IMG/VR virus record: IMGVR_UViG_3300015607_004925
Span: 120,916-184,915 of that record
Length of the DNA: 64,000 bases
DNA from: a virus
Taxonomy: Duplodnaviria > Caudoviricetes
Strand: one strand, 5' to 3'
Shown piece after piece: positions 1 through 64,000 of the stretch. Under the pieces are notes generated by a model. That model saw nothing but the letters and a program-made list of their open reading frames with translations, was not told the DNA's origin and made no database searches. Position 1 is the first letter of the stretch. Each line of letters opens with the position of its first letter. The translations under genes and the position numbers were made by a program.

Positions 1-924
1 GTCGACCGTGCCGCGGATGTTACTGGACACGGTTGGCTGGCGCAGCTTGTTGACGCCGAGCGTGACGAGCTGCTGCATCGGGTTGAAGTAGCTGTTCACG
101 ACGTCGGTCACAGGGTCCGCGCCGGCGGTAGACACGCTTGCAGGCACCGGTGGCGTGATCGCCGCGGTCCGTACGCGGGTGTCGGTCACCGTGCCGACAG
201 GTCCGAGCGCGGCGATCGCGGCGTCGGCGGCGATCTTCACGTAGTCCGCGGGCGACGTCTTGTTGAACTGCGGGTTGTTGAGGACGACGTACTCCTTCAC
301 CAGGAACGTGAAGGAGAACGGCACGGCCATCTCGTTGTCGGCGACGAGCTGCTGCTGCGATGCCAACATTACGCCCGACACCACCACCGAGTCGTAGCGG
401 AGGCGTGCGAGCGCGCCGCGCCGCGCGAGTTGCGTGCCGCGGAGCATGAGCTGGTACGCGCGCGCGAAGCCCGAACGCTGGTCGTCCTGCATCGAGTTGA
501 GCAGCATGCCGCTGTACTGGAACTGCGGCGGGTTCTGTCCGAAGAAGAAGGCGACGTAGTCGTCGGACATCACCTTGTCGATCTGGACGATCTCCTGGAA
601 CGGCTCGGAGGCCTGCGTCAGGAAGAAGTCGATGAAGCCCGAGCCGCCCTGCGAGTTGCCGCCGAGCAGCACCTTGGCGAGCGCCTGCGTCGATTGGTCG
701 CCAGGCAGGCTCGCGAGGTAGGCCGAGCGCACCGCGTCACTGGCGTCGGCGAGCGAGACGTAGATGCGCGCGAGCGAGTCACGAAACTCGGCGTCGCGCG
801 CGCCGCGGTTCTTGGCGTACTTCGGCGTCGCGAGCGGATTGAGCGCGAAGACGCCTTGCTGGCGCGGGTTGTACTGGCTCGCGCCGGCGTTGCGATCGAC
901 GAACTGCCCGTACGGTCCAGCCAT
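1..924 (-). CDS. Putative tail tube-like/baseplate structural protein (partial, runs off window)
   Basis: Not in the ORF track. Manual translation MAGPYGQFVDRNAG...FIDFFLTQASEPFQEIVQIDKVMSDDYVAFFFGQNPPQFQYSGMLLNS...VPFSFTFLVKEY is open to position 1. ATG overlaps the tape-measure stop (TGATG). Function inferred from position and beta-rich pattern. Confidence 0.55.
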   Translation of the reverse strand, partial: MAGPYGQFVDRNAGASQYNPRQQGVFALNPLATPKYAKNRGARDAEFRDSLARIYVSLADASDAVRSAYLASLPGDQSTQALAKVLLGGNSQGGSGFIDFFLTQASEPFQEIVQIDKVMSDDYVAFFFGQNPPQFQYSGMLLNSMQDDQRSGFARAYQLMLRGTQLARRGALARLRYDSVVVSGVMLASQQQLVADNEMAVPFSFTFLVKEYVVLNNPQFNKTSPADYVKIAADAAIAALGPVGTVTDTRVRTAAITPPVPASVSTAGADPVTDVVNSYFNPMQQLVTLGVNKLRQPTVSSNIRGTVD

Positions 925-3900
925 CACGAACCTCCAAGCAGGGATTGCAGGATGGGATGCGCGCGGTCAAGCATCGTACCCTCGCCCGCCCCCTTGAGGT
1001 CGGTGACCGCGCCGACGAACTGCTTGACGGCATCGGCGAACAGCGACGTGGCCGTGGCGTCGAGCTGTGACGTCGCCGCCTTGGTCGCGTCCGAGCTGGC
1101 ATCGCCCGTCGCGATCTGGTCGCGCAGCGCCTCGATGTCGGAGATCTGCTTGTCGATCGAGTCGATCGACCCGCCCTCGCCGCCGCCGGAGCGGACTTGC
1201 GTGGTCGACGGGCTGCCACGCTCGACGGCCTCCGAGATCGCCGCCGCGTCGCCCTTGTCGCGCCCGCGCCGAAGCAGCGCGGCCAGCTTCGGATCCTTCT
1301 TCTCGAGGCGGTCGAGGTCCTCGTCGGACAGCATGCCGACGGCTTCCTCGAGGGACCGTGCCGCGCCGGCACCCTTGTGGATGTCGTCGAGCTTCTCGAG
1401 GAACTGGTTCTGGGCGGCGAGCGCCATCTTCTCACCGAACGCCGCCTTGGCGACGTCGACGGTCTTGGCCATCCCCGCGGCGCCGCCGGTGCCTCGCAGC
1501 ATCAGCTCGAAGGCGTCCTTGGTCTTGGTGTCCATCGACTTCGCGAGCGTGATGGCCTCCTTGCGGGCCGCCGCGAACTTCTCGGGACCCATCGTCTTCT
1601 CGAGGTCGGCCAGCACGCGCGCGCCGCCCTGGCGCTCCTCCTCGTTGCCCGTCGACTGTGCCGCGATGGCCGTGGCGAGCGCGATGGTCGAGCTGTCGTG
1701 GTGCGCGACGACCGACTTCATCTTGCTGAGCGTCTCGTCGGAGACGTCATCGATGCCCGCCATCTTGAGCTTGTCCTCGATGTCCTTCTCGGCGGCTTCG
1801 CGCGACCGCGTGAGACTGACGCCGCCGGCCTCGGTCATCGTGTCCTTGGCCTTCTCCCAAGGCTCGATCAGCGACTTGTCGCCGCTGGCGTACACGTCCT
1901 GCGAGACATGCTCCATGATCCGCGCCTTGTTCTGGTTCCACGACTTGTCCGCCTCGGCCTGAGACATGCCCTTGGCCGTCGCCGCCGAGATGTACGCGGC
2001 CTTCAGGTCCTCGCCTGAGATCGCGGTCGCCGACGTGATGTAGCCTGCCTTGAGGTCCTTGAGCCGCGAGACCACGTTGCGGGTGGTCTCGTTGAGCACG
2101 GCGATGCCGTTGACGTTCTTGCCGCGCCCTGCCGCCGTGCCGATGTTCCGCATCAGCGCGGCGCTCTTGTCGACGTCGATGGCCTGGACGTCCGCCGCGC
2201 GCGCCGCGTCGGTCACGCTCTGCACGCGCTGGAGCGCGTCGCCCGCGTCACCGAACGAGGCGAATGGGTGCCAGCCGAACGCCGAGCCGCGGGAACGACT
2301 CGCGATCGCCACGAGCCGATTCTCGTCACTCTCGGACGACAGCCCCAAGAAGCTGCCCAGGCGGTTGACCTGACGCCCCGCCGAGTGCATGAGCGAACTC
2401 CCAAGATCGCCGGAGGTGCCATCCAGGAAGCTGCGACCGGCGCGGCGGTACGCCCGCTGGAAGTCGCGGCTACGCAGCGCCGCCCGCATCATCTTGCGTT
2501 CGTCGTCGTCGTGGGCGATGTCCATGTCGTCGTAGCGGTTGATGCGCTCGCCCCGCGACGCGGCCTCGTCATCTTCGCGCGTGCGCTCGAAGTGCTCCGA
2601 GATGCGTCGGAACGGCGAAGCCACCGCGTCACCAACGTCACCGAGGAAGCCACTGACCCCGCGGCGCATGCGCGTCGTGATGCCGGGCGTGTAGTATTCG
2701 GCGCGGCGGGCCTTCTCCTGATCGGCGGCGTCGCGCCGCTGCACGCGGAGTTGCTGCACCTGCGCGTCCCAGAACGCACGGCTCTGGCCTTGCAGCTCGA
2801 GGGCCCGCGCCTGCTCGGCGCTCATCCCGGTGATCGACTGGATCGCCGTGCCCATCGACATGCCCGGCACCTGCTTCATGAAGGCCTGTGCCTGCCGGAA
2901 CATGTTCATGTTCATCTCGAGCGGCGTCAGCTTCTGGGCGATCTGGTCCTTGAACTCCTGCTTGCGGGTGTTCCACTCGAAGATGCCCTGCGAGCCCATC
3001 GCACGAAGGGCCTCCGCCGAGCGCTTGGTGACTTCGTCGAACGACATCGTCTGGGCTCGGCGGTACGCGTCCATGTCGACGGTCATCCGGCCCTTCGCAT
3101 CGCGGCCCATCGACGCGAGCAGGTAGCGCTCGTCCTGCATCGCCGCGAGCTGACCCATCGCGCTGATCTGTCCAAGGCCCTGGCGACCGCCGGCGCGCGC
3201 GAGCTGCAGATCGTTGAGCGCGCCGGACGACGCCGCGAGGTTCGCGAGTCCCGCGCCCGCCATGCCCGCGTTGAAGCCCGTCGAACCGCCGAGCCCGAAC
3301 TGCCCTGCCATGTCGACGCCGGCCATGCCCATCGCAGTCATCGCCGCCTGCGACGTGCCGGCCATGCGCGCGAACGTCACGCGGTTTGCGACCGCGCCCG
3401 CCTGTGCGGCCAGCCCCTGGAAGCCGAGGTTGCGCATCTGGCCGAGGGACGCGATCGCATCACGTACGTCAGGGTCGCCGGTGATGCGCATCAACGTCTT
3501 CACCGTCTTCGAGATCTCCTTGACCTTCTGGACAACAAGGTCCGGCGAATTCGCGCCCGTCAGCAAACCCTGGCTCGCCGACATCTGCATGATGCGCATC
3601 GTGTCCTGGGTGTTGAACCCCGTGCGCTCGAAGTCATGATCGCGCTGCAGGTGGCGGATGCCTGTGGCGATGTCGCGTCCCGCCTGTGGCGAGAAGCCTT
3701 GGCCCGTCGCCATGTTGAGGTTCGCGCCGCTCATCATGAACGGCGCGCTCATCGCTTGGATCTGACGACCGCGTGAGAAGTCCTGCACGGTCGGATTGAA
3801 GATCATGTTCGAGATGCCGTGGCCGATCTTGCTGCCGAGCCACGAGCCACCCAACGTGCCGAGCGGACCGAGCAACGAACCGAGCGCGCCGCCCAACATG

Positions 3901-4424
3901 CTGCCGCCGACGCCCATCACGCCTTCGCCGATGCCCGCCACGGCTCCCATCATCTGGGAATTGGCGGCATGCATGATCTGCTGGCTGCGCATCGCCGGCA
4001 TGGTGAAGTGCGACGCGGGAAGCTGCGGTGCGAACGGGTTGAAGATCGACGGCAGGCGCGGCGTGGCCGAAGGCATCGCGCCGCCGAAACCTGGCCCACC
4101 GCCACCGAAGCCGCCCATCGCACCCGCGAAGGGGCTCATGCCGCCCATCACGCTGATCGCGGGCATTGGCGCGCTCGGCGGAGGCTGGTAGCGCGTCATC
4201 TGTGCAGCCTGCAACGTCTGCTGCACCATGTTCGTGTGGGCTGCCATCGCCGCCATCGCCGCCTGTGACGGGTGTGGAACCGGCGGCGGTGGCGGTGGCG
4301 CCTGGAACTGCGCGCCGGCCATCTGCTGGCTGGTTTGCATCGGCAGCAACCCAAGGTTGAACTGCATGGCCGAGAACCCGGCCATCATCTGGCGGATCGT
4401 CTCGTTGGATTGCTGATCAGCCAT
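924..4424 (-). CDS. Tape measure-like protein (1166 aa)
   Basis: Long Ala/Gly/Met-rich helical protein with glycine-zipper segment (GGSMLGGALGSLLGPLGTLGGSWLG); lies directly downstream of a frameshifting chaperone pair. Confidence 0.75.
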   Translation of the reverse strand: MADQQSNETIRQMMAGFSAMQFNLGLLPMQTSQQMAGAQFQAPPPPPPVPHPSQAAMAAMAAHTNMVQQTLQAAQMTRYQPPPSAPMPAISVMGGMSPFAGAMGGFGGGGPGFGGAMPSATPRLPSIFNPFAPQLPASHFTMPAMRSQQIMHAANSQMMGAVAGIGEGVMGVGGSMLGGALGSLLGPLGTLGGSWLGSKIGHGISNMIFNPTVQDFSRGRQIQAMSAPFMMSGANLNMATGQGFSPQAGRDIATGIRHLQRDHDFERTGFNTQDTMRIMQMSASQGLLTGANSPDLVVQKVKEISKTVKTLMRITGDPDVRDAIASLGQMRNLGFQGLAAQAGAVANRVTFARMAGTSQAAMTAMGMAGVDMAGQFGLGGSTGFNAGMAGAGLANLAASSGALNDLQLARAGGRQGLGQISAMGQLAAMQDERYLLASMGRDAKGRMTVDMDAYRRAQTMSFDEVTKRSAEALRAMGSQGIFEWNTRKQEFKDQIAQKLTPLEMNMNMFRQAQAFMKQVPGMSMGTAIQSITGMSAEQARALELQGQSRAFWDAQVQQLRVQRRDAADQEKARRAEYYTPGITTRMRRGVSGFLGDVGDAVASPFRRISEHFERTREDDEAASRGERINRYDDMDIAHDDDERKMMRAALRSRDFQRAYRRAGRSFLDGTSGDLGSSLMHSAGRQVNRLGSFLGLSSESDENRLVAIASRSRGSAFGWHPFASFGDAGDALQRVQSVTDAARAADVQAIDVDKSAALMRNIGTAAGRGKNVNGIAVLNETTRNVVSRLKDLKAGYITSATAISGEDLKAAYISAATAKGMSQAEADKSWNQNKARIMEHVSQDVYASGDKSLIEPWEKAKDTMTEAGGVSLTRSREAAEKDIEDKLKMAGIDDVSDETLSKMKSVVAHHDSSTIALATAIAAQSTGNEEERQGGARVLADLEKTMGPEKFAAARKEAITLAKSMDTKTKDAFELMLRGTGGAAGMAKTVDVAKAAFGEKMALAAQNQFLEKLDDIHKGAGAARSLEEAVGMLSDEDLDRLEKKDPKLAALLRRGRDKGDAAAISEAVERGSPSTTQVRSGGGEGGSIDSIDKQISDIEALRDQIATGDASSDATKAATSQLDATATSLFADAVKQFVGAVTDLKGAGEGTMLDRAHPILQSLLGGS

Positions 4425-4454
4425 ACCGGGGGTTATTGTAGTGGATTCCGCGAG

Positions 4455-4880
4455 TTACTTGTTCTGCTTGGGCTTTTGGCCCGTCTGCGCCGCGGCGCGC
4501 GCGGCAGCCTCCTGCCGGTCGTAGTATTCCCCCATTTTATCGAGGCGTTGGATCAGTTCCTCGTCACGTCGTCGCGCGGCAACGATGCGTGCTTGTGCGG
4601 CGCGCCGGGCGGCGATCTTACGGCGCAACAGGTCGGCGTCGTAACTCTCCTGGTAGACCTCAGACGCGTACTCGGCGACGATCGACCCAAAGGTCCGATC
4701 AGCGTCGACGTTGAAGATCCGGGCGATCATCTTCGCGATGGCGTCCATGTGCGCGACCTTCTCGGCGCGCTCACGTCCGACCATCTCGCGCATGACGCGG
4801 TCCTGCACCGACCCATACGGGGCCAGCGCCATCCCGCGCGAGTACATGACGGCCCGAGCGTTCGCGCCCGGGCGGCCTAG
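4455..4880 (-). CDS. Tail assembly chaperone, -1 frame extension (gpT-like part of G-T fusion)
   Basis: Frame is open from CTA at 4880 (LGRPGANARAV-MYSRGMAL...) and is the -1 frame of the upstream ORF at slippery site A_AAT_TTC. Confidence 0.75.
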   Translation of the reverse strand, partial: LGRPGANARAVMYSRGMALAPYGSVQDRVMREMVGRERAEKVAHMDAIAKMIARIFNVDADRTFGSIVAEYASEVYQESYDADLLRRKIAARRAAQARIVAARRRDEELIQRLDKMGEYYDRQEAAARAAAQTGQKPKQNK

Positions 4881-4886
4881 AAATTT
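4852..4886 (-). promoter_or_regulatory. Programmed -1 ribosomal frameshift signal
   Basis: A AAT TTC (4886-4880, X XXY YYZ), spacer TAGGCC, hairpin GCCCGGGCG-CGAA-CGCTCGGGC. Confidence 0.8.
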
Positions 4887-5494
4887 TCGATCGCGCCCTC
4901 CTCGAGCGCGACCGTCACCATCTGGTCGAACTTGAACAACTTCGAGAACATGATGCGGAGCGCAGGGTCTGACACCTGGTTGTCCAGGTACGCGATGCGC
5001 TCCTGGAACTTGCGCTCGATCTCCTCGCTCTTGTCGTTCTTCTCGGGGTGCGGCAGCGTCTGATCGCCGAACCGCTCGAGCGACGCGGCGAGGAGCAACC
5101 GTGTCAGCGTCTCGCGGTAGTGGTGGTCGAACTTCGGCGCCTCGGCCTCGAGGATGTCCTGGATGCGGCGGGTGTCGCGCGCGCTGCGCGTCCGCAGCCG
5201 CATCTTGATCGACTTGGTGATCTTGATGTCCTCGGCGTAGTAGCCCTTGAGCAAGATCTCGTCGACGATCTTGGCCGCCTTCACGAGGTCGATGCCCGCC
5301 TCCTTGAGGCGGTCGGCGTAGGTCTGCAACGGCTGGAGCTGCTCTTCATCCTTGCGCGCGTCGGAGTCGAGACGGGCTTCGGCACCCTTCAACGCGGCCT
5401 CGGTCGGAGAGGTGGTCGACGTCGTGGCAGCGGGACGCTCCACGTAGGGCTTGTCGAAATTCCCAATAGCGATCGGATCGTCCTTACCTGGCAT
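4877..5494 (-). CDS. Tail assembly chaperone (gpG-like)
   Basis: MPGKDDPIAIG...EEGAIENF*; ends on slippery heptamer, upstream of tape measure. Start 5494 chosen; ORF track extends to 5560. Confidence 0.7.
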   Translation of the reverse strand: MPGKDDPIAIGNFDKPYVERPAATTSTTSPTEAALKGAEARLDSDARKDEEQLQPLQTYADRLKEAGIDLVKAAKIVDEILLKGYYAEDIKITKSIKMRLRTRSARDTRRIQDILEAEAPKFDHHYRETLTRLLLAASLERFGDQTLPHPEKNDKSEEIERKFQERIAYLDNQVSDPALRIMFSKLFKFDQMVTVALEEGAIENF

Positions 5495-5530
5495 CGTTCT
5501 TTGGTACAAGGAACGAACGCCAGGATCAAG

Positions 5531-5545
5531 GTTTATGGTATCAAC
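5531..5545. promoter_or_regulatory. Palindromic operator/promoter element GTTTAT-N3-ATAAAC
   Basis: GTTTAT GGT ATCAAC in the divergent gap between chaperone and DinG. Confidence 0.6.
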
Positions 5546-5552
5546 ATCTCCC

Positions 5553-7673
5553 ATGCGCACGAGTCACGAGCTGTTGTCAAACCCCACGCACGGCCTGGTC
5601 CGCGAGGCGCGCGGCCCGCAGCTGCAGATGGCGGCATCGATCGAGAAGGTGCTCGCGGACGGCGGAGCATACTTCTGCGAGGCCCCGGTCGCCACGGGCA
5701 AAACGTACGCATACCTCCTGCCCGTGCTGCTGGCGGAGGGGCGTCGCGTCGTCGTGGCCACGGCGAAGAAGCAGCTGCAGGATCAGATCGTCATCAAGGA
5801 CCTGCCTGCACTCAAGCGCGTGCTCGGAAGCGACCTGACGCGCGCGCTGGGTACGCAGATGTTGGGCACCCAGCTCAAGGGCAAGGGCAACTACGCCTGC
5901 CGTCTCGCCGCCATGAAGATCATCGAGAAGACCGGCGGCGCCGACGGCGGCGAGTACGCCGGCTTCCTCCGCTACAGCCGCTACGGCGATCGCGCCGAGT
6001 TCAACGGCATGCCGCCGCGCTGGTGGGGGGCGGCGTCGGCCGAAGACTGCGTCGGCAAGAAGTGCGACTTCTTCGACGACTGCGGCTACATCCGCCTCAA
6101 GCGCGACGTCACGCAGTCGAAGATCGTCGTCGTGAACCACCACGTCCTCGGCGCCGAGATGTTCTATGGCCACGGCAAGATGGTCGGCGGCCCGTATGAC
6201 GTGCTCATCGTCGACGAGGCACATGCGCTCGCGGCGGGCATCCGGTCGGCGTTCACGTGGCGTGTCGCCGAAGATTCGATCGCGTCGTTGCAGGACGTCC
6301 TGCGGCGTGCGCCGGCGACGTTCCCGGCGGTACGTCGGCTCGCCGCGCTGTGGGACGAGATGTTCCACGCGGTCAACAACCGGAACTGGGCCGAGGCCTC
6401 GCAGCGCGAGGTGCCCGTATTCGACGAGCAACTCGCCTCCCTCGCACGCGACGGCCTCAACGCCGTCGCCCTCGAGCTGGACAAGGCCGAGAAGCAGTTC
6501 GGTGGCGGCGAGCCTGACGAGCCCGAGCAGCTGGACGAGGACGATTTCCCCGATGGCCAGCGCTTCGACGACGCGATCGAGATCGAAGAGAGGGCCCAGG
6601 AGGCGATCGTCGAGGAGGGCAAGGCGTTCGCGCTCGCCGTCATCGGCCAGGCCAAGCGGCGGGTCGAGGGCTTGCGGCGCGGGTTGCTTGCCGCACAGGG
6701 CGAGGTCGAGACGTTGCTCGACCCTGAGGACCCTGAGGGTCACAAAGCCCGCATCCTTGCCAACACCGCGATCTACTCGACCCAGGACGAACGCGGCCGC
6801 TTCGGCATCAACTGCGCGCCGGTCAACGTCGGCGGCATCGTCGGTAAGTACTTCTCGAACATCAAGACCATCGTGCTGTGTAGCGCGACGCTCGCGATCG
6901 ACGGCAAGTTCGACCACATCACGACGATGACCGGCGTCCAGCCGGCGATCGCCGAGGTCCTGCCGACCTCGTTCGACTACGCCAAGCAGGGCTTCGCGTT
7001 CATCCCGCGCAACCTGCCGGTCATCAGCCGCAACCACCCCGACTACGCGAAGGTCATGCAGGCACGGGTCGACATGGCGGTGCAGCTGGTGCGTTGGTCG
7101 AACGGCGGCGCGTTCGTGTTGACCACGGCCAACGACGAACTGGACGCGTTCGCGGGCGCGCTCAAGCAGGCGTTCCCGGGCCGGGTGTTCGCCCAAGGTC
7201 ACCGCAAGAACCCCTGGGACGGGGACCCGGCGTCGGCGCTCGCGAAGTTCCGCGACACGCCCGACTCAGTCCTCGTCGGGTCGAAGTCATTCTGGGAGGG
7301 CGTCGACGTGCCTGGGGGCGCGCTTCGCCTGGTCATCGTGGCGAAGTTGCCGTTTCCTCAGTACAACGACCCGATCGTCAAGGCGCGCGAGCGCTTGGCG
7401 GGCCAGGACGCGTTCCGGGACGTGCAGATGGTCGACATGCTGGTCGACCTGCGCCAGGGTGTCGGACGCCTGATCCGGACGCGCACGGACCGAGGCTGTG
7501 TGGCGATCCTCGACAGCCGAATCTGGGACAAGAGCTACGGCGGGATGGTGCGCCGCGCGTTGCCGTGGGCGAACAACCAAGTCACCTCAGACATCGCGCC
7601 GTGTGAGCGGTATCTACCCGCCTTCGCGCGCTACTTCGCGCAGCTAGAGGCCCGGTCCGCCGCAAGTATGTGA
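5553..7673 (+). CDS. dinG: DinG/YoaA-family Fe-S ATP-dependent DNA helicase
   Basis: Walker A EAPVATGKT; KGKGNYAC...C-x4-C-x5-C Fe-S cysteines; VVVNH; DEAH; SATL; FWEGVDVPG; QGVGRLIR. Confidence 0.92.
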   Translation: MRTSHELLSNPTHGLVREARGPQLQMAASIEKVLADGGAYFCEAPVATGKTYAYLLPVLLAEGRRVVVATAKKQLQDQIVIKDLPALKRVLGSDLTRALGTQMLGTQLKGKGNYACRLAAMKIIEKTGGADGGEYAGFLRYSRYGDRAEFNGMPPRWWGAASAEDCVGKKCDFFDDCGYIRLKRDVTQSKIVVVNHHVLGAEMFYGHGKMVGGPYDVLIVDEAHALAAGIRSAFTWRVAEDSIASLQDVLRRAPATFPAVRRLAALWDEMFHAVNNRNWAEASQREVPVFDEQLASLARDGLNAVALELDKAEKQFGGGEPDEPEQLDEDDFPDGQRFDDAIEIEERAQEAIVEEGKAFALAVIGQAKRRVEGLRRGLLAAQGEVETLLDPEDPEGHKARILANTAIYSTQDERGRFGINCAPVNVGGIVGKYFSNIKTIVLCSATLAIDGKFDHITTMTGVQPAIAEVLPTSFDYAKQGFAFIPRNLPVISRNHPDYAKVMQARVDMAVQLVRWSNGGAFVLTTANDELDAFAGALKQAFPGRVFAQGHRKNPWDGDPASALAKFRDTPDSVLVGSKSFWEGVDVPGGALRLVIVAKLPFPQYNDPIVKARERLAGQDAFRDVQMVDMLVDLRQGVGRLIRTRTDRGCVAILDSRIWDKSYGGMVRRALPWANNQVTSDIAPCERYLPAFARYFAQLEARSAASM

Positions 7674-7689
7674 CATCTGGTCCAAGCTG

Positions 7690-7704
7690 GTTTATGGTTT
7701 CGAC
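7690..7704. promoter_or_regulatory. Palindromic operator/promoter element abutting HTH gene ATG
   Basis: GTTTAT GGT TTCGAC followed immediately by ATG at 7705. Confidence 0.55.
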
Positions 7705-7914
7705 ATGAGTCGTGTTGACCCCTACGCCGAGTTCCTCAAGGACCTCAAGCGCAAGCGCCTGGCAAAGAAGTACACCCAGGCGCAGGTCGCCGCAGGCATC
7801 AAGCTGTCGCGGGCGCAGTACACCGCCATCGAGCAGGGCAGGAGCCTCCTGAACTGGAACCACCTGCACCGCCTGTCGGCGTTCATGAAGACGACCTTCG
7901 TCATCCGCGCATGA
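7705..7914 (+). CDS. XRE/Cro-family HTH transcriptional regulator
   Basis: LKRKRLAKKYTQAQVAAGIKLSRAQYTAIEQG. Confidence 0.85.
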   Translation: MSRVDPYAEFLKDLKRKRLAKKYTQAQVAAGIKLSRAQYTAIEQGRSLLNWNHLHRLSAFMKTTFVIRA

Positions 7915-8060
7915 AGTCCGGTCGACCAAAGGGCCTGAAGGTCGTCGTCTGCCAGTGCGGCTGGCGCGTCACGAGCAAGGGCAAGGCGAAGTCGAAGACG
8001 TGCGGGGTGTGCAAGCGGCGCGTGACGTTCACGCGCCCGCGCGCCAAGAAGGAGGCCTGA
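7911..8060 (+). CDS. Small basic zinc-ribbon protein
   Basis: MKSGRPKGLKVVVCQCGW...TCGVCKRRV; ATGA overlap; carries RBS for next gene. Confidence 0.6.
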   Translation: MKSGRPKGLKVVVCQCGWRVTSKGKAKSKTCGVCKRRVTFTRPRAKKEA

Positions 8061-8061
8061 G

Positions 8062-8730
8062 ATGTCGACGAAGTACGTAGTGGGCATCGACGAATCCGGC
8101 TGCGGTGCGCTGGCCGGGCCGTTGATCGTCTGCGCGGTCGCCTTCCCTGCGGAGATGGACCGTGTCACGACGATGTGGAAGGGCGTGCACGCCGACAAGC
8201 TCCTCACGGCGGGTGATTCGAAGGGCATCAAGCACCCCGAACACCGCGCGGCGCTGGCGATCGCGATCAAGGCGACGTGCACGTCGATCTCGGTCATCGA
8301 GCGCAGCGCCGCCGAGATCGACAAGCGCCTGTTCAATACCGTGTTTCCTGAGGCGATCGCGCTCGCGGCCGCGCGGTGCATCGAGAAGCTCAGAGCGATC
8401 GAGCCGGGGCTCCTACCGGGCGACATCCAGGTGCTGATCGACGGCGAGTTGCAGCGCCCCGACCTGCCGTGCCCGGTGCGGTGCATCGCGGACGGCGACA
8501 AGCTCGACTGGCGCATCGGCGCGGCGTCGGTGGTCGCGAAGGCGACCCACGACGAGCGCATCAACCAGATCCACGCGGACAACCCGCGATGGGAGTTCGA
8601 CCAGCACCGCGGCTACCCGACCAAGAAGCACAAGGAGCTGCTCGCCAAGCGCGGGCCGCTCGAGGTGCATCGGAAGTCCTTCCGTCCCGTGCAGGCGGTG
8701 ATGCCGCGCGCGATGGGCATCGAAGAGTGA
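8062..8730 (+). CDS. rnhB: Ribonuclease HII
   Basis: GIDESGCGALAGPL, DSK, IDG, IGAASVVAK, HRGYPTKKH, GPLEVHRKSF. Confidence 0.92.
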   Translation: MSTKYVVGIDESGCGALAGPLIVCAVAFPAEMDRVTTMWKGVHADKLLTAGDSKGIKHPEHRAALAIAIKATCTSISVIERSAAEIDKRLFNTVFPEAIALAAARCIEKLRAIEPGLLPGDIQVLIDGELQRPDLPCPVRCIADGDKLDWRIGAASVVAKATHDERINQIHADNPRWEFDQHRGYPTKKHKELLAKRGPLEVHRKSFRPVQAVMPRAMGIEE

Positions 8731-9083
8731 TGGCCTGTGTACGGTGTGTCGTCTTGGGCGTCGAAACCGAGGTCGAAGACTACTACACACGGCTCGGGCT
8801 TGTTCCATGGGACGTGTTCGTGCTCACGCAGTTGCAGCGGTACCAAGGACATCCAGAGCCCTATCGTCAGATAGGGTTGTCGACCCACGAAATACTCGAG
8901 CACGTCGCGTACGCCGAGAAGCAAGAAATCCGCATCATCTCGACCCACAAGATGTGCGTAGCGCGTATCGAAAAAATGTGCGCAGACCTCGGAATAGCGC
9001 ACATCATCACATGCGAGCACCGAAGCGTCATCGCACGCACGTCCGCTCGTGTGTTGGTGCACCACGATCATTTCCTTGGGTGA
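8730..9083 (+). CDS. Hypothetical protein (N-terminal CVRC)
   Basis: TGATG-coupled to rnhB. Confidence 0.55.
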   Translation: MACVRCVVLGVETEVEDYYTRLGLVPWDVFVLTQLQRYQGHPEPYRQIGLSTHEILEHVAYAEKQEIRIISTHKMCVARIEKMCADLGIAHIITCEHRSVIARTSARVLVHHDHFLG

Positions 9084-9090
9084 TGTGACC

Positions 9091-9321
9091 ATGCCGACGC
9101 TCGACATTCTCCACCAGCGGGTCGATCACACGACCTGCGCGCGCTGCCGGAAGAAGTTCAAGGCCGGCGACCGCGCAATCATGGCGATGATCATCAAGAA
9201 CCCTGACGGTCGCGACCCCGTGACGAAGATGCGCGGGGCCGAGATGGCGGACGAATTCGAGCTGGTCCATGCGTCGTGCAGCGACACCGCGCTCGACGGG
9301 AAGCTGATCATCGGCACATGA
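9091..9321 (+). CDS. Small CxxC...HxxC zinc-finger protein
   Basis: TCARCRKKF...VHASC. Confidence 0.65.
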   Translation: MPTLDILHQRVDHTTCARCRKKFKAGDRAIMAMIIKNPDGRDPVTKMRGAEMADEFELVHASCSDTALDGKLIIGT

Positions 9322-9803
9322 CGGAGCGACGCAAGGGCATCGTCGACCCGTGGCGCCAGGTCGAACCGCTGCGGCCCGCGCTGCGAGAGCGACCGGCAGG
9401 CAAGAAGGACCTCGAAGACATCGACCTCGACGGCGATCTGGCCATCCCAGGCAAGTACGTCGTCCGGGTGAAGGGCGCGGCGATCGACGTCGTGTCGACA
9501 CGCGTCAACACGCCCAAGGACGCCCTCGACGTCATCGCCGACTGTCTCGTCGCGTTGTGGCAGGTCAAGACGTTCGAAAAAAGGCTGACGGCGCTCGGCA
9601 TCGGCGTTCGCACACGGCGCGCGACATACAACGCGCCGAACGCGGCGGCCGCGACGTCAGCGCTCGCGAGCAACGACTCGACGATCTGGTTCCTCGAGGT
9701 AGCGCTCGAGGACGGCATGGCGGCGCTCGTGCGCTTCATGCGAAGCTCGGACGCACAACCAACCGTGAGGAAGTTCGGCATCACGCCGATGCTCACGGCT
9801 TGA
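9318..9803 (+). CDS. Hypothetical protein
   Basis: ATGA overlap, GC3-biased frame. Confidence 0.6.
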   Translation: MTERRKGIVDPWRQVEPLRPALRERPAGKKDLEDIDLDGDLAIPGKYVVRVKGAAIDVVSTRVNTPKDALDVIADCLVALWQVKTFEKRLTALGIGVRTRRATYNAPNAAAATSALASNDSTIWFLEVALEDGMAALVRFMRSSDAQPTVRKFGITPMLTA

Positions 9804-9811
9804 GGAGCCTC

Positions 9812-10051
9812 ATGGCGGACAAACCCTGCAACACCTGCAAGAACTACGACGCGATCACCGTGCGCGACGGCAAGGACATCGGCCGCCACGGCCGCTGCGC
9901 CGCCAAGTCCATCTACCCCGCGGTCGAACAGCAACACCAGAAGTTCCCGCCGGGCGTCAAGCGCGCCGCGCCGGGCCAGCTGGCCAAGGCCGAGATCGTC
10001 GTCGGCGAGAACACCGTCCCCGCGTGCACCCTCTACCGGAGCAAGAAGTGA
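9812..10051 (+). CDS. Hypothetical Cys-containing protein
   Basis: GAGGAG RBS; PCNTCKNY...GRC...PAC. Confidence 0.65.
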   Translation: MADKPCNTCKNYDAITVRDGKDIGRHGRCAAKSIYPAVEQQHQKFPPGVKRAAPGQLAKAEIVVGENTVPACTLYRSKK

Positions 10052-10341
10052 TGGCGGACCAGGTCACGCGTTCGGAGGACTCGCTGAAAAAGGTCAAGGA
10101 GGCGCTCGACGGCGTCAGGCCGACGTCGCGTCTGCTCGAGGCCGCGGAGACCGTCGAGCCGGCGATGAAGGCGCTCACGGTGATGTTCACCGAGCGAGGC
10201 CTCGACCCCGACCAGGTCGTCTTCGCGCTCGCCCTGCTCACCATCAACTTCCGGGAGCAGATGCCCGAACGCCACGGCGGCAAGGAGATGTTCGACCGTG
10301 TCGCGCACGAGGCGCACAAGTACTACCAAGCCAACAAGTAA
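10051..10341 (+). CDS. Hypothetical protein
   Basis: TGATG coupling, codon bias. Confidence 0.65.
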   Translation: MADQVTRSEDSLKKVKEALDGVRPTSRLLEAAETVEPAMKALTVMFTERGLDPDQVVFALALLTINFREQMPERHGGKEMFDRVAHEAHKYYQANK

Positions 10342-10663
10342 GCGGGCCAAGGCGTCGCGAGACGTTCGGCTCACCACCTGGCAGAGCGTCTGCGGTGTAC
10401 GCCACTACGCGCTCGCCAAGTACGAAGGTGACGCTCCCTTCCTCTGCGACGTGTTCCTGCCGTGCCGGGGCTACATCAGCGACGCCTTCGACACCACCGA
10501 CGACGCGAAGGTCGTCACGTGCGTGCCGTGCCTGTCGTCGCGCTTCAAGCACGTGTGCGCGGTGACGGACCTGTCAATGATCGTCCACCTCGACGAGCCG
10601 GACCTGATCGACCACTTCCTCGATCACGAGGCGCTCGCCGTAGGGTACGACCCGTGGCAGTGA
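10298..10663 (+). CDS. HC3-like finger family member 1 (start uncertain)
   Basis: CGVRH...LPC...VVTCVPC. Confidence 0.6.
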   Translation: MSRTRRTSTTKPTSKRAKASRDVRLTTWQSVCGVRHYALAKYEGDAPFLCDVFLPCRGYISDAFDTTDDAKVVTCVPCLSSRFKHVCAVTDLSMIVHLDEPDLIDHFLDHEALAVGYDPWQ

Positions 10664-10686
10664 CGGCGACATGTGTCACTACCTGT

Positions 10687-11472
10687 TTAGGGCGTTGGTG
10701 ACGCCGCCATGAGCGCGTCGAGGCCCTCGCACACGCGTTCGCGTAGCACCTCGAGCGTGCTGTCGTTGCGAACGATCCGTTGGAACTTCGTGTCGGGGAT
10801 CGTGTCCATCTCGTTCTCGGACGCGTGCGACGGGATGCCTTGTGCCTGGCGATCGGTGTCCGGGCGGCGGAGGCGCCACACCGAGCCACCGGCGGCCTGC
10901 ACGCCGTCCATCTCGGAGCGGAAGCGGCAGTCCGTGATCACGACGAGCTTGGCGCCGCAGCGCACGCTCTCGGGCGCGTGCGGGTAGGTCGTCGTCAGGT
11001 TGTACGTGGTGCCGTCGTCGAGCGCGATCGGCGTAACGTAGGCGTGTCCTGCGAGCACGGCCTCTGCGGTCTGCATCGCGAAGCGGACCCAGACGTTCGG
11101 GTCGATGCGGCGGCAGCCCTCGGTGCCCATGTGTTGCAGGATCATGCGCACGGTCCACCGACTCTCGAAGGCGCGGACGTCCGACCCCACCGCCGAACAC
11201 TTCTGGCAGACGACGCGCTTCACCTCGTCTTGGAAGCACTCGATCGAGCTGCACGCCGGGCACATCCAGCAGACGAAGTCCGTGACACGGTCCTTGCCCT
11301 TCTCCGTGAACACGTCGTTGTACGTGAGGCCGTAGAGGTCCATGCAGAGGAGCTTCAGCTTGTCGGCGAAGGCGACGGTCGCCACGCCGGCGTCGCCGAG
11401 CTGCGCGCGCGCCATCTGGCCAACGGTGTCCTTGCCGCTCTTCGAGCGGCCCATCAGTGCGAGTACGTTCAC
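10687..11472 (-). CDS. Deoxynucleoside monophosphate kinase (T4 gp1-like) with inserted zinc ribbon
   Basis: P-loop GRSKSGKDT, FADKLK, RMILQHMGTE, VITDCRFRSE, HASE; insert CPAC...CQKC. Confidence 0.85.
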   Translation of the reverse strand: MNVLALMGRSKSGKDTVGQMARAQLGDAGVATVAFADKLKLLCMDLYGLTYNDVFTEKGKDRVTDFVCWMCPACSSIECFQDEVKRVVCQKCSAVGSDVRAFESRWTVRMILQHMGTEGCRRIDPNVWVRFAMQTAEAVLAGHAYVTPIALDDGTTYNLTTTYPHAPESVRCGAKLVVITDCRFRSEMDGVQAAGGSVWRLRRPDTDRQAQGIPSHASENEMDTIPDTKFQRIVRNDSTLEVLRERVCEGLDALMAASPTP

Positions 11473-11876
11473 GAGGGCTCCTTGGGTTGGTAACGAATTC
11501 GCTCGGGCCAGAACGGTGCCATCGGCGCCTTCAGCAGAAAGTCGTCATCGTAGAGATCCACGTACTGACGCACCAGCGTCAGGTGGTCGAGCGCGACACC
11601 CCACCCGGGGTCATCCGTAGACCGCCAGAAGGCGTCGTACGCGGCGCGCCCGCACGCCGAACCGTGGAACACGACCACGCGGATCTGAGGGTTCGCGAGA
11701 AGATCTCGCACGACATCCTTGAGGAACATCGAGGAATCGCCGACCACCGCGACGGCGCGACTCGCCCAACGACGACGAAGCTCGGGTACCTCGACCTGGA
11801 GCGGGCACGCGACCACCAACGCCTGGGCACTAGGGTCCAGCAGCAAGTACTCGAGCCGGCTCACGGGCTGCCACAT
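11469..11876 (-). CDS. Stand-alone MtrA-like domain protein
   Basis: AVVG...KDVVRDLLANPQIRVVVFHG resembles the LLANPNIR motif of MtrA-like domains. Confidence 0.5.
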   Translation of the reverse strand: MWQPVSRLEYLLLDPSAQALVVACPLQVEVPELRRRWASRAVAVVGDSSMFLKDVVRDLLANPQIRVVVFHGSACGRAAYDAFWRSTDDPGWGVALDHLTLVRQYVDLYDDDFLLKAPMAPFWPERIRYQPKEPS

Positions 11877-11881
11877 TCAAC

Positions 11882-11896
11882 GTTTATCCCATAACC
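11882..11896. promoter_or_regulatory. Palindromic operator/promoter element
   Basis: GTTTAT CCC ATAACC in divergent gap 11876/11927. Confidence 0.65.
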
Positions 11897-11926
11897 CTTG
11901 ACCGAAGGAAAGACCGAGGAAAGCAC

Positions 11927-13357
11927 ATGGCCAAGATCCCGCTGACTATCGACAAGAACTACTGCGCCGGCTGGAACGTCTGGCACGGCATCCGCGAGCT
12001 GCTCCAGAACGCCAAGGACGCTGATGAGTATGACGGGCATCCGATGACGATCAACTACTACCCGAAAACGAACCGGCTGGAGATCGTGACGCACAACGTC
12101 CAGGTCAACCCAGCCGCGCTGCTGGTGTTGGGCAAGTCGAGCAAGGGTGATGGGCGCTACCGCGGCAAGTTCGGCGAGGGTTTCGTGCTCGGCGTGCTCG
12201 CGCTCGTGCGCAACGGGTACGACGTCAAGTTCCGCAACCACGAGACGTCCTGGACGGTGTCGTTCGAGGCGCCGGACCCCGGCCACCCCCTGGCGGGCAA
12301 TGAGCTGCTGACCTTCAGCTCGCGGCAGCTGCAGGCGCGCGAGCCGGACTTCCATCTCGAGATCCACAACCTGCCTGTCGAGGTGTGGAACGCCGTCAAG
12401 GAGCTGGCCCTCTTCGTGACGCCGCCCAAGGCCAGCGACGTGCTCAAGACGAAGACGGGCACGCTCCTACTCAACCCCAAGTACAAGGGGCGCGTGTTCG
12501 TGCGCGGGCTGTTCGTGCGCATGTTCGACGACCTGCAGTGCGGGTATGACCTGGAGCACGTCCAGCTCGACCGGGACCGTCAGATGATCGACGAGTGGCA
12601 GTTGCACTGGCAGCTGAGCGAGCTGTGGTCGACGGCAGCGACCCACGATCCGTCGCTCGCGGCGCGCGTCTACGAGATGGCCAAGGCGGGCTCGTCCGAG
12701 GTCAAGGTGCTCAAGCACCACGCCGACGCCAAGCTGCTCGAACGCATGAAGACGCAGTTCGAGCAGGAGCACGGCACAGACGCGACGCCGGTGTCGACGT
12801 CGACGGAGGCCAAGGAGGTCACGCGCATCGGCGGCAAGCCGGCGGTCGTATCGTCGATGCTCAAGGAGCTGCTCGAGCCGACCGGGGTGTCGATCGAGGC
12901 GGCGAAGAAGCGGTTGGAGGGCGCGGTGACCCGGCGTTGGGCGCCAACGGACCTGATGCAGGGTCCCGAGGCAAGCGTCGCGGCCTACCAGGCATCGTGC
13001 CGGCTCGAGACCATCATCCCGAACATGATCGTCGTGTCGTTCGCCGGCGAGTCCCCGGCGTGCCACCTCATCGACGACAAGAAGATCGTCGGCGTCGACC
13101 GGCGCATGCTCGACAAGCCGTTCAAGGAGCTGCTCAACGCCGCCCTGGTCGCGGAGGCCGAGCGGACCCAGAAGACCCCGATGGACCTGCTCCTCGAGCA
13201 CGTGTCGAGTCGCGGCGCGGCGGCACCGCCGGCGTCTGCCCCTGCCGTCAACGAGGACCCCCAAGCCGTCGCTATGATTGCGCACAACGCGGCGGATGTC
13301 TCCCGCGCGGAGGTGTCCATGTCCTATGCTTCCGCCGATGGCTCGCCGGCGGCGTGA
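11927..13357 (+). CDS. GHKL (HATPase_c, RIIA/MORC-like) ATPase-domain protein
   Basis: IRELLQNAKDA; LGKSSK...GKFGEGF; GAGGA RBS. Confidence 0.78.
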   Translation: MAKIPLTIDKNYCAGWNVWHGIRELLQNAKDADEYDGHPMTINYYPKTNRLEIVTHNVQVNPAALLVLGKSSKGDGRYRGKFGEGFVLGVLALVRNGYDVKFRNHETSWTVSFEAPDPGHPLAGNELLTFSSRQLQAREPDFHLEIHNLPVEVWNAVKELALFVTPPKASDVLKTKTGTLLLNPKYKGRVFVRGLFVRMFDDLQCGYDLEHVQLDRDRQMIDEWQLHWQLSELWSTAATHDPSLAARVYEMAKAGSSEVKVLKHHADAKLLERMKTQFEQEHGTDATPVSTSTEAKEVTRIGGKPAVVSSMLKELLEPTGVSIEAAKKRLEGAVTRRWAPTDLMQGPEASVAAYQASCRLETIIPNMIVVSFAGESPACHLIDDKKIVGVDRRMLDKPFKELLNAALVAEAERTQKTPMDLLLEHVSSRGAAAPPASAPAVNEDPQAVAMIAHNAADVSRAEVSMSYASADGSPAA

Positions 13358-13739
13358 ACCCGCGTGCCCGCGCTGCGGGAACGAGCAAGACCTGTTGCCG
13401 TGGATGAACGGGCAGACCTTCTGCGTCGAGTGCTTGCGGTGCCCCCACGGCCCGTACAGCACGCACATCTGTTTGGTGTGCGTGTGCGCGCTCTACGCGC
13501 GTGCGACGTTCCAGGGCTGGCGCATCGTCGATCTCGAGGTCTACGTGCGCGATGCGTGGCGGGACTACGGACTGCGGAGCATCGAGCTGTTGACGTGCAC
13601 GTTCTTCGAGACCGAGCAGATCCTCGAGAACGGTGAAGCTTGGCAGGCCAAGGAATCGACGTCCATCGAGGTCGTCGGGCGTGTCAGGCAACCGCCGCCG
13701 CACCACCGCAGCCTTACTGCTTGGGGTGAAAGTCGGTGA
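13338..13739 (+). CDS. Cys-rich hypothetical protein
   Basis: CPRC, CVEC, CLVC motifs. Confidence 0.5.
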   Translation: MARRRREPACPRCGNEQDLLPWMNGQTFCVECLRCPHGPYSTHICLVCVCALYARATFQGWRIVDLEVYVRDAWRDYGLRSIELLTCTFFETEQILENGEAWQAKESTSIEVVGRVRQPPPHHRSLTAWGESR

Positions 13740-14583
13740 ACAGGTTGGGCCACTGCTCGAAGCAGACCTTCTTCCACGTGCGGGCGAAGCGACACATCTC
13801 CATGTCGGCGGCCTCATCGTCGCGCTCGTGGAAGAACTTCGTGAGCGCCATGGCGTTCGTCGTCCAGATGAACGACGTGCCGCACGACATCAGCAGGTCG
13901 CCCGCCGTCGACTCGTAGATGCGCTTCTTGGCGAGGCCCGTGGGCTTCTCGCCGTGGATCTGGGCGTACACCCCGACCTTGCGCTCGATGGTGCGCACGT
14001 AGTCGAGGTAGTTCGCGTTGGCGCGATCGGAGAACAGCGCCAGCTCGTGCGCGTCCTCGAGGTAGTACGGATGCGCGACGTACGTCCCCGGGTGATGGGT
14101 GAACCGCGTCGACTCCTGCGACGGGATGCCCTCCTCGTCCTTGGCGTGGCCGACGTAGTTGCGGATCAGCTCGTGGCTGACGCGCCGGCTGACGTGCGCG
14201 ATGAAGAACGACATCTGCGCGTGGTAGCCCGTCGAGCGGTGCGGGATGCGCCCGTCCCACATCGAGTGCAGGTACTCGTTGTTCGTCCGACGCTTGCCGG
14301 CGTCGGCGAAGCTGTCGTAGCACTTGCGCCCGGCCAGCTCGGCCAGCAGCTCGTTGTCGGTGATCTTCGGACGTGCCACGCCGGTGAACGGGTCGACGTC
14401 CGTGCCGTCGTGCGGCACCAGGTCGAGCACGTTCTCGAAGCCTTGCTCGGGCACGCACTGCGGCCGGTACTGCTGCACCCACTTGGCCATCGCGAGGACG
14501 CCGTCGGGGATGAGCTGCATATGCGCCAGCGGCACCACGATGGGATCGTCGAGGATGATCGTCGCCTTAGGATTTTCCGTCAT
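13714..14583 (-). CDS. thyX: Flavin-dependent thymidylate synthase ThyX-like (divergent motif)
   Basis: ELAGRKCYDS, HRSTGYHAQMSF, VSRRVSHELIRNY...SQESTRF, ADMEM; start at MTENPK (14583). Confidence 0.75.
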   Translation of the reverse strand: MTENPKATIILDDPIVVPLAHMQLIPDGVLAMAKWVQQYRPQCVPEQGFENVLDLVPHDGTDVDPFTGVARPKITDNELLAELAGRKCYDSFADAGKRRTNNEYLHSMWDGRIPHRSTGYHAQMSFFIAHVSRRVSHELIRNYVGHAKDEEGIPSQESTRFTHHPGTYVAHPYYLEDAHELALFSDRANANYLDYVRTIERKVGVYAQIHGEKPTGLAKKRIYESTAGDLLMSCGTSFIWTTNAMALTKFFHERDDEAADMEMCRFARTWKKVCFEQWPNLFTDFHPKQ

Positions 14584-14598
14584 GTTTACGGTATAAGC
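14584..14598. promoter_or_regulatory. Palindromic operator/promoter element abutting thyX ATG
   Basis: GTTTAC GGT ATAAGC; minus strand reads GCTTATACCGTAAAC-ATG. Confidence 0.6.
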
Positions 14599-14614
14599 CT
14601 CAGAAAGGTAGCTC

Positions 14615-15211
14615 ATGTCAACGCCCGAACTCGAACAAGCGATCGCGGCCTCGCGCTGGCGTGGCGCAGAGGCGAACTTCACCGAGGCGATCAGCAAGAT
14701 GCTGGACGTGCCCCCTGCGGTGGTCGCCCGCGTGGTATTCGCGTGGGAGACCATGAAGGAGCAGCCGCTGACAAGGCCGATCGTGGGACAGATGGATATC
14801 CTGCGCGACAAGTTGCAGGATGGTGCGGGCCTGCCACCGGAGACACACCGGGCGATCGAGCACGCGGCAGTGTACGCCTTCCGCCGCATGGCCATCCGGT
14901 GGCGGATGGAGCGAGGCTTCTTCCTCGAGGTCCCGTTCAAGGCGCTCGTGCCAGCGAACAAGCCCGACCGCGTCTGTGACGGATGTCCGCTCCTGTTCGA
15001 GTGCGTACGTGACGCCCTGTCAACGCCCGAAAAGTGTCTGACCGGGGAGACCGTGTACGCCAAGGACCAGCCGGACCCGAAACGGACGCGCTTCTTCGCG
15101 CACCAGAACGCGTCGGTCAAGCCTGTCCGGCTCGTGGGCAACGTCGTCACCGTGACGGCCGACCACCCGCAGGGGGTTCACACGGTCAACGTGATGGACG
15201 TCCTCGTATGA
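14615..15211 (+). CDS. Hypothetical protein
   Basis: 198 aa, CDGC...C...C. Confidence 0.6.
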   Translation: MSTPELEQAIAASRWRGAEANFTEAISKMLDVPPAVVARVVFAWETMKEQPLTRPIVGQMDILRDKLQDGAGLPPETHRAIEHAAVYAFRRMAIRWRMERGFFLEVPFKALVPANKPDRVCDGCPLLFECVRDALSTPEKCLTGETVYAKDQPDPKRTRFFAHQNASVKPVRLVGNVVTVTADHPQGVHTVNVMDVLV

Positions 15212-15633
15212 AGGGGTATCGGCCGCTCGACGCCATCCACATGGACCCCGCAAGGATCCAGGCGGTGGACTGCGGCACGTGCCCGATCACGCTCGCTTGC
15301 GCGATCAACCAGGGCGGCAACGGAGCCACCTTCGCCTGCTGCCGCGCGGTCGGGTTCGACACGATCGATGACGACGGCAAGCCCTTGCTCTTGATCATCG
15401 ACTGCACGCGCCACCATCTCGAGCGCACCGAGGTCGATGACCTACACGTCTGTCCGTTGTGCGATGGCGGCATCATCACCGACGTGTTCCTCCGTCTCAC
15501 GGATCCTTGTGTATGGGTCCCCACGGTCTATGCCAAGGTATCGATCGAGACACGCCTGGATGTCTGGCGGCGCGCCCTCCCCGCGGCGCAGGGCTTCGTG
15601 CAGGCGATCGAAGCACGGAAGAAAGCGCCGTAA
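15208..15633 (+). CDS. Cys-rich hypothetical protein
   Basis: ATGA overlap; CGTC, CPLC. Confidence 0.6.
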   Translation: MKGYRPLDAIHMDPARIQAVDCGTCPITLACAINQGGNGATFACCRAVGFDTIDDDGKPLLLIIDCTRHHLERTEVDDLHVCPLCDGGIITDVFLRLTDPCVWVPTVYAKVSIETRLDVWRRALPAAQGFVQAIEARKKAP

Positions 15634-15670
15634 GCGGCTACACTTGGAGGGGCGTGGAGGCCCTCGAACC

Positions 15671-15922
15671 GTGACCTACCAAGAGCTGTACATCCAGGCG
15701 CTGGAGTTCCGCATCGACGCTGGCGGCAAGGCCGAGGATGTCGACGCGACCATCCGCGAGTACAACATGCCCACGCGTGAGGGGTTCGACGCGTGGCTAA
15801 AGACTGCGAAAAGGGTGCCGTGCGCGACGTGCGGCACCCATTTCCAACCAGACGGCCAGGCGCCGTCGCAGGAGATCTTGTGTCCGACGCACGCACCACG
15901 CCCACCAAGCGCCAAGACCTGA
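15671..15922 (+). CDS. Hypothetical protein with C-terminal zinc finger
   Basis: GGAGG RBS; CATC...CPTH. Confidence 0.55.
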   Translation: MTYQELYIQALEFRIDAGGKAEDVDATIREYNMPTREGFDAWLKTAKRVPCATCGTHFQPDGQAPSQEILCPTHAPRPPSAKT

Positions 15923-16067
15923 AGAGCAACGTCCTGCCGTTCCCCTCGCTGATGCACGCGGCGCCCGACCGGCGAGCACCTTCGGCGCTGCGGGGGCTCA
16001 TCGGCTTCGTCATCCTCGCCATCGCGGCAGGCTCGATCGGGCTGATCACCTGGTCGCTGGCGACGTG

Positions 16068-16820
16068 GTGAGCGGCCCCTCCATCAGGGTTCACGTCTCG
16101 ACACGCGAGGCGATCCGCGCGGGCAAGTCTCGCGTCGGACCACAGATCGTCGAGATCACCGAGGAAGGGCTCGCCAAGCTAGACGAGACACAGCGCCTCG
16201 AAGTCGCGGCCCTGCTCGAAGGCGAGCCCGACCTGGGGACGCTGCCTTCGGACCCGCCGATCATCGAACCCACGCTCGAGGCCGTGAAGGATGCACTCAC
16301 CGCCCGCGCCATCGCGCGCCGGACGGCCGAGGACGCGCGTCGCGTCGAGGACGCACGCGCCGGCGAGCTGGCGGCCGTCGCCGCACACGCGGCGAAGGCC
16401 CGGGACGTCCAGCGTGCCAAGGCCTTGCGCGACTGGGTCCACAAGCACGGCGACGACGAGCAGAAGGCACGGATGGCTGAGGGATTCCTCCCCGAGGAGG
16501 AGATCCTCGAAGCCATCACCGAAGAGGTCATCGACATCGCCCTACCGCCGTACGAGCTGTTGCGTCGCGGCGACGCGTGCGACTGCGCATGCGCGGGCCA
16601 CGTCAAGTTCGAGGAGCGCGGCCCGCAGTACATGGATTCCGCCCAGTACGGTCGGCTCACCGCCGCACGCGAGAGCGCGCCTGAGGGCGCCACCGTGACG
16701 GCCGTCGAACATCGGGCAGCTTGCCCGTCCTGCAAATGCGTCCCAATCGCGAGGGTCTCGGCACGCGTCACCGTTCCGTGGAACGGCTGGCTGCTGGTGC
16801 GGGACTACTCCATCGACTGA
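16068..16820 (+). CDS. Hypothetical protein
   Basis: Coiled coil plus CDCAC...CPSC. Confidence 0.65.
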   Translation: MSGPSIRVHVSTREAIRAGKSRVGPQIVEITEEGLAKLDETQRLEVAALLEGEPDLGTLPSDPPIIEPTLEAVKDALTARAIARRTAEDARRVEDARAGELAAVAAHAAKARDVQRAKALRDWVHKHGDDEQKARMAEGFLPEEEILEAITEEVIDIALPPYELLRRGDACDCACAGHVKFEERGPQYMDSAQYGRLTAARESAPEGATVTAVEHRAACPSCKCVPIARVSARVTVPWNGWLLVRDYSID

Positions 16821-16825
16821 GGTAG

Positions 16826-17317
16826 ATGCCCGCAAAATCATGGTGGACCGTCTTCGCGGTCTACGAAGAGAACGAAGAACCCTACATCGAGTTCGTCCAG
16901 GCGGACGACAAGAAGGAGGCGCGCGCGAAAGCCTTGCGCAAGGCCGACGGCGTCATCTTGGTTGCCGGCATCGCGCCGGGCAAGATCACCGACGCCAGTG
17001 TGGACGGCATGGACAACATCGTGCCGATCCGCGGCAAGGAGCACGCGATCGAGGTGACGCACGTGCACGTCACCAAGCGGCAGATCATCGTGCCTGGGCG
17101 TTGCCCGAAGTGCCGAGCAGATCTACGCAAGACGGCGGCGATCATCGAGACGTTGCTGGACACGCGGCACCGGCTCGCGCACTTGTCTGCGAACGGCAAG
17201 GACATCGTCGACGAGCGCGCACAAAGCAAACACTCCTGCGAGACCGCGTACGTGTTCACCAACCTCGAGTGCGCGGGCTGTGGGCACGCGGTCTGGGAAG
17301 GTCTGCATGTTGACTAG
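16826..17317 (+). CDS. Hypothetical zinc-ribbon protein
   Basis: CPKC...CAGC; GAGG RBS. Confidence 0.65.
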   Translation: MPAKSWWTVFAVYEENEEPYIEFVQADDKKEARAKALRKADGVILVAGIAPGKITDASVDGMDNIVPIRGKEHAIEVTHVHVTKRQIIVPGRCPKCRADLRKTAAIIETLLDTRHRLAHLSANGKDIVDERAQSKHSCETAYVFTNLECAGCGHAVWEGLHVD

Positions 17318-18089
17318 GTTCCAGGTGCTGCGTGACAACACCCCGCAGCTCGCCCCAGACGACATCCCCGCGCACTTGTTCATCTCGCGCAACGACAAGA
17401 CCGGCTGGTCCATCAACGTCGCGATCGCGCAAACCTGCCAGCCGACGAAGGCTTGCATGGAGTACTGCTACGGGCTCGGCGGCCGCATCGTCATGGACGC
17501 GGCCCTGCGTAAGCAGGCCGAGAACGCGCGGTTCTTCGACGCACGGCAGACGTGGGAGATTCGCAACGAGGCGGAGGATGTGGTCCACGCGGTGTCGCGG
17601 CACCAGGACTTCGTCCGCATGTTCGGCGTCGGCGACCTGCAACCCGGGTCCGTCGAATTCGTGGCGTGGATGGCACGGTACGCGCGTATCCGGCGCCCGG
17701 GCTTCCGTATCTGGCTGGCGACACGCAAGCTGGCGCTCGCCGAACAGCTCCCGACGTCGCCGAACCTGCACGTCATGATGTCGCTCGACGCGACGACGAC
17801 GCCGAAGAACGTCGAGAAGACGCGCGAGCTGGTCGGCCGCGGGCCGACGTGGTTCGCGGCATGGGCGCGGCGCTCGGCGGACGAGGCCATCCCGGACTTC
17901 GTCCGCGTCGTCTTCGAGGAGCACAAGTGGGGCGGCCGGCGCGCGAACCGCGAGCCCGAGCGGCGCGCGTGCCCCGCCACGGTGTTCAACGGCGCCGAGC
18001 ACGAAGGCGCGTGCTCGCGCTGCCGCTACTGCTTCGACACCACCAAGCGCAAGAGCGGCTCACCGCTCGTGCAGATCCGGACGAAGTGA
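17307..18089 (+). CDS. GP88-like phage protein (radical-SAM-like Cys cluster)
   Basis: TCQPTKACMEYCYG, VRMFGVGD, WLATRK, PNLHVMMSLD, CPA...CSRCRYC. Confidence 0.7.
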   Translation: MLTRFQVLRDNTPQLAPDDIPAHLFISRNDKTGWSINVAIAQTCQPTKACMEYCYGLGGRIVMDAALRKQAENARFFDARQTWEIRNEAEDVVHAVSRHQDFVRMFGVGDLQPGSVEFVAWMARYARIRRPGFRIWLATRKLALAEQLPTSPNLHVMMSLDATTTPKNVEKTRELVGRGPTWFAAWARRSADEAIPDFVRVVFEEHKWGGRRANREPERRACPATVFNGAEHEGACSRCRYCFDTTKRKSGSPLVQIRTK

Positions 18090-18265
18090 TGGAGAACCAT
18101 CCCCACACCAAAGGCGACGGCTCGTGGTGGGAGTACGACGCGCAGGGGATCGCCCTGTGCCGCGTCTGCGCCCAATGCCGCGCGGCGAAGCTCGCGCGGT
18201 ACCGGCCGGAGATCCTGACCGGCTACACCCAGGCCGACGTCGACGAACCCATCGAGGCGGAGTGA
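18089..18265 (+). CDS. Small hypothetical phage protein
   Basis: WEYDAQGIALCRVCAQC...YRPEIL; TGATG coupling. Confidence 0.6.
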   Translation: MENHPHTKGDGSWWEYDAQGIALCRVCAQCRAAKLARYRPEILTGYTQADVDEPIEAE

Positions 18266-18267
18266 CC

Positions 18268-18648
18268 ATGTCCAGGAAGAACAAGAAGGAGAAGGAGAAG
18301 GAGCAGGGCCTGCAAGCCATCACGGGCCTCTTCGCGTTCTGGCGCTACAGCGAGTACCCCTACGTGCTCGGCGCGCCCGTCACGAAGATGAACGACGCCG
18401 GCATGGTGTACGCGCCGGCCTACCGGGGCTGGTTCACGCCGATCAAGCTCATGCCCCTCAAGAAGGGCCAAGAGCTGCTCCACGCCCTCAGCGGCCAGCC
18501 GGACGGTCTCACGGCGCAGCGCCGCCGTGCCATGGTCGCGTTCGACGAGGAGTGGGACAAGACCGTGTTCACCCTCTTCCCTGACGCGGCCAATCCGAAC
18601 TACCCGCAACACCGAGAAATTCTCGAGAAGATGAAGAACGGCACGTGA
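18268..18648 (+). CDS. Hypothetical protein
   Basis: RBS GGAG, codon bias. Confidence 0.6.
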   Translation: MSRKNKKEKEKEQGLQAITGLFAFWRYSEYPYVLGAPVTKMNDAGMVYAPAYRGWFTPIKLMPLKKGQELLHALSGQPDGLTAQRRRAMVAFDEEWDKTVFTLFPDAANPNYPQHREILEKMKNGT

Positions 18649-18842
18649 TGCACTTCATCTCGAAGACTGCGGGAGGCATGTGCGCCTGCACCAACGACGG
18701 CAACATCTTCGCGCCCACCATCGAGCTGCGCTGCACGGCGTGCCGTGGCCCGCTCAAGGTCGAGGGCTCGAACCCGACGAACGTGATGATCGGCTGCACG
18801 GCGTGCGGCGTCGGCCATCACGTCGCGAACAAGGAGGCATGA
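18645..18842 (+). CDS. Small zinc-ribbon protein
   Basis: CTAC...CTAC. Confidence 0.6.
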   Translation: MMHFISKTAGGMCACTNDGNIFAPTIELRCTACRGPLKVEGSNPTNVMIGCTACGVGHHVANKEA

Positions 18843-19096
18843 TGCCGACCACCAAGGAAGACATCCGCGAGTGGCTCCAGCGCGGCAAGGAGCTGGGCGC
18901 CACGCACATGATCGTCGTGTGCGACACCTTCGACCACGAGGACTTCCCGGTGTACGTGCTGCCCGGGGAGGACGCGCGCAAGATCCACGACGAATACAAC
19001 GACGCAGGGCAGATGTCGCGCGTGATGGAGGTGTACTCGTACGCCCGCAACCTCGACGAGCAGCTCGCGGGGGGCCGTGTCTACAACTTCGACTAG
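18839..19096 (+). CDS. Hypothetical phage protein
   Basis: AAGGAGG RBS; GATHMIVVCDTFDHEDFPVYV. Confidence 0.7.
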   Translation: MMPTTKEDIREWLQRGKELGATHMIVVCDTFDHEDFPVYVLPGEDARKIHDEYNDAGQMSRVMEVYSYARNLDEQLAGGRVYNFD

Positions 19097-19124
19097 GGCG
19101 GCGCCGCGCCGGACGCGATGGAGT

Positions 19125-19538
19125 GTGATCAAGGGCGACCTCGCGCCGCCGTACGAGGTCAAGCACATGTTCGGCGTCGTCGACGGGCTCGTCCACGCGT
19201 TCGGGTACGTGCTGGGCGGCAACGCATGGGACTCGTGCTGTCGCATCCAGCTCGTAGGCATCACGTGCAGTGACGTCCAGGCACCGACCTGCGTGCACTG
19301 CGCGCTGTGCCAAGGTTGCCATGCGTGTCGCAAGGGGCACATCCGCCACGAGACGATGCGCCTCGGGAAGTGGGAGACCAAGGACGGGCGCAGGCTGTAC
19401 CCGTTCGAGATGGACCCCATCCACCTCATGAACGCGATCGCGAAGCTCCGCCGGGACAAGCACCACTTCAAGGACAACTACTTGGACTGGATCGACATCC
19501 TGGAGACGGAAGCCAGGTTGCGGCGACTGACCCCATGA
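19125..19538 (+). CDS. HC3-like finger family member 2 (with C-terminal domain)
   Basis: DGLVH...SCC...APTCVHC. Confidence 0.65.
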   Translation: MIKGDLAPPYEVKHMFGVVDGLVHAFGYVLGGNAWDSCCRIQLVGITCSDVQAPTCVHCALCQGCHACRKGHIRHETMRLGKWETKDGRRLYPFEMDPIHLMNAIAKLRRDKHHFKDNYLDWIDILETEARLRRLTP

Positions 19539-19993
19539 GTACGGTACGCTGGGGCGCACCGTTCATTGGGCCGCGGCTCCGTGTCCGTCGTGTAGATACG
19601 TGCTTAGACGGGCTTGCCACGCGTGCGCGCGATGAACATCGCTGGCTGTTCGAGACGCGTGATGGCGGCACTGTGGCGAACAAGTACGGCTACCCTGCGG
19701 AAACCGAGGTCTTGCTCGCGGTGGTTGCCCCGGACGGACGTATCGCGGCATGGGGCGGGCGTGCGTCCGCCAACAAAGCCGGAGCACGTAGTGCGGCGTT
19801 ACACGCGCTCGCGCGCATGCCGTTCCTGGGGCCGCACCACGGTGACCCGGTCGACTATTTCGACGGACGTGTCGGCAGCGAGCGACGCGATGCCGGCGAA
19901 AACGCGTTGAAATGTCTGTGGTTTCATGTCTGGCGCGAGTTCACTCCATGTGTGTGGTGTGCGGCTAGGGTTTATGCGATAAACATCGCATGA
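19535..19993 (+). CDS. Hypothetical protein with CVWC tail
   Basis: GGTVANKYGYPAETE...TPCVWC; ATGA overlaps at both ends. Confidence 0.6.
   Translation: MSTVRWGAPFIGPRLRVRRVDTCLDGLATRARDEHRWLFETRDGGTVANKYGYPAETEVLLAVVAPDGRIAAWGGRASANKAGARSAALHALARMPFLGPHHGDPVDYFDGRVGSERRDAGENALKCLWFHVWREFTPCVWCAARVYAINIA
19970..19984. promoter_or_regulatory. Palindromic operator/promoter element (perfect)
   Basis: GTTTAT GCG ATAAAC, 5 nt before mazG-like ATG. Confidence 0.7.
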
Positions 19994-20403
19994 ATAACCT
20001 GACCCCGACCGAGTACCAGACTCTCGCCCTGCTCACCGAGCACACGCCGGACTTCGTCCGCCTGACCAACCGCGACGGCGTGCCCTACAGCGCCGAGCAC
20101 AACATGATGGTCGCGCGGGCGATCCACGGCTGCCTCGGGCTGATGTCCGAGGTCGGCGAGGTCGCCGACGCGCTGAAGAAGCACATCATCTACGACCGGG
20201 CGCTCGACGAGATCAACATCATGGAGGAGTCGGGCGACATCTCCTGGTACCAGGCGCTCATCCTGTCGGCCGTGAAGAAGGGCATGCAGGAGGCGCTCGA
20301 CAAGAACATCGCGAAGCTCAAGCAGCGCTTCGGCGACAAGTTCGACTACGACGCGGTCATCAACCGGGACCTCGCCGCGGAGCGGCGGATCCTCGAGGAG
20401 TAG
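19990..20403 (+). CDS. MazG-like nucleotide pyrophosphohydrolase
   Basis: GLMSEVGEVADALKK...EESGDISWY...NIAKLKQRF. Confidence 0.85.
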   Translation: MNNLTPTEYQTLALLTEHTPDFVRLTNRDGVPYSAEHNMMVARAIHGCLGLMSEVGEVADALKKHIIYDRALDEINIMEESGDISWYQALILSAVKKGMQEALDKNIAKLKQRFGDKFDYDAVINRDLAAERRILEE

Positions 20404-20407
20404 ACAC

Positions 20408-20575
20408 ATGGCAAAGCTCACCCCCGTGGAACGCGAACAGCTCGAGGTCGCGGACCTGCACCTGCAGCGCTTCCTGCGCGCCTTCAAGGCGAAGACGCGC
20501 AAGGGCAAGGACCTCGAGCACCTCCGCGGGCTGGAGTCGGCGGCGAACCTGCTCGCAGCGATGCGCCTGCCGTGA
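20408..20575 (+). CDS. Small hypothetical protein
   Basis: GAGGAG RBS; MAKLTPVEREQLE... Confidence 0.6.
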   Translation: MAKLTPVEREQLEVADLHLQRFLRAFKAKTRKGKDLEHLRGLESAANLLAAMRLP

Positions 20576-20751
20576 AGGAGCGCCCCGTCCCGCCGCCGTG
20601 GCCGAGCATCCTCATCGCGCTCGCGTTCATCGTCGCGGGCATCGCGCAGTGCGTGCACCCCACGCGTGGGCAGACGCCGGAGGACGCATGCGGTGGCAAG
20701 AACTCGCACCCGGTGACGATCGGCGGCTCGATGGTCATTGGGTGCCGGTGA
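20572..20751 (+). CDS. Small membrane protein
   Basis: WPSILIALAFIVAGIAQC; GTGA overlaps. Confidence 0.5.
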   Translation: MKERPVPPPWPSILIALAFIVAGIAQCVHPTRGQTPEDACGGKNSHPVTIGGSMVIGCR

Positions 20752-20981
20752 TCGGCGAGGTCGTCTGCGTTCACCCCGGCGGAGACGTCGCGTACAACTT
20801 CCTCGCCCGTGTACGCATGCTCGCGGGCAACCGGCACGAGGACTACAGGCGCTTTCGGATACTGCCGCTGTTCGCGTCGCGCACGAACATGCGTGATGCG
20901 CACACCAGCATGCTCGAGCCGACGCGCCTGACGTTCCGCGGCCACGCCTGCGTGCGCTGCAAGAAAGGACAGATTCGATGA
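20748..20981 (+). CDS. Hypothetical protein with CVRC tail
   Basis: GTGA overlap; GHACVRC. Confidence 0.45.
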   Translation: MIGEVVCVHPGGDVAYNFLARVRMLAGNRHEDYRRFRILPLFASRTNMRDAHTSMLEPTRLTFRGHACVRCKKGQIR

Positions 20982-20997
20982 AGAACCGTGTGGCGCC

Positions 20998-21486
20998 GTG
21001 AGCGCCGAAGACGTCCACATCGTCCGCGCCGACGTGCCGCAGCCACCCCACGCCGCGCGCGAAGTGCTCTGCGGCTTCGAGACGCCCAAGGACGGCAACC
21101 GCGTGTCAGGCCCGCCGAACATGGCGACCTGTTGGCGGTGCATCCTCCTGGCGTGCGGTCGGCCGATCCCGCCGGAGCCCGCGGTCACTGAGCACGAGCG
21201 CCTCGAGGCGACGAAGAAGACCGACGACGCGACGCAGCTCGTCGGCGAGTTCGTCGACTGGCTCGCCCAGGAGAAGCAGCTCGTGCTGGGCCGGTGGAAC
21301 GACGACAACGAGCTGACCCCCGCGCGCGAGAACATCTCGCGCCTGCTCGCCGAGTACTTCGGCATCGACCAGAACGCCCTCGAGGCCGAGAAGACCGCCC
21401 TGCTCGGGTACCTGCGCGAAACCCACCAGGCCCGCGAGTGGGCCATGACCGAGGGCAAGAAGACCCTCAGCCACGCCGGAGAGTGA
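20998..21486 (+). CDS. HC3-like finger family member 3 (with C-terminal domain)
   Basis: EDVH...VLCG...ATCWRC. Confidence 0.65.
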   Translation: MSAEDVHIVRADVPQPPHAAREVLCGFETPKDGNRVSGPPNMATCWRCILLACGRPIPPEPAVTEHERLEATKKTDDATQLVGEFVDWLAQEKQLVLGRWNDDNELTPARENISRLLAEYFGIDQNALEAEKTALLGYLRETHQAREWAMTEGKKTLSHAGE

Positions 21487-21489
21487 CGC

Positions 21490-22392
21490 ATGTCCCGCAA
21501 GTTCGACAACGCCACGCGCGTCGACAACTACCGCTTCGACCCGCTCGACATCTGCATCGTGGGCGGGAAGGCCTTGCCCCCGGACGAGCAGGGCCCGAAG
21601 GACACGCCGATGGACCCCACGCACGTGCTGCACGTCCACGACCTCCTGATGCCGGTCAAGCCGGAGGAGGTGGATGACATCTACGAACGCGGCGTCATGA
21701 ACGCGGTCGAGGTCATCATCGTCAACGGCGTGCCCTGCGTCGTGACGGGACGCGGCCGCGTGCGCAAGGCGCGCCTGGCCAACATCCGACGCAAGCAGGC
21801 GGGGCTGCCCAAGATCGACGTTCAGGTCTCGATCACGCGCGAGACCAAGGGGCTCGAGCTGTTCCGACGCATCGTCGCCGAGAACCTCTACCGCAAGGAG
21901 ATGACGGTCCTCGACCGCATCACCATGGCGACCGAGCTGCTGAACCGCGGCGCCGCCAAGACGGAGGTCGCCGAGATGTTCGGCGTCAGCGAGCGGCGCT
22001 TCGACGAGTGGCTCTCCATCCCGGACAAGGCGACGCCGGAGGTCCAGGCCGCGCTCAAGCAGGGCCGCATCAACGCGTCCGGCGCGATCATGCTGGCCAA
22101 CGCGACGAAGTCGCCCGAGCAGATGAACGAGGCGCTGGCCGAGCTACTGACATCGCCGAACCCCAGCGCGCGTGCCGCGCGCAAGGCCGCGCGCGAAGCG
22201 TCGGGCAAGACGACGGACGCGCGCGTGACGCGCAACGACCTCAAGGCCTTGCTCGAGTACGTCACCGCGCACAAGGCGCAGGACGAGCAGAGCCTCGGCG
22301 AGGTCCTGCAGGTCATCCTCGGCAAGAAGCAGACCGGCAAGGTCTATGCCCTGCTCGAGAAGGCGCGCGAGGCCAAGAAGAGCGCGGACTAG
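21490..22392 (+). CDS. ParB/Srx-like protein with HTH
   Basis: VVTGRGRVRKAR, AENLYRKEMT, KTEVAEMFGVSE. Confidence 0.75.
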   Translation: MSRKFDNATRVDNYRFDPLDICIVGGKALPPDEQGPKDTPMDPTHVLHVHDLLMPVKPEEVDDIYERGVMNAVEVIIVNGVPCVVTGRGRVRKARLANIRRKQAGLPKIDVQVSITRETKGLELFRRIVAENLYRKEMTVLDRITMATELLNRGAAKTEVAEMFGVSERRFDEWLSIPDKATPEVQAALKQGRINASGAIMLANATKSPEQMNEALAELLTSPNPSARAARKAAREASGKTTDARVTRNDLKALLEYVTAHKAQDEQSLGEVLQVILGKKQTGKVYALLEKAREAKKSAD

Positions 22393-22395
22393 TAC

Positions 22396-22686
22396 GTGCC
22401 GCCTCTGTGGGAGGGGTTACGGACGTTGTGCATTGCTCCCCAGGACTTCGGCGGGTTCACATACCCCCATGTCCACGTCGTTCGCTATGACGGCGTCGTC
22501 CACATCACCACCTACACCGAAGGTCCGGGGGTCGTCACTGTCGACACCCGCAGTACACCACTGCGGGAGTTCCGCATACACACCCGGTGCGATCGCGTCC
22601 TGAAGATGTGCCTGGGCGGACACAACCGCTTCACGACAGCGTCGCCGACCTGTGTACGGTGCGTCGGCAAACCGGAGGTCCGATGA
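22396..22686 (+). CDS. HC3-like finger family member 4
   Basis: YDGVVH...TRC...SPTCVRC. Confidence 0.65.
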   Translation: MPPLWEGLRTLCIAPQDFGGFTYPHVHVVRYDGVVHITTYTEGPGVVTVDTRSTPLREFRIHTRCDRVLKMCLGGHNRFTTASPTCVRCVGKPEVR

Positions 22687-22865
22687 GCGGCAAACGCGTT
22701 CCGATCTGCGCCAACTCGAAGCACGTCTGGAGGCGACGGGGTGCGCGTGAGGTCTGCGAGAAGTGCGGGATCAAGTTCCCGTGCACGAGCGTGAAGTGTG
22801 GCCACCTCGACTGCGCGGAGTGCCGTGCGATCGGGCTTGACCAGTGGACCAAGGAGAACACGTGA
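22683..22865 (+). CDS. Small Cys-rich protein
   Basis: CEKC, CAEC; ATGA overlap. Confidence 0.55.
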   Translation: MSGKRVPICANSKHVWRRRGAREVCEKCGIKFPCTSVKCGHLDCAECRAIGLDQWTKENT

Positions 22866-23182
22866 CGCCGCGTTTCTCGAACGAGATCTACTGTGCGTGC
22901 GGCGTGCGTGCGCGATGGGTCGTCGTAGCATGCGTCTGGGCGTGTGGGCGAGACGACACGCCGTGCGCCTTCGCGATGAGCGAGGCCTACGCGGCCGCGC
23001 ACCAGGTCGGGCCGTTCGCGCGCGCGTACGACCCTACCCGGGACTTCGAGGGCGCGCCCATCCCGGGGTTTGCGCAGACCGGGCCGTATTCGTATGTCCG
23101 CATCGCGGAACCTGACACCAAGGCGATCTATCACGAAGGCAACGTGGCCGCGCACAGGCTGGCGAAGCGAGGCATGTGGTGA
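22862..23182 (+). CDS. Hypothetical protein
   Basis: AAGGAG RBS, GTGA overlap. Confidence 0.55.
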   Translation: MTPRFSNEIYCACGVRARWVVVACVWACGRDDTPCAFAMSEAYAAAHQVGPFARAYDPTRDFEGAPIPGFAQTGPYSYVRIAEPDTKAIYHEGNVAAHRLAKRGMW

Positions 23183-23394
23183 TGACAAAGAAACCGCAAC
23201 CACGACAACACCCGCAGCAAGAACTGCAAGCGATCTACGACATCGCGCGCCGTGCGGTGGCCGACAACCCGAAGTTTCGCGAGGGCTACGACTCCGAGAC
23301 CGGCGAGCCGCTCGGTGAGCGGAAGAACCTCGAGCGCGTGTTCGCGCGCGTGCGCGAACACTTCGGCCTCGAAGAGCCGGTGGTGAAGAAGTGA
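23182..23394 (+). CDS. Hypothetical protein
   Basis: TGATG coupling. Confidence 0.55.
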   Translation: MTKKPQPRQHPQQELQAIYDIARRAVADNPKFREGYDSETGEPLGERKNLERVFARVREHFGLEEPVVKK

Positions 23395-24142
23395 CGAAGC
23401 GGAAGACCGAGCCGAAGCCGAAGCGGCTGCCGACGCTCGCCGCGTGCGAGCAGGCCCTCGGCGAGAAGGCCGAGGCGTGGGTCGCGCGCTGCTACGAGAT
23501 CGCATCCAAGATCGTCGCGGCCGGGCTCGTCACGGTCACTGGACCGGCGACGTCGCGTACGGCAGTCACTTCGACCGGCGCGCGCAGCTGCCGTTCATCG
23601 CCCATGGCTGGATCCAGCTCGACGACGGGCGCGTGCTGGACCCGACGCGCTGGGTGTTCGAGAACGTGGCGCCGTACCTCTACGTCGGCGAGCCGCCGGA
23701 CACATGGGGCATCGTCCCGTGCGAGAACTGCGAACTCCTGCCGGAGGAGCATCGTGACGGCGGGCCCGAGGACCGCTGTGACGCGTACGAGCCGCGGCGG
23801 TGGCCCTACGACGAAGGCGGCAACCAGTGGCGGGAGACGATGACGCGCGGCCGTCCGGTGCCGAAGGCGAAGGGTCCCCTCAAGCCGGTCAAGCTCAGCG
23901 GCATGACGAAGCGGTGGCTCGGGAGTGTGCTCGACGTCGCGGACGTGAGCAAGCTCGCCGCCAACCAGCTCATCTACGTCGCGAACCTGTCGTACGACGT
24001 CATCAAACGCGCCGTCGGCCCCGAGGGTGTGCGGATGATCTACGAGGCCATCCGCGACTTCGACGACAACGCCGTGGCGTGGATCCCGATCGACAACTTC
24101 AACCGGGCCCGACGCGAGTGTGGGCTGACCAGGGAGTACTGA
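23391..24142 (+). pseudogene. Frameshifted gene, putative papain/transglutaminase-like Cys-His-Asp fold
   Basis: N-part (RCYEIASKIVAAGLV) in frame of 23391; C-part (HGHWTG...HGWI...VLDPTRW) in frame of 23444; switch near 23530. Confidence 0.55.
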
Positions 24143-24393
24143 TGGCCGAGCGAAAGAAGATCGACGAGGTCATCGGCACGGCGCCGGTGCGCTTCACGGG
24201 CGACGCTTTCTACTTCACGATGGACGGCGGGACATTCGAGGGCGAGGGCGTCAAGGGCTCGTTCTCGTCGACCGTCGGCGGGGCCGCGATCGTCATCCGC
24301 ATCGAGGGCGGCGGCACCTACACGTGCAGCGCGCGCGACATCGTCGAGGTCGCGGTCGCACACCACAAGGCGCTGCCGAGGAAGGAAGGCTGA
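24142..24393 (+). CDS. Hypothetical protein
   Basis: GGGAG RBS, TGATG coupling. Confidence 0.6.
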   Translation: MAERKKIDEVIGTAPVRFTGDAFYFTMDGGTFEGEGVKGSFSSTVGGAAIVIRIEGGGTYTCSARDIVEVAVAHHKALPRKEG

Positions 24394-24566
24394 TGGGCTA
24401 CAAGTACCAGAACCCTCACGAGGACGCGGTCAGCCCGCCGGGCTCGCGCAACGCGTGGTGGATCGGCACGTGCGCCACGCACGGGGTGACGCCCCACCAG
24501 ACCCCGTTTGGCTGCGAGGCCTGCCAACGCGAGCGCCTGGCCAAGCAGGACTTGGTGAAGCCGTGA
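24393..24566 (+). CDS. Small zinc-finger-like protein
   Basis: CATHG...CEAC. Confidence 0.55.
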   Translation: MGYKYQNPHEDAVSPPGSRNAWWIGTCATHGVTPHQTPFGCEACQRERLAKQDLVKP

Positions 24567-24742
24567 CGGTCGCCGTAGCCATCTGGGCGGTCGTCGGCGG
24601 CACCCTCGCGATCGGCGCCCGGCGCGCGCTCGACAGCCCTTGGCCTCGCGCCATCGGCGTCGGGTTTATCTGGCCGACGTATCCAGCCTTGATCGCGATC
24701 TCGCGGATCCGCTATGGTCTGCGACGGAGGTCCCCGCCGTGA
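24563..24742 (+). CDS. Small membrane protein
   Basis: Two hydrophobic segments; GTGA overlaps. Confidence 0.5.
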   Translation: MTVAVAIWAVVGGTLAIGARRALDSPWPRAIGVGFIWPTYPALIAISRIRYGLRRRSPP

Positions 24743-25230
24743 TCGAGTGGCTCCTGAAGAAGATCGTCGCCAAACTCCCCCGCCGCACCATCACCGACCC
24801 GAACGGCGACCCGTACCTCACGCGCTGGTACGTCTGGCCAGGCAAGCCGCGCAGCGCCGACGCGCCCAAGGGCACGGACCCCGATCGGGTCGCGTCGAAC
24901 GCGCCGTTCGCCGTGTTCATCCACTTCTTCCATCGGTCCGACAAGGACCGTGATCAGCACAACCACCCCTGGGACCGGAGCATCGCGCTCATCCTCAAGG
25001 GCGGCTACATGGAGCAGCGCGGCGATCGCGTGAAGGTCTTCCGGCCCGGCATGATCAACACGATCGGCAAGGACGACTACCACCGCGTGACGCTGCTCGA
25101 CGCCAAGCGTGGCAGCTGGAGCCTCTTCATCGCCGGCCGGAACGTCGGCAGCTGGGGCTTCAAGGACAGCGCGACGGGCGAGCACATCCACTGGCGGGCC
25201 TATCTCGCCCGTCCCAACACGGACCGCTGA
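24739..25230 (+). CDS. Phage cupin-like protein
   Basis: HFFHRSD...HNHPW...GGYME...DYHRV...WSLF...WGF. Confidence 0.65.
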   Translation: MIEWLLKKIVAKLPRRTITDPNGDPYLTRWYVWPGKPRSADAPKGTDPDRVASNAPFAVFIHFFHRSDKDRDQHNHPWDRSIALILKGGYMEQRGDRVKVFRPGMINTIGKDDYHRVTLLDAKRGSWSLFIAGRNVGSWGFKDSATGEHIHWRAYLARPNTDR

Positions 25231-25232
25231 TC

Positions 25233-25433
25233 ATGGCGAGATCTCCAGGCTCCGCGCGCGCACTCGACCTCCAGGCGCTGAAGCAAGCGCTCGCGAGCAC
25301 GACACGCGCGATCGAGTTGTTCGTCGAGGGTGACGACGAGGACGCGCTCGCGCAGGCCGAGCTAGCCGAGCGGTTCCTGGGGGAGTTCGTCGAGAGTCGA
25401 CAGCCGTCGAGGCGGCGAAAGGGGAGAACCTGA
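25233..25433 (+). CDS. Hypothetical protein
   Basis: Helical 66 aa ORF. Confidence 0.5.
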   Translation: MARSPGSARALDLQALKQALASTTRAIELFVEGDDEDALAQAELAERFLGEFVESRQPSRRRKGRT

Positions 25434-25435
25434 CC

Positions 25436-25720
25436 GTGGGACATCGATTTCCGCCACTGAAAACGAACAGCCTGGGCAAGGAAGTGAGGGTTCGACGCCA
25501 GCGCCGACGGGCCCCGGCACAGCTGACCAAGGGCAGCCACGACGCGGCGCCGCCCAAGCCCCATCCCAAGGGTGGCAAGGGGTGGCCGACGTGGCTAGCT
25601 GACACGTGGCATGGCTACGTCGGCTACAAGAGCACGGTCCGCCGCCGACGCATCCGCGCGACGATGAAGAAGCTCGAGCGCCGCCAGGCGCGACGACGCC
25701 TGAATCGAGGCGACGAATGA
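25436..25720 (+). CDS. Basic hypothetical protein
   Basis: Arg/Lys-rich, GGGGAG RBS. Confidence 0.5.
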   Translation: MGHRFPPLKTNSLGKEVRVRRQRRRAPAQLTKGSHDAAPPKPHPKGGKGWPTWLADTWHGYVGYKSTVRRRRIRATMKKLERRQARRRLNRGDE

Positions 25721-25749
25721 ACAGGCCTACCACACCAAGAAGGAGCACG

Positions 25750-25965
25750 ATGCCGGCGCCGCTGACGCCTGACATCCGCGTGGAACCCTCGCCGACGTCG
25801 CTCGGCGTGTGCAACGGCTGCGGGATCGAGGCGAAGGATGGTTCCGTCGTGCACGTGAAGTTCGCATGGCACGACGGAAAGAAGCTGGGCGGCGGGACGG
25901 CGGTGGCGCTGTGCCGCCCCTGCCGAGTGACGGCGATCGCCGCGATGGCGAAGTCGCTCCTGTAG
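25750..25965 (+). CDS. Small zinc-finger protein
   Basis: AAGGAG RBS; CNGC...LCRPC. Confidence 0.6.
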   Translation: MPAPLTPDIRVEPSPTSLGVCNGCGIEAKDGSVVHVKFAWHDGKKLGGGTAVALCRPCRVTAIAAMAKSLL

Positions 25966-26167
25966 TCCCGACGGCCGCCGAGGCCGCCGAGTTCCTACAG
26001 CGCTACGCAATCACGGTCGAGCCCTGCGACGTGGGCGTGGCCATCGCCGTCCTGCTCGACCACATCGTGCGATGTGAGCAGGCGTTGACGTTGGTCCGCA
26101 GCGGGCACGAGCGCGCGATGCGCCGCGCGCCCGACCACGCGGTCATCGACGTCGGAAGGACGAAAGG

Positions 26168-26692
26168 ATGACGCCACGGAAAGCCTACCGGAGCCAGATC
26201 GAGGACCTCGCGAAGGAAGCTCTCGCGGGGCACGTGCTCACGGTCGTGCGCGCGGACGGCGACGGCAAGCCCTTCGTCTGGAAGGTGTGCAGCGCCGACC
26301 CCGCGAAGTGGCCGTACTGGTACTTCGTCGCGGAGCTGCCGGGCGCCATCGTCCAGTACGGTGACATCGGCGGCCTCATGATCGAAGCCGGCCAGGGCTA
26401 CGACCTCGGCTGGCTCGACGGCGCGATGGGGTCGATGGACTACGTGCTCGGCAAGAGCAAGGCCAAGCGCGACTACTTCGTCGAGGAGCTGTTCAGGGCG
26501 TACCTCGTCGAGCACGACTACAGCGTCGACGACTACGAGAGCTACGAGGACTTCGTCATCGACACCGGCAACACCGAGGCCTACGAGTGCGTACACGACT
26601 GGCCCTCGGAGGCGCTCTGGGCGTACTGGGCGCTCCACAAGTTCGTGGAGTTGCGCCGGGCCGAGAAGGCCGCGGCGTGCCCGACGACCTGA
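26168..26692 (+). CDS. Hypothetical phage protein
   Basis: Strong codon bias; GDIG...DYVLGK. Confidence 0.7.
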   Translation: MTPRKAYRSQIEDLAKEALAGHVLTVVRADGDGKPFVWKVCSADPAKWPYWYFVAELPGAIVQYGDIGGLMIEAGQGYDLGWLDGAMGSMDYVLGKSKAKRDYFVEELFRAYLVEHDYSVDDYESYEDFVIDTGNTEAYECVHDWPSEALWAYWALHKFVELRRAEKAAACPTT

Positions 26693-26742
26693 GCCAGCAC
26701 CCCCTACTTCCCACCCGCGCGCCTCGCGCGCTGAAGGTCCGC

Positions 26743-27726
26743 ATGCAGAAGATCTACGAGATCGCCAAGATCGCCAAGAAGTTCATCGTCCGCCACAGCT
26801 CGGCGCTCACGCAGTACCAGCCCTACGTCTTCTGCGTCGAAGAGCGCACGGCGAACGCCGTGGCGGCCTGCCTCAACGACGGCCCGTACACGGCCGAGCA
26901 GTACCGCTGGCAGATCGACGCGGCCAACAACGGCAAGCCGCACTGGTGCGTCACGCCCGACGTGCCGTGGGTGCTCGCGGACGCGGACGAGGTCCGCCCA
27001 GGGCAGTTCTACATCGGCGTGTGGACGCACGAGAAGAACGCCCGCGACATCTGGAGGGACATCGTCAAGGGCGACGACAAGGTCGACTACTACACCTCTG
27101 GCGTCGGCCCCATCCAGGACCCCGGCTTCGTCATCGTGAACGCCAACGACCACGCCAACCCCGCCGAGCTGTGGGTCTACCGGTACCAGCTCAAGCCGGG
27201 CGAGGCGTTCGAGTACCTCACCAACCCCGGCGACAAGTACGTCGCAGTGGAGCACCCCTGGGACGAGAACCCGCCCAAGCCCTGGCACATCAGCTACCAG
27301 ACGTCCGCCAAGGACGGCGGCGTGGCGAACGCCAAGGTCAAACGCATCCCGCGCTGGGACGGCAAGGATCCGATCGTCCTGCCGTGCGTCGCGCCGCTCG
27401 ATGACTTCGACCGCCTGAGCCGCGAGACGGTCGAGGGCCTCACCGGCCTCGAGTGCCTCGCGCGCTTCGAGCTGGCGCTGCGCACCGAGAGCTTCGGCCG
27501 GAAGGACGGCAAGCTGTACGTGCCGGTGCCTGAGGGCGCGATCGGCGTCGTCGGCGGCATCAACGGCGGCCTCGTCGAGACCCAGATCGTGTTCGCCAAG
27601 CGGGTGTGGACGGCGAAGCTGCGCCGGCTCGCCGCCGAGAAGCGCGCGGCCGAGGCGCAGGCGGCCTACAACCTCGTCGTCTGCGACGACGTCGACGAGT
27701 TGCCGAACATGGTCGACGCGCCATGA
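26743..27726 (+). CDS. Hypothetical protein
   Basis: Strong codon bias, 327 aa. Confidence 0.7.
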   Translation: MQKIYEIAKIAKKFIVRHSSALTQYQPYVFCVEERTANAVAACLNDGPYTAEQYRWQIDAANNGKPHWCVTPDVPWVLADADEVRPGQFYIGVWTHEKNARDIWRDIVKGDDKVDYYTSGVGPIQDPGFVIVNANDHANPAELWVYRYQLKPGEAFEYLTNPGDKYVAVEHPWDENPPKPWHISYQTSAKDGGVANAKVKRIPRWDGKDPIVLPCVAPLDDFDRLSRETVEGLTGLECLARFELALRTESFGRKDGKLYVPVPEGAIGVVGGINGGLVETQIVFAKRVWTAKLRRLAAEKRAAEAQAAYNLVVCDDVDELPNMVDAP

Positions 27727-27956
27727 AGACGTTCCACGTCCGCTACGAACGACGCACGACCATCCAGTGCTACGTCGTGGTGCAGGCGGAAGACGCGATC
27801 GCAGCGGCGAATACTGCCCAGGAGCTGACCGTCGAGTCCGACGACGCACTCATCGAGATGCCGGAGACCTACCATGTCGAGACGAACGAAATCGGAGAAG
27901 TCGACGAAGTCGACGAAGTCGAAGACGTCGAAGACGTCGCCGACACTGGAGCGTGA
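27723..27956 (+). CDS. Small acidic protein
   Basis: ATGA overlap; EVDEVDEVEDVEDV tail from 9-bp repeats. Confidence 0.6.
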   Translation: MKTFHVRYERRTTIQCYVVVQAEDAIAAANTAQELTVESDDALIEMPETYHVETNEIGEVDEVDEVEDVEDVADTGA

Positions 27957-28281
27957 CCCCGAGGACGGCGCGCCGCGTCCGAAGACGTGGACCGTCACGT
28001 TCAAGATGTCGCGGACGATCGTGGTCACGGCAGCCAGTGCGAAGAAAGCCGAAGAGAAGGCACGCAACGTGGCGCTCTTCGCGCGCGAGAGCCCGATCGA
28101 CCGCGACGACATCGACGAGACGCGCGTCGGCTGGGTGAATCCGGAGCCCGCGGCGGACCCGACCGTCGTGCACCACGCAGACTGCTGGGGCAACCACTGC
28201 CGGCACTACGGCTGTGTGACGGACGAGACCGCGATCGACCACCACGCGTACTGCTCGCAGTGCGACCTCGGAGCGTACTGA
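27874..28281 (+). CDS. Hypothetical protein (start uncertain)
   Basis: VVTAASAKKAEEKA; His/Cys-rich C-terminus. Confidence 0.5.
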   Translation: MSRRTKSEKSTKSTKSKTSKTSPTLERDPEDGAPRPKTWTVTFKMSRTIVVTAASAKKAEEKARNVALFARESPIDRDDIDETRVGWVNPEPAADPTVVHHADCWGNHCRHYGCVTDETAIDHHAYCSQCDLGAY

Positions 28282-28532
28282 TGCTGCCGATGACGGACGA
28301 AGAAGCCGATCAGCACGCGCTCGCCATCTACGCGATGATGGCGCGTGACATCGAGGACGCGCTCGACGAGGTCTACGCGTGCGACAACATCCGGTGTCTC
28401 GAGACGCTGTACGCCATACTGACGACGCGTGGCGGTCCGAACACCGACGACGAGCTGAACGCGATCATGGCCGGGCCGACGAAGCGGCGACTCGAGACGC
28501 TGAAGGGGGCGCCCGATGCCGCTGGCACGTAG
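28281..28532 (+). CDS. Hypothetical protein
   Basis: TGATG coupling. Confidence 0.55.
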   Translation: MLPMTDEEADQHALAIYAMMARDIEDALDEVYACDNIRCLETLYAILTTRGGPNTDDELNAIMAGPTKRRLETLKGAPDAAGT

Positions 28533-28685
28533 TGGTGGTTCGCGCCACCGTGTGACGTACCTGGGGTGGGGCAGCTACCAGACCTCGTGGTGCTACGAGG
28601 TGAAGTACACGGGCTCACGCCTCTTGCATCATCGCACCGTCGTCCGGGACACGGACGAGAAGGGAGCCGCGCGATTCGCGAAGAA

Positions 28686-28958
28686 GTGGGGTCTCACGCT
28701 GCCGGAACCACCATCGACGCCTACGTCGCCCGTTGCGGGCTCTGCTTCTTCGGCGCGTTCGAGGCGCCGGAAGCCGGCGAAGACGCGCTAGTCCACGCCT
28801 GCATGGTCGTCGACGCCAACTACGGAAACAAGCGGGCAGTGCGAGCGCGGTGCGGTCGCCGTGCCGTGACCGCGCGCGTCGTCACCGTGTCCGGCACGAA
28901 CATGCCGACGTGTTGCGCGTGTATCGCACGCACCTACGAAAGGAACCTGCCCCTGTGA
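28686..28958 (+). CDS. HC3-like finger family member 5 (start uncertain)
   Basis: DALVH...ARCG...MPTCCAC. Confidence 0.6.
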   Translation: MGSHAAGTTIDAYVARCGLCFFGAFEAPEAGEDALVHACMVVDANYGNKRAVRARCGRRAVTARVVTVSGTNMPTCCACIARTYERNLPL

Positions 28959-29212
28959 ACCTCAACGAGCTGGTCCTTCAGCTGCGCAAGCCACCGGTGG
29001 AAGGTGCGTACGAGATCGTGCGCGGGCCTGACGCCATGAACCACCTGGCGGTCATCACACGCGCCCGCGATGTGCGCGAACGCGGCATCAACGTCCGCGA
29101 GTTCGCCTTCCAGTTGTGGTGTGGTCTCGTGCATACGGACCCAACCACCCTCGAGGTCGTGCGCACCGAATCTCTCACCTGTATCCGCTGCGTCCAATGG
29201 AGGACGTCATGA
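28955..29212 (+). CDS. HC3-like finger family member 6
   Basis: DAMNH...LWCG...SLTCIRC. Confidence 0.65.
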   Translation: MNLNELVLQLRKPPVEGAYEIVRGPDAMNHLAVITRARDVRERGINVREFAFQLWCGLVHTDPTTLEVVRTESLTCIRCVQWRTS

Positions 29213-30249
29213 AGCTCACCGCGGACAGTGGCAGTAACTACGCACACCTCCTACAGGACCTGCGTCTGGGCTTCGATGACGACGTCGACGTCTCGATCAT
29301 CGACGTCCACCGTTCCAAATCCCAACAGCTACCCATCGTCGCGGCCGAGCGCGAGGACTGGAACACGTCCGTGGCATGGTACGCGTTCAACTACTACAAC
29401 CACTACACGGCGTACCGCTTCGCGCGACCCATCCCGGCGACGCTGCTCTGGCCAATCAGCGAGGTCCTCGGCAAGAAGCACAACTCCGGGCACGAGGTGG
29501 GCTGCCCGCTGCCTGACATCACGAACTTCGCGAAGGACTACTGGAACCGTCGCCCGCTCGACGGCTTCGCGTGCTTCGCCGGCGGCTGGCACATGGCGAC
29601 GACGCTGCGCTACCTCGAGGCGGTGTCGAAGATCGACCAGAAGGCCCTGTTCGACGTCATCATGGACGCGACCCACTACGGCAAGGTCGACACCATCGAC
29701 GGCAACGCGGTCGACTTTGACGTGATGTGCCGCGCGATCGGCATCCCGATGTACGGGACGCACGGCAAGTACGTCGACATGGCGGCAAACAAGATCCTCG
29801 CCTCCATCCGCGTGGACTGGTTCGGCGTCGAGACGGACTTGCGGCCGTGTGCGGTCGAGGTGACCACACGGCCAGGGATGCTCCTGCCGCGGTCGTCAGG
29901 GGCGGGTGAGATCTACGTCGAGCCGCGCGACACGCGCCTGGGTGACGTGCTCGGCGACGAGCGCCAGCTCCGCTGGTCCGAGGACACGAAGTACAACCTG
30001 CGCATGTTGAACTTCGTGCCGGTCAGCATGTTCCGGTACTTCTCGCGGGAGCAGGAAGAGTACGTGACGCGGCGCCAGCGCCTCGAGGCGGCGCCGTGGC
30101 GCGTCAGCCCCGCGTACAACCCGACCACGCTCGACGCGACACGGTTCCGGTTCGTCGTGCCGAACCCCCTCGACGCGGCGCTGTTCGTGAAGTGGTGGCT
30201 CGAGGCAGCCATCCCGTGCGCGGAGGCGCTGCTCGGACGGCCGGTGTAG
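29209..30249 (+). CDS. Hypothetical protein (346 aa)
   Basis: GGAGG RBS, ATGA overlap, codon bias. Confidence 0.7.
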   Translation: MKLTADSGSNYAHLLQDLRLGFDDDVDVSIIDVHRSKSQQLPIVAAEREDWNTSVAWYAFNYYNHYTAYRFARPIPATLLWPISEVLGKKHNSGHEVGCPLPDITNFAKDYWNRRPLDGFACFAGGWHMATTLRYLEAVSKIDQKALFDVIMDATHYGKVDTIDGNAVDFDVMCRAIGIPMYGTHGKYVDMAANKILASIRVDWFGVETDLRPCAVEVTTRPGMLLPRSSGAGEIYVEPRDTRLGDVLGDERQLRWSEDTKYNLRMLNFVPVSMFRYFSREQEEYVTRRQRLEAAPWRVSPAYNPTTLDATRFRFVVPNPLDAALFVKWWLEAAIPCAEALLGRPV

Positions 30250-30251
30250 TC

Positions 30252-30623
30252 GTGCGGGTCAGCCGCACGTGGTTGCGCGCGCACTGCCGCCTCGTCCTCC
30301 GCAACGAGGACGAGGACACGCCGTACGCGGGCCACTTCGACCACCCCGAGGCGATCGCGTGGATCCGTGACCAGATCGCGCGCGGCAACAGGTGGGCGTG
30401 GTGCCAGGTCGAGGTCCGGGTCGACTTCAAGGGCCTCTCGTCGACGCAGTACCTCGGCGCCTGCTCGTACGAGTCGGAGGAGGCGTTCCGGCGCTGCGAC
30501 TACTTCGAGCAGCTCGTGAGCGACGGCGTCGAGGAGATCGCCAAGGCGCTCGAGACCCTGGCCCTCGAGCACGGCCTGTGGGAGCACGACCCCGTCTCGT
30601 GTGTCTGGTGCGCCGTCGCATGA
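30252..30623 (+). CDS. Hypothetical phage protein with CVWC tail
   Basis: WAWCQVEV...YLGACSY...DPVSCVWC. Confidence 0.6.
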   Translation: MRVSRTWLRAHCRLVLRNEDEDTPYAGHFDHPEAIAWIRDQIARGNRWAWCQVEVRVDFKGLSSTQYLGACSYESEEAFRRCDYFEQLVSDGVEEIAKALETLALEHGLWEHDPVSCVWCAVA

Positions 30624-31003
30624 ACCGCTGGAAGTTCGAGGAGCTGCACCATGGCTACAACAGCCCGGCGGGCCGCCTGGTCCATCGCGTGGGCGTGCGC
30701 CCCTACTCGGTCTGCGGGATACTGATCCCGTCGGACCGGCTCGACGACGACCCCAACCTGCAGGTCACCTGCGTCCAGTGCTATCTCGATCCTCATCGCG
30801 CCCCAACTCTGCCGGCAACCGCCGTCGGAGCTTCTCCGACGGCGGTCTCTTCGCCGACGAGCAAGGCGTCATCCACATCCGGATCCCCCACGCTCACCGG
30901 GGCAACCGCAAGACCACGTCGTACCGGGCCAGCTTCGTCTCGCTCCACTGCGAGCGGGGCGGCGTCGGCGTCGGCGAGGTCACGGTGGTCCCGACGCGCC
31001 TGA
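30620..31003 (+). CDS. HC3-like finger family member 7 (tail overlaps member 8)
   Basis: GRLVH...SVCG...QVTCVQC. Confidence 0.6.
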   Translation: MNRWKFEELHHGYNSPAGRLVHRVGVRPYSVCGILIPSDRLDDDPNLQVTCVQCYLDPHRAPTLPATAVGASPTAVSSPTSKASSTSGSPTLTGATARPRRTGPASSRSTASGAASASARSRWSRRA

Positions 31004-31059
31004 GCGCGTTCCCGACGTGCGTGCGATGCCTCGCCATGGAGCTTGACCATGACCCCTGA
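30778..31059 (+). CDS. HC3-like finger family member 8
   Basis: DEQGVIH...LHC...FPTCVRC. Confidence 0.65.
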   Translation: MLSRSSSRPNSAGNRRRSFSDGGLFADEQGVIHIRIPHAHRGNRKTTSYRASFVSLHCERGGVGVGEVTVVPTRLSAFPTCVRCLAMELDHDP

Positions 31060-31306
31060 AGAAGCTGCTGTGCGCGCGCGGCGCGGCGCCACGACGCGCT
31101 ACAAGCCCGTGTACAAGGGCGTGGTACACGACCCGGGTCGCACGGTGCCCTACGGGGGCGTGACGACCGCGTGCCAGTACACGTCCGGGACGTGGCTCGC
31201 CGGCAGTGCGTTTCAGCTCGCCGCCAGCGATGCCATCACGACATGTGTGCTGTGTCTGTGTGCGAAGCTGGAAGATCGTGGCGTGTGGCCTCCGCCGAGT
31301 CGTTGA
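31049..31306 (+). CDS. HC3-like finger family member 9
   Basis: KGVVH...TAC...ITTCVLC. Confidence 0.7.
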   Translation: MTPEEAAVRARRGATTRYKPVYKGVVHDPGRTVPYGGVTTACQYTSGTWLAGSAFQLAASDAITTCVLCLCAKLEDRGVWPPPSR

Positions 31307-31483
31307 CCCGGAAGACCGGCGCATCGATCGCCTCGATCAGCCAGCGCTCCGCGTCTTCGCGTCGACCCGCCGCCAGGGCGAGCGAAGCCATCCACGTGAG
31401 CGCCTTCGGGCACCGCGTGGCGGAGAACATGGAGTGCTTGCACGGGGGCGTCACGGGGTCCTCGGGCGACGTTTTGGAGGCGA

Positions 31484-31498
31484 GATTATCGGGTAAAC
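31484..31498. promoter_or_regulatory. Degenerate palindromic element
   Basis: GATTAT CGG GTAAAC in a gap within the finger array. Confidence 0.45.
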
Positions 31499-31578
31499 CT
31501 TGCATGCAGGAGCCGCATGGCCATCGTGCATGACCCGGACCTGTCCGTCAACTCTTTGTACGACACGGGAGGTAGCGT

Positions 31579-31779
31579 ATGCGGCCACATCCGCTAGGCG
31601 GCGATGGGAAGACGGGGGTCGTCCACTACGACTCCCTCGCCAAGCACACGTACATCTGGCCCCTGTGCGGCACCCCGCACCTCGACCTCTACCGCGTCTC
31701 TCCGTCGAAGATGGTGACGTGTGTCGCGTGCCTCAGCTGCGCCATGACGTACGGCTGGGACGTCAATGTCCTCCGCTGA
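31579..31779 (+). CDS. HC3-like finger family member 10
   Basis: GGGAGG RBS; TGVVH...PLCG...MVTCVAC. Confidence 0.72.
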   Translation: MRPHPLGGDGKTGVVHYDSLAKHTYIWPLCGTPHLDLYRVSPSKMVTCVACLSCAMTYGWDVNVLR

Positions 31780-31954
31780 GTACGCGTACGGCATTCAGCC
31801 GGAGACCAGGCTCGTGCACGCGTTCGAGCGCACCCCGGGTGGCTGGATGGCGTGGTGCGGGATGTGGCTCGTGATCACGTGGGCCCGGTGGGACCGGGCA
31901 CCCGACGACGCGACGCCAACGTGCTTGGGCTGCGCGATGCGCCGACCGCCTTGA
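31766..31954 (+). CDS. HC3-like finger family member 11
   Basis: RLVH...AWCG...TPTCLGC. Confidence 0.7.
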   Translation: MSSAEYAYGIQPETRLVHAFERTPGGWMAWCGMWLVITWARWDRAPDDATPTCLGCAMRRPP

Positions 31955-31961
31955 AACGGCA

Positions 31962-31986
31962 AGGGCCCGCTTTCGAGGCGGGCCCT
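31962..31986. terminator. GC-rich hairpin between convergent CDS and tRNA
   Basis: AGGGCCCGC-TTTCGAG-GCGGGCCCT. Confidence 0.6.
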
Positions 31987-31992
31987 GGGTCG

Positions 31993-32067
31993 TAGCGGGG
32001 GCCGGATTTGAACCGAGCGACCTTCGCGGTATGAGCGCGACGAGCTACCAGGCTGCTCTACCCCGCA
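31993..32067 (-). tRNA. tRNA-Met(CAT), initiator-like, CCA not encoded
   Basis: TGCGGGGTAGAGCAGCCTGGTAGCTCGTCGCGCTCATACCGCGAAGGTCGCTCGGTTCAAATCCGGCCCCCGCTA; cloverleaf close to bacterial tRNA-fMet, U1xU72 mismatch. Confidence 0.9.
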
Positions 32068-32087
32068 GTGAGGAAGGATCAATACCC

Positions 32088-32315
32088 ATGGCCGAGGCGA
32101 AAATCAAGCTCTTCGTCGCCGAGGACGGGGTCATACACTGGGCCTACCCCATGCTTGGCAAGCTGACGGTCTGCGGCCTGCTCGCGACCGAGGGGCGCGA
32201 CGCGGTCAACAGCGCGCCGACCTGCCTCCGCTGCGTGGCGATGGTCCAGGTGGGTCTCGAGGGCGACCTGACGGCGTGGCGGGTCAACGGCGACCCGACG
32301 AGGAAGCTCGGATGA
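32088..32315 (+). CDS. HC3-like finger family member 12
   Basis: EDGVIH...TVCG...APTCLRC. Confidence 0.72.
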   Translation: MAEAKIKLFVAEDGVIHWAYPMLGKLTVCGLLATEGRDAVNSAPTCLRCVAMVQVGLEGDLTAWRVNGDPTRKLG

Positions 32316-32500
32316 GGCGCCCCGTGTACCGCGGTAGCGACACACTGCTGCACGGCACCTTGTGCCCGCCGGGTGGACGCCTCCAGATCGCGTGCGAGGC
32401 GCGCGGCCGCCGCGACTTCATCGTCGAGGCCGACCCGGCGCCGGCGGGCACCCAGGTCACCTGCGTGCCGTGCATCGCCGCGCTGATGGCAGGACGCTGA
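32312..32500 (+). CDS. HC3-like finger family member 13
   Basis: DTLLH...IAC...QVTCVPC. Confidence 0.68.
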   Translation: MRRPVYRGSDTLLHGTLCPPGGRLQIACEARGRRDFIVEADPAPAGTQVTCVPCIAALMAGR

Positions 32501-32706
32501 TGCCCCTCCACACAACCGGGGCCATCGACGACCACGAGGTCGTACACGTCATCATCCAGGCCGAGAACAACGAGCGCTTCGGCAAGCTCAGCTGCGGTGC
32601 CACCTACACCGCCGAAGCGCGCCTCGGTCACGTCGGCCATCTCTACGTACGAACCACGCGACACATGCCCACGTGCGTCGCTTGCATCGCGAGGCAGTTC
32701 CGATGA
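32500..32706 (+). CDS. HC3-like finger family member 14
   Basis: HEVVH...LSCG...MPTCVAC. Confidence 0.7.
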   Translation: MPLHTTGAIDDHEVVHVIIQAENNERFGKLSCGATYTAEARLGHVGHLYVRTTRHMPTCVACIARQFR

Positions 32707-33239
32707 GCTACCAAGTCTTCCGAGTGCACCGCGGCAGCGTGCTGCACATCATCCACGAGACGCTGACGGGCTACAACCGCACCCACGGGGTCTACGTCCT
32801 CTGCAACGCCGTGCCGTACAGTGGCACGCGTGAGCGGGGCGGCGCGACATGTCCGAAGTGCCTGACGATCGACAACCCGATGAACCTGTCCGACGCCGAG
32901 CGCAGCCTGATCGCAACCTTCGCGACGTCGGAGAGCCGCGGGCTGCGGTGGGGCGGCCAGCCGATCACGTCCCTCCACAAGAAGGACCTCATCGACAAGG
33001 ACGAGAAGCTCACGCGCCGCGGCGCGATCTTGGCCGCGGACTGGACCATGGGTCCCGCCCCCGCCGCCGACGGCGACGGCATCGTGCACGCACGCGACCC
33101 GCTGCGCCCGTGGCCGCGCTGCGCCCCCGGCACCGTCCTCGACGGCTTCGAGACCATGACGGTCGACCGGTATGCACGGGTGCGCGCGCTCGACCTGCAC
33201 GTGACGTGCGTCGCCTGCGTGCTGCTGAGGCGCCAATGA
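32703..33239 (+). CDS. HC3-like member 15: finger / winged-helix-like / finger
   Basis: VLH...VLC...ATCPKC; SLHKKDLID...KLTRRG; DGIVH...PRC...VTCVAC. Confidence 0.68.
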   Translation: MSYQVFRVHRGSVLHIIHETLTGYNRTHGVYVLCNAVPYSGTRERGGATCPKCLTIDNPMNLSDAERSLIATFATSESRGLRWGGQPITSLHKKDLIDKDEKLTRRGAILAADWTMGPAPAADGDGIVHARDPLRPWPRCAPGTVLDGFETMTVDRYARVRALDLHVTCVACVLLRRQ

Positions 33240-33517
33240 AGGGCCGCGTGCTCTACCGTCCGGGCCCCAACAGCGAACCGCGCACGATCGACACGGATCA
33301 CGGCGAACGATATCGAACCCTGTCGAACGTGCGTTGGCGCGGCGAGGACGGACGCGTGCACCAGGCCTCGAAGCACCACAACCGAACGCTATGCGAGATG
33401 GGCTCGAACGACTTCACCGAGCTGTTCCACGTGCCCGTCGTCGAGCCCACGTGCGATCGCGTCGACTGCGTCGAGTGCATCAGATACGTGACATGGCCCG
33501 AGTATCCCATCGACTAG
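33236..33517 (+). CDS. HC3-like finger family member 16
   Basis: WRGEDGRVH...TLC...VDCVEC. Confidence 0.68.
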   Translation: MKGRVLYRPGPNSEPRTIDTDHGERYRTLSNVRWRGEDGRVHQASKHHNRTLCEMGSNDFTELFHVPVVEPTCDRVDCVECIRYVTWPEYPID

Positions 33518-33675
33518 ACACGAAGCGGTGGACCGACCGCGGCGGCGTGGTCCATCGCGTCTGGGTCGCGCGCACGACGTGCGGCATCCGGCTCTATCGC
33601 CACCACCGCACCGATGGGCTACCGCTCACGTGCGTGTTCTGCATCAGAGGGAGGCAAGGCCCATGGACGAGTTGA
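33493..33675 (+). CDS. HC3-like finger family member 17
   Basis: WTDRGGVVH...TTCG...PLTCVFC. Confidence 0.68.
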   Translation: MARVSHRLDTKRWTDRGGVVHRVWVARTTCGIRLYRHHRTDGLPLTCVFCIRGRQGPWTS

Positions 33676-34280
33676 TCATCAGCGCGGACCGCGACGACAG
33701 CACGCCTGGGGTCTATAGATACAAGCAGGAGACCGTCAACGGCGGTCAGCACCGGACCGAACGATGGCACATCCCACGGGAGTTCGAGCCGAGTCGCCCG
33801 CTCTGCGGTGCCCGCCTCGCCGGGCAGTTCAAGCGCACGAAGGGCATGCCGAACTGCGGGTCGTGCCTGACCCTCGTGTCGCTCGAGCGGGTCTACCCCT
33901 ACTACTACTACCCCGTGCTGCGCGCGTTGTACTTGACGCAGCCCATCCCGCCCTACGCCGTGAAGCACGCCGACCACGCCACGCTATACGAGGCCGACCT
34001 CGTCAGCGACAAGAACGGACACATGACCCTCACCACGCGTGGCAAGATCGTCGCGCGCGACATCGTCACCCCCGTCGGCTGGTATGACGCCACCACGCGG
34101 CTCTACCACGCGCGCCGTGCGTTGGCGCTGGAGACGCTCTGTGGCTTCCGATGCGGCTACCAGACCACATCGCTCAAGGAGTTCGAGCGGCTGCACGCCG
34201 ACGCGCGCAAGCACGGCCGCACGACCATCACCTGCGTGCGCTGCGTCGCGACCCCGGGGTACCGTGCCGACGTGGACTGA
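33663..34280 (+). CDS. HC3-like member 18: finger / winged-helix-like / finger
   Basis: RWH...PLCG...MPNCGSC; TLYEADLVS...TLTTRG; RLYH...TLCG...TITCVRC. Confidence 0.68.
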   Translation: MDELIISADRDDSTPGVYRYKQETVNGGQHRTERWHIPREFEPSRPLCGARLAGQFKRTKGMPNCGSCLTLVSLERVYPYYYYPVLRALYLTQPIPPYAVKHADHATLYEADLVSDKNGHMTLTTRGKIVARDIVTPVGWYDATTRLYHARRALALETLCGFRCGYQTTSLKEFERLHADARKHGRTTITCVRCVATPGYRADVD

Positions 34281-34545
34281 CACCGACGGCGTCACGCACG
34301 CGTCGGTCGAGTCGTCGCTGCTGACCACGGCGTGCGGGCTCGCGTACGAGTCGAGCACCTGGCCCGCCGTGTTCGACGAGCCCGATCGAACCATCACCTG
34401 CGTGTGGTGCGTCCTCAAGCGCCCGCGCGGCTTCGCGGAGGCCCTCGTCCTTGCCTACAACCAGAAGCCCTATGACAAGCCCGAGAAGCCTGCGGATGAA
34501 AAACGGGGTCGTGCACCGCCTCGAAGACGTCGGCGATCGCCATGA
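34264..34545 (+). CDS. HC3-like finger family member 19
   Basis: WTDTDGVTH...TACG...TITCVWC. Confidence 0.7.
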   Translation: MPTWTDTDGVTHASVESSLLTTACGLAYESSTWPAVFDEPDRTITCVWCVLKRPRGFAEALVLAYNQKPYDKPEKPADEKRGRAPPRRRRRSP

Positions 34546-34678
34546 GTGGACGGTGTGTCGCCGCCACATGACACGGTCGGGCGACCTCGACCACTTCCCG
34601 AAACGGCGCTCGAACGACGCCGTGACCTGTGTGTTCTGCCTGGCGGGCGTGCGCTGGAGGGACTACCCGTATTCTTAG
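34472..34678 (+). CDS. HC3-like finger family member 20
   Basis: NGVVH...TVC...AVTCVFC. Confidence 0.68.
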   Translation: MTSPRSLRMKNGVVHRLEDVGDRHEWTVCRRHMTRSGDLDHFPKRRSNDAVTCVFCLAGVRWRDYPYS

Positions 34679-34724
34679 CGGGCGTCGACGACGCGGTATA
34701 AGGATGTGTAGGGATCAACAAGAC

Positions 34725-34739
34725 GTTTATCCCATAAAC
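34725..34739. promoter_or_regulatory. Palindromic operator/promoter element (perfect)
   Basis: GTTTAT CCC ATAAAC upstream of AAAGGA RBS; degenerate copy at 34705-34719. Confidence 0.72.
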
Positions 34740-34757
34740 CATTGAAAGGAACCGCTG

Positions 34758-35489
34758 ATGCAGATTCCCCAGAACGTCATCAACATGCTGAGCGCCAAGG
34801 GCAAGGGCTACGTCGAGGCCGCGCTGAAGATCGCGCAGGGGCAGAAGCTCATCGAGGAGGGCACGCTCGAGATCGCCGCGCTCGACGGCAAGCAGCTCAA
34901 GACCAAGGCGCACCTGCATGCGGGCGGCGTCGACGTCATGGCCACGGTGCGCGACCTGACCAAGCCCAAGGACATGGCGGCCGTGATCCGGGCGCAGCTC
35001 CAGGACGGTCCCAAGAGCACGGTCGCGCTGGCAGCCGCGATCGGGCGCTCGGTCAAGCGCACCCGCGTCCTCGTCGAGAGGATGATCGACGTGACCAACG
35101 TCGGCTCCGGCAAGCGGATGCGCTGGGCCCTCGGCACGCTCGTGGCGACGAGCCAGCTCACGAAGCGTTCGACGCTGCTGAACAAGACGACGCGACGGCC
35201 GTCTCCCAAGGCGGCGTCGCCGCGACGCAGCAAGACCGCGGCGCAGAACATCGACCTCCGCCGCCCCAACACCAAGGCGGAAGCGGCCAACCAGGCGCTG
35301 GTCCTGAAGGCGCTCGAGACGACGCCGGGCCAGACGATCGGCCCGCTGATGCGGGCGACCAAGCGCAGCTTCTACCCGGTCGTGCGCGCCATCATGGCCC
35401 TGGTCAAGGCGGGCAAGCTGCGCAAGGTGGTGACGCCCGACAAACACAACCGGGCGCAGACGTCGTGGGAGATCGTCCGTGGGGCGTAG
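34758..35489 (+). CDS. Basic winged-helix DNA-binding protein
   Basis: IRAQLQDGPKSTVALAAAIGRS; second wHTH-like segment VLKALETTPGQTI...LVKAGKL. Confidence 0.6.
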   Translation: MQIPQNVINMLSAKGKGYVEAALKIAQGQKLIEEGTLEIAALDGKQLKTKAHLHAGGVDVMATVRDLTKPKDMAAVIRAQLQDGPKSTVALAAAIGRSVKRTRVLVERMIDVTNVGSGKRMRWALGTLVATSQLTKRSTLLNKTTRRPSPKAASPRRSKTAAQNIDLRRPNTKAEAANQALVLKALETTPGQTIGPLMRATKRSFYPVVRAIMALVKAGKLRKVVTPDKHNRAQTSWEIVRGA

Positions 35490-36153
35490 CACCCGCACCG
35501 GCCTTCCCTTCACCCGCGCCTACCCGGGCGAGTCCCCGGACAAGCGCGCCGCGCGGCTGTTCCTCTACAAGCTGGGCGCCCAGGCACCTCGCCTGGGTCA
35601 CGCCATCACCTTGGCCGGCACCGAACCGCAAGCCGAGGTCGACCTGATGCGCGACTACCTCAAGTGGCCAGGCGCCAAGACCTGGTTCGTGGACTGGGCC
35701 AAGAACCCGGAGACCCGCACGCAGGTGCTCGCCGCACTCACCGCCATCAAGACGGCATGGCCCGAGGCCAACGTCGTCCGGGGCGACATCAACGAGGTGC
35801 TGGCGGAGATCCCCCTGGTTGGCTTTGCCAACCTCGACTTCATGGGCTTCGACCGCCGTAGCGTGATGCCGTGCATCAAGACGACCATCACGCGCTTGGC
35901 GCCCGGCGGCGTCATGGCGGTCACGTGGTTCCGTGGTCGAGAGGTCGACGCGCCCCATCGGTCGGCGTGGGACGTGCTCGAGGCCGCGCGCGACGTCCCG
36001 ACCGCGGCCGACCGGCGATGGGCGGGCGTCCTGCGGCTCGTCGAACGCTGGGGCCGGGAAGCGCGATGCGGGCTCGAGCTGGTCGGGGCGCTCGAGTACC
36101 AACACAAGAACGCCCCGATGTCCGTAACCGCCTGGAGGCGATCATGGCTGTGA
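35479..36153 (+). CDS. Class I SAM-dependent methyltransferase-like protein
   Basis: WFVD, VVRGDI, FANLDF, RLAPGGVMAVT. Confidence 0.55.
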   Translation: MGRSTRTGLPFTRAYPGESPDKRAARLFLYKLGAQAPRLGHAITLAGTEPQAEVDLMRDYLKWPGAKTWFVDWAKNPETRTQVLAALTAIKTAWPEANVVRGDINEVLAEIPLVGFANLDFMGFDRRSVMPCIKTTITRLAPGGVMAVTWFRGREVDAPHRSAWDVLEAARDVPTAADRRWAGVLRLVERWGREARCGLELVGALEYQHKNAPMSVTAWRRSWL

Positions 36154-36350
36154 CGTTCAAGACCCACGAGACCGCGGAGGGCAACACGCAGGACGTGGTC
36201 ATCCGGGTGTCGCGCATCGACAACGGGTTCATCATCAAGGCGGGTGGTCCGCCTCGGCACGTGGCGGGCGTCCATGATCTGTGCCGCGAGGTGAACGACC
36301 TCCTCGAGACGTTCGCGCGCGAGGCAGCGCCGGCAAAGAGGACGAAGTGA
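36144..36350 (+). CDS. Hypothetical protein
   Basis: GGAGG RBS; RVSRIDNGFII. Confidence 0.6.
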   Translation: MAVTFKTHETAEGNTQDVVIRVSRIDNGFIIKAGGPPRHVAGVHDLCREVNDLLETFAREAAPAKRTK

Positions 36351-36526
36351 AACGTCGCGACCGCGTGCTTCAAGAACGTGAGGCGCGCCCGTTCACGACG
36401 CGCGTCGCGCGGCATGACGACGGAACGCCGCGCAACCGCAAGTTCAGCACGTGGGCGGGTCCCGCGGGGCGGGCAGGAAGGCGACGACGCCAGCGCCGCA
36501 AACAGCGGAAGCTGCAACACGTGTGA
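36347..36526 (+). CDS. Small Arg-rich protein
   Basis: GTGA overlap, GAGGA RBS. Confidence 0.5.
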   Translation: MKRRDRVLQEREARPFTTRVARHDDGTPRNRKFSTWAGPAGRAGRRRRQRRKQRKLQHV

Positions 36527-36560
36527 CAACCTCTTCATCGACATCGGACGCTGTGCCAAT

Positions 36561-36575
36561 GTCAGTAGGATAAAC
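36561..36575. promoter_or_regulatory. Half-conserved element abutting ATG
   Basis: GTCAGT AGG ATAAAC-ATGATG. Confidence 0.45.
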
Positions 36576-37517
36576 ATGATGACAAGCCAGAACGCGCAAG
36601 AGACGGCGCGACAGACCTTGGGCAAGGCGCTGCGCTTCTTCCGCGAGCAGCGCAAGCTCTCGCAGCGCGAGCTTGCGAACCGCGCGGGCTGTTCGCCCGG
36701 CGACATCGACGACTGGGAACGTGGCAAGAGCGCTCCGCCGGACCATCGGTGGGGGCGGCTCTGTAACATGCTCGACGACGACCTCGCCAGCATGCGTCCG
36801 GCGTGGCAACGCGCCCGCGCCGAGGAGGAGCGCGAGAAGGCGGCAAAGAAGGCCGCGGCTGCGCGCCCGCTGACCTCGAAGCCGTTCGCCAACCTACCGG
36901 CGCTCACGCTGGTGCCGGCGCCTGCCCCGCCGCCCGCACCTCCACCCGCGCCGCCGGTGCCCGCGACGCTCCACGACGACGGCTTCGACCTGCGCCCCGC
37001 CTACAAGGCCATGGCCAAGCTGCCCGAGGGCTGGCGCAGCGCCGAGGCGATCGCCGCGCGCAAGCAGTACGCGGTCGGGCTGATCAAGCGGGGGATGTCC
37101 AACGACGACATCTACAAAGAGGTCAAGCGCACGTTCGGGGTCGGCATCGGCACGTCGGTGCTGACCGAGCTACGCCTCGAGGTCCGCGAGGCGAAGGCGC
37201 GCGAGTTCCGCGCCGCGCGCGGCCTGCCCGAGCCCGAAGCTGCCCTCGAAGCCGCGCCCGAAGTCCCGGCCCCGGCGCCGGTGGAGGTCCCTGTGTCGAC
37301 GCCCACGCCCCCGAAGCCCGAGCCCACCCCCGCGCCGGCACTGCCGGCCTCGCCGCAGAACGACATCGAGGGCGCGGTCCGCCTCATCCTCGAGGCGCTG
37401 CCCAACCTCAAGACGTTCAAGATCGAGGTCGGCGACAACGGCGAGGTGACGGTCGACCACGTCATGCGCGAGGTGAAGGTGGTCGAGACCGCAGGTTCGT
37501 TGAGACTCAAGCGGTGA
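36576..37517 (+). CDS. XRE-family HTH regulator with Pro-rich linkers
   Basis: LRFFREQRKLSQRELANRAGCSPGDIDDWERGKSAP. Confidence 0.8.
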   Translation: MMTSQNAQETARQTLGKALRFFREQRKLSQRELANRAGCSPGDIDDWERGKSAPPDHRWGRLCNMLDDDLASMRPAWQRARAEEEREKAAKKAAAARPLTSKPFANLPALTLVPAPAPPPAPPPAPPVPATLHDDGFDLRPAYKAMAKLPEGWRSAEAIAARKQYAVGLIKRGMSNDDIYKEVKRTFGVGIGTSVLTELRLEVREAKAREFRAARGLPEPEAALEAAPEVPAPAPVEVPVSTPTPPKPEPTPAPALPASPQNDIEGAVRLILEALPNLKTFKIEVGDNGEVTVDHVMREVKVVETAGSLRLKR

Positions 37518-37741
37518 GCCACTACCCGCGCGGCGTGTACCTGGGGGTCGTGCACTACTGCGACAACAGCTGGCGGCCGAACAAGGACGCCGAAGGACGC
37601 TTCGTGCTCTTGCCGTGGTGCCTGCTCGACCTCGCCCGACATGACACCGCACGCGTCTCGTGCGCCAATCCGCCCCCGCGGAAGCGCGAGCCCGTGACCT
37701 GTCTCCTGTGCATGCGACTGCGGAGGATCCGAAGACCGTGA
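37514..37741 (+). CDS. HC3-like finger family member 21
   Basis: LGVVH...PWC...PVTCLLC. Confidence 0.68.
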   Translation: MSHYPRGVYLGVVHYCDNSWRPNKDAEGRFVLLPWCLLDLARHDTARVSCANPPPRKREPVTCLLCMRLRRIRRP

Positions 37742-37861
37742 TCGCGAGCCTCCGGGGAGCCCCCGACCCGGACACGTCGAGAGGGGATGCGGCGCACGGC
37801 GCACCGCCCCACGCCGAACCACATCCCCTCTCGACCGCTCGCCCTTGTTTTTTGAGGAGCC

Positions 37862-38086
37862 ATGGCCGAATACCTCGGTGGCTACATCCCGGGCTTCGTC
37901 GGCAGCGTACGCCTGCGCGGCGCCGTTGACGAAGCCATCGTGCACGCGATGTCGAAACGAAACCACCACCTCACGGTCTGCAACCGCGGGATCGACAAGC
38001 GCGACGACTGGCGCATGCAGGTCAATGGCCAGATGGAGACCGTGACGTGCCTACGCTGTTGGGTCGCCAAGGACCCGTTCCCGTGA
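37862..38086 (+). CDS. HC3-like finger family member 22
   Basis: GAGGAG RBS; AIVH...TVC...TVTCLRC. Confidence 0.72.
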   Translation: MAEYLGGYIPGFVGSVRLRGAVDEAIVHAMSKRNHHLTVCNRGIDKRDDWRMQVNGQMETVTCLRCWVAKDPFP

Positions 38087-38277
38087 AGGCACAGTGGCGC
38101 GACTCACACGGTGTCGTGCATACGCTCGTGGTGTACAACTACGACGGTGTTACGTGGTGCAACGCCTTCATCGCCGGCAAGAACTACCGACTGATTGACG
38201 CCACACCGACGTGCGTCGCCTGCATCGGGGAGGCGGCGCGCTACTACGCATCGCGTGGCGCTAGAGGGGGCGCATGA
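38083..38277 (+). CDS. HC3-like finger family member 23
   Basis: WRDSHGVVH...TWC...TPTCVAC. Confidence 0.72.
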   Translation: MKAQWRDSHGVVHTLVVYNYDGVTWCNAFIAGKNYRLIDATPTCVACIGEAARYYASRGARGGA

Positions 38278-38489
38278 TCATCGAGCGTGAACCGATCGTC
38301 ATCGCGACGGCCTACCTGCGCACCTACGGCGCCCACGCCCTCGTGCATCGCGCGTTCAGTGAGCACGACTTCGTCGCCTACAAGGGATACTTCATCCCTT
38401 GCATCGGCTGGTGGTTGCCTGACGACCGCTGCTACCTGGCGTCAACCACACCGACGTGCGTCCGCTGCATCGCAACAAGGAGACCATGA
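38274..38489 (+). CDS. HC3-like finger family member 24
   Basis: ALVH...IPC...TPTCVRC. Confidence 0.72.
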   Translation: MIIEREPIVIATAYLRTYGAHALVHRAFSEHDFVAYKGYFIPCIGWWLPDDRCYLASTTPTCVRCIATRRP

Positions 38490-38824
38490 GCGAGAACCTG
38501 AAGGACTACGCCCAGCGCGCCAACGCGCTGGCCAAGGACCTGTTCGAGAAGCTGTCGGACTTCATCAACACGCACTCCGAGCCCTGGTTGTCCGTCGACG
38601 CCGAGGCCGAACCTAAACGCGCGGCGGTCGAGAAGCATCTGTGGGGCAAGGCCTTGCTCTGCGCGCTGGCGCAGCAGCTCGGCATCATCGAGGCGGCGCT
38701 GGTGGTCGGCGACGAGGTGCCCATGCACGAGGTGGTCGCCGTGCGGGAGCGGTGGATCCAGGAAGGCCATCGCCCCTGCATGGAGGTCATCGAGGCACAG
38801 GCCGCCGAGGACAAGGAGAACTAG
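38486..38824 (+). CDS. Hypothetical protein
   Basis: AAGGAG RBS, ATGA overlap. Confidence 0.65.
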   Translation: MSENLKDYAQRANALAKDLFEKLSDFINTHSEPWLSVDAEAEPKRAAVEKHLWGKALLCALAQQLGIIEAALVVGDEVPMHEVVAVRERWIQEGHRPCMEVIEAQAAEDKEN

Positions 38825-38947
38825 ATGGACATCTTCTTCAAGGTCGTCAAGCTCGTGATGAAGCTACTTGGCCTCCTCGAGCGGGTTCAGGGCCATACGC
38901 GGATGGGTGGCCTCGTGAAGGTCGCCGCGTACTGGCGCCGGGCGTGA
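38825..38947 (+). CDS. Small amphipathic peptide (40 aa)
   Basis: AAGGAG RBS; MDIFFKVVKLVMKLLGLLERVQGHTR...VAAYWRRA. Confidence 0.55.
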   Translation: MDIFFKVVKLVMKLLGLLERVQGHTRMGGLVKVAAYWRRA

Positions 38948-39126
38948 AGCTCGTGCGCGATGCGACCTGGACGGACGTGCGTGGTGTTGTGCACGTCGTC
39001 GAATGGGGGATCGCGGTGCGATCGGGATTGCCTGGCTACTTCCTGGCCTGCCGCGGGACGATGATCGCGGCGCCTGACACGGAGGACCACACACCGACGT
39101 GCGTCTACTGCGTGGCGGGGACGTGA
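38944..39126 (+). CDS. HC3-like finger family member 25
   Basis: WTDVRGVVH...LAC...TPTCVYC. Confidence 0.72.
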   Translation: MKLVRDATWTDVRGVVHVVEWGIAVRSGLPGYFLACRGTMIAAPDTEDHTPTCVYCVAGT

Positions 39127-39362
39127 TCGTGGGCTACTGGTACAAGGGACCCGCGGCGCAAGACGCCAACCACGTGGTCCACCTGTGCATCGGTAGCTAT
39201 GGCGGCGTGCCGGGCGAGTTCCTGGTGCTGTGCACGAACAACTGGATGCGCTTCGACGCGCGCCTCCCAGGGTACGTCGCCGTGGACACCATGATCACGT
39301 GCGTCGTGTGCGCGATGTTCGTCGTGCACGACGGCGAGGTCTCATCGTGGGTGCCGCGATGA
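39123..39362 (+). CDS. HC3-like finger family member 26
   Basis: DANHVVH...VLC...MITCVVC. Confidence 0.7.
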   Translation: MIVGYWYKGPAAQDANHVVHLCIGSYGGVPGEFLVLCTNNWMRFDARLPGYVAVDTMITCVVCAMFVVHDGEVSSWVPR

Positions 39363-39583
39363 GGACGGCCGTCATCGAACGCGACGGTGTTCTTCACTAC
39401 GCGCTGATGGGCATGGGCCGAAACAACGGACGCCGCTGGTGCCTGTTCTGCAACTGGTCGTCGATCCTGCGCGCCAGGTACACCGACGAGGACATCCAAG
39501 AAGGCCTCCCCACGTGTGTGAGGTGCCTCGGAGAGGAAGCGCTGCGTGGCAAGGACCTCGAGCCCATTGATCACGGTCTTTGA
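39359..39583 (+). CDS. HC3-like finger family member 27
   Basis: RDGVLH...LFC...LPTCVRC. Confidence 0.72.
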   Translation: MRTAVIERDGVLHYALMGMGRNNGRRWCLFCNWSSILRARYTDEDIQEGLPTCVRCLGEEALRGKDLEPIDHGL

Positions 39584-39740
39584 AGACTACAAGGGCCTCG
39601 TACATCGCGCGGTGCACGTCGTTCCTGTGCCCGGCGGGTACTACGGGGAAGCCGACTGCGACCCGTACCTCGTCGGCGCGGTCGTGTACGCCTCCGAGCT
39701 GCCGCCGCTGACGTGCGTGCGATGCTTGGTGATCCGATGA
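39546..39740 (+). CDS. HC3-like finger family member 28
   Basis: DYKGLVH...ADC...PLTCVRC. Confidence 0.7.
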   Translation: MARTSSPLITVFEDYKGLVHRAVHVVPVPGGYYGEADCDPYLVGAVVYASELPPLTCVRCLVIR

Positions 39741-39952
39741 TGTGCGTCGCCGGGCGCCCCGTCCACAAGGACCGCCAGGGCGTCGTCCACTTCGCCTACA
39801 ACCGGGGCGACACGTTCTTCGAGGTGTTGTGCGAGGTCTACGTGCTGCAGACACGGCCCGACACCGACGAGCCGGTGGGCACGCCAGTCACGTGCCTCGC
39901 GTGCTGGTACATGGTGATCAACCAAGGCGCCAAGGCGAAAGGGCAGCGATGA
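39737..39952 (+). CDS. HC3-like finger family member 29
   Basis: DRQGVVH...VLC...PVTCLAC. Confidence 0.72.
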   Translation: MMCVAGRPVHKDRQGVVHFAYNRGDTFFEVLCEVYVLQTRPDTDEPVGTPVTCLACWYMVINQGAKAKGQR

Positions 39953-40155
39953 CAGACCTCGAGCATCTGGTGCCGATCGGCTACGTGACGTGGCAGACGC
40001 CCGACGGCCTCATCCACGTGGCGTGGCAGGCGTCGACCAACCGCTACGCCGACTACCACACGAGCTGCGCGCCGATACGCCCCCGCACGCCGGCGTACGG
40101 CCGGAGGGTCGACCACGCGCCCACACGTGTGCCGTGCGTCGCAGGGCGTCGCTGA
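39949..40155 (+). CDS. HC3-like finger family member 30 (Cys->Arg degenerate)
   Basis: PDGLIH...TSC...APTRVPC (CGT where TGT expected). Confidence 0.62.
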   Translation: MTDLEHLVPIGYVTWQTPDGLIHVAWQASTNRYADYHTSCAPIRPRTPAYGRRVDHAPTRVPCVAGRR

Positions 40156-40382
40156 TGTACACGCACAGCTTCCGCGACCGCGCCGGCGTCGTCCACATCG
40201 TGGCGATGCCGACGAGCCGCACGCCCTACGCCGCGTGCGGCACCATCTACTTCGATCTCGACAAATCCGACCGCGCCTTTCATTTCGTGCCCGGCGTGGC
40301 CACGTGCCTGCGCTGCTGGGCGCGCGAGTTGCTCGAATGGACGTGGGAGGCCAACACCTCCACACCTCAGAAAGGTTTATGA
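40155..40382 (+). CDS. HC3-like finger family member 31
   Basis: RDRAGVVH...AACG...VATCLRC. Confidence 0.72.
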   Translation: MYTHSFRDRAGVVHIVAMPTSRTPYAACGTIYFDLDKSDRAFHFVPGVATCLRCWARELLEWTWEANTSTPQKGL

Positions 40383-40389
40383 GATAAAC
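40375..40389. promoter_or_regulatory. Palindromic operator/promoter element (perfect) abutting ATG
   Basis: GTTTAT GAG ATAAAC-ATGATG. Confidence 0.72.
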
Positions 40390-40860
40390 ATGATGACCGA
40401 GCAAGAGACCAAGGACTTCGGCGCCCAGATCGTCGCCCGGCTCAAGACCGAGGAGGCGCTCGAGGCCATCGCCGCGGACGTCGATGCACAGATGGCGACG
40501 GTGGACGGCGCCCACTTCCAGGCATGGACGTGCACGCTGGTCGAGGGTGGTGGCGAAAGGACCCCGACGTACCGCCTGCGCCTGCAGCGGCTCAACCAGC
40601 GCCTGATCGAGCGGCCCGCGTTCTTCGCGGCGATGGAGCGCTACCACGTGACCAGGGTGGCGCAGCAGGTGATCTTGCTCGTGGCCGCCGGCAAGTTCGA
40701 GCAAGCAAACCAGTGCCAGCACCCGTGGCGCCGCACGCTCGCCGCCGGAACACCCGCACACACCCAGTACCAGGACACGCTCGCGCGCGGCGAGGCGGAC
40801 GCCACGGATCCCCGGGTCAAGGCGCAGTTGCGCGCGCTGCTCGACGACTGGTCGCGATGA
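40390..40860 (+). CDS. Hypothetical protein
   Basis: 156 aa, codon bias. Confidence 0.65.
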   Translation: MMTEQETKDFGAQIVARLKTEEALEAIAADVDAQMATVDGAHFQAWTCTLVEGGGERTPTYRLRLQRLNQRLIERPAFFAAMERYHVTRVAQQVILLVAAGKFEQANQCQHPWRRTLAAGTPAHTQYQDTLARGEADATDPRVKAQLRALLDDWSR

Positions 40861-41240
40861 GCGCGCTGCACGTCGAGGTCGGACAGAAGGTCGTGGTGCA
40901 TGGCGATCCCCGAACCCACGTCGTCAGCTGGACCAGTCATCGAGCGTGGGACTCCGTGTGCGAACACATCATCGAGGACTACCAGCCCGACTACTACACG
41001 CAACTGCTCGAGGCCGACCGGGACGCGATGGAACGTCGCCGCTACGCGCCGCACCCGTACCCCGAGGACACCGATCTCGGCGACAAGGACACCCACACGG
41101 AGCATCCGGCACTGCAGTTGCAGGTGGCACCTGACGACGCCCCCATCACCTGCCTGGTGTGCCTGATCAGGTGGTGGCACCTCGATGACGCCGCGACGCA
41201 CGACGAGGACGCGGACGACAACCCGTGGCCGTATCCATGA
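40857..41240 (+). CDS. HC3-like finger family member 32 (long loop)
   Basis: DPRTH...SVC-x~50-PITCLVC. Confidence 0.62.
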   Translation: MSALHVEVGQKVVVHGDPRTHVVSWTSHRAWDSVCEHIIEDYQPDYYTQLLEADRDAMERRRYAPHPYPEDTDLGDKDTHTEHPALQLQVAPDDAPITCLVCLIRWWHLDDAATHDEDADDNPWPYP

Positions 41241-41467
41241 CGCGGTTCGTGCGCATGACCGACGCGGTCAACGACGCGATGGATGAAGGCGGCCTCGTCC
41301 ACGTGGGGACGTATTGGGTCGCATCCGCGACCAACACGCAGCCAAATAAGTCCAGCAGGACCTACGAGGGCGTGCTGTGTCGCCGCGCGGAGATGGCGCT
41401 CACGTACACGTCGGCGGCGCCGACGTGTGTGGTGTGCCTCGTCAGATGGCTGCACGCCCGCGCGTGA
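41237..41467 (+). CDS. HC3-like finger family member 33
   Basis: DEGGLVH...VLC...APTCVVC. Confidence 0.7.
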   Translation: MTRFVRMTDAVNDAMDEGGLVHVGTYWVASATNTQPNKSSRTYEGVLCRRAEMALTYTSAAPTCVVCLVRWLHARA

Positions 41468-41509
41468 CCTGTCGCCACGGACACGTAACACCCACACAAG
41501 GAGATCGAC

Positions 41510-41866
41510 ATGGCGCTCAACAACAACAAGACGGACCTGCCCGTCTGCAAACACTGTGGCTGGCAGATGGCGGGCTTCCACGAAGAACGCACCCACGAAG
41601 CGACGTGCACGCGCGCGGCCGCCGGCAAGCAGGCGGTCGCGCTCGCGGCGCGCTTCCCCGAGATCGAGGCGACCCAGCACGGGTACGGCACCGGCGTGCT
41701 CGTGTTCGAGATCGACAAGGACTACAACATCAAGCTGAGCTGTCACGACGACGGCTTCTACATCGAGGACGTGTGGCTGCTGGGCGAGCTGTCGCCGGAT
41801 GCCGCCGCCGACTTCGTGCAGACGCTCGCGGCGTGGCGGGCGCGGCACCCGCCGAAGGCGCGGTGA
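41510..41866 (+). CDS. Hypothetical protein with N-terminal CxxC finger
   Basis: AAGGAG RBS; CKHC...H...C. Confidence 0.62.
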   Translation: MALNNNKTDLPVCKHCGWQMAGFHEERTHEATCTRAAAGKQAVALAARFPEIEATQHGYGTGVLVFEIDKDYNIKLSCHDDGFYIEDVWLLGELSPDAAADFVQTLAAWRARHPPKAR

Positions 41867-41867
41867 C

Positions 41868-42065
41868 GTGATCACCCGCCGTACGGCCCTCGACAGTCAA
41901 GGCGTGCGGCACCTGGTGTTCATCCTGACCGGCTACCCGACGGGCTCGATGACGTGCGCGATGCAAAGCGGCGTGCCAGGTGACCAGGTCGACAAGACGT
42001 TCTCGCCGATCACGTGCGTCGAGTGCCTCGTGTTCGAGATGGGGCTACGTAGCCGTGGCCAGTGA
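41868..42065 (+). CDS. HC3-like finger family member 34
   Basis: DSQGVRH...MTC...PITCVEC. Confidence 0.7.
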   Translation: MITRRTALDSQGVRHLVFILTGYPTGSMTCAMQSGVPGDQVDKTFSPITCVECLVFEMGLRSRGQ

Positions 42066-42306
42066 CGACGAAGACGACGACGCCGACGCCGTCGTGATGT
42101 GCCCCGACACCCACGGCGTCATCCACCTGGTGCTCCTCAACGGCTCGTGGCGTCGCAGCATCTGCTCGGCGTGGGGACGGAGCATGGCCCACAACACCCT
42201 GCTGTGGAGCGCGCCGGGGCCCTTCGCCTTCCCGACGTGCGTGTTCTGCGTGTTCTACGTGTTCTACACAGAGCACGAGCGCCGGCAGAGCGCAGCGACA
42301 TCATGA
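42055..42306 (+). CDS. HC3-like finger family member 35
   Basis: DTHGVIH...SIC...FPTCVFC. Confidence 0.7.
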   Translation: MASDDEDDDADAVVMCPDTHGVIHLVLLNGSWRRSICSAWGRSMAHNTLLWSAPGPFAFPTCVFCVFYVFYTEHERRQSAATS

Positions 42307-42485
42307 GATGGGGCGACGCCTGCAAGACACCCGAGGGCGCGCTCACCCACCTGGTCGCGTTCTCGACGGCGTGGACGTGGTGCGGATGCAAGACGGACCC
42401 GCTGGACGTGGTGCCGACGCCGCCGACGTGCCTCATGTGCATCGTGATCGCGGCAGATTGGAGCAGGCGATGGCAGCGGCGATGA
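42303..42485 (+). CDS. HC3-like finger family member 36
   Basis: EGALTH...TWCG...PPTCLMC. Confidence 0.7.
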   Translation: MRWGDACKTPEGALTHLVAFSTAWTWCGCKTDPLDVVPTPPTCLMCIVIAADWSRRWQRR

Positions 42486-42721
42486 GCCCTCGGCCCTACG
42501 GACGCCGCGCGACGCCGTCGCGGCAGCGGATCCGCAACCACGATGGCGTCGTGCACATCGTGTGCGAGGACGGCGCGATCGTCGCGTGCGGCCTCCGCGT
42601 GTCGGCGACGCCCTGGAGGGAGACGCGGGACATGATCAACGGACCCTACCTATCCGCCGACGCGATCGCGACGTGCGTGGTGTGTCTGGCGTACGCGCGG
42701 CCGCCGAAGAGGCGACCATGA
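42482..42721 (+). CDS. HC3-like finger family member 37
   Basis: HDGVVH...VACG...IATCVVC. Confidence 0.72.
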   Translation: MSPRPYGRRATPSRQRIRNHDGVVHIVCEDGAIVACGLRVSATPWRETRDMINGPYLSADAIATCVVCLAYARPPKRRP

Positions 42722-42924
42722 CGCCTGGTAGCATCGTCGAGGTCGCTGGGCTCTTCCATCAGGTATGGGCGACGCACGGCACCTACGACAAAACCTATAC
42801 GTACTGCGGGATGCGCGTACGGCACGCGAACGAGGCCCAGACCTCGCTGATGACGTGCGTGGCCTGCCTCGCGACCATGATGGCGTACGACCGCGCGCGG
42901 GCGCGGCGTTGGCAGTTCCTGTGA
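42718..42924 (+). CDS. HC3-like finger family member 38
   Basis: AGLFH...TYCG...LMTCVAC. Confidence 0.7.
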   Translation: MTPGSIVEVAGLFHQVWATHGTYDKTYTYCGMRVRHANEAQTSLMTCVACLATMMAYDRARARRWQFL

Positions 42925-43106
42925 GCGCGGAAAGGCTCCCGCGATGGACCGACCCGCGCACCGGACTCGTCCACTTGGTGGACGAGGACCTGAACTGGTA
43001 CGCGGTGTATTGCACGTGGCGAACCATCGAACACCCGCACGTGTTCACGACGGACGCCATGTTGACGTGCGTGCGGTGCATCGCGATCGCGCCGCGCGGC
43101 GCGTGA
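42921..43106 (+). CDS. HC3-like finger family member 39
   Basis: WTDPRTGLVH...VYC...MLTCVRC. Confidence 0.72.
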   Translation: MSAERLPRWTDPRTGLVHLVDEDLNWYAVYCTWRTIEHPHVFTTDAMLTCVRCIAIAPRGA

Positions 43107-43170
43107 CGACGCTACGACGGCGCGACGCTATGGCGCTACGACGCTACGACGCTACGGCGGCGCGACGGCA
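43107..43170. repeat. 8 x 8-bp tandem repeat (consensus CGACGCTA)
   Basis: cgacgcta cgacggcg cgacgcta tggcgcta cgacgcta cgacgcta cggcggcg cgacggca at a convergent gene junction. Confidence 0.8.
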
Positions 43171-43958
43171 CTTGGGGGCGAGGCGAACGTCGTGGCTGCG
43201 TCACGCGCAGCGGGGACAGCGTGGCGACGGCCGCGGGGTCGCGTCGGCTTGGTCGCGTACATGCGCGGCTTGCGCGGGCGTTCGCCGAGCACGCGGCTCA
43301 TGTACTCGGCGAGGCGCGTACGCGAGACGTAACCGTCGACGGACATCTCGTCCTGCAGCTTCTTGTTGAGCGCGGTGATGCGATCACGCACCGATTGCTG
43401 CGTGCGTCGGCCGTTCAAGGCCTCGAGGACGTAGCCCCACTCCTCATCGGTCAGCGCCTGATGCTTCGCCTGACCGACGCCGATCGTACGCTGCCCGAAC
43501 CAGCGGCGCAGCACCGCGTCCTCCTCCAACGTCCATTCAGGACCGCGCACCATCTTGCCGAACTTCGCGACGCGCGCCTCTGGCGGCGTGTACGGCGTGA
43601 GGTTGCGGCGCGATGGGCGGATGAGCGAGAAGTCCTCGTTCGCGGCCTTGATGAACGTGACCGCGGCGGTGAAGAACGCGGTCGCGGCCGAATACACGGC
43701 GAACACCTGCAACGCGGGGAGCGTGTAGCAGGGGCGGTTGTCGATCAGCAGGAAGTCGGAGGCCGCGCGCCATGGCCGGCGAATGTGCCGCGTCCCGTTG
43801 GCAGCTTGCAGCTCCGTGACGTAGCGGTCGAGGACCTTCTTTCGCGCCTCCTCGTGGTCAACGAGGTCGCCTTGGTCGAGTCGGTAGTTGCCAGTGAAGA
43901 CGTTGTAGGGCACCTCGAGCGCCCAGTGATTCTTTCGGCGAAAAACGTGCAATGTCAT
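43152..43958 (-). CDS. Myb/SANT-like DNA-binding domain protein
   Basis: EWTLEEDAVLRRWFG...EEWGYVLEALNGRRTQQSVRDRI. Start MTLHVF chosen; ORF is open to 44153. Confidence 0.65.
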   Translation of the reverse strand: MTLHVFRRKNHWALEVPYNVFTGNYRLDQGDLVDHEEARKKVLDRYVTELQAANGTRHIRRPWRAASDFLLIDNRPCYTLPALQVFAVYSAATAFFTAAVTFIKAANEDFSLIRPSRRNLTPYTPPEARVAKFGKMVRGPEWTLEEDAVLRRWFGQRTIGVGQAKHQALTDEEWGYVLEALNGRRTQQSVRDRITALNKKLQDEMSVDGYVSRTRLAEYMSRVLGERPRKPRMYATKPTRPRGRRHAVPAARDAATTFASPPSAVAPP

Positions 43959-43959
43959 G

Positions 43960-44484
43960 GGGATAGACACGTTTTGCGCGAAGAAATCCTTCCGAAGCGC
44001 GTCGTGGGCAGCGAACGGAAGGTAAGTGAACGGATTGAACTGGATTCTGTAGCTGGTTTGATGGGTTTTCAAGAGTGTAGCTCCAGCGTTTCGCCCACAT
44101 ATCAGTCTAAGACAGCGTTTTAGATAAAGAATTCCTGGGGAATGTCTGATCATACACGAAATGCGAAGACCCTCTCAAAAAAACCCCATGTATTTATACG
44201 CGGTGTTTGTAGATAGACCCGCGAGATCCCCCTACGTATGCACGTAGCTACGCACCTAGAGCGACATGTAGGCAAAAAAAAGATGCGTCGCCACGTGAGA
44301 GGGTCTTGGTAGATACCAGCTGATCAGTCAGTTTGTTTCGTCCTCCCCCCGCCACCCCTCTCCTTCTTCTCCATGGAGTTCTCGTAGTGTAGTAGTAGTA
44401 GAGACGCGGCGCGGGGCGCTCGGGGAGGCATGGTTTGCCGGCGATTGCGTGTTTCTGTACTCGTTGATTGGGGTCAAACCAGAC
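43960..44484. other. AT-rich divergent intergenic region (candidate origin/terminus/promoter hub)
   Basis: Visibly lower GC than the rest; A8 tracts, GTATTTATAC, palindrome CGTAGCTACG, pyrimidine tract, GTAGTAGTAG. Confidence 0.5.
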
Positions 44485-45081
44485 ATGAATCGTCTTTGTT
44501 TTCACTCGAATCCGATCCCGAACCTGGTTCCCGACCTCGCATTTCTCGACCGCTACATCGAGCGAACGGAGCGCGGCGACCACTGGCTGATTCGCGACGG
44601 GAAGAAGCCAGACCGGCGGCACAACCACCGCGGCCAGGCCTTCATCCGGTTGCGTGTTCGGCCCACCGTGGCGACCTCGTACCGCGACAGCGGCGAGTAC
44701 TGCCTGGCGCGCCTCCTGATCGAAGCCACGCAGCCGCCAGCACCGCCAGCACCGCCACGCAGCTCCTACGTGAACGCGTGCGGTCTTACGCAGTGCGTAA
44801 ACCCTGTTCACTGGCGCTTGCTCGTGCCGCCGGCGCGGTGGCGCTTCGAGCTGGACGTCCTTGCGACCTGGCAGCTGGTTCGCACGCGTACAGGCAAGCC
44901 GGCGACCGACCCCGAGGTCGTTCGTGCGCGTGACCGCGCGGGTGTCGTCCACGTGTTCTCCACGGTGCCTGCGCATCAGCGTCGCGCTGGCGTGATGCCT
45001 ACCGCCGTCTGCGGGGCCACGTTCTATCCACCTGACCTCGTGGTCGTCGCCGCGCCGGTCACCTGTGCGAAAGGTTGTTGA
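44485..45081 (+). CDS. Member 40: degenerate HNH (His-Me finger) domain + HC3-like finger
   Basis: DHWL...YVNACGLTQCVNPVHW; RDRAGVVH...AVCG...PVTCAKGC. Confidence 0.65.
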   Translation: MNRLCFHSNPIPNLVPDLAFLDRYIERTERGDHWLIRDGKKPDRRHNHRGQAFIRLRVRPTVATSYRDSGEYCLARLLIEATQPPAPPAPPRSSYVNACGLTQCVNPVHWRLLVPPARWRFELDVLATWQLVRTRTGKPATDPEVVRARDRAGVVHVFSTVPAHQRRAGVMPTAVCGATFYPPDLVVVAAPVTCAKGC

Positions 45082-45624
45082 GTGGGTCGCCTGATTCCTC
45101 CCCACATCGGTTTGTGGCGCCAGGTCGTGCTGCCGACGCAGGCCCAGCTCGAGCCGTTCGTCGAACGTGAGCACGACCACTGGTTCTGGGGTGGTGACTT
45201 CCACGATTTCGATGGCACGCGGCTCGCCGTCTTGCCTTGGGGGCAGACCAAGATCGTCGTGGTTCGCGCCCTCTGGGTTTATGCCAACAACATCGACACC
45301 CACGAGACCGTGTACCTGCGGCGCGCGTGCGCGTACAGTGCGTGCGTGTGTCCCGCCCACGTCGTACGGGTCGGCGAAGGTTTCAACAACAAGACGTACG
45401 TCATGACCAAGCCGCTCCCGTTGCGCGACGGCACGTTGCTCGTGCGTCACGAGGCTGGTGGGCGCATCCACCTGAAGCCCGAGGACGTCACGCACACGCT
45501 GTGTGGGCGACGTGTGAGACCTCGCCGGCCTTGTGTCAGCGCGACGCCGGTACAAGGCCTGATCGACTGCCAGGACTGCATCCGTACCGTGCTCGCGCAG
45601 GGTTACGTGTTGGAGACGCGGTGA
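45082..45624 (+). CDS. Member 41: degenerate HNH domain + HC3-like finger
   Basis: DHWFWGG...LRRACAYSACVCPAHV; GGRIH...TLCG...IDCQDC. Confidence 0.62.
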   Translation: MGRLIPPHIGLWRQVVLPTQAQLEPFVEREHDHWFWGGDFHDFDGTRLAVLPWGQTKIVVVRALWVYANNIDTHETVYLRRACAYSACVCPAHVVRVGEGFNNKTYVMTKPLPLRDGTLLVRHEAGGRIHLKPEDVTHTLCGRRVRPRRPCVSATPVQGLIDCQDCIRTVLAQGYVLETR

Positions 45625-45839
45625 TGCACTACTTGGTCAGCGCCCGCAACGTCCTCGGCAAGGACGGCCTCGTCCATGGCGCGTTTCGTGACGGGGAGAA
45701 CGGCGCGCTCCGTGGACATGTGTACGTGCCTTGCGTCCGGCGTTTCTTTGCCGTGCCGTATGGCGACATCTCGTACACGTGGCGGGATGTCACGTGTGTG
45801 CAGTGTCTTGCGTACGGTACGAGCCAGGCCGCGCCATGA
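45624..45839 (+). CDS. HC3-like finger family member 42
   Basis: KDGLVH...VPC...DVTCVQC. Confidence 0.7.
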   Translation: MHYLVSARNVLGKDGLVHGAFRDGENGALRGHVYVPCVRRFFAVPYGDISYTWRDVTCVQCLAYGTSQAAP

Positions 45840-45990
45840 AGACGTGGATCGGTTGCCTCGGCCTTCGTCAAGCGCGCGTCGTCACGTGTGTGTGTGGTGT
45901 CTCGTCGGAATTGAACGACGTACGTGATAAACATCGAACGGAGATCGTCATGAACACAGCGCACGAAACCAAGAACGAGGTGACCGCCTG

Positions 45991-46188
45991 ATGTCGACGC
46001 TGCTCGCCACGACCATCACGGTCAAGTTCTCGACGAAGCACGGCGAAAGCCGCGAGGCGACGATCGAACAGGCGCCGTACGAGAGCTGTGACGCGTTCTT
46101 CGTGCGCGTCCGGGCGATGCACGACCAGCTCAAGGTCGCGCGTCCCGGGACCATCTACGACCCGAGCAAGGAGGGCGTCCGTGGTTGA
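45991..46188 (+). CDS. Hypothetical protein
   Basis: GAGGT RBS; TGATG coupling. Confidence 0.5.
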   Translation: MSTLLATTITVKFSTKHGESREATIEQAPYESCDAFFVRVRAMHDQLKVARPGTIYDPSKEGVRG

Positions 46189-46579
46189 AGTCGTCGCGGG
46201 GCTGTACATGCAGGACGGCAAGGCGCTGCTCGGGCTGCGCAAGCCCGACGGCAGGCGTGGCGGCCTCTGGGAGTGTCCTGGCGGCAAGGTCGACCCGGGG
46301 GAGTCGCACCTGGCGGCGTTGCGTCGCGAGTGGCACGAGGAACTGGGCGTGGCCGCCTCGTGGATCAACCAGCAGCCTATCGCGACCGCGTTCTTCGACC
46401 TCGAGATCTGCTTCACCGTCACGCTCTACGCCGTGCGTGCCATCCGCGGTACGCCGCAGTGTCTCGACCACGCCGAGCTGCGCTGGGTCGACCTCAAGCA
46501 CGCCATCGAGTACCTGCCGTGCTCCCCGGCGATGTACCTCCACTGGCCGATGGTGCGCTGGTGGCTGGAGCGGGCGTGA
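46181..46579 (+). CDS. NUDIX (MutT-like) hydrolase
   Basis: Nudix box WECPGGKVDPGESHLAALRREWHEELG; AAGGAGG RBS. Confidence 0.88.
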   Translation: MVEVVAGLYMQDGKALLGLRKPDGRRGGLWECPGGKVDPGESHLAALRREWHEELGVAASWINQQPIATAFFDLEICFTVTLYAVRAIRGTPQCLDHAELRWVDLKHAIEYLPCSPAMYLHWPMVRWWLERA

Positions 46580-46636
46580 ACGCCGAGCCTGACGGCCCGG
46601 CCCCGTCCGGGCATCCGCGACACGTGAAAGGTTCCC

Positions 46637-46930
46637 ATGGGCTACGTCTGGGCGATGACTCGTAACGTCGTCGTCGAGGAGGGTTCGAGCGTCGGATCGC
46701 ACCTCCTCGTCCACTACGCGATGCGTGACGTGCAGCGCGGTGCCGACCGCGGCTACGTGTCGCTGCTGTGTCACGTGTCGCTCATCACGACCAAGAAAGG
46801 GAAGCACGGCGCGCGGCGGTGCGCGCGGTTTGTGCAGCGCGCGGTGACGTGTGTACGTTGTCTCGCGTGCGCGTCCGAGATGTTGTCGCCCTGGCATACG
46901 TCGCGCGCGTCGCGTGAGGTCGCGCCGTGA
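46637..46930 (+). CDS. HC3-like finger family member 43
   Basis: LLVH...LLC...AVTCVRC. Confidence 0.68.
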   Translation: MGYVWAMTRNVVVEEGSSVGSHLLVHYAMRDVQRGADRGYVSLLCHVSLITTKKGKHGARRCARFVQRAVTCVRCLACASEMLSPWHTSRASREVAP

Positions 46931-47109
46931 TTGCCTACGCCATCACCGCCGCGGTCGTCACCGCCTCGATCGCCACGTTCATGGTCTTCGCCGCCATCGC
47001 GATCGACGCGCCGGTGGAGTGGGGCTTCACCGCACGCAAGGCCGTTACCTGGGGCGCGCTCTGGCCGATCACGGTCGGCGCGCTCGTCTACCGATGGAGG
47101 AGAGGGTGA
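46927..47109 (+). CDS. Small membrane protein
   Basis: Two hydrophobic segments. Confidence 0.55.
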   Translation: MIAYAITAAVVTASIATFMVFAAIAIDAPVEWGFTARKAVTWGALWPITVGALVYRWRRG

Positions 47110-47291
47110 GCAAGGCCCAACGTGTTGCGTTCGACAAGAAGATCGCGGTCGACATGGTCGAGCGAGGCGCCGCGTACGTTCCTGCCTTGTCCGCACTTCG
47201 GGCAAAGGCAAGGTGGTACGAGGCACGTGGACGCGCGGTTCCGGATAACGTACGGAGCGCGATCGCGTACTTCGAGAACATGCTGCCGTAG
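47106..47291 (+). CDS. Hypothetical protein
   Basis: GGAGGAG RBS, GTGA overlap. Confidence 0.55.
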   Translation: MSKAQRVAFDKKIAVDMVERGAAYVPALSALRAKARWYEARGRAVPDNVRSAIAYFENMLP

Positions 47292-47332
47292 CCGACGAGA
47301 ACAGCGTGGGACGTCTACTGAAGGAGGAGAGG

Positions 47333-47632
47333 ATGAGCGCGGAGTTCCCGGGACCCAAAGAGGCCGTCTACGACAACCAGATCGCGCCCCTGATGGCGCA
47401 GATCATCGCGCTCTGCAAGGAGCACAAGATCAACATGATCGCCGACTTCTGCCTCGGACCGGAAGCGGACGAGGAGTCCGACGGGTTCGGCAACGACGTG
47501 TTCTGCACGACGTCGCTCCCCGTCGATGCGAGCGACGAGGCCGGGTTCAAGCGTGTGAACGATGTGTATCGCGTGCTCCGCCCGCGCTCCGCGCTCGCCG
47601 CGTTCACCATCATCACGGGCGGTACCAAGTGA
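47333..47632 (+). CDS. Hypothetical phage protein
   Basis: AAGGAGGAG RBS; KEAVYDNQIAPLMAQIIALCKEHKINM. Confidence 0.7.
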   Translation: MSAEFPGPKEAVYDNQIAPLMAQIIALCKEHKINMIADFCLGPEADEESDGFGNDVFCTTSLPVDASDEAGFKRVNDVYRVLRPRSALAAFTIITGGTK

Positions 47633-48060
47633 CCGACGACGAACACAAGGCAGCGCGCGCGCTGTGCGACGCGGCCACGCCAGGACCGTGGCACTGCTAC
47701 CACCACGAGGACTACGGGTGGCGGATCGACGCCGAGAAGGTCGGCATCGTCCACGGCGCCTGGAACGAGGCCGACGGCGACCTCATCGCCGCGGCCCGCA
47801 CCCTCATCCCCTGCCTGCTCGATGAGATCGAGCGGCTGCGGGGCTTGGTCGCGGCCGCGGCGCCGGGGCCGTGGCGTGACGCGGTGTACGGTGAGGCGCC
47901 GAAGGCGGACGCGCCTCTCGCGCCGCCCGTGCCGCGCGACGCCTCGATCCCCTTCGAGCACACCACGCTCGGGCGCACCACCACGCCGTACCGTTGCAAC
48001 GTGCCGATGTGCGGCGAGAGCGGGCTCTGCGACGAGTGCCGCAAGCGGGGCGCGCGATGA
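47629..48060 (+). CDS. Ea22/Ead-like phage protein
   Basis: AATPGPW...DGDLIAAARTLIPCLLDEIERLR. Confidence 0.6.
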   Translation: MTDDEHKAARALCDAATPGPWHCYHHEDYGWRIDAEKVGIVHGAWNEADGDLIAAARTLIPCLLDEIERLRGLVAAAAPGPWRDAVYGEAPKADAPLAPPVPRDASIPFEHTTLGRTTTPYRCNVPMCGESGLCDECRKRGAR

Positions 48061-48284
48061 GGGCGGCGTGGAGGCTGCTCAAGGCGCTCACGCTGGGCGC
48101 GTTGACCGGCACGGCCACGTGTGGCTTCTACAAGTACCTCGAGTGGCGCCTCGACTACATGGACCCGTACACGCGCGGCGTGTGGATCGGCTGCGGCTGC
48201 ACCGTCGTGGCCGTGCTCGGCATGGACGTCGCGCGCCATATCCTCCGCCGCGGCGACAAGGACCCGCATGAACCCGTTCCGTAG
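48057..48284 (+). CDS. Small membrane protein
   Basis: Two hydrophobic segments; ATGA overlap. Confidence 0.5.
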   Translation: MRAAWRLLKALTLGALTGTATCGFYKYLEWRLDYMDPYTRGVWIGCGCTVVAVLGMDVARHILRRGDKDPHEPVP

Positions 48285-48447
48285 CAAGCTCGGCGCGCTC
48301 AACTTCCTCGTCCTGCAGTGGCTGTTCATCCGGCTGCAGGAGACCGTCGACGACGACGGCAAGCACGAGCGCTGGGACATCATCGGTCTCATCGTCCCGT
48401 TGACGGGATGGTGGACGCGCTACCTCTACGTCTGGCGGTTCTCGTGA
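48268..48447 (+). CDS. Small hydrophobic protein
   Basis: LNFLVLQWLFIRL...IVPLTGWW. Confidence 0.5.
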   Translation: MNPFRSKLGALNFLVLQWLFIRLQETVDDDGKHERWDIIGLIVPLTGWWTRYLYVWRFS

Positions 48448-49100
48448 CGATGCTCTTCGTCGGCGAGTGCCGCTCGTTGACCGCGATCAAGAAGGGCTGG
48501 CGCTGGGAAGATGGACGTCTCGCGGCCAAGCCGCTCTTCGAGGCGCTCGAGGCGATGGGCGTCGACCCTGCGAAGCAGCAGTTCTGCAATCTGTGGACGG
48601 ACCCGCCGTTCGCGCCTTGCATCACGGCGAACCGCATCGCGATGCTGCGTCATGCGCGCGAGAATGGCACGAAGATCATCGCGCTCGGGCAGCGCGTGTC
48701 GGTGGAGCTGCAAAAGCTCGACATCGACCACGTTGCCATCGTGCATCCCGCCGCGCGCGGCCGCATCCGCAAGCGTGCGCGCTACGTGGCGCACGTGCAC
48801 GACAAGCTAGGACGACGCATCCACGTGCGATGTGGCTTCGAGGACGAGCAGGACTCGTACGTCTTCCTTCTCGAAGCCAAGCGCGGCAAGCGACGCGTGT
48901 ATCCGCCAGGCTACAAGGGCCGGGGCGAGGCCGCGGCGTGTCCGTCGGACATCCTCGAGCCCTGGATGCGCAAGCTCGGCGTCACGCACGTCGTGTCCGT
49001 GTTCGGCGAAAGCATCACGTCACGTGAATGCATCAAGGACGGGATTCACACATTGGCCGCCTACATCAAGTGGTGGAAGCGCGCCGAGGAACAGGACTGA
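48444..49100 (+). CDS. Uracil-DNA glycosylase-like fold protein with C-terminal domain
   Basis: LFVGE..., IIALG, IVHPAARG (UDG motif-B-like). Confidence 0.5.
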   Translation: MTMLFVGECRSLTAIKKGWRWEDGRLAAKPLFEALEAMGVDPAKQQFCNLWTDPPFAPCITANRIAMLRHARENGTKIIALGQRVSVELQKLDIDHVAIVHPAARGRIRKRARYVAHVHDKLGRRIHVRCGFEDEQDSYVFLLEAKRGKRRVYPPGYKGRGEAAACPSDILEPWMRKLGVTHVVSVFGESITSRECIKDGIHTLAAYIKWWKRAEEQD

Positions 49101-49102
49101 TC

Positions 49103-50848
49103 ATGGGTAGCTTCTCGATGAACTGCAGCATCTCCGGCCTCGGCATCGGCTACGGCACGCCGGTGCGCTGCCTCCTGCTCACGCAGTCGCCGTACGACGG
49201 CGACGACCCGCGCAAGGCGTGGATCATCCGCACGCCGCCGATCCGCGCCCAGTACAACGACTACGGCTCGATCGCGCACGTCCACCCCGACGACCGACGT
49301 ATCGCCGAGTTGTGGTTGCGCGGGCTGCGTGAAGACGCGGTCGAGAAGGGTCTGGGCGACAACAGCTACCACGACGTGCCCGTGTCGCGCGACATGTCGT
49401 TCGAGCAGATGTTGGACGCCATCCAGGAGCGGCGTCTCGAGGTCATCCAGGACGTCCGCAACTTCTGGGCACAGCCCAAGCGTGGCGTGGGTGACGCAGG
49501 TGATGGGACGTGGGTGCCGCCGCTCATGAAGCGCGTGAGCGAGGTCCTCGAGAAGATGCAGCCCGGTTGCGTGTCGCCCACTGCCGCCGACGACAAGTAC
49601 GTGGTCGACGAGCCCGTGCCGGGCATGGCGCGTGTCCGCTTCGGTCGCTTCGGCGAGTGCGATCGCCCGGGGCGCCTCGGGCTCGCGCGGACTGCCCTCG
49701 GACTCGAGAACCTCGCATGCGCCATCACGGCAGGCACCGGACGCTATGCCGTCGATACCGACCTGCTCGTGTTTCCGCGGCCCCGTGAGGCGGGCAGTGA
49801 GCATGTCAGCGGTCCGCAGTGGGACATGCGCAAGGGCGCCTCGGCCGACGACGACAAGATCCTGCGGGTGGGCCTCGCGATGATCCGCGAGGACGTGTGG
49901 CAAGCGCTCATCGCGTTCCCGCACAGCGACTACGTCTCGAACCAGTACCCGAAGGTCCTCGAGTTCCCGCACGTGGTCCAGAAGCACCAGCACGGGGCGT
50001 ACGCCTGGTATGACCTGTTCGCGTTCAAGCTCTGCGTTCGCAAGGCCTGGTCCGGGCTACGCCGGGCGCTCCTGCGTAAGGACGCGCCGGAGGGCGAAAA
50101 GGACTTCACGCCCGCGCAGCAGAAGCGTCTGAACGACTTCATCGCGAAGAGCCGCGAAGAGCAGGCCAAGCGGCGCGCGGCGATGACTGACGAGGAGCGC
50201 GCTGCCGAGGACGAGAAGCACAAGGCGCACATCGCCTACCGGGAAGCCGAGGAAACGCGCAAGCAGGAGCAGCCGTTCTTCGGCGACTTCCGCATCACGT
50301 CGATGTACCACGACGCCGTACGGGACCTACCCGGCGCGTGGACGCTTGTCGACAGCACGCCCGGCGTCATTGGCCTCGGCGACCACTTCTCGATGCTGCT
50401 CGCTGACAAGGTCGACGCGTGGGACGGCCTGCTCGATGGTGTCGCCGAGCTGGCGGCCGTGCGCCATGTCATGGCGGGTGTCGGCGTGGTCATGCGGCCC
50501 GCCGAGTCGACGGGCCCTCAGTGCACTGAGTGGGGCGAGACCATCCGATACCAGCAGGCACTGCTTGACATCGCTGTGGCTGCGGGTGTCGAGCATGAGG
50601 CCGAAGCGGCGCCGGCGTCGCTCGCGGAGATCAGCCAGCGTCCGTGCTGCCCTCATGGCTACGCGTCGACGACAGGCGACGAGTGCGGCGAGTGCGAAGC
50701 GCAGGGGCTGCCTCCGGCAGACGCGCCGCCCGCCAAGAAGCGGACGCCGGCCAAGAAGCCCACCAAGAAGCGGACGTCGACCACGAAGCGGGCGTCGACC
50801 AAGAAGCCCGCCAAGAAGCCCGCCAAGAAGCGCGCGACCACCAAGTAG
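49103..50848 (+). CDS. Large hypothetical phage protein with histone-H1-like PAKK tail
   Basis: MGSFSMNCSISGL...QYNDYG; C-terminal CPHG...CGEC then PAKKRTPAKKPTKK...PAKKPAKK. Confidence 0.7.
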   Translation: MGSFSMNCSISGLGIGYGTPVRCLLLTQSPYDGDDPRKAWIIRTPPIRAQYNDYGSIAHVHPDDRRIAELWLRGLREDAVEKGLGDNSYHDVPVSRDMSFEQMLDAIQERRLEVIQDVRNFWAQPKRGVGDAGDGTWVPPLMKRVSEVLEKMQPGCVSPTAADDKYVVDEPVPGMARVRFGRFGECDRPGRLGLARTALGLENLACAITAGTGRYAVDTDLLVFPRPREAGSEHVSGPQWDMRKGASADDDKILRVGLAMIREDVWQALIAFPHSDYVSNQYPKVLEFPHVVQKHQHGAYAWYDLFAFKLCVRKAWSGLRRALLRKDAPEGEKDFTPAQQKRLNDFIAKSREEQAKRRAAMTDEERAAEDEKHKAHIAYREAEETRKQEQPFFGDFRITSMYHDAVRDLPGAWTLVDSTPGVIGLGDHFSMLLADKVDAWDGLLDGVAELAAVRHVMAGVGVVMRPAESTGPQCTEWGETIRYQQALLDIAVAAGVEHEAEAAPASLAEISQRPCCPHGYASTTGDECGECEAQGLPPADAPPAKKRTPAKKPTKKRTSTTKRASTKKPAKKPAKKRATTK

Positions 50849-50879
50849 CCGACGACGGTCACGTCGTCAGGAGGATCGT

Positions 50880-51062
50880 ATGATCGCAGTGTTCTGGTTC
50901 GGCGTGGCAGTGGTCACCGGCGCCGGCGTCCGCTGGTGTCTCGACCGTGCGTGCGACGGGCGCGCAGAGGCCCAGGCACGTCTTGGGCGTCTGGGCGAAT
51001 CCTCGTCCATGCACCTGCTGCCACCGCCACATCCTGTGACCGTTGCTGATGAGGACGCATGA
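50880..51062 (+). CDS. Small membrane protein
   Basis: AGGAGG RBS; N-terminal TM. Confidence 0.5.
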   Translation: MIAVFWFGVAVVTGAGVRWCLDRACDGRAEAQARLGRLGESSSMHLLPPPHPVTVADEDA

Positions 51063-51379
51063 CGGCGCCCAAGAACGACTTCGACACCATGATCGCGCGC
51101 TACGGGATGCCCCACCTGTGGGGACCGTTCGAGCGCTGGATCAACATGTGGCGGCTCATCACCGAGTGGATCAACATCCGCATCGTCGCGGACTTCGCCA
51201 CGTGCTGCCCCGACGAGGGCCTGCGTGCCTTCGCACAGGCGAAGCTTGGTGCGCCGTCCGACTCCACCCGCATCGACGAGGTCGTCCCGGGCAAGGGCGC
51301 CTTCGTCTACGACTGGGACGTCCTGTGCCGTGAGTACCGGTCCCGGAACCTGACGCCACCCGAGGTGGCGACCCCATGA
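51059..51379 (+). CDS. Hypothetical protein
   Basis: ATGA overlaps. Confidence 0.6.
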   Translation: MTAPKNDFDTMIARYGMPHLWGPFERWINMWRLITEWINIRIVADFATCCPDEGLRAFAQAKLGAPSDSTRIDEVVPGKGAFVYDWDVLCREYRSRNLTPPEVATP

Positions 51380-51828
51380 TGTCGCCGCCGCCGATCGAGC
51401 AGATCCTGGTCCTGTCGACCGCGCACATCGAGCAGCGCGTCGCTCGGATGCTGCCCGACAGGCCTATCCCTACATCCAGAGCGCCGCAGTGGTGGCCTTC
51501 GTGGACGCGCGCGGAGGGCTGGATGTTCTACGTCCCGCCGCGCGGCAACGCCGACGACCGCTACGCCCACGCACCGATGTGTCTCAAGGCCTGCGTGAAC
51601 CTGGCCCGCAAGGCGGGTTGCTGCTGGCTCATGCTCGACGCCGACGGCAGCGTCGTTGACGACTTGCCTACGTGGGAGTGGGACACCGCTCTGCCGGGGG
51701 CCACGCTGATCACGGCACCTCGCTGCGTCGTCTGTGGGCGTCCCAGCAAGGAAAAGGACCGCTGCGGCTATCACACCGGCCACTTCCAGCCCGCGGACCT
51801 CGGTGACCGTAAGCGCCGGAGGATGTGA
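51376..51828 (+). CDS. Hypothetical phage protein (LSTAH motif)
   Basis: LVLSTAHI...WLMLDADG...LPTWEW plus CVVC...CGYH. Confidence 0.6.
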   Translation: MMSPPPIEQILVLSTAHIEQRVARMLPDRPIPTSRAPQWWPSWTRAEGWMFYVPPRGNADDRYAHAPMCLKACVNLARKAGCCWLMLDADGSVVDDLPTWEWDTALPGATLITAPRCVVCGRPSKEKDRCGYHTGHFQPADLGDRKRRRM

Positions 51829-51829
51829 C

Positions 51830-52291
51830 ATGTACGTCGAGCACTGCGTGCAGGCCTCCGAACTGCTGGACGAGGTGATCGCGCGCCTCCACTTCCACCG
51901 CTTCCCGCTGCCTATCCGGGTTCGCCAGGTCCGCCGGCCGTCTGACCGCACCCAGGACACGTCTTGGCAGGCGCAAGTCCTCGTGACCCTCGACGTCCGC
52001 GATCGTGAGGATGGCCTCTTGCGCATCATCAAGGTCTACATGACGGCGCACATGCCCTGGGACCGCCTCACCGTGGATGAGTTGCGGTTGGCGTACCTGC
52101 GCCGCGTCTACACGGCGGTGCGGCAGTGCGTGCTGCACGAGCTGGCGGAGTGCGCCGTGTTCGAGGATCGCCTGTTCGATGACCCGCACACGGGACCGAC
52201 CCCGGGCCTCTTGCGTCCCGAGCGCGACGTGCGCTTTCCGCCGGAACATGACGCCGCCAACCCGTTGCCGTACTCCGAGTTCGGTTTCTGA
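51830..52291 (+). CDS. Hypothetical phage protein
   Basis: GGAGG RBS; LHELAE...FDDPH. Confidence 0.6.
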   Translation: MYVEHCVQASELLDEVIARLHFHRFPLPIRVRQVRRPSDRTQDTSWQAQVLVTLDVRDREDGLLRIIKVYMTAHMPWDRLTVDELRLAYLRRVYTAVRQCVLHELAECAVFEDRLFDDPHTGPTPGLLRPERDVRFPPEHDAANPLPYSEFGF

Positions 52292-52305
52292 GTTGTGCCC
52301 GTGAT

Positions 52306-52320
52306 GTTGGCGCGATAAAC
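52306..52320. promoter_or_regulatory. Degenerate palindromic element
   Basis: GTTGGC GCG ATAAAC upstream of TAAGGAGG RBS. Confidence 0.45.
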
Positions 52321-52339
52321 CTAGTAAGGAGGACCGCAC

Positions 52340-52570
52340 GTGACCGCGCTGCAACGGCAGAACGAAAAAACCAGCATCGAGGCGTTCGTCGACCAGATGA
52401 CACGCGCCGCGCGCGACCGGATGACCGACGCGGGCTCGACGGGTGTCATCATGGCGGCCGCGCGCGCGGCCGCCGACATGGCACCACGCAAGGCGGATGG
52501 CACCATCGACGAGGAGGTCGCCCGCGTCATGATGCGCCGTGCCGCGCGCGGGCTGGCGCGGCTGCGATGA
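52340..52570 (+). CDS. Hypothetical protein
   Basis: TAAGGAGG RBS. Confidence 0.65.
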   Translation: MTALQRQNEKTSIEAFVDQMTRAARDRMTDAGSTGVIMAAARAAADMAPRKADGTIDEEVARVMMRRAARGLARLR

Positions 52571-52782
52571 GCCACAGGTACACCGTCGAGGCGTCGGGCC
52601 TACGCCACGGCGTGCGATCAGAGATCCAAGCTCGCGCGGTGCAGCTCGGCTCGGGCATTCGATGCCACACCGAGTGCGGTGGCTACGTCGATCAGGTCGT
52701 TCCCGACGACACGTTCCTCGTCATCACCTGTGTGCGGTGTCTCGGCGTCGCGCAGATCCTCCTCCTGCGCGGCGGCATCTGA
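52567..52782 (+). CDS. HC3-like finger family member 44
   Basis: SGLRH...TECG...VITCVRC. Confidence 0.72.
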   Translation: MSHRYTVEASGLRHGVRSEIQARAVQLGSGIRCHTECGGYVDQVVPDDTFLVITCVRCLGVAQILLLRGGI

Positions 52783-53111
52783 TGGGCTACTCGATACGCC
52801 CGCGGTACACCTACAGCGTCAATGGCGTGCGGCACGGCATCGACCGTCAGATCTTCACGCGACGCATGCCCATCCACGCGGATGATCCGGACAGCACGCG
52901 CTGTTATCCGGCGTGCGGTGGTTTCATCGACGGGAAGCCTGACGCCGGCTTTCTTCCGATCACCTGCGTGCAGTGTCTTGGCGCCGTCTTGCGCCGTCGG
53001 CCTTGTTCCTGGTGCAAGCCACCAGGTTCCGGTGTTGACACGTGCGAGGCCAGTGGTCGTTGTGTGCACTGCGCTGGAACGGGTGTCGCTGACGACGAGG
53101 GTGACACCTGA
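52782..53111 (+). CDS. Member 45: HC3-like finger + DnaJ-like CxxCxGxG finger
   Basis: NGVRH...PACG...PITCVQC; CSWC...GSG...CVHCAGTG. Confidence 0.68.
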   Translation: MGYSIRPRYTYSVNGVRHGIDRQIFTRRMPIHADDPDSTRCYPACGGFIDGKPDAGFLPITCVQCLGAVLRRRPCSWCKPPGSGVDTCEASGRCVHCAGTGVADDEGDT

Positions 53112-53160
53112 CGGGTTACGTCGGGCCGCGTTTCGCGCCGTGATTCGCTACCATTTTGGT

Positions 53161-53481
53161 ATGTCCAAACCCTCGCCCGATGACCCCGTCGACTTCGACA
53201 GCGTCGCGATCTCTCGTACCACGACCGAACCGCTGCGCATGTCCTACGGCGACCGCGTCGCGGTGGAGAACCGCGTCCACGCCTTCGAGATGAAGGTCAA
53301 CCAACACATCGACGATCACAACAAGGCGGCGGACGTCTTCTACAAGACGCGGATGATGCCCCTCGAAGAGACGGTGAACCGCAAGGTCCGGCTCATGTGG
53401 TTCATCGCAGGGCTCGCGGTGGCCGCGATCCTCGTAGCCGTCGCCACCTTCGTGACCGTCATCTACGTGTACAGCCAGTAG
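53161..53481 (+). CDS. Membrane-anchored hypothetical protein
   Basis: C-terminal TM helix. Confidence 0.6.
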   Translation: MSKPSPDDPVDFDSVAISRTTTEPLRMSYGDRVAVENRVHAFEMKVNQHIDDHNKAADVFYKTRMMPLEETVNRKVRLMWFIAGLAVAAILVAVATFVTVIYVYSQ

Positions 53482-53488
53482 GGGGAAC

Positions 53489-53875
53489 ATGGGCCATCCG
53501 ATGGAGGACTACTACCTCGCCGAGGGCATGGCCCGCGAGCGCAAGCACACGCGCTACGAGCGCGTGCTCGAGGCGCTCAAGGACGTGCCGCTCGCCGAGT
53601 TCACCGTGGGCCAGCTCTGGGACATCCACCGCCTCGTCGCGCGCGAGTGGGGCGCGACCGAGGTCCTCGAGCGGCTGGAGCTGCTCGTCCAGGAACGCGC
53701 GCGGACGTTTCGACACGGCATGTTCGTCCGCTACAAGAACCCGAAGAAAGGCCAGCGCGGGCGCGGCATCATCACGTCGTACCCGCGCCGCGGCTCACGC
53801 ATCGTCTACGTGCAGGGCCCGCGTGGCTGGGCGGGGTGGGTCCGCGTCGAGGAGCTGGAGGTCGTGCCGCCGTGA
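53489..53875 (+). CDS. Hypothetical protein (possible SH3-like C-terminus)
   Basis: RBS AGGGGG, codon bias. Confidence 0.6.
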   Translation: MGHPMEDYYLAEGMARERKHTRYERVLEALKDVPLAEFTVGQLWDIHRLVAREWGATEVLERLELLVQERARTFRHGMFVRYKNPKKGQRGRGIITSYPRRGSRIVYVQGPRGWAGWVRVEELEVVPP

Positions 53876-54150
53876 GCCGCGTGAAGGTTTGCCACATCGC
53901 CTTCGACGGGCTCGTGCATCGCGGGCTACACGCCAGCAACGGCACCATGAGCGTCGCGTGCGGTAGCGTACCGCGGTACACCGCCTGCGACGTCGACGAG
54001 TTCCTCACGTGCGTGCCATGTATCGTGCGTGACCTGCGCGCCCTGCGCTATCGGCACGTGTTGCGGACACAGGCCCAGCTGCGTGACGCGCACCTGATTG
54101 GAGGCCTCGATGCGTCGGTGGCGGCGGTACATGACGACGCTCACGAGTGA
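53872..54150 (+). CDS. HC3-like finger family member 46
   Basis: FDGLVH...VACG...FLTCVPC. Confidence 0.72.
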   Translation: MSRVKVCHIAFDGLVHRGLHASNGTMSVACGSVPRYTACDVDEFLTCVPCIVRDLRALRYRHVLRTQAQLRDAHLIGGLDASVAAVHDDAHE

Positions 54151-54415
54151 CAAGCGCGTCGGGAATCTCTGCGACGCGCTCATCACCACACCCGACGGCC
54201 TTCGTCATTACGCCATCCTCGTCGAGGTGCTGCCCGCTCTCGCGCGCTTCGATGCGTGGCGCGACCAGACCCCGTTCTACGTGGCGCTGTGCGCGCTGTG
54301 CGACGCATATGATGCGGCGCGGAGTTACAACGACTTCACGTACCCCAAGGAGAAGCACACGGCCGCGGCGCTCACGCACGGCTTTCCGACGTGCGCACGG
54401 TGCAGCGGTGCGTAG
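54131..54415 (+). CDS. HC3-like finger family member 47
   Basis: PDGLRH...ALC...FPTCARC. Confidence 0.68.
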   Translation: MTTLTSDKRVGNLCDALITTPDGLRHYAILVEVLPALARFDAWRDQTPFYVALCALCDAYDAARSYNDFTYPKEKHTAAALTHGFPTCARCSGA

Positions 54416-54593
54416 TCGCGCGAGCCTTGATGGGATGGTCGGGGAAGACGGCCAAGGTGTGCGCCATCGTCTCAGGCCAAGCCACATGCGGGGCCGCCTA
54501 CACGCGATGCCCGTTTGTGGCTACGTGAACTGGTTTGCCTTGGATCTACGTGAGGGCTTGCCGACCTGTGTGAGGTGTGTGTGCCTGCCTTGA
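54408..54593 (+). CDS. HC3-like finger family member 48
   Basis: DGQGVRH...PVCG...LPTCVRC. Confidence 0.7.
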   Translation: MRSRASLDGMVGEDGQGVRHRLRPSHMRGRLHAMPVCGYVNWFALDLREGLPTCVRCVCLP

Positions 54594-54850
54594 TCGGCAC
54601 GGTGACGACGGCGCAGGGCGTCGTGCACGCGGTCGCCGAGACGCACATAACCTACAGCTATGACGGCGCGTCTTGGCGTGTTTACACGGCATGTCAGCGC
54701 ACCTATAGCGAGACGTTTCTCGACGTCCCCGATCGTATGGTTACGTGCGTGTATTGTGTGATCGGCAAGCCGGGGCCGCGCGACGCGTCGTTGACCAACC
54801 CCTGCGGCGAGATCGAGATCGACCTGGAGGCTGTCATTGGATGCCTATAA
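54590..54850 (+). CDS. HC3-like finger family member 49
   Basis: QGVVH...TAC...MVTCVYC. Confidence 0.7.
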   Translation: MIGTVTTAQGVVHAVAETHITYSYDGASWRVYTACQRTYSETFLDVPDRMVTCVYCVIGKPGPRDASLTNPCGEIEIDLEAVIGCL

Positions 54851-54854
54851 GCAC

Positions 54855-55091
54855 ATGTCCCGGGTCGCGCACTTGGAGCGCTACGCCAACGACCGTCGCT
54901 TCGCGCAGATCACGAAGGCGTTCACCGCGCGCGGTGTCTGCACGTCCATCTACGCGGCTGACACGTTTGGCGTGATGCATCGCATCGACGCATCGACGGC
55001 GCACGCGGTGTGCGGCGCACCTCTCCTGCGTCAAGCCAAGCTCGTGTTTCAGGCGTACGCGACGTGCGTGCGCTGTGCGTGCGCGGCGTGA
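54855..55091 (+). CDS. HC3-like finger family member 50
   Basis: DTFGVMH...AVCG...YATCVRC. Confidence 0.7.
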   Translation: MSRVAHLERYANDRRFAQITKAFTARGVCTSIYAADTFGVMHRIDASTAHAVCGAPLLRQAKLVFQAYATCVRCACAA

Positions 55092-55303
55092 GCAAGTACG
55101 GATGCCTTCGCATCTACGACGCGAAGCCGCCGGGCGACAGCGTCGTGCATGTTGCCACGATCGTCTCGAACTTCGAGTTCGCGCACACGCCCTGCGGGGT
55201 GTCACGTAGCGCCGGCGGCATTCACGAAGCACCTCGCGGGTCACTGGTGACGTGCATCCGTTGTCTGGCGGTGATGCTCGCGAAGAAAGACGGGTGGCTC
55301 TGA
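55088..55303 (+). CDS. HC3-like finger family member 51
   Basis: DSVVH...TPCG...LVTCIRC. Confidence 0.72.
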   Translation: MSKYGCLRIYDAKPPGDSVVHVATIVSNFEFAHTPCGVSRSAGGIHEAPRGSLVTCIRCLAVMLAKKDGWL

Positions 55304-55536
55304 TGCCTGGTCTCGACAACAACTACACCGAGCGCTACTGGGAAGGCGAGCCGACGACCGGCGAGGGCATCACGCACATCGTCGGCGTCGACCGCATCGA
55401 CAACGAGAAGATCGCCGCCTGCGGCCGCCTGGTCGCGCAAGAAGGCGACTTCTGGGTACCCCGGACCACGACCGCCACGTGCCTGCGCTGCTGGTACCGT
55501 GCGTTGTTGTATCCGACGTTGATCGTCATCAGCTGA
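55303..55536 (+). CDS. HC3-like finger family member 52
   Basis: EGITH...AACG...TATCLRC. Confidence 0.72.
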   Translation: MPGLDNNYTERYWEGEPTTGEGITHIVGVDRIDNEKIAACGRLVAQEGDFWVPRTTTATCLRCWYRALLYPTLIVIS

Positions 55537-55559
55537 TATCACCCCGTAGGGGTGATGTC
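55535..55559. terminator. Hairpin after member 52
   Basis: GATATCACCCC-GTA-GGGGTGATGTC; no U-tract. Confidence 0.5.
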
Positions 55560-55649
55560 GTCGTGTACGCCATGGTTCGTCGGTCCGTCCATCGTGGGAC
55601 GTGCGCCGCGCCGTCGTAACCTTCACGCACGCTGTGGTAAAAGCCTAGA

Positions 55650-55898
55650 GTGGCGACGGTTTATGCGCTCGACACGCGGCGAAACCTGAAGGTCCGCTAT
55701 GGCGGTCTGGTTCACTACGCCATGACCGAACAGCTCGTCGTGTCTTCGGCGGGAAGGTCGACGTCACAGGTGCTGCCATACGGCGCCCTTTGTGGGGCGT
55801 ATTTTGGCACGACCGACGAGACGCCCGCCTATCTCGAGAACGCCAAGACGGTCATGGTGACATGTGTCGCGTGCTTGGGTGATCGGAGACGTCGATGA
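55650..55898 (+). CDS. HC3-like finger family member 53
   Basis: GGLVH...ALCG...MVTCVAC. Confidence 0.7.
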   Translation: MATVYALDTRRNLKVRYGGLVHYAMTEQLVVSSAGRSTSQVLPYGALCGAYFGTTDETPAYLENAKTVMVTCVACLGDRRRR

Positions 55899-56269
55899 AC
55901 AGGTGGTCGCGGGTGGTGCGTTGGTTTCGCAATTTCATCGAGGCGAAGGAGTGGGACCAGTATGCGATCGAGAGCCTCGCGGCCATCTACACCGACGAGA
56001 ACGACATGACTTATCGTCTCGCGCGTCGCACGCGCGACGCGGACACGGGCATCGTGCACATCAAGGACGTCGTGTCCGGCACGCTTTCGTACTGCGGCCA
56101 GGGCTTCGCCGTGTCCACGATCGACACGACCGTGAAGCATACCGCGGCGCCCACGTGCGTGTTCTGCATCGCCGGGATGCGCGCAGGGCTGCCGCAGTGG
56201 CGCTTCCTCGCTCCCGACACGGTCTACCGACGCACTATCGAAGAAGGCCTCCGTGACCGAGGCGACTGA
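55895..56269 (+). CDS. HC3-like finger family member 54
   Basis: DADTGIVH...SYCG...APTCVFC. Confidence 0.72.
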   Translation: MNRWSRVVRWFRNFIEAKEWDQYAIESLAAIYTDENDMTYRLARRTRDADTGIVHIKDVVSGTLSYCGQGFAVSTIDTTVKHTAAPTCVFCIAGMRAGLPQWRFLAPDTVYRRTIEEGLRDRGD

Positions 56270-56442
56270 CCCGGACCTCGCGTTCCCCAGTCGACGAGCG
56301 CTTCCCGACGTGCGTGCGCTGCATGACGGCCGCGTTCGAGCAGGCCGCCGCGGCCGCCGTGCGTCGCGCCGAGGTGACGGCCTACGGTAGCTCGATCGCT
56401 GACAGCTTCCTGCGCACGCTGCGCGCGGTCCGCCGCAAGTAA
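56253..56442 (+). pseudogene. Truncated/frameshifted HC3-family relic
   Basis: GTG start (MTEATDPDLAF) is out of frame with FPTCVRCMTAAF...RRK*; His and first Cys absent. Confidence 0.45.
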
Positions 56443-56454
56443 CTGGAGGCGCCG

Positions 56455-56868
56455 ATGCCGACCTACGAGGACACCCAGCACGCTGGGATCGTCCACATCT
56501 TTCGTTACATGAACAAGGAGCGCCGCGCCGGGCTCACCTGCTGCGGCATGTACGTCGAGTTCCGGCCGACGACGCTGCTCGAGATGGCCCCGACGTGCGT
56601 GCTGTGCGTGGGCTACATCCCGCCGCGGTGCGAGTGCCCGCTGTACCGCAAGGGCAACCTGATCGCGGGCCACCGCGCGTACTGCCCCGTCGTCGAGGGC
56701 TTCGACGCCGTCGAGGGCTTCGACGCCGTCGAGGAGCGCATCGAGGACATCGTGTGCTGGTGCGTCCAGCGCGGCACCCACAACAAGGAGTGCGACGCCG
56801 ACGGGTTCTGCCAGGAGTGCGGCTACCAGTTCGACGACTCCAACGTGCGCTTGCTGAGGGACGTGTGA
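56455..56868 (+). CDS. HC3-like finger family member 55 (extra Cys-rich modules)
   Basis: AGIVH...TCCG...APTCVLC; 18-bp duplication VEGFDA x2. Confidence 0.7.
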   Translation: MPTYEDTQHAGIVHIFRYMNKERRAGLTCCGMYVEFRPTTLLEMAPTCVLCVGYIPPRCECPLYRKGNLIAGHRAYCPVVEGFDAVEGFDAVEERIEDIVCWCVQRGTHNKECDADGFCQECGYQFDDSNVRLLRDV

Positions 56869-57488
56869 GCACCAAGATCTGGAACGCCTTCCGCCTGCGG
56901 CGCGGCTTCGACCTGTGGGAGGTCATGACCGAGATCCAGGAGCGCGGCCGCAAGCGCGCGACCGCCACCCTCGCCAAGTTCATGTGGGGGCTCACGGAGA
57001 ACCCGGCCAACGCCTCCGCCTTCGGGCTGATCCTCAAGTTGGAGGCCGACAAGAGCGAGCTGGCGCGGGTGATGGAGATCAGCCGCGCCACCTTCCTGGC
57101 CTACCGCGAGCAGATCGGCAAGAGCGAGCGCAACGTGTTCGACCTGGACGTGTCGGTCGCGGTCCACAAGGTGGGACGGCGGTACCTGTTCCGCCCGTTC
57201 TCTGGCTCCGGTCTGCTGTCGAGCACCCTCGCCTTCATGGCCAAGATGCCCGCGCTGGAGGACTACCACTACCAGAACTCGTCCGACCGTCCCGAGGAGA
57301 TCGGGGCTCGCGCCTGGGCTGCCCGCGCGGCGACCTGGGACCGGGCGATGTACCCCAACTGGAATTGGCGCCCCTTCCTCGCGCTCGACGTGGTCAGCGT
57401 GAACGGGTGGCACGAGATCGACCCGGGGGCCGAGTTGATGCGCAAGGCATTCATCGCTGCCAACCAGGCGAAGAAGCCGTCACCGTAA
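56865..57488 (+). CDS. Hypothetical phage protein
   Basis: MSTKIWNAFR...DYHYQNSSDRPEEI...W...W. Confidence 0.7.
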   Translation: MSTKIWNAFRLRRGFDLWEVMTEIQERGRKRATATLAKFMWGLTENPANASAFGLILKLEADKSELARVMEISRATFLAYREQIGKSERNVFDLDVSVAVHKVGRRYLFRPFSGSGLLSSTLAFMAKMPALEDYHYQNSSDRPEEIGARAWAARAATWDRAMYPNWNWRPFLALDVVSVNGWHEIDPGAELMRKAFIAANQAKKPSP

Positions 57489-57521
57489 CCGTCCGCTTTT
57501 CGGACGAGAAAGCCTAGCCAC

Positions 57522-58853
57522 ATGCGTAAGATCCACATCATCGGCGGCGGTACCGTCGCCCACATCCGTCCGCACCTCGCCCTCGCCGCACCTGCGTACG
57601 GGGCGACGGTGCGTGACCTCTTCAACGCCATCACGTTCGCCGTGGATGCGGATGAGTATCTCGTCCAGCTCTACACGACGAAGATGGCCGGCAACCGCCA
57701 CCAGATCTGGACACGGCGTGTGGGCATGGACGACGGCGAGCCGCCCAATCTCGAGACCAACGCGGACATCGCCAAGCTCCTCGAGCAGATCGTCGCGGAT
57801 CCCGATCCGTCCATCGTCTTCCTGCCGGCGGCGCTGTGCGACTTCGACGTCGAGCACCTCCACGAGTTCCACGAAGGCATCGACACCGTCGCGCACAAAG
57901 GCTTGCCGGGCAAGGATCGGCCGCGGCTGTCGTCGCAGAACAAGCACACCATCTCCCTGACGCCCGCGGCCAAGGTCATCCAGCTCGTCCGCAAGGTGCG
58001 CAAGGACATCTTCCTCGTCGGCTTCAAGACGACGACCGGCGCCGAGAAGCAGGCGCAGTTCAACGCCGGCCTCGCGCTGATGAAGCAGTCGTCGTGCAAC
58101 CTCGTGCTCGCGAACGACCTCGTGACCCGGCTCAACATGGTCATCACGCCCGAGCAGGCGCCGTACTTCGTGTCGACGAACCGCTGGCACGTGCTGCGTC
58201 AGCTCGTCGGCATGGCGCTCGTGCGCGCGCGCGGCCGCTTCACGCGCACGCGGGTCGTCGACCCCGGCTGCACGCCGGTCGGCTGGAACGGCGACGGCGT
58301 GCCGGCGTCCTTGCGCGAGGTCGTCAACCACTGCATCAAGCGTGGCGCCTACAAGCCCTTCATGGGCAAGACGGTCGGCCACTTCGCGTTCAAGCAGAGT
58401 GAGGACACGTTCGTCACCTCGCGGCGCGGCGTCGACTTCAACCAGCTCGACAAGTACGGCATGGTGCTCGTGAAGGCCGACGGGGACGACAAGGTGACCG
58501 CCTACGGATACCGCCCGTCGGTCGGTGGCCAGAGCCAGCGCATCATCTTCCGCGACCACCCGGACGTCGACTGCATCGTGCACTTCCACTGCCCGCTGCG
58601 CCCTGACACCGACCACACGTTCCCGGTGCGTTCGCAGGGTCCGTACGAGTGCGGCAGCCACGAGTGCGGCGACAACACGAGCGGCGGCCTCGAGTCGGTC
58701 ATCGTCGACGGGCAGGGCCGTCGTGCCAAGGCCGTCATGCTCGACAAGCACGGGCCCAACATCGTGTTCGACCGCAACATGGACCCGAAGCTCGTCATCG
58801 ACTTCATCGAGCGGCACTGGGATCTCGACCATGCGACCAGCGAGGTACCATGA
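57522..58853 (+). CDS. CoaB-like (phosphopantothenate-cysteine ligase fold) fused to class II aldolase/adducin-like domain
   Basis: N: IGGGT, AALCDF, FLVGFK, NLVLAND; C: VGHFA...FVTSRRG...DCIVHFH...LDKHG. Confidence 0.68.
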   Translation: MRKIHIIGGGTVAHIRPHLALAAPAYGATVRDLFNAITFAVDADEYLVQLYTTKMAGNRHQIWTRRVGMDDGEPPNLETNADIAKLLEQIVADPDPSIVFLPAALCDFDVEHLHEFHEGIDTVAHKGLPGKDRPRLSSQNKHTISLTPAAKVIQLVRKVRKDIFLVGFKTTTGAEKQAQFNAGLALMKQSSCNLVLANDLVTRLNMVITPEQAPYFVSTNRWHVLRQLVGMALVRARGRFTRTRVVDPGCTPVGWNGDGVPASLREVVNHCIKRGAYKPFMGKTVGHFAFKQSEDTFVTSRRGVDFNQLDKYGMVLVKADGDDKVTAYGYRPSVGGQSQRIIFRDHPDVDCIVHFHCPLRPDTDHTFPVRSQGPYECGSHECGDNTSGGLESVIVDGQGRRAKAVMLDKHGPNIVFDRNMDPKLVIDFIERHWDLDHATSEVP

Positions 58854-59140
58854 AGACCTTCCGTGAAGAGCTGACCATGCTGTGTCGGCAGATGCGTTAC
58901 TGGCCACCCGAGCTGCGGGGACCCGCCATTCTCGCCTTCTGTGCGAAGTACAACCTCCTCGTCCGGTGGTACTGGGTGCGAGACCCCTTCGCGTCGTTCG
59001 GCTTGTTCACCGTCGGCGTCGTGCTCCGGCTTACCGTGCCGGGTGTGCCCGAGTTGACGATGACGACGGCGGTGTCGCATCGCCTGCCGCGCCGCGGCTT
59101 GCGCGCGGCCCTCGCCCGCGAGGTCACAAGCCTGCCATGA
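58850..59140 (+). CDS. Hypothetical protein
   Basis: GAGGT RBS, ATGA overlaps. Confidence 0.55.
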   Translation: MKTFREELTMLCRQMRYWPPELRGPAILAFCAKYNLLVRWYWVRDPFASFGLFTVGVVLRLTVPGVPELTMTTAVSHRLPRRGLRAALAREVTSLP

Positions 59141-59550
59141 CGCTGGATCAGCTCTACGCGAAGCTCAGCGCGCTGGTCGACACGTACGCCATCTATCACG
59201 GCGGCTCCACGGTACCGTGGCGGTCGAAGAAGCTCGACACCATCGAGGCCATCCTGCACGAGCTGGTGCACGGTGTCTGTCTTGGCGACCCCAACCTCTG
59301 CTGCGACATCGAGGGCAACCTGCCCCTCGACGTTGAGGGCCGTGACGCCCAGGAGCTGAAGACCCTGCGCGTCGAGCGTCGCGTGTTCGCGCTACTCAAG
59401 CATCCGCTGTCGCGGCGCAAGGCGTTGCAGATCTTCGACGCCGCGATGTTCGATGGCAACACCCCCACGCGCGCCCGCTTCGAGGCGCCGCTCACGTTGC
59501 GCGAGGAGCGGCTCGCCCGCAAGACCGTGCGGCTCATCGAGGCCGCGTAG
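59137..59550 (+). CDS. HExxH-motif protein
   Basis: ILHELVHG...QE. Confidence 0.55.
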   Translation: MTLDQLYAKLSALVDTYAIYHGGSTVPWRSKKLDTIEAILHELVHGVCLGDPNLCCDIEGNLPLDVEGRDAQELKTLRVERRVFALLKHPLSRRKALQIFDAAMFDGNTPTRARFEAPLTLREERLARKTVRLIEAA

Positions 59551-59784
59551 ATGCCCTGGCGTTGCGCCCTATACGGGCGCGTTCGCAACGCCGGCCTCGT
59601 ACACATCGTTTATGTTGAAGGAAAGGAGGATCGCGTGTGGTGGACCGCGGAGTGCGGCCTGCGCTGGGCTCACCGCGAGAACCGTGATAGGACGCTCGCG
59701 CCCAAGACCACCAAGGCGCGCGCGACGTGCCTGCGCTGCCTCTACCTGCATCTCAAGCACGGGTGGACGCCGTGGCCGGGATGA
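59551..59784 (+). CDS. HC3-like finger family member 56
   Basis: NAGLVH...AECG...RATCLRC. Confidence 0.72.
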   Translation: MPWRCALYGRVRNAGLVHIVYVEGKEDRVWWTAECGLRWAHRENRDRTLAPKTTKARATCLRCLYLHLKHGWTPWPG

Positions 59785-60053
59785 AGCTGCTGGGCCCTGG
59801 CCCGCCGCCGCCCGAGCCCGCCGACATTCGCGACATCACGTGGATGTCCGTTGAAGGCTTGGTCCACGTGGTGTTCGCCATGCACGGCTCGATGCTGACG
59901 ACCCGTTGCATGATCCCGGACTTGCGCAAGCGCAACCAGTTCGGGCATGTTTATCCCGCACGTACCTCCGAGTATCTCGATCACGAGCTGGGGTTCGTGT
60001 GGCTGCAACCAATCACCTGTCTCTGGTGTGCCATAGACCGATGGAGGCCCTGA
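59781..60053 (+). CDS. HC3-like finger family member 57
   Basis: EGLVH...TRC...PITCLWC. Confidence 0.7.
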   Translation: MKLLGPGPPPPEPADIRDITWMSVEGLVHVVFAMHGSMLTTRCMIPDLRKRNQFGHVYPARTSEYLDHELGFVWLQPITCLWCAIDRWRP

Positions 60054-60307
60054 TGCCTACCAAGAAGGCCCGGCCGCGCGACGCCCTCACCGCACGCGAG
60101 CACGCGGTCGCGAAGCTCGTCGTCGCGGGCTACTCGAACAAGATCATCGCCGCGCGGCTGGGCATCAGTGCGCACACGGCGAAGTTCCACGTCAACAACT
60201 TCGTCATCAAGATGGGCGCGCAGACGCGCGTCGACGCCGCCGTGAAGTATGCCGTCGCGCTCATCGTGCGCGACGCGGCGACGCCGGCGAACTTGGTGCC
60301 GGTGTGA
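60053..60307 (+). CDS. Stand-alone LuxR/GerE-type HTH regulator
   Basis: LTAREHAVAKLVVAGYSNKIIAARLGISAHTAKFHVNNFVIKMG. Confidence 0.88.
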   Translation: MPTKKARPRDALTAREHAVAKLVVAGYSNKIIAARLGISAHTAKFHVNNFVIKMGAQTRVDAAVKYAVALIVRDAATPANLVPV

Positions 60308-60322
60308 GGAAAGCGAAACACC

Positions 60323-60736
60323 ATGTCCATGTCTGACGTGATCAAGGCACAGATCCCCGGCTGGCTTGCGGGCAAGGCGCTCGACGCGATCGTCGACCAC
60401 TACACGCCGAGTCCGCAGGGCTACGACGCGCAGGAGGTCTGTGAGAGCTTCGGGCTGCCGGCGACCGCGACGCGCGAGCAGATCCGTGCGTGCGTGACCA
60501 AGGAGGTCATGAACCCCGCGCGCTGGGCGCGTCAGAGCAAGACGCGCTGGGATGCCGGCGACGGCTGGGTGCCGGACGTCGCCGGCACGTCGGCGCCAGC
60601 AGGGGTCGACCTCACCAAGCATCGTTGGCGCGTTTTCGCGCATCGCCATCCGATGATCGGTGACAACTTTCGGTTGGAGGTACTGACCGACCCCGCCGAC
60701 CGCGAGATCGTCGCGTGGACGTTGATCGTCGACTAG
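60323..60736 (+). CDS. Hypothetical protein
   Basis: GAGGA RBS; followed by hairpin 60732-60754. Confidence 0.6.
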   Translation: MSMSDVIKAQIPGWLAGKALDAIVDHYTPSPQGYDAQEVCESFGLPATATREQIRACVTKEVMNPARWARQSKTRWDAGDGWVPDVAGTSAPAGVDLTKHRWRVFAHRHPMIGDNFRLEVLTDPADREIVAWTLIVD

Positions 60737-60831
60737 CCAAGACATCTTGGTAGTCCGTCGAAGCCTTGGGCCACGCGGGTTCGTCCTGCGTCCGTGCACG
60801 TGAACCACTACACACCTACCGGAGAACTTCC

Positions 60832-61287
60832 GTGAACAAGAACACGCCATCCGAGCCGCCATCCGAGACGTCATCCGAGACGTCATCCGTCGCCCGTGAA
60901 CTCGTCGCCATGCTGTGTCCGAAGTGCTGGCGCCACAAGATCATCGAGGTATCTCTCGACGTAGCTGCGACGGGTCGTCTCGACCGCGCGCACGGCAACT
61001 GTGTCTGTGCCTCGGGCTACTTCGGCACCAACACCCCGCTCTTGCGACATCCCGATCAGGCCGAGACGCGGATCGCGATCCTCACGCACGAGCGCGACAT
61101 GTACAAGCAGCTCGCCGAGTACTGGCAGAAGTCCGGCGATGGGAAGGACATCGAGCTGCGCGCCATCAAGGAGACGCTCGATCGCCTCGGGCGTAGCGCG
61201 ACGCCGTACCCGTGCGCCTGTCCTGGTCGGTTCGGCCCGTTCGGCCCGTTCGGCCCGTTCGGCTCGTACGGTCCGCAGTCGCGCTGA
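60832..61287 (+). CDS. Hypothetical protein with micro-repeats
   Basis: 12-bp CATCCGAGACGT-type repeats (SEPPSETSSETSS); 9-bp GTTCGGCCC repeats (FGPFGPFGPFG); CPKC...CVC. Confidence 0.55.
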   Translation: MNKNTPSEPPSETSSETSSVARELVAMLCPKCWRHKIIEVSLDVAATGRLDRAHGNCVCASGYFGTNTPLLRHPDQAETRIAILTHERDMYKQLAEYWQKSGDGKDIELRAIKETLDRLGRSATPYPCACPGRFGPFGPFGPFGSYGPQSR

Positions 61288-61336
61288 CGCGTCGCCACGT
61301 CCACCACACCCACCGCACCTACGAGGAGACCTCCCT

Positions 61337-63412
61337 GTGACCGACAACTTCCCGCGCTTTGCCAAGCTCGTTGCCCAGTCCTTCCAGGCCATCGCCAAGA
61401 CCGCACAGGTCTACGTCACCAACATCGACGGTGACGCGCTGTACCAGCGCTACCTGGCGGCCTTTCCCGAGGGAACCAACCCCGTCTTTAAGAAGTTCAC
61501 GGAGCACGAGTGCTCGTGCTGCAAGCAGTTCATCCGGCGCGCGGGCAACGTCGTCATGGTCGACGCGCAGGGCAACATCCACACCGTCTGGGGCGAGGCG
61601 GCCAAGAAGGCGCCGTACCCCTACAACCGAGTCGCGGAGGCTCTCCATCTCACGGTGGGTTTGGCGGACATCGCTGACCTCTACCGCGTCAGCCAGAAGG
61701 AGACGAGCTTCGGTGCCGCGACTTCGCGGTCTCTCGACGACGGAGGCAAGGTCCTCACCTGGAACCACCTCTACACCGACGCGATTCCCAAGGCGTTGCA
61801 GGCAGCGTCGCCGGACCAGGTCCGGGGTGACTACCGTACCACGGTGCAGGTCTTCACGCGCGGCCTCGTCGAGCTGGCGCCCTCGGCGCTGGACACGGTG
61901 CTCGCGCTCATCGAGGCGAACAACCTCTACCGCGGCGCCGAGCACAAGCGCGCTGTCGTGGAGTTCATGACGGCGCAGCGTGCCTTCCAGGGCAAGACGT
62001 CGCGGGAGCAGGCCATCTTCGCGTGGACCAACGCCGTCGGCCCGGCGTCGCGCTTCCGCAACACGGTCATCGGCACGCTCGTGCAGGACCTCAGCGAGGG
62101 CGTCGACGTCGAGCACGCCGTGAAGTCCTTCGAGACGAAGGTCGCGCCGACCAACTACAAGCGCACGAGCGCGCTCATCACGCCGGGCATGGTCAAGAAG
62201 GCGATGGAGACCATCGAGGCGCTCGGGCTCGAGCCGGCGCTCGAGCGCCGCTTCGCGACCATCAAGGACATCTCGGTCAACGACGTGAAGTGGGTCGACG
62301 GCAGCGTCAAGCCCGCGATGAAGGGCGGCATCGGCGACGTGCTGATGCAGGCCGCGACGTCGGGACCGACCAACACGAAGAAGGACGAGGAGCGCGCCGA
62401 GGACATCGGGCTCGAGGCCTTCGTCGAGCGCATCCTGCCCGAGGCGACCGGGATGGAGGTCTTCCTCAAGGGCGAGCACCTCGGCAACCTCATGTCGCTC
62501 ACCGCGCCCGTGCACCCGGAGCCGCAGCAGCTGTTCCGCTGGAACAACGACTTCGCGTGGAGCTACTGCGGCAACATCACCGACTCGATCGCCGACCGCG
62601 TGAAGAAGGCCGGCGGCAAGGTCGAGGGCGCTACGCTGCGCGTGTCGCTGTCGTGGTTCAACTACGACGACCTCGACCTCCACGTCCACGAGCCGGCGGG
62701 GCGCGGCAGCGCCGGGGTGCGCGACCACATCTTCTACGCCAACAGGCGCGGCTGGACTGGCGGCACGCTCGACGTCGACATGAACGCCGGCGGCGGCACG
62801 ACCCGCGAGGCGGTCGAGAACGTCGTCTGGATGAGCGAGATGCCCAGCGGTGCCTACAAGGTCATCGTCAACAACTTCTCGAAGCGCGAGTCGAGCGACG
62901 TCGGCTTCGTCATCGAGATCGAGAACGCGGGCAAGCTCTCGCACTTCTCCTACAACAAGGCCGTCCGCGACAAGCAGGACATCCACGTGGTGACGCTGCA
63001 CGTGGAGCGCGGGCGCATCGAGCGCGTCGAGATCGGCGACCCCGCGATCACCGCGTCGAACCTCTCGCAGGCGAAGTGGGGGCTGTCGACCGAGCAGTAC
63101 GTCAAGGTCGACGCCGTCACGCTCAGCCCCAACTACTGGGGCGACAACGCCGTGGGCAACAAGCACACGTTCTTCGTCCTGCACGGCGCGAAGAACGACG
63201 AGCCCACGCGCGGCATCTACAACGAGTTCCTGCACCCACGCCTCGAGCAGCACCGCAAGGTGTTCGAGGTGATCGGCGACAAGACGAAGTGCCAGCCGAC
63301 CGACGGCCAGCTCTCGGGCCTCGGCTTCTCGTCGACGAAGCGCACGAACGTGCTCGTGCGCGTCCAGCAGGGCAAGAAGCAGCGCCTCTTCAACGTGCAC
63401 GTCGGTGCGTGA
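61337..63412 (+). CDS. Large phage protein with YfaP/DUF2135-like domain
   Basis: GAGGAG RBS; HECSCCKQF; LRVSLSWFNYDDLDLHV...GTLDVDMN...VENVVW; LSGLGFSST. Confidence 0.7.
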   Translation: MTDNFPRFAKLVAQSFQAIAKTAQVYVTNIDGDALYQRYLAAFPEGTNPVFKKFTEHECSCCKQFIRRAGNVVMVDAQGNIHTVWGEAAKKAPYPYNRVAEALHLTVGLADIADLYRVSQKETSFGAATSRSLDDGGKVLTWNHLYTDAIPKALQAASPDQVRGDYRTTVQVFTRGLVELAPSALDTVLALIEANNLYRGAEHKRAVVEFMTAQRAFQGKTSREQAIFAWTNAVGPASRFRNTVIGTLVQDLSEGVDVEHAVKSFETKVAPTNYKRTSALITPGMVKKAMETIEALGLEPALERRFATIKDISVNDVKWVDGSVKPAMKGGIGDVLMQAATSGPTNTKKDEERAEDIGLEAFVERILPEATGMEVFLKGEHLGNLMSLTAPVHPEPQQLFRWNNDFAWSYCGNITDSIADRVKKAGGKVEGATLRVSLSWFNYDDLDLHVHEPAGRGSAGVRDHIFYANRRGWTGGTLDVDMNAGGGTTREAVENVVWMSEMPSGAYKVIVNNFSKRESSDVGFVIEIENAGKLSHFSYNKAVRDKQDIHVVTLHVERGRIERVEIGDPAITASNLSQAKWGLSTEQYVKVDAVTLSPNYWGDNAVGNKHTFFVLHGAKNDEPTRGIYNEFLHPRLEQHRKVFEVIGDKTKCQPTDGQLSGLGFSSTKRTNVLVRVQQGKKQRLFNVHVGA

Positions 63413-63417
63413 CGCGC

Positions 63418-63612
63418 ATGCCGACGCCGATCGATCGCCTCAAGGCGAAGTACGAGTCCGCGGAGGAGCACCTGAATGCGATCGCGAGGGCGATCGTGGA
63501 GCAGTTCAAGATCCCGGAGGCACAGCACGCCCAGGTGAAGAAGGCGGTGCACGCCGCCTTCGATGTGGGCCACCGAACAATCACCACCGACGACTGGTGC
63601 GACTTCTTCTAG
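63418..63612 (+). CDS. Hypothetical protein
   Basis: 64 aa, codon bias. Confidence 0.55.
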   Translation: MPTPIDRLKAKYESAEEHLNAIARAIVEQFKIPEAQHAQVKKAVHAAFDVGHRTITTDDWCDFF

Positions 63613-63650
63613 CGACACCCAAGACCACCAACGCAGAAAGAGACACGACC

Positions 63651-64000
63651 ATGAACGACATCTTCGAGTACGCCACCCGCAACAAGCTCCGCTTCGCGTC
63701 GATCCGCGGCGAGCTGACCATCGAGCAGCTGTGGGACGTCCCGCTGCGCTCGAAGGACGACTTCAACCTCAACACCGTCGCCAAGACGGTGAACAAGGCG
63801 CTCAAGGACATCTCGGAGGAGAGCTTCGTCGAGACGAAGCGGACCGCCGAGCACACGCGCCGCGAGATCGCCCTCGAGGCGGTGAAGTACGTCATCGACA
63901 CCAAGCTCGCCGAGGAGGCCGCCGCCGAGAAGCGCGCGGCGAACAAGCTCGAGAAGGAGAAGCTCCTGAAGATCCTCGCCGAGAAGCAGGACGGCAAGCT
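63651..64000 (+). CDS. Hypothetical phage protein (partial)
   Basis: Not in the ORF track; MNDIFEYATRNKLRFASIRGELTIEQLWDVPL..., open to window end. Confidence 0.75.
   Translation, partial: MNDIFEYATRNKLRFASIRGELTIEQLWDVPLRSKDDFNLNTVAKTVNKALKDISEESFVETKRTAEHTRREIALEAVKYVIDTKLAEEAAAEKRAANKLEKEKLLKILAEKQDGK

Follow-up and report, generated by a model that had tools for sequence, protein, structure and literature searches.

An uncultured ~185-kb phage encodes about a fifth of its genes as one family of His-Cys3 mini-proteins, a possible repertoire of small metal-stabilised binders

The DNA analysed here (the window) is the final 64 kb (64,000 nucleotides) of IMG/VR phage record IMGVR_UViG_3300015607_004925, which is 184,915 bp long and circularly assembled. 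About one fifth of the genes of this uncultured ~185-kb phage encode mini-proteins with a His-Cys3 motif, with ~70 copies genome-wide and ~55 in the window. The family genes are mostly 60–95 aa long, share a module of ~55 residues and are set in tightly spaced arrays within the accessory arm of the genome. Profile search found 52 copies in the window and 14 beyond the assembly junction, and there are ~6–8 extra divergent or decayed copies besides these. Divergent ones were picked up by a regular expression, among them DCxxC variants at 33236, 45082 and 20998 and a copy at 54110. In all, the family numbers ~66–75 genes genome-wide, all on the plus strand, and ~56–58 copies in the window; the 57 members counted earlier by a sequence-only reading were thus roughly correct. 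It is among the largest gene families seen in any phage.

Single copies with profile matches, all on the plus strand, are located at 10298..10663 (121 aa; domain 10346–10576; GC3 0.92), 19125..19538 (137 aa, with a Cys-rich C-terminal extension) and 22426..22686 (86 aa). The copy at 19125..19538 has, as few others do, a clear orthologue in relative G004 (48% identity). A 162-aa protein at 20998..21486 (+), whose N-terminus resembles a divergent copy, was found by the regular expression only, without a profile match. Two pairs are also present on the same strand: an adjacent pair at 28686..29212, in which 28686–28958 is a TCCAC knuckle variant and 28955–29212 is borderline (E 0.004), and an overlapping pair at 59551..60053 (59551–59784 and 59763–60053), both profile matches.

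The remaining copies of the window lie in three plus-strand arrays and one loose group. Array A (30620..34678) contains 13 profile-found copies, with domains starting at 30620, 30820, 31046, 31579, 31760, 32082, 32285, 32467, 33024, 33466, 34062, 34237 and 34466, and the DCxxC variant at 33236–33517; the copies at 32703–33239 and 33663–34280 have N-terminal extensions of 100–140 aa without a Pfam match. Array B (37493..43106) has 18 profile-found copies, the domains of which start at 37493, 37880, 38065, 38289, 38935, 39117, 39323, 39549, 39728, 39904, 40116, 41225, 41856, 42076, 42237, 42470, 42667 and 42903. In one of its copies (39949–40155) the knuckle has lost its first Cys, 40857–41240 is an ORF of doubtful membership, and genes outside the family are interspersed at 38486, 40390 and 41510. 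The loose group (44449..46930), found by profile and regular expression, consists of four copies: a C-terminal one at 44449–45081 in which the stop falls inside the CxxC, a DCxxC variant at 45082–45624 with a weak zf-HC3 match, and ordinary copies at 45621–45839 and 46637–46930. Array C (52546..56868) holds 12 profile-found copies (domain starts 52546, 52773, 53866, 54402, 54581, 54918, 55079, 55303, 55662, 55994, 56260 and 56446) and the copy at 54110–54415, together with an ORF at 56314–56442 that retains the C-terminal half of a copy only; the copy at 56455–56868 has a Cys-rich C-terminal extension. Array sizes given earlier as 14, 19 and 12 genes agree with the 13–14, 18–19 and 12–13 copies found here. 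Throughout the family, 35 of 57 genes overlap or abut the preceding gene, 16 of them by 4 nt.

A profile built from the copies and run against the whole genome at E<1e-3 gave 65–66 matches in plus-strand ORFs and none in minus-strand ORFs, and no match was obtained in five triplet-shuffled genomes or in the reversed genome. The pattern TC[VLIAM]xC occurs 55 times in the three plus frames of the window versus twice in the three minus frames, and 75 versus 3 times genome-wide, being dense at 130–185 kb and 0–10 kb. A profile made from just 11 copies outside the window recovered 20 window copies, all on the plus strand. In the frame of the family genes GC3 is 0.7–0.97 and GC2 ~0.5, the pattern of real high-GC coding sequence. 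Many stop-to-stop ORFs do exceed the real gene length, as would be expected if chance motifs had been picked up in spurious long ORFs of high-GC DNA; however, the 66 profile matches on one strand against 0 on the other and 0 in shuffled or reversed DNA, the GC3 periodicity in the family frame and the presence of orthologues in many independent metagenomes refute such an artefact, which retains practically no probability. From the strand, frame and shuffle controls together with the GC3 pattern, we conclude that the genes are real and almost certainly form a true protein family.

Apart from one His, one Cys and a (T/D)CxxC, no residue is invariant. The H, C and TCxxC columns are invariant in an alignment of the 58 own copies (A1) and in one of 150 members in total (A2), and pairwise identity between paralogues is 14–32%. 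An AlphaFold2 model made with a deep alignment (pLDDT 88.4, pTM 0.73) predicts three strands followed by a C-terminal helix that starts at the CxxC. The four invariant residues quite probably constitute a metal site, in which the His and three Cys would coordinate a single metal ion, Zn(II) being the likeliest, and this would pin the helix and the three-stranded sheet together. The working surfaces may be the tails and the two long loops between the ligands, which differ among copies. The constant scaffold with variable loops proposed earlier is supported by the confident fold, the four invariant probable ligands and the very different loops.

Some proteins bind iron-sulfur clusters through sites with three Cys plus a single His, WhiB-like proteins are frequent in actinobacterial phages, and the phage genome itself has a weak WhiB-like match; the His-Cys3 site could accordingly carry such a cluster or serve redox or metal buffering, the proteins manipulating host metal and redox state or acting as WhiB-type factors. 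However, membership of the WhiB-like family (PF02467, a four-Cys Fe-S motif) was rejected since no member matches the Whib model, the sole weak match in the genome (17.4 bits, window 14954–15034) being outside the family. Structural zinc sites typically pair a CxxC at the start of a helix with single ligands contributed by turns, buffering needs no seventy divergent copies, and the variable loops are conserved within orthologues. We consider a cluster or buffering role highly improbable.

Superposition of the model on a cluster of the ESM Atlas gave a TM score of 0.83 (by query) and an rmsd of 1.2 Å over 60 residues, and the same cluster was the nearest named one in a feature search; just 23% of its members carry zf-HC3 (PF16827). 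zf-HC3 is an uncharacterised family of short His-Cys3 zinc fingers, mostly from Actinomycetota and without known function, that shares with the phage family its size and the ligand order H...C...CxxC, which we take from the Pfam family name to be the zf-HC3 pattern. The best score of an own copy is 20.5 bits against a gathering cut-off of 25, only 3 of the 150 members are weakly matched (best E 3e-4), and five related phage genomes with ~190 copies have no match above the cut-off. The model of DUF3039 (PF11238), a small actinobacterial protein with a similar order of His and Cys, found nothing in the genome at E<=10 and none of the 150 members in a Pfam scan. Hence the likeness to zf-HC3 and DUF3039 suggested earlier stands in so far as fold comparison places the model next to a cluster that partly carries zf-HC3, but zf-HC3 scores below its cut-off and DUF3039 does not match. 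We know of no report of zf-HC3 expanding to dozens of copies per genome.

Other comparisons gave no assignment. Scans of the members with Pfam, PHROGs and NCBIfam yielded no family above its cut-off, and the profile had no match among PDB chain sequences at E<=10. In the comparison of the model with solved structures, including classical zinc ribbons and treble clefs, Foldseek against the PDB gave nothing at E<=0.001 and VIA-align against 48,161 chains gave nothing significant, its highest Z being 3.7, with PWWP/Tudor-like barrels; the BFVD viral structures also gave nothing significant. No fusion with a functionally characterised domain turned up, the search for longer forms giving just a 216-aa orthologue; the long profile matches P0012, P0013 and P0015 were rejected as repeat-protein false positives, such as Sushi repeats. 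The neighbouring genes (XRE-type HTH, NUDIX, GerE and aldolase) give no functional hint.

The family is also found in relatives of 90–188 kb, which hold 3–67 copies: 24–65 by the A1 profile in the closer relatives, and 3–14 by the A2 profile in others. In metagenomes, 342 representative clusters matched at E<=1e-3, with tandem two-domain proteins among them. Megablast and tblastn yielded no relative among cultured phages, none of which has a helicase that exceeds 32% identity to that of the present phage. Neither ThyX nor a conserved subfamily alignment gave a match in scans of bacterial genomes from 185,579 species. The phage probably infects an actinobacterium.

In a relative at 92.8% nucleotide identity the order of copies is kept, and pooled dN/dS over 908 codons of the family is 0.47 (dS 0.16), compared with 0.38 in neighbours outside the family, which shows constraint without sign of an arms race. 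Among 21 orthologue pairs none of 76 ligand positions has changed, as against 19–23% of scaffold and 32–36% of loop positions, so that loops evolve ~1.6 times faster than the scaffold. The loops described earlier as hypervariable are therefore so between paralogues, but not between orthologues, where about two-thirds of loop residues are conserved at a dN/dS of ~0.47. A further contig, L038, is 99–100% identical, and was of no use for dN/dS because its differences are confined to one recombined patch, which holds the 59551..60053 pair. Orthology is mostly lost at 64% helicase identity. A recognisable counterpart in distant relatives was found for 9 of 57 family genes versus 9 of 50 small genes of the block outside the family, and this equal conservation indicates that quick turnover characterises the entire block rather than the family in particular. 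In a tree of 193 copies from four genomes, support is poor (median 75 of 100) and genome labels are interleaved near-randomly (85 changes versus 87–107 in shuffles); it shows no large recent burst in a single lineage, and the expansion is not datable from it.

The quick turnover of the whole block, three decayed copies, which point to birth and death of genes, and a mosaic of orthologue identities of 60–100% in one 6-kb stretch would all fit largely neutral or selfish cassettes that multiply and drift in a plastic arm without individual functions. Such cassettes would not be expected to keep the ligands invariant in all copies, to show a dN/dS of 0.47 at a dS of 0.16 or to conserve two-thirds of their loops between orthologues, nor does the genome contain a DNA-level repeat, transposase or reverse transcriptase to multiply them. 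No direct repeat beyond the motif-coding stretch links the copies, and the family was rejected as the target of a diversity-generating retroelement, there being no RVT_1 match and no pair of template and variable repeats. Neutral multiplication is considered improbable.

The copies may alternatively be zinc fingers that bind nucleic acid in a sequence-specific or structural way, as small transcription factors or DNA/RNA binders aiding the phage transcription machinery. The isoelectric points range from 4 to 10 (median 8.2) and Arg is enriched in the domains, as such a role would predict; however, ~40% of copies are acidic or neutral, and a spread of this width is easier to reconcile with varied partners than with a single nucleic-acid ligand common to all. 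A phage-specific palindrome, GTTTAT-N3-ATAAAC, precedes ~15 genes and implies that DNA-binding regulators exist, but this is one recurrent operator-like motif set against ~70 paralogues, separate HTH regulators are encoded in the genome, and no fold match to a DNA-binding zinc finger was seen at Z 4. Scans of the arrays for sigma-70-type promoters and terminators did no better than on shuffled sequence, and CTATAAT is absent from the window. A precedent exists in Bacillus phage G: Iyer et al. (2021, PMC7824862) described a lineage-specific expansion of ~35 zinc-ribbon proteins in it and suggested that these act as specific transcription factors or bind DNA structurally. In view of it, the earlier statement that no described phage system with such an expansion was known needs some correction. 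Phage G is likewise a very large phage with dozens of small zinc-binding paralogues of unassigned role, but it has a zinc-ribbon ligand pattern and a Firmicute host, and the His-Cys3 expansion has roughly double the members in a genome one third the size. The A2 profile had no match in phage G (NC_023719, 497 kb) at E<=0.1; judged by sequence, its expansion is an analogue of the His-Cys3 family and no relative. We regard nucleic-acid binding as a rather unlikely alternative.

The arrangement has a looser parallel elsewhere. Large eukaryotic DNA viruses carry multigene families at variable genome ends, where diverged paralogues similarly occupy a plastic, co-directional accessory arm and vary in copy number among relatives. 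The proteins, hosts and mechanisms are unrelated to those of the phage, and the comparison is an analogy only.

We favour the reading that this old and large multigene family, with its single-domain mini-proteins, serves as a repertoire of small metal-stabilised binders, and hold the arguments for and against this reading as a whole to be evenly balanced. The phage would produce them during infection to capture, block or divert various macromolecules of the host or of its own, for instance in taking over the host or countering its defences. Purifying selection on each copy in close relatives suggests that each probably has its own target. Divergence, cassette exchange among related phages and the occasional decay of copies may renew the repertoire. 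That the copies are specialised binders is plausible, at slightly less than balanced confidence, and that they act specifically against host defences is doubtful. In its strongest form, which we put forward as speculative and rather unlikely, the arrays would be an encoded mini-binder library, larger than any other known phage repertoire of single-domain paralogues, in which every copy would neutralise or divert a host factor of its own, be it a defence system or a takeover target, and cassette exchange and loss would set the host range.

More than a handful of paralogues is rare in phages, whereas here they make up about one fifth of the genes, and the family recurs throughout a clade of uncultured relatives. 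Should the copies be specialised binders, they would form a natural scaffold library and a possible source of many new inhibitors of bacterial proteins, their loops would show what a minimal metal-pinned fold tolerates, and the uncharacterised zf-HC3 fold would gain its first function. Should they instead be transcription factors, regulation in the phage would be of unusual complexity. Either way, the family is a large and well-delimited block of viral dark matter that is open to ordinary experiments.

The His-Cys3 mini-proteins (ligand order H...C...(T/D)CxxC) had been described in the sequence-only reading as a large + strand family of 57 genes in the window. A family profile, built from the copies themselves, matched 65–66 ORFs genome-wide, every one on the + strand and 52 of them in the window, and gave no match in triplet-shuffled or reversed genomes. 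A profile made from just 11 copies outside the window recovered 20 window copies. Within the window, TC[VLIAM]xC was found 55 times in + frames versus 2 in - frames (75 versus 3 genome-wide, concentrated at 130–185 kb and 0–10 kb), and GC3 in the family frames was 0.7–0.97. Evidently, on strand asymmetry, controls and GC3, the family is real. When divergent copies, some with DCxxC instead of TCxxC, were added by regular expression, the totals rose to about 56–58 in the window, in agreement with the original count, and 72–75 in the genome. Decay is seen in three copies: one lacks the first Cys of its knuckle, a second is interrupted by a stop within CxxC, and of the third the C-terminal half alone is left.

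Only the His, the Cys and T-C-x-x-C are invariant, both among the 58 own copies and in all 150 sequences; measured against the top sequence of their alignment, the own copies are 14–32% identical. A looser W-x-D-x-x-G-V-V-H arm leads up to the His, and Gly often directly follows the second ligand. The spacers are 6–50 residues from His to Cys and 15–50 from Cys to the knuckle, in genes mostly of 60–95 aa. In a few copies the N- or C-terminus is extended, by sequence with no Pfam match. Thirty-five of 57 family genes run into or directly adjoin the gene before them, and in 16 of these cases there is a 4-nt stop/start overlap. SD-like motifs were commoner before predicted starts than at random positions, a count biased by a caller that favours such starts. 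Several copies (30620–31003, 34264–34545 and 53872–54150) extend 40–70 codons beyond the knuckle and overlap the following copy in a different frame; since the tail of 34264–34545 is kept in the orthologues P0005 and P0006, at least some long overlaps seem real. In two metagenome relatives outside the window, P0071 and P0090, a short segment after the His-Cys3 domain gave a weak match (18 bits) to a motif region of family A DNA polymerases.

AlphaFold2 reached a pLDDT of 69 with the 58 own sequences, and 88.4 (pTM 0.73) with 150. In both models the order of elements is the same, three strands and then a helix starting at CxxC, and from them we infer the metal-site geometry. Against solved structures, Foldseek found nothing at E<=0.001 and the best VIA-align Z was just 3.7; a PDB sequence search gave no match and BFVD nothing. 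A shape search of the ESM Atlas found an Actinomycetota cluster (TM 0.83, rmsd 1.2 A over 60 residues), 23% of whose members carry Pfam zf-HC3. This family, mentioned only in passing in the one paper found to name it, is the nearest named one. The likeness to zf-HC3 proposed earlier may hold in shape and falls short at the Pfam cut-off (best score 20.5 bits versus 25), with weak matches in only 3 of 150 members and none above cut-off in five relatives. The likeness to DUF3039 is not borne out, as that model had no match at all. No family was found in PHROGs or NCBIfam.

The IMG/VR virus record is 184,915 bp long and the window, its bases 120,916–184,915, continues into genome position 1. Its two ends overlap by 22 bases only and a near-identical metagenome contig spans the junction without break; thus the record is a circular or permuted assembly, and copies beyond the junction were verified by profile and GC3. 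Megablast found no close cultured phage, and no helicase from a cultured phage exceeds 32% identity to the one encoded here. The high G + C content (66–67%), the Actinomycetota label of the nearest Atlas clusters and a weak WhiB-like match at 14954–15034 (17.4 bits, below cut-off), itself a hint only if real, suggest an actinobacterial host.

Searched with the profile, 1.84 billion representatives yielded 342 clusters at E<=1e-3, nearly all metagenomic "hypothetical proteins" of 50–90 aa, some with two tandem domains. Eight related viral contigs were found via the helicase: the complete G004 (187.9 kb) has 65–67 copies, G005 37, G002 35–36 and G001 24, and more distant or fragmentary relatives have 3–14. 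The expansion is thus characteristic of the clade. No member of one conserved subfamily turned up in 185,579 representative genomes of bacteria.

No reverse transcriptase was found, nor any DNA repeat common to the copies beyond the knuckle-coding stretch, which excludes a diversity-generating retroelement and recent duplication as sources of the copies; the one clearly recent within-genome pair shares 43% identity. Against G004 (helicase 64% identical), the best between-genome matches were no better than paralogue matches (25–35 bits), and 28–60 kb of the window is almost without recognisable counterpart whereas 4–28 kb is syntenic. Counterparts were recognisable for 9 of 57 family genes and 9 of 50 other small genes in this block, so fast turnover is a property of the whole block. 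Against a contig at 92.8% DNA identity, copies are individually conserved and collinear, with a pooled dN/dS of 0.47 (neighbours 0.38). Orthologue identities of 60–100% inside 6 kb look like a mosaic. Across 21 orthologue pairs, none of 76 ligands had changed, versus 19–23% of positions in scaffold segments and 32–36% in loops. In a tree of 193 copies support was weak and genomes were interleaved. Together, these data are best described by an old family, each copy under its own constraint, with cassette exchange and gene birth and death. The window and L038, an otherwise identical metagenome contig, show 164 differences; all but one of these, a 64-base indel region among them, lie in a 3-kb patch (57500–60400) covering two family copies and gene 60053–60307, and the patch looks like a recent recombination exchange.

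Recognisable non-family genes within or close to the arrays encode an XRE-type HTH protein (36576–37517) at the head of array B (37493–43106), a NUDIX hydrolase (46181–46579), ThyX (13714–14754, - strand) and a protein with both class II aldolase and DFP matches (57522–58853). A tRNA-Met gene (CAT; 31992–32067, - strand) lies in a gap within array A (30620–34678). A 581-aa protein (49103–50848) ends in tandem lysine-rich (A/P)KK(P/R) repeats (50713–50869), which look like a basic nucleic-acid-binding tail. The palindrome GTTTAT-N3-ATAAAC gave 20 matches at about 18 distinct genome sites (<=2 mismatches) versus 0–4 in shuffles: 5531–5545, 11882–11896, 19970–19984, 34725–34739 and 40375–40389 in the window, and ~12 further sites. 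It usually stands 1–40 nt ahead of a start codon, that of a larger gene from outside the family (helicase, 476-, 137-, 243- and 156-aa genes), and is likely a phage-specific promoter or operator dividing the arrays into transcription units.

The family has so far been neither named nor characterised. The sequence-only reading knew of no phage system with such an expansion; one of this kind is, however, already known from Bacillus phage G, for whose roughly 35 zinc ribbons roles as transcription factors or as structural DNA-binding proteins were suggested (Iyer et al. 2021, PMC7824862). In each case a very large phage shows a lineage-specific expansion of small zinc-binding (here putatively so) proteins, but the zinc ribbons have no homology to the His-Cys3 family, which at about a fifth of the genes (~312 by a crude in-house caller) exceeds the expansion described there. 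Going by that precedent, such roles could also apply to the present proteins, an option we consider rather unlikely; their isoelectric points, from 4 to 10, argue mildly against a single common nucleic-acid ligand. In sum, a conserved putative metal-ligand set, a confidently predicted small fold, copy-specific surfaces under purifying selection and co-directional, often overlapping arrays lead us to infer that the family may be a repertoire of small binders, stabilised by zinc and differing in target, which would be made during infection.
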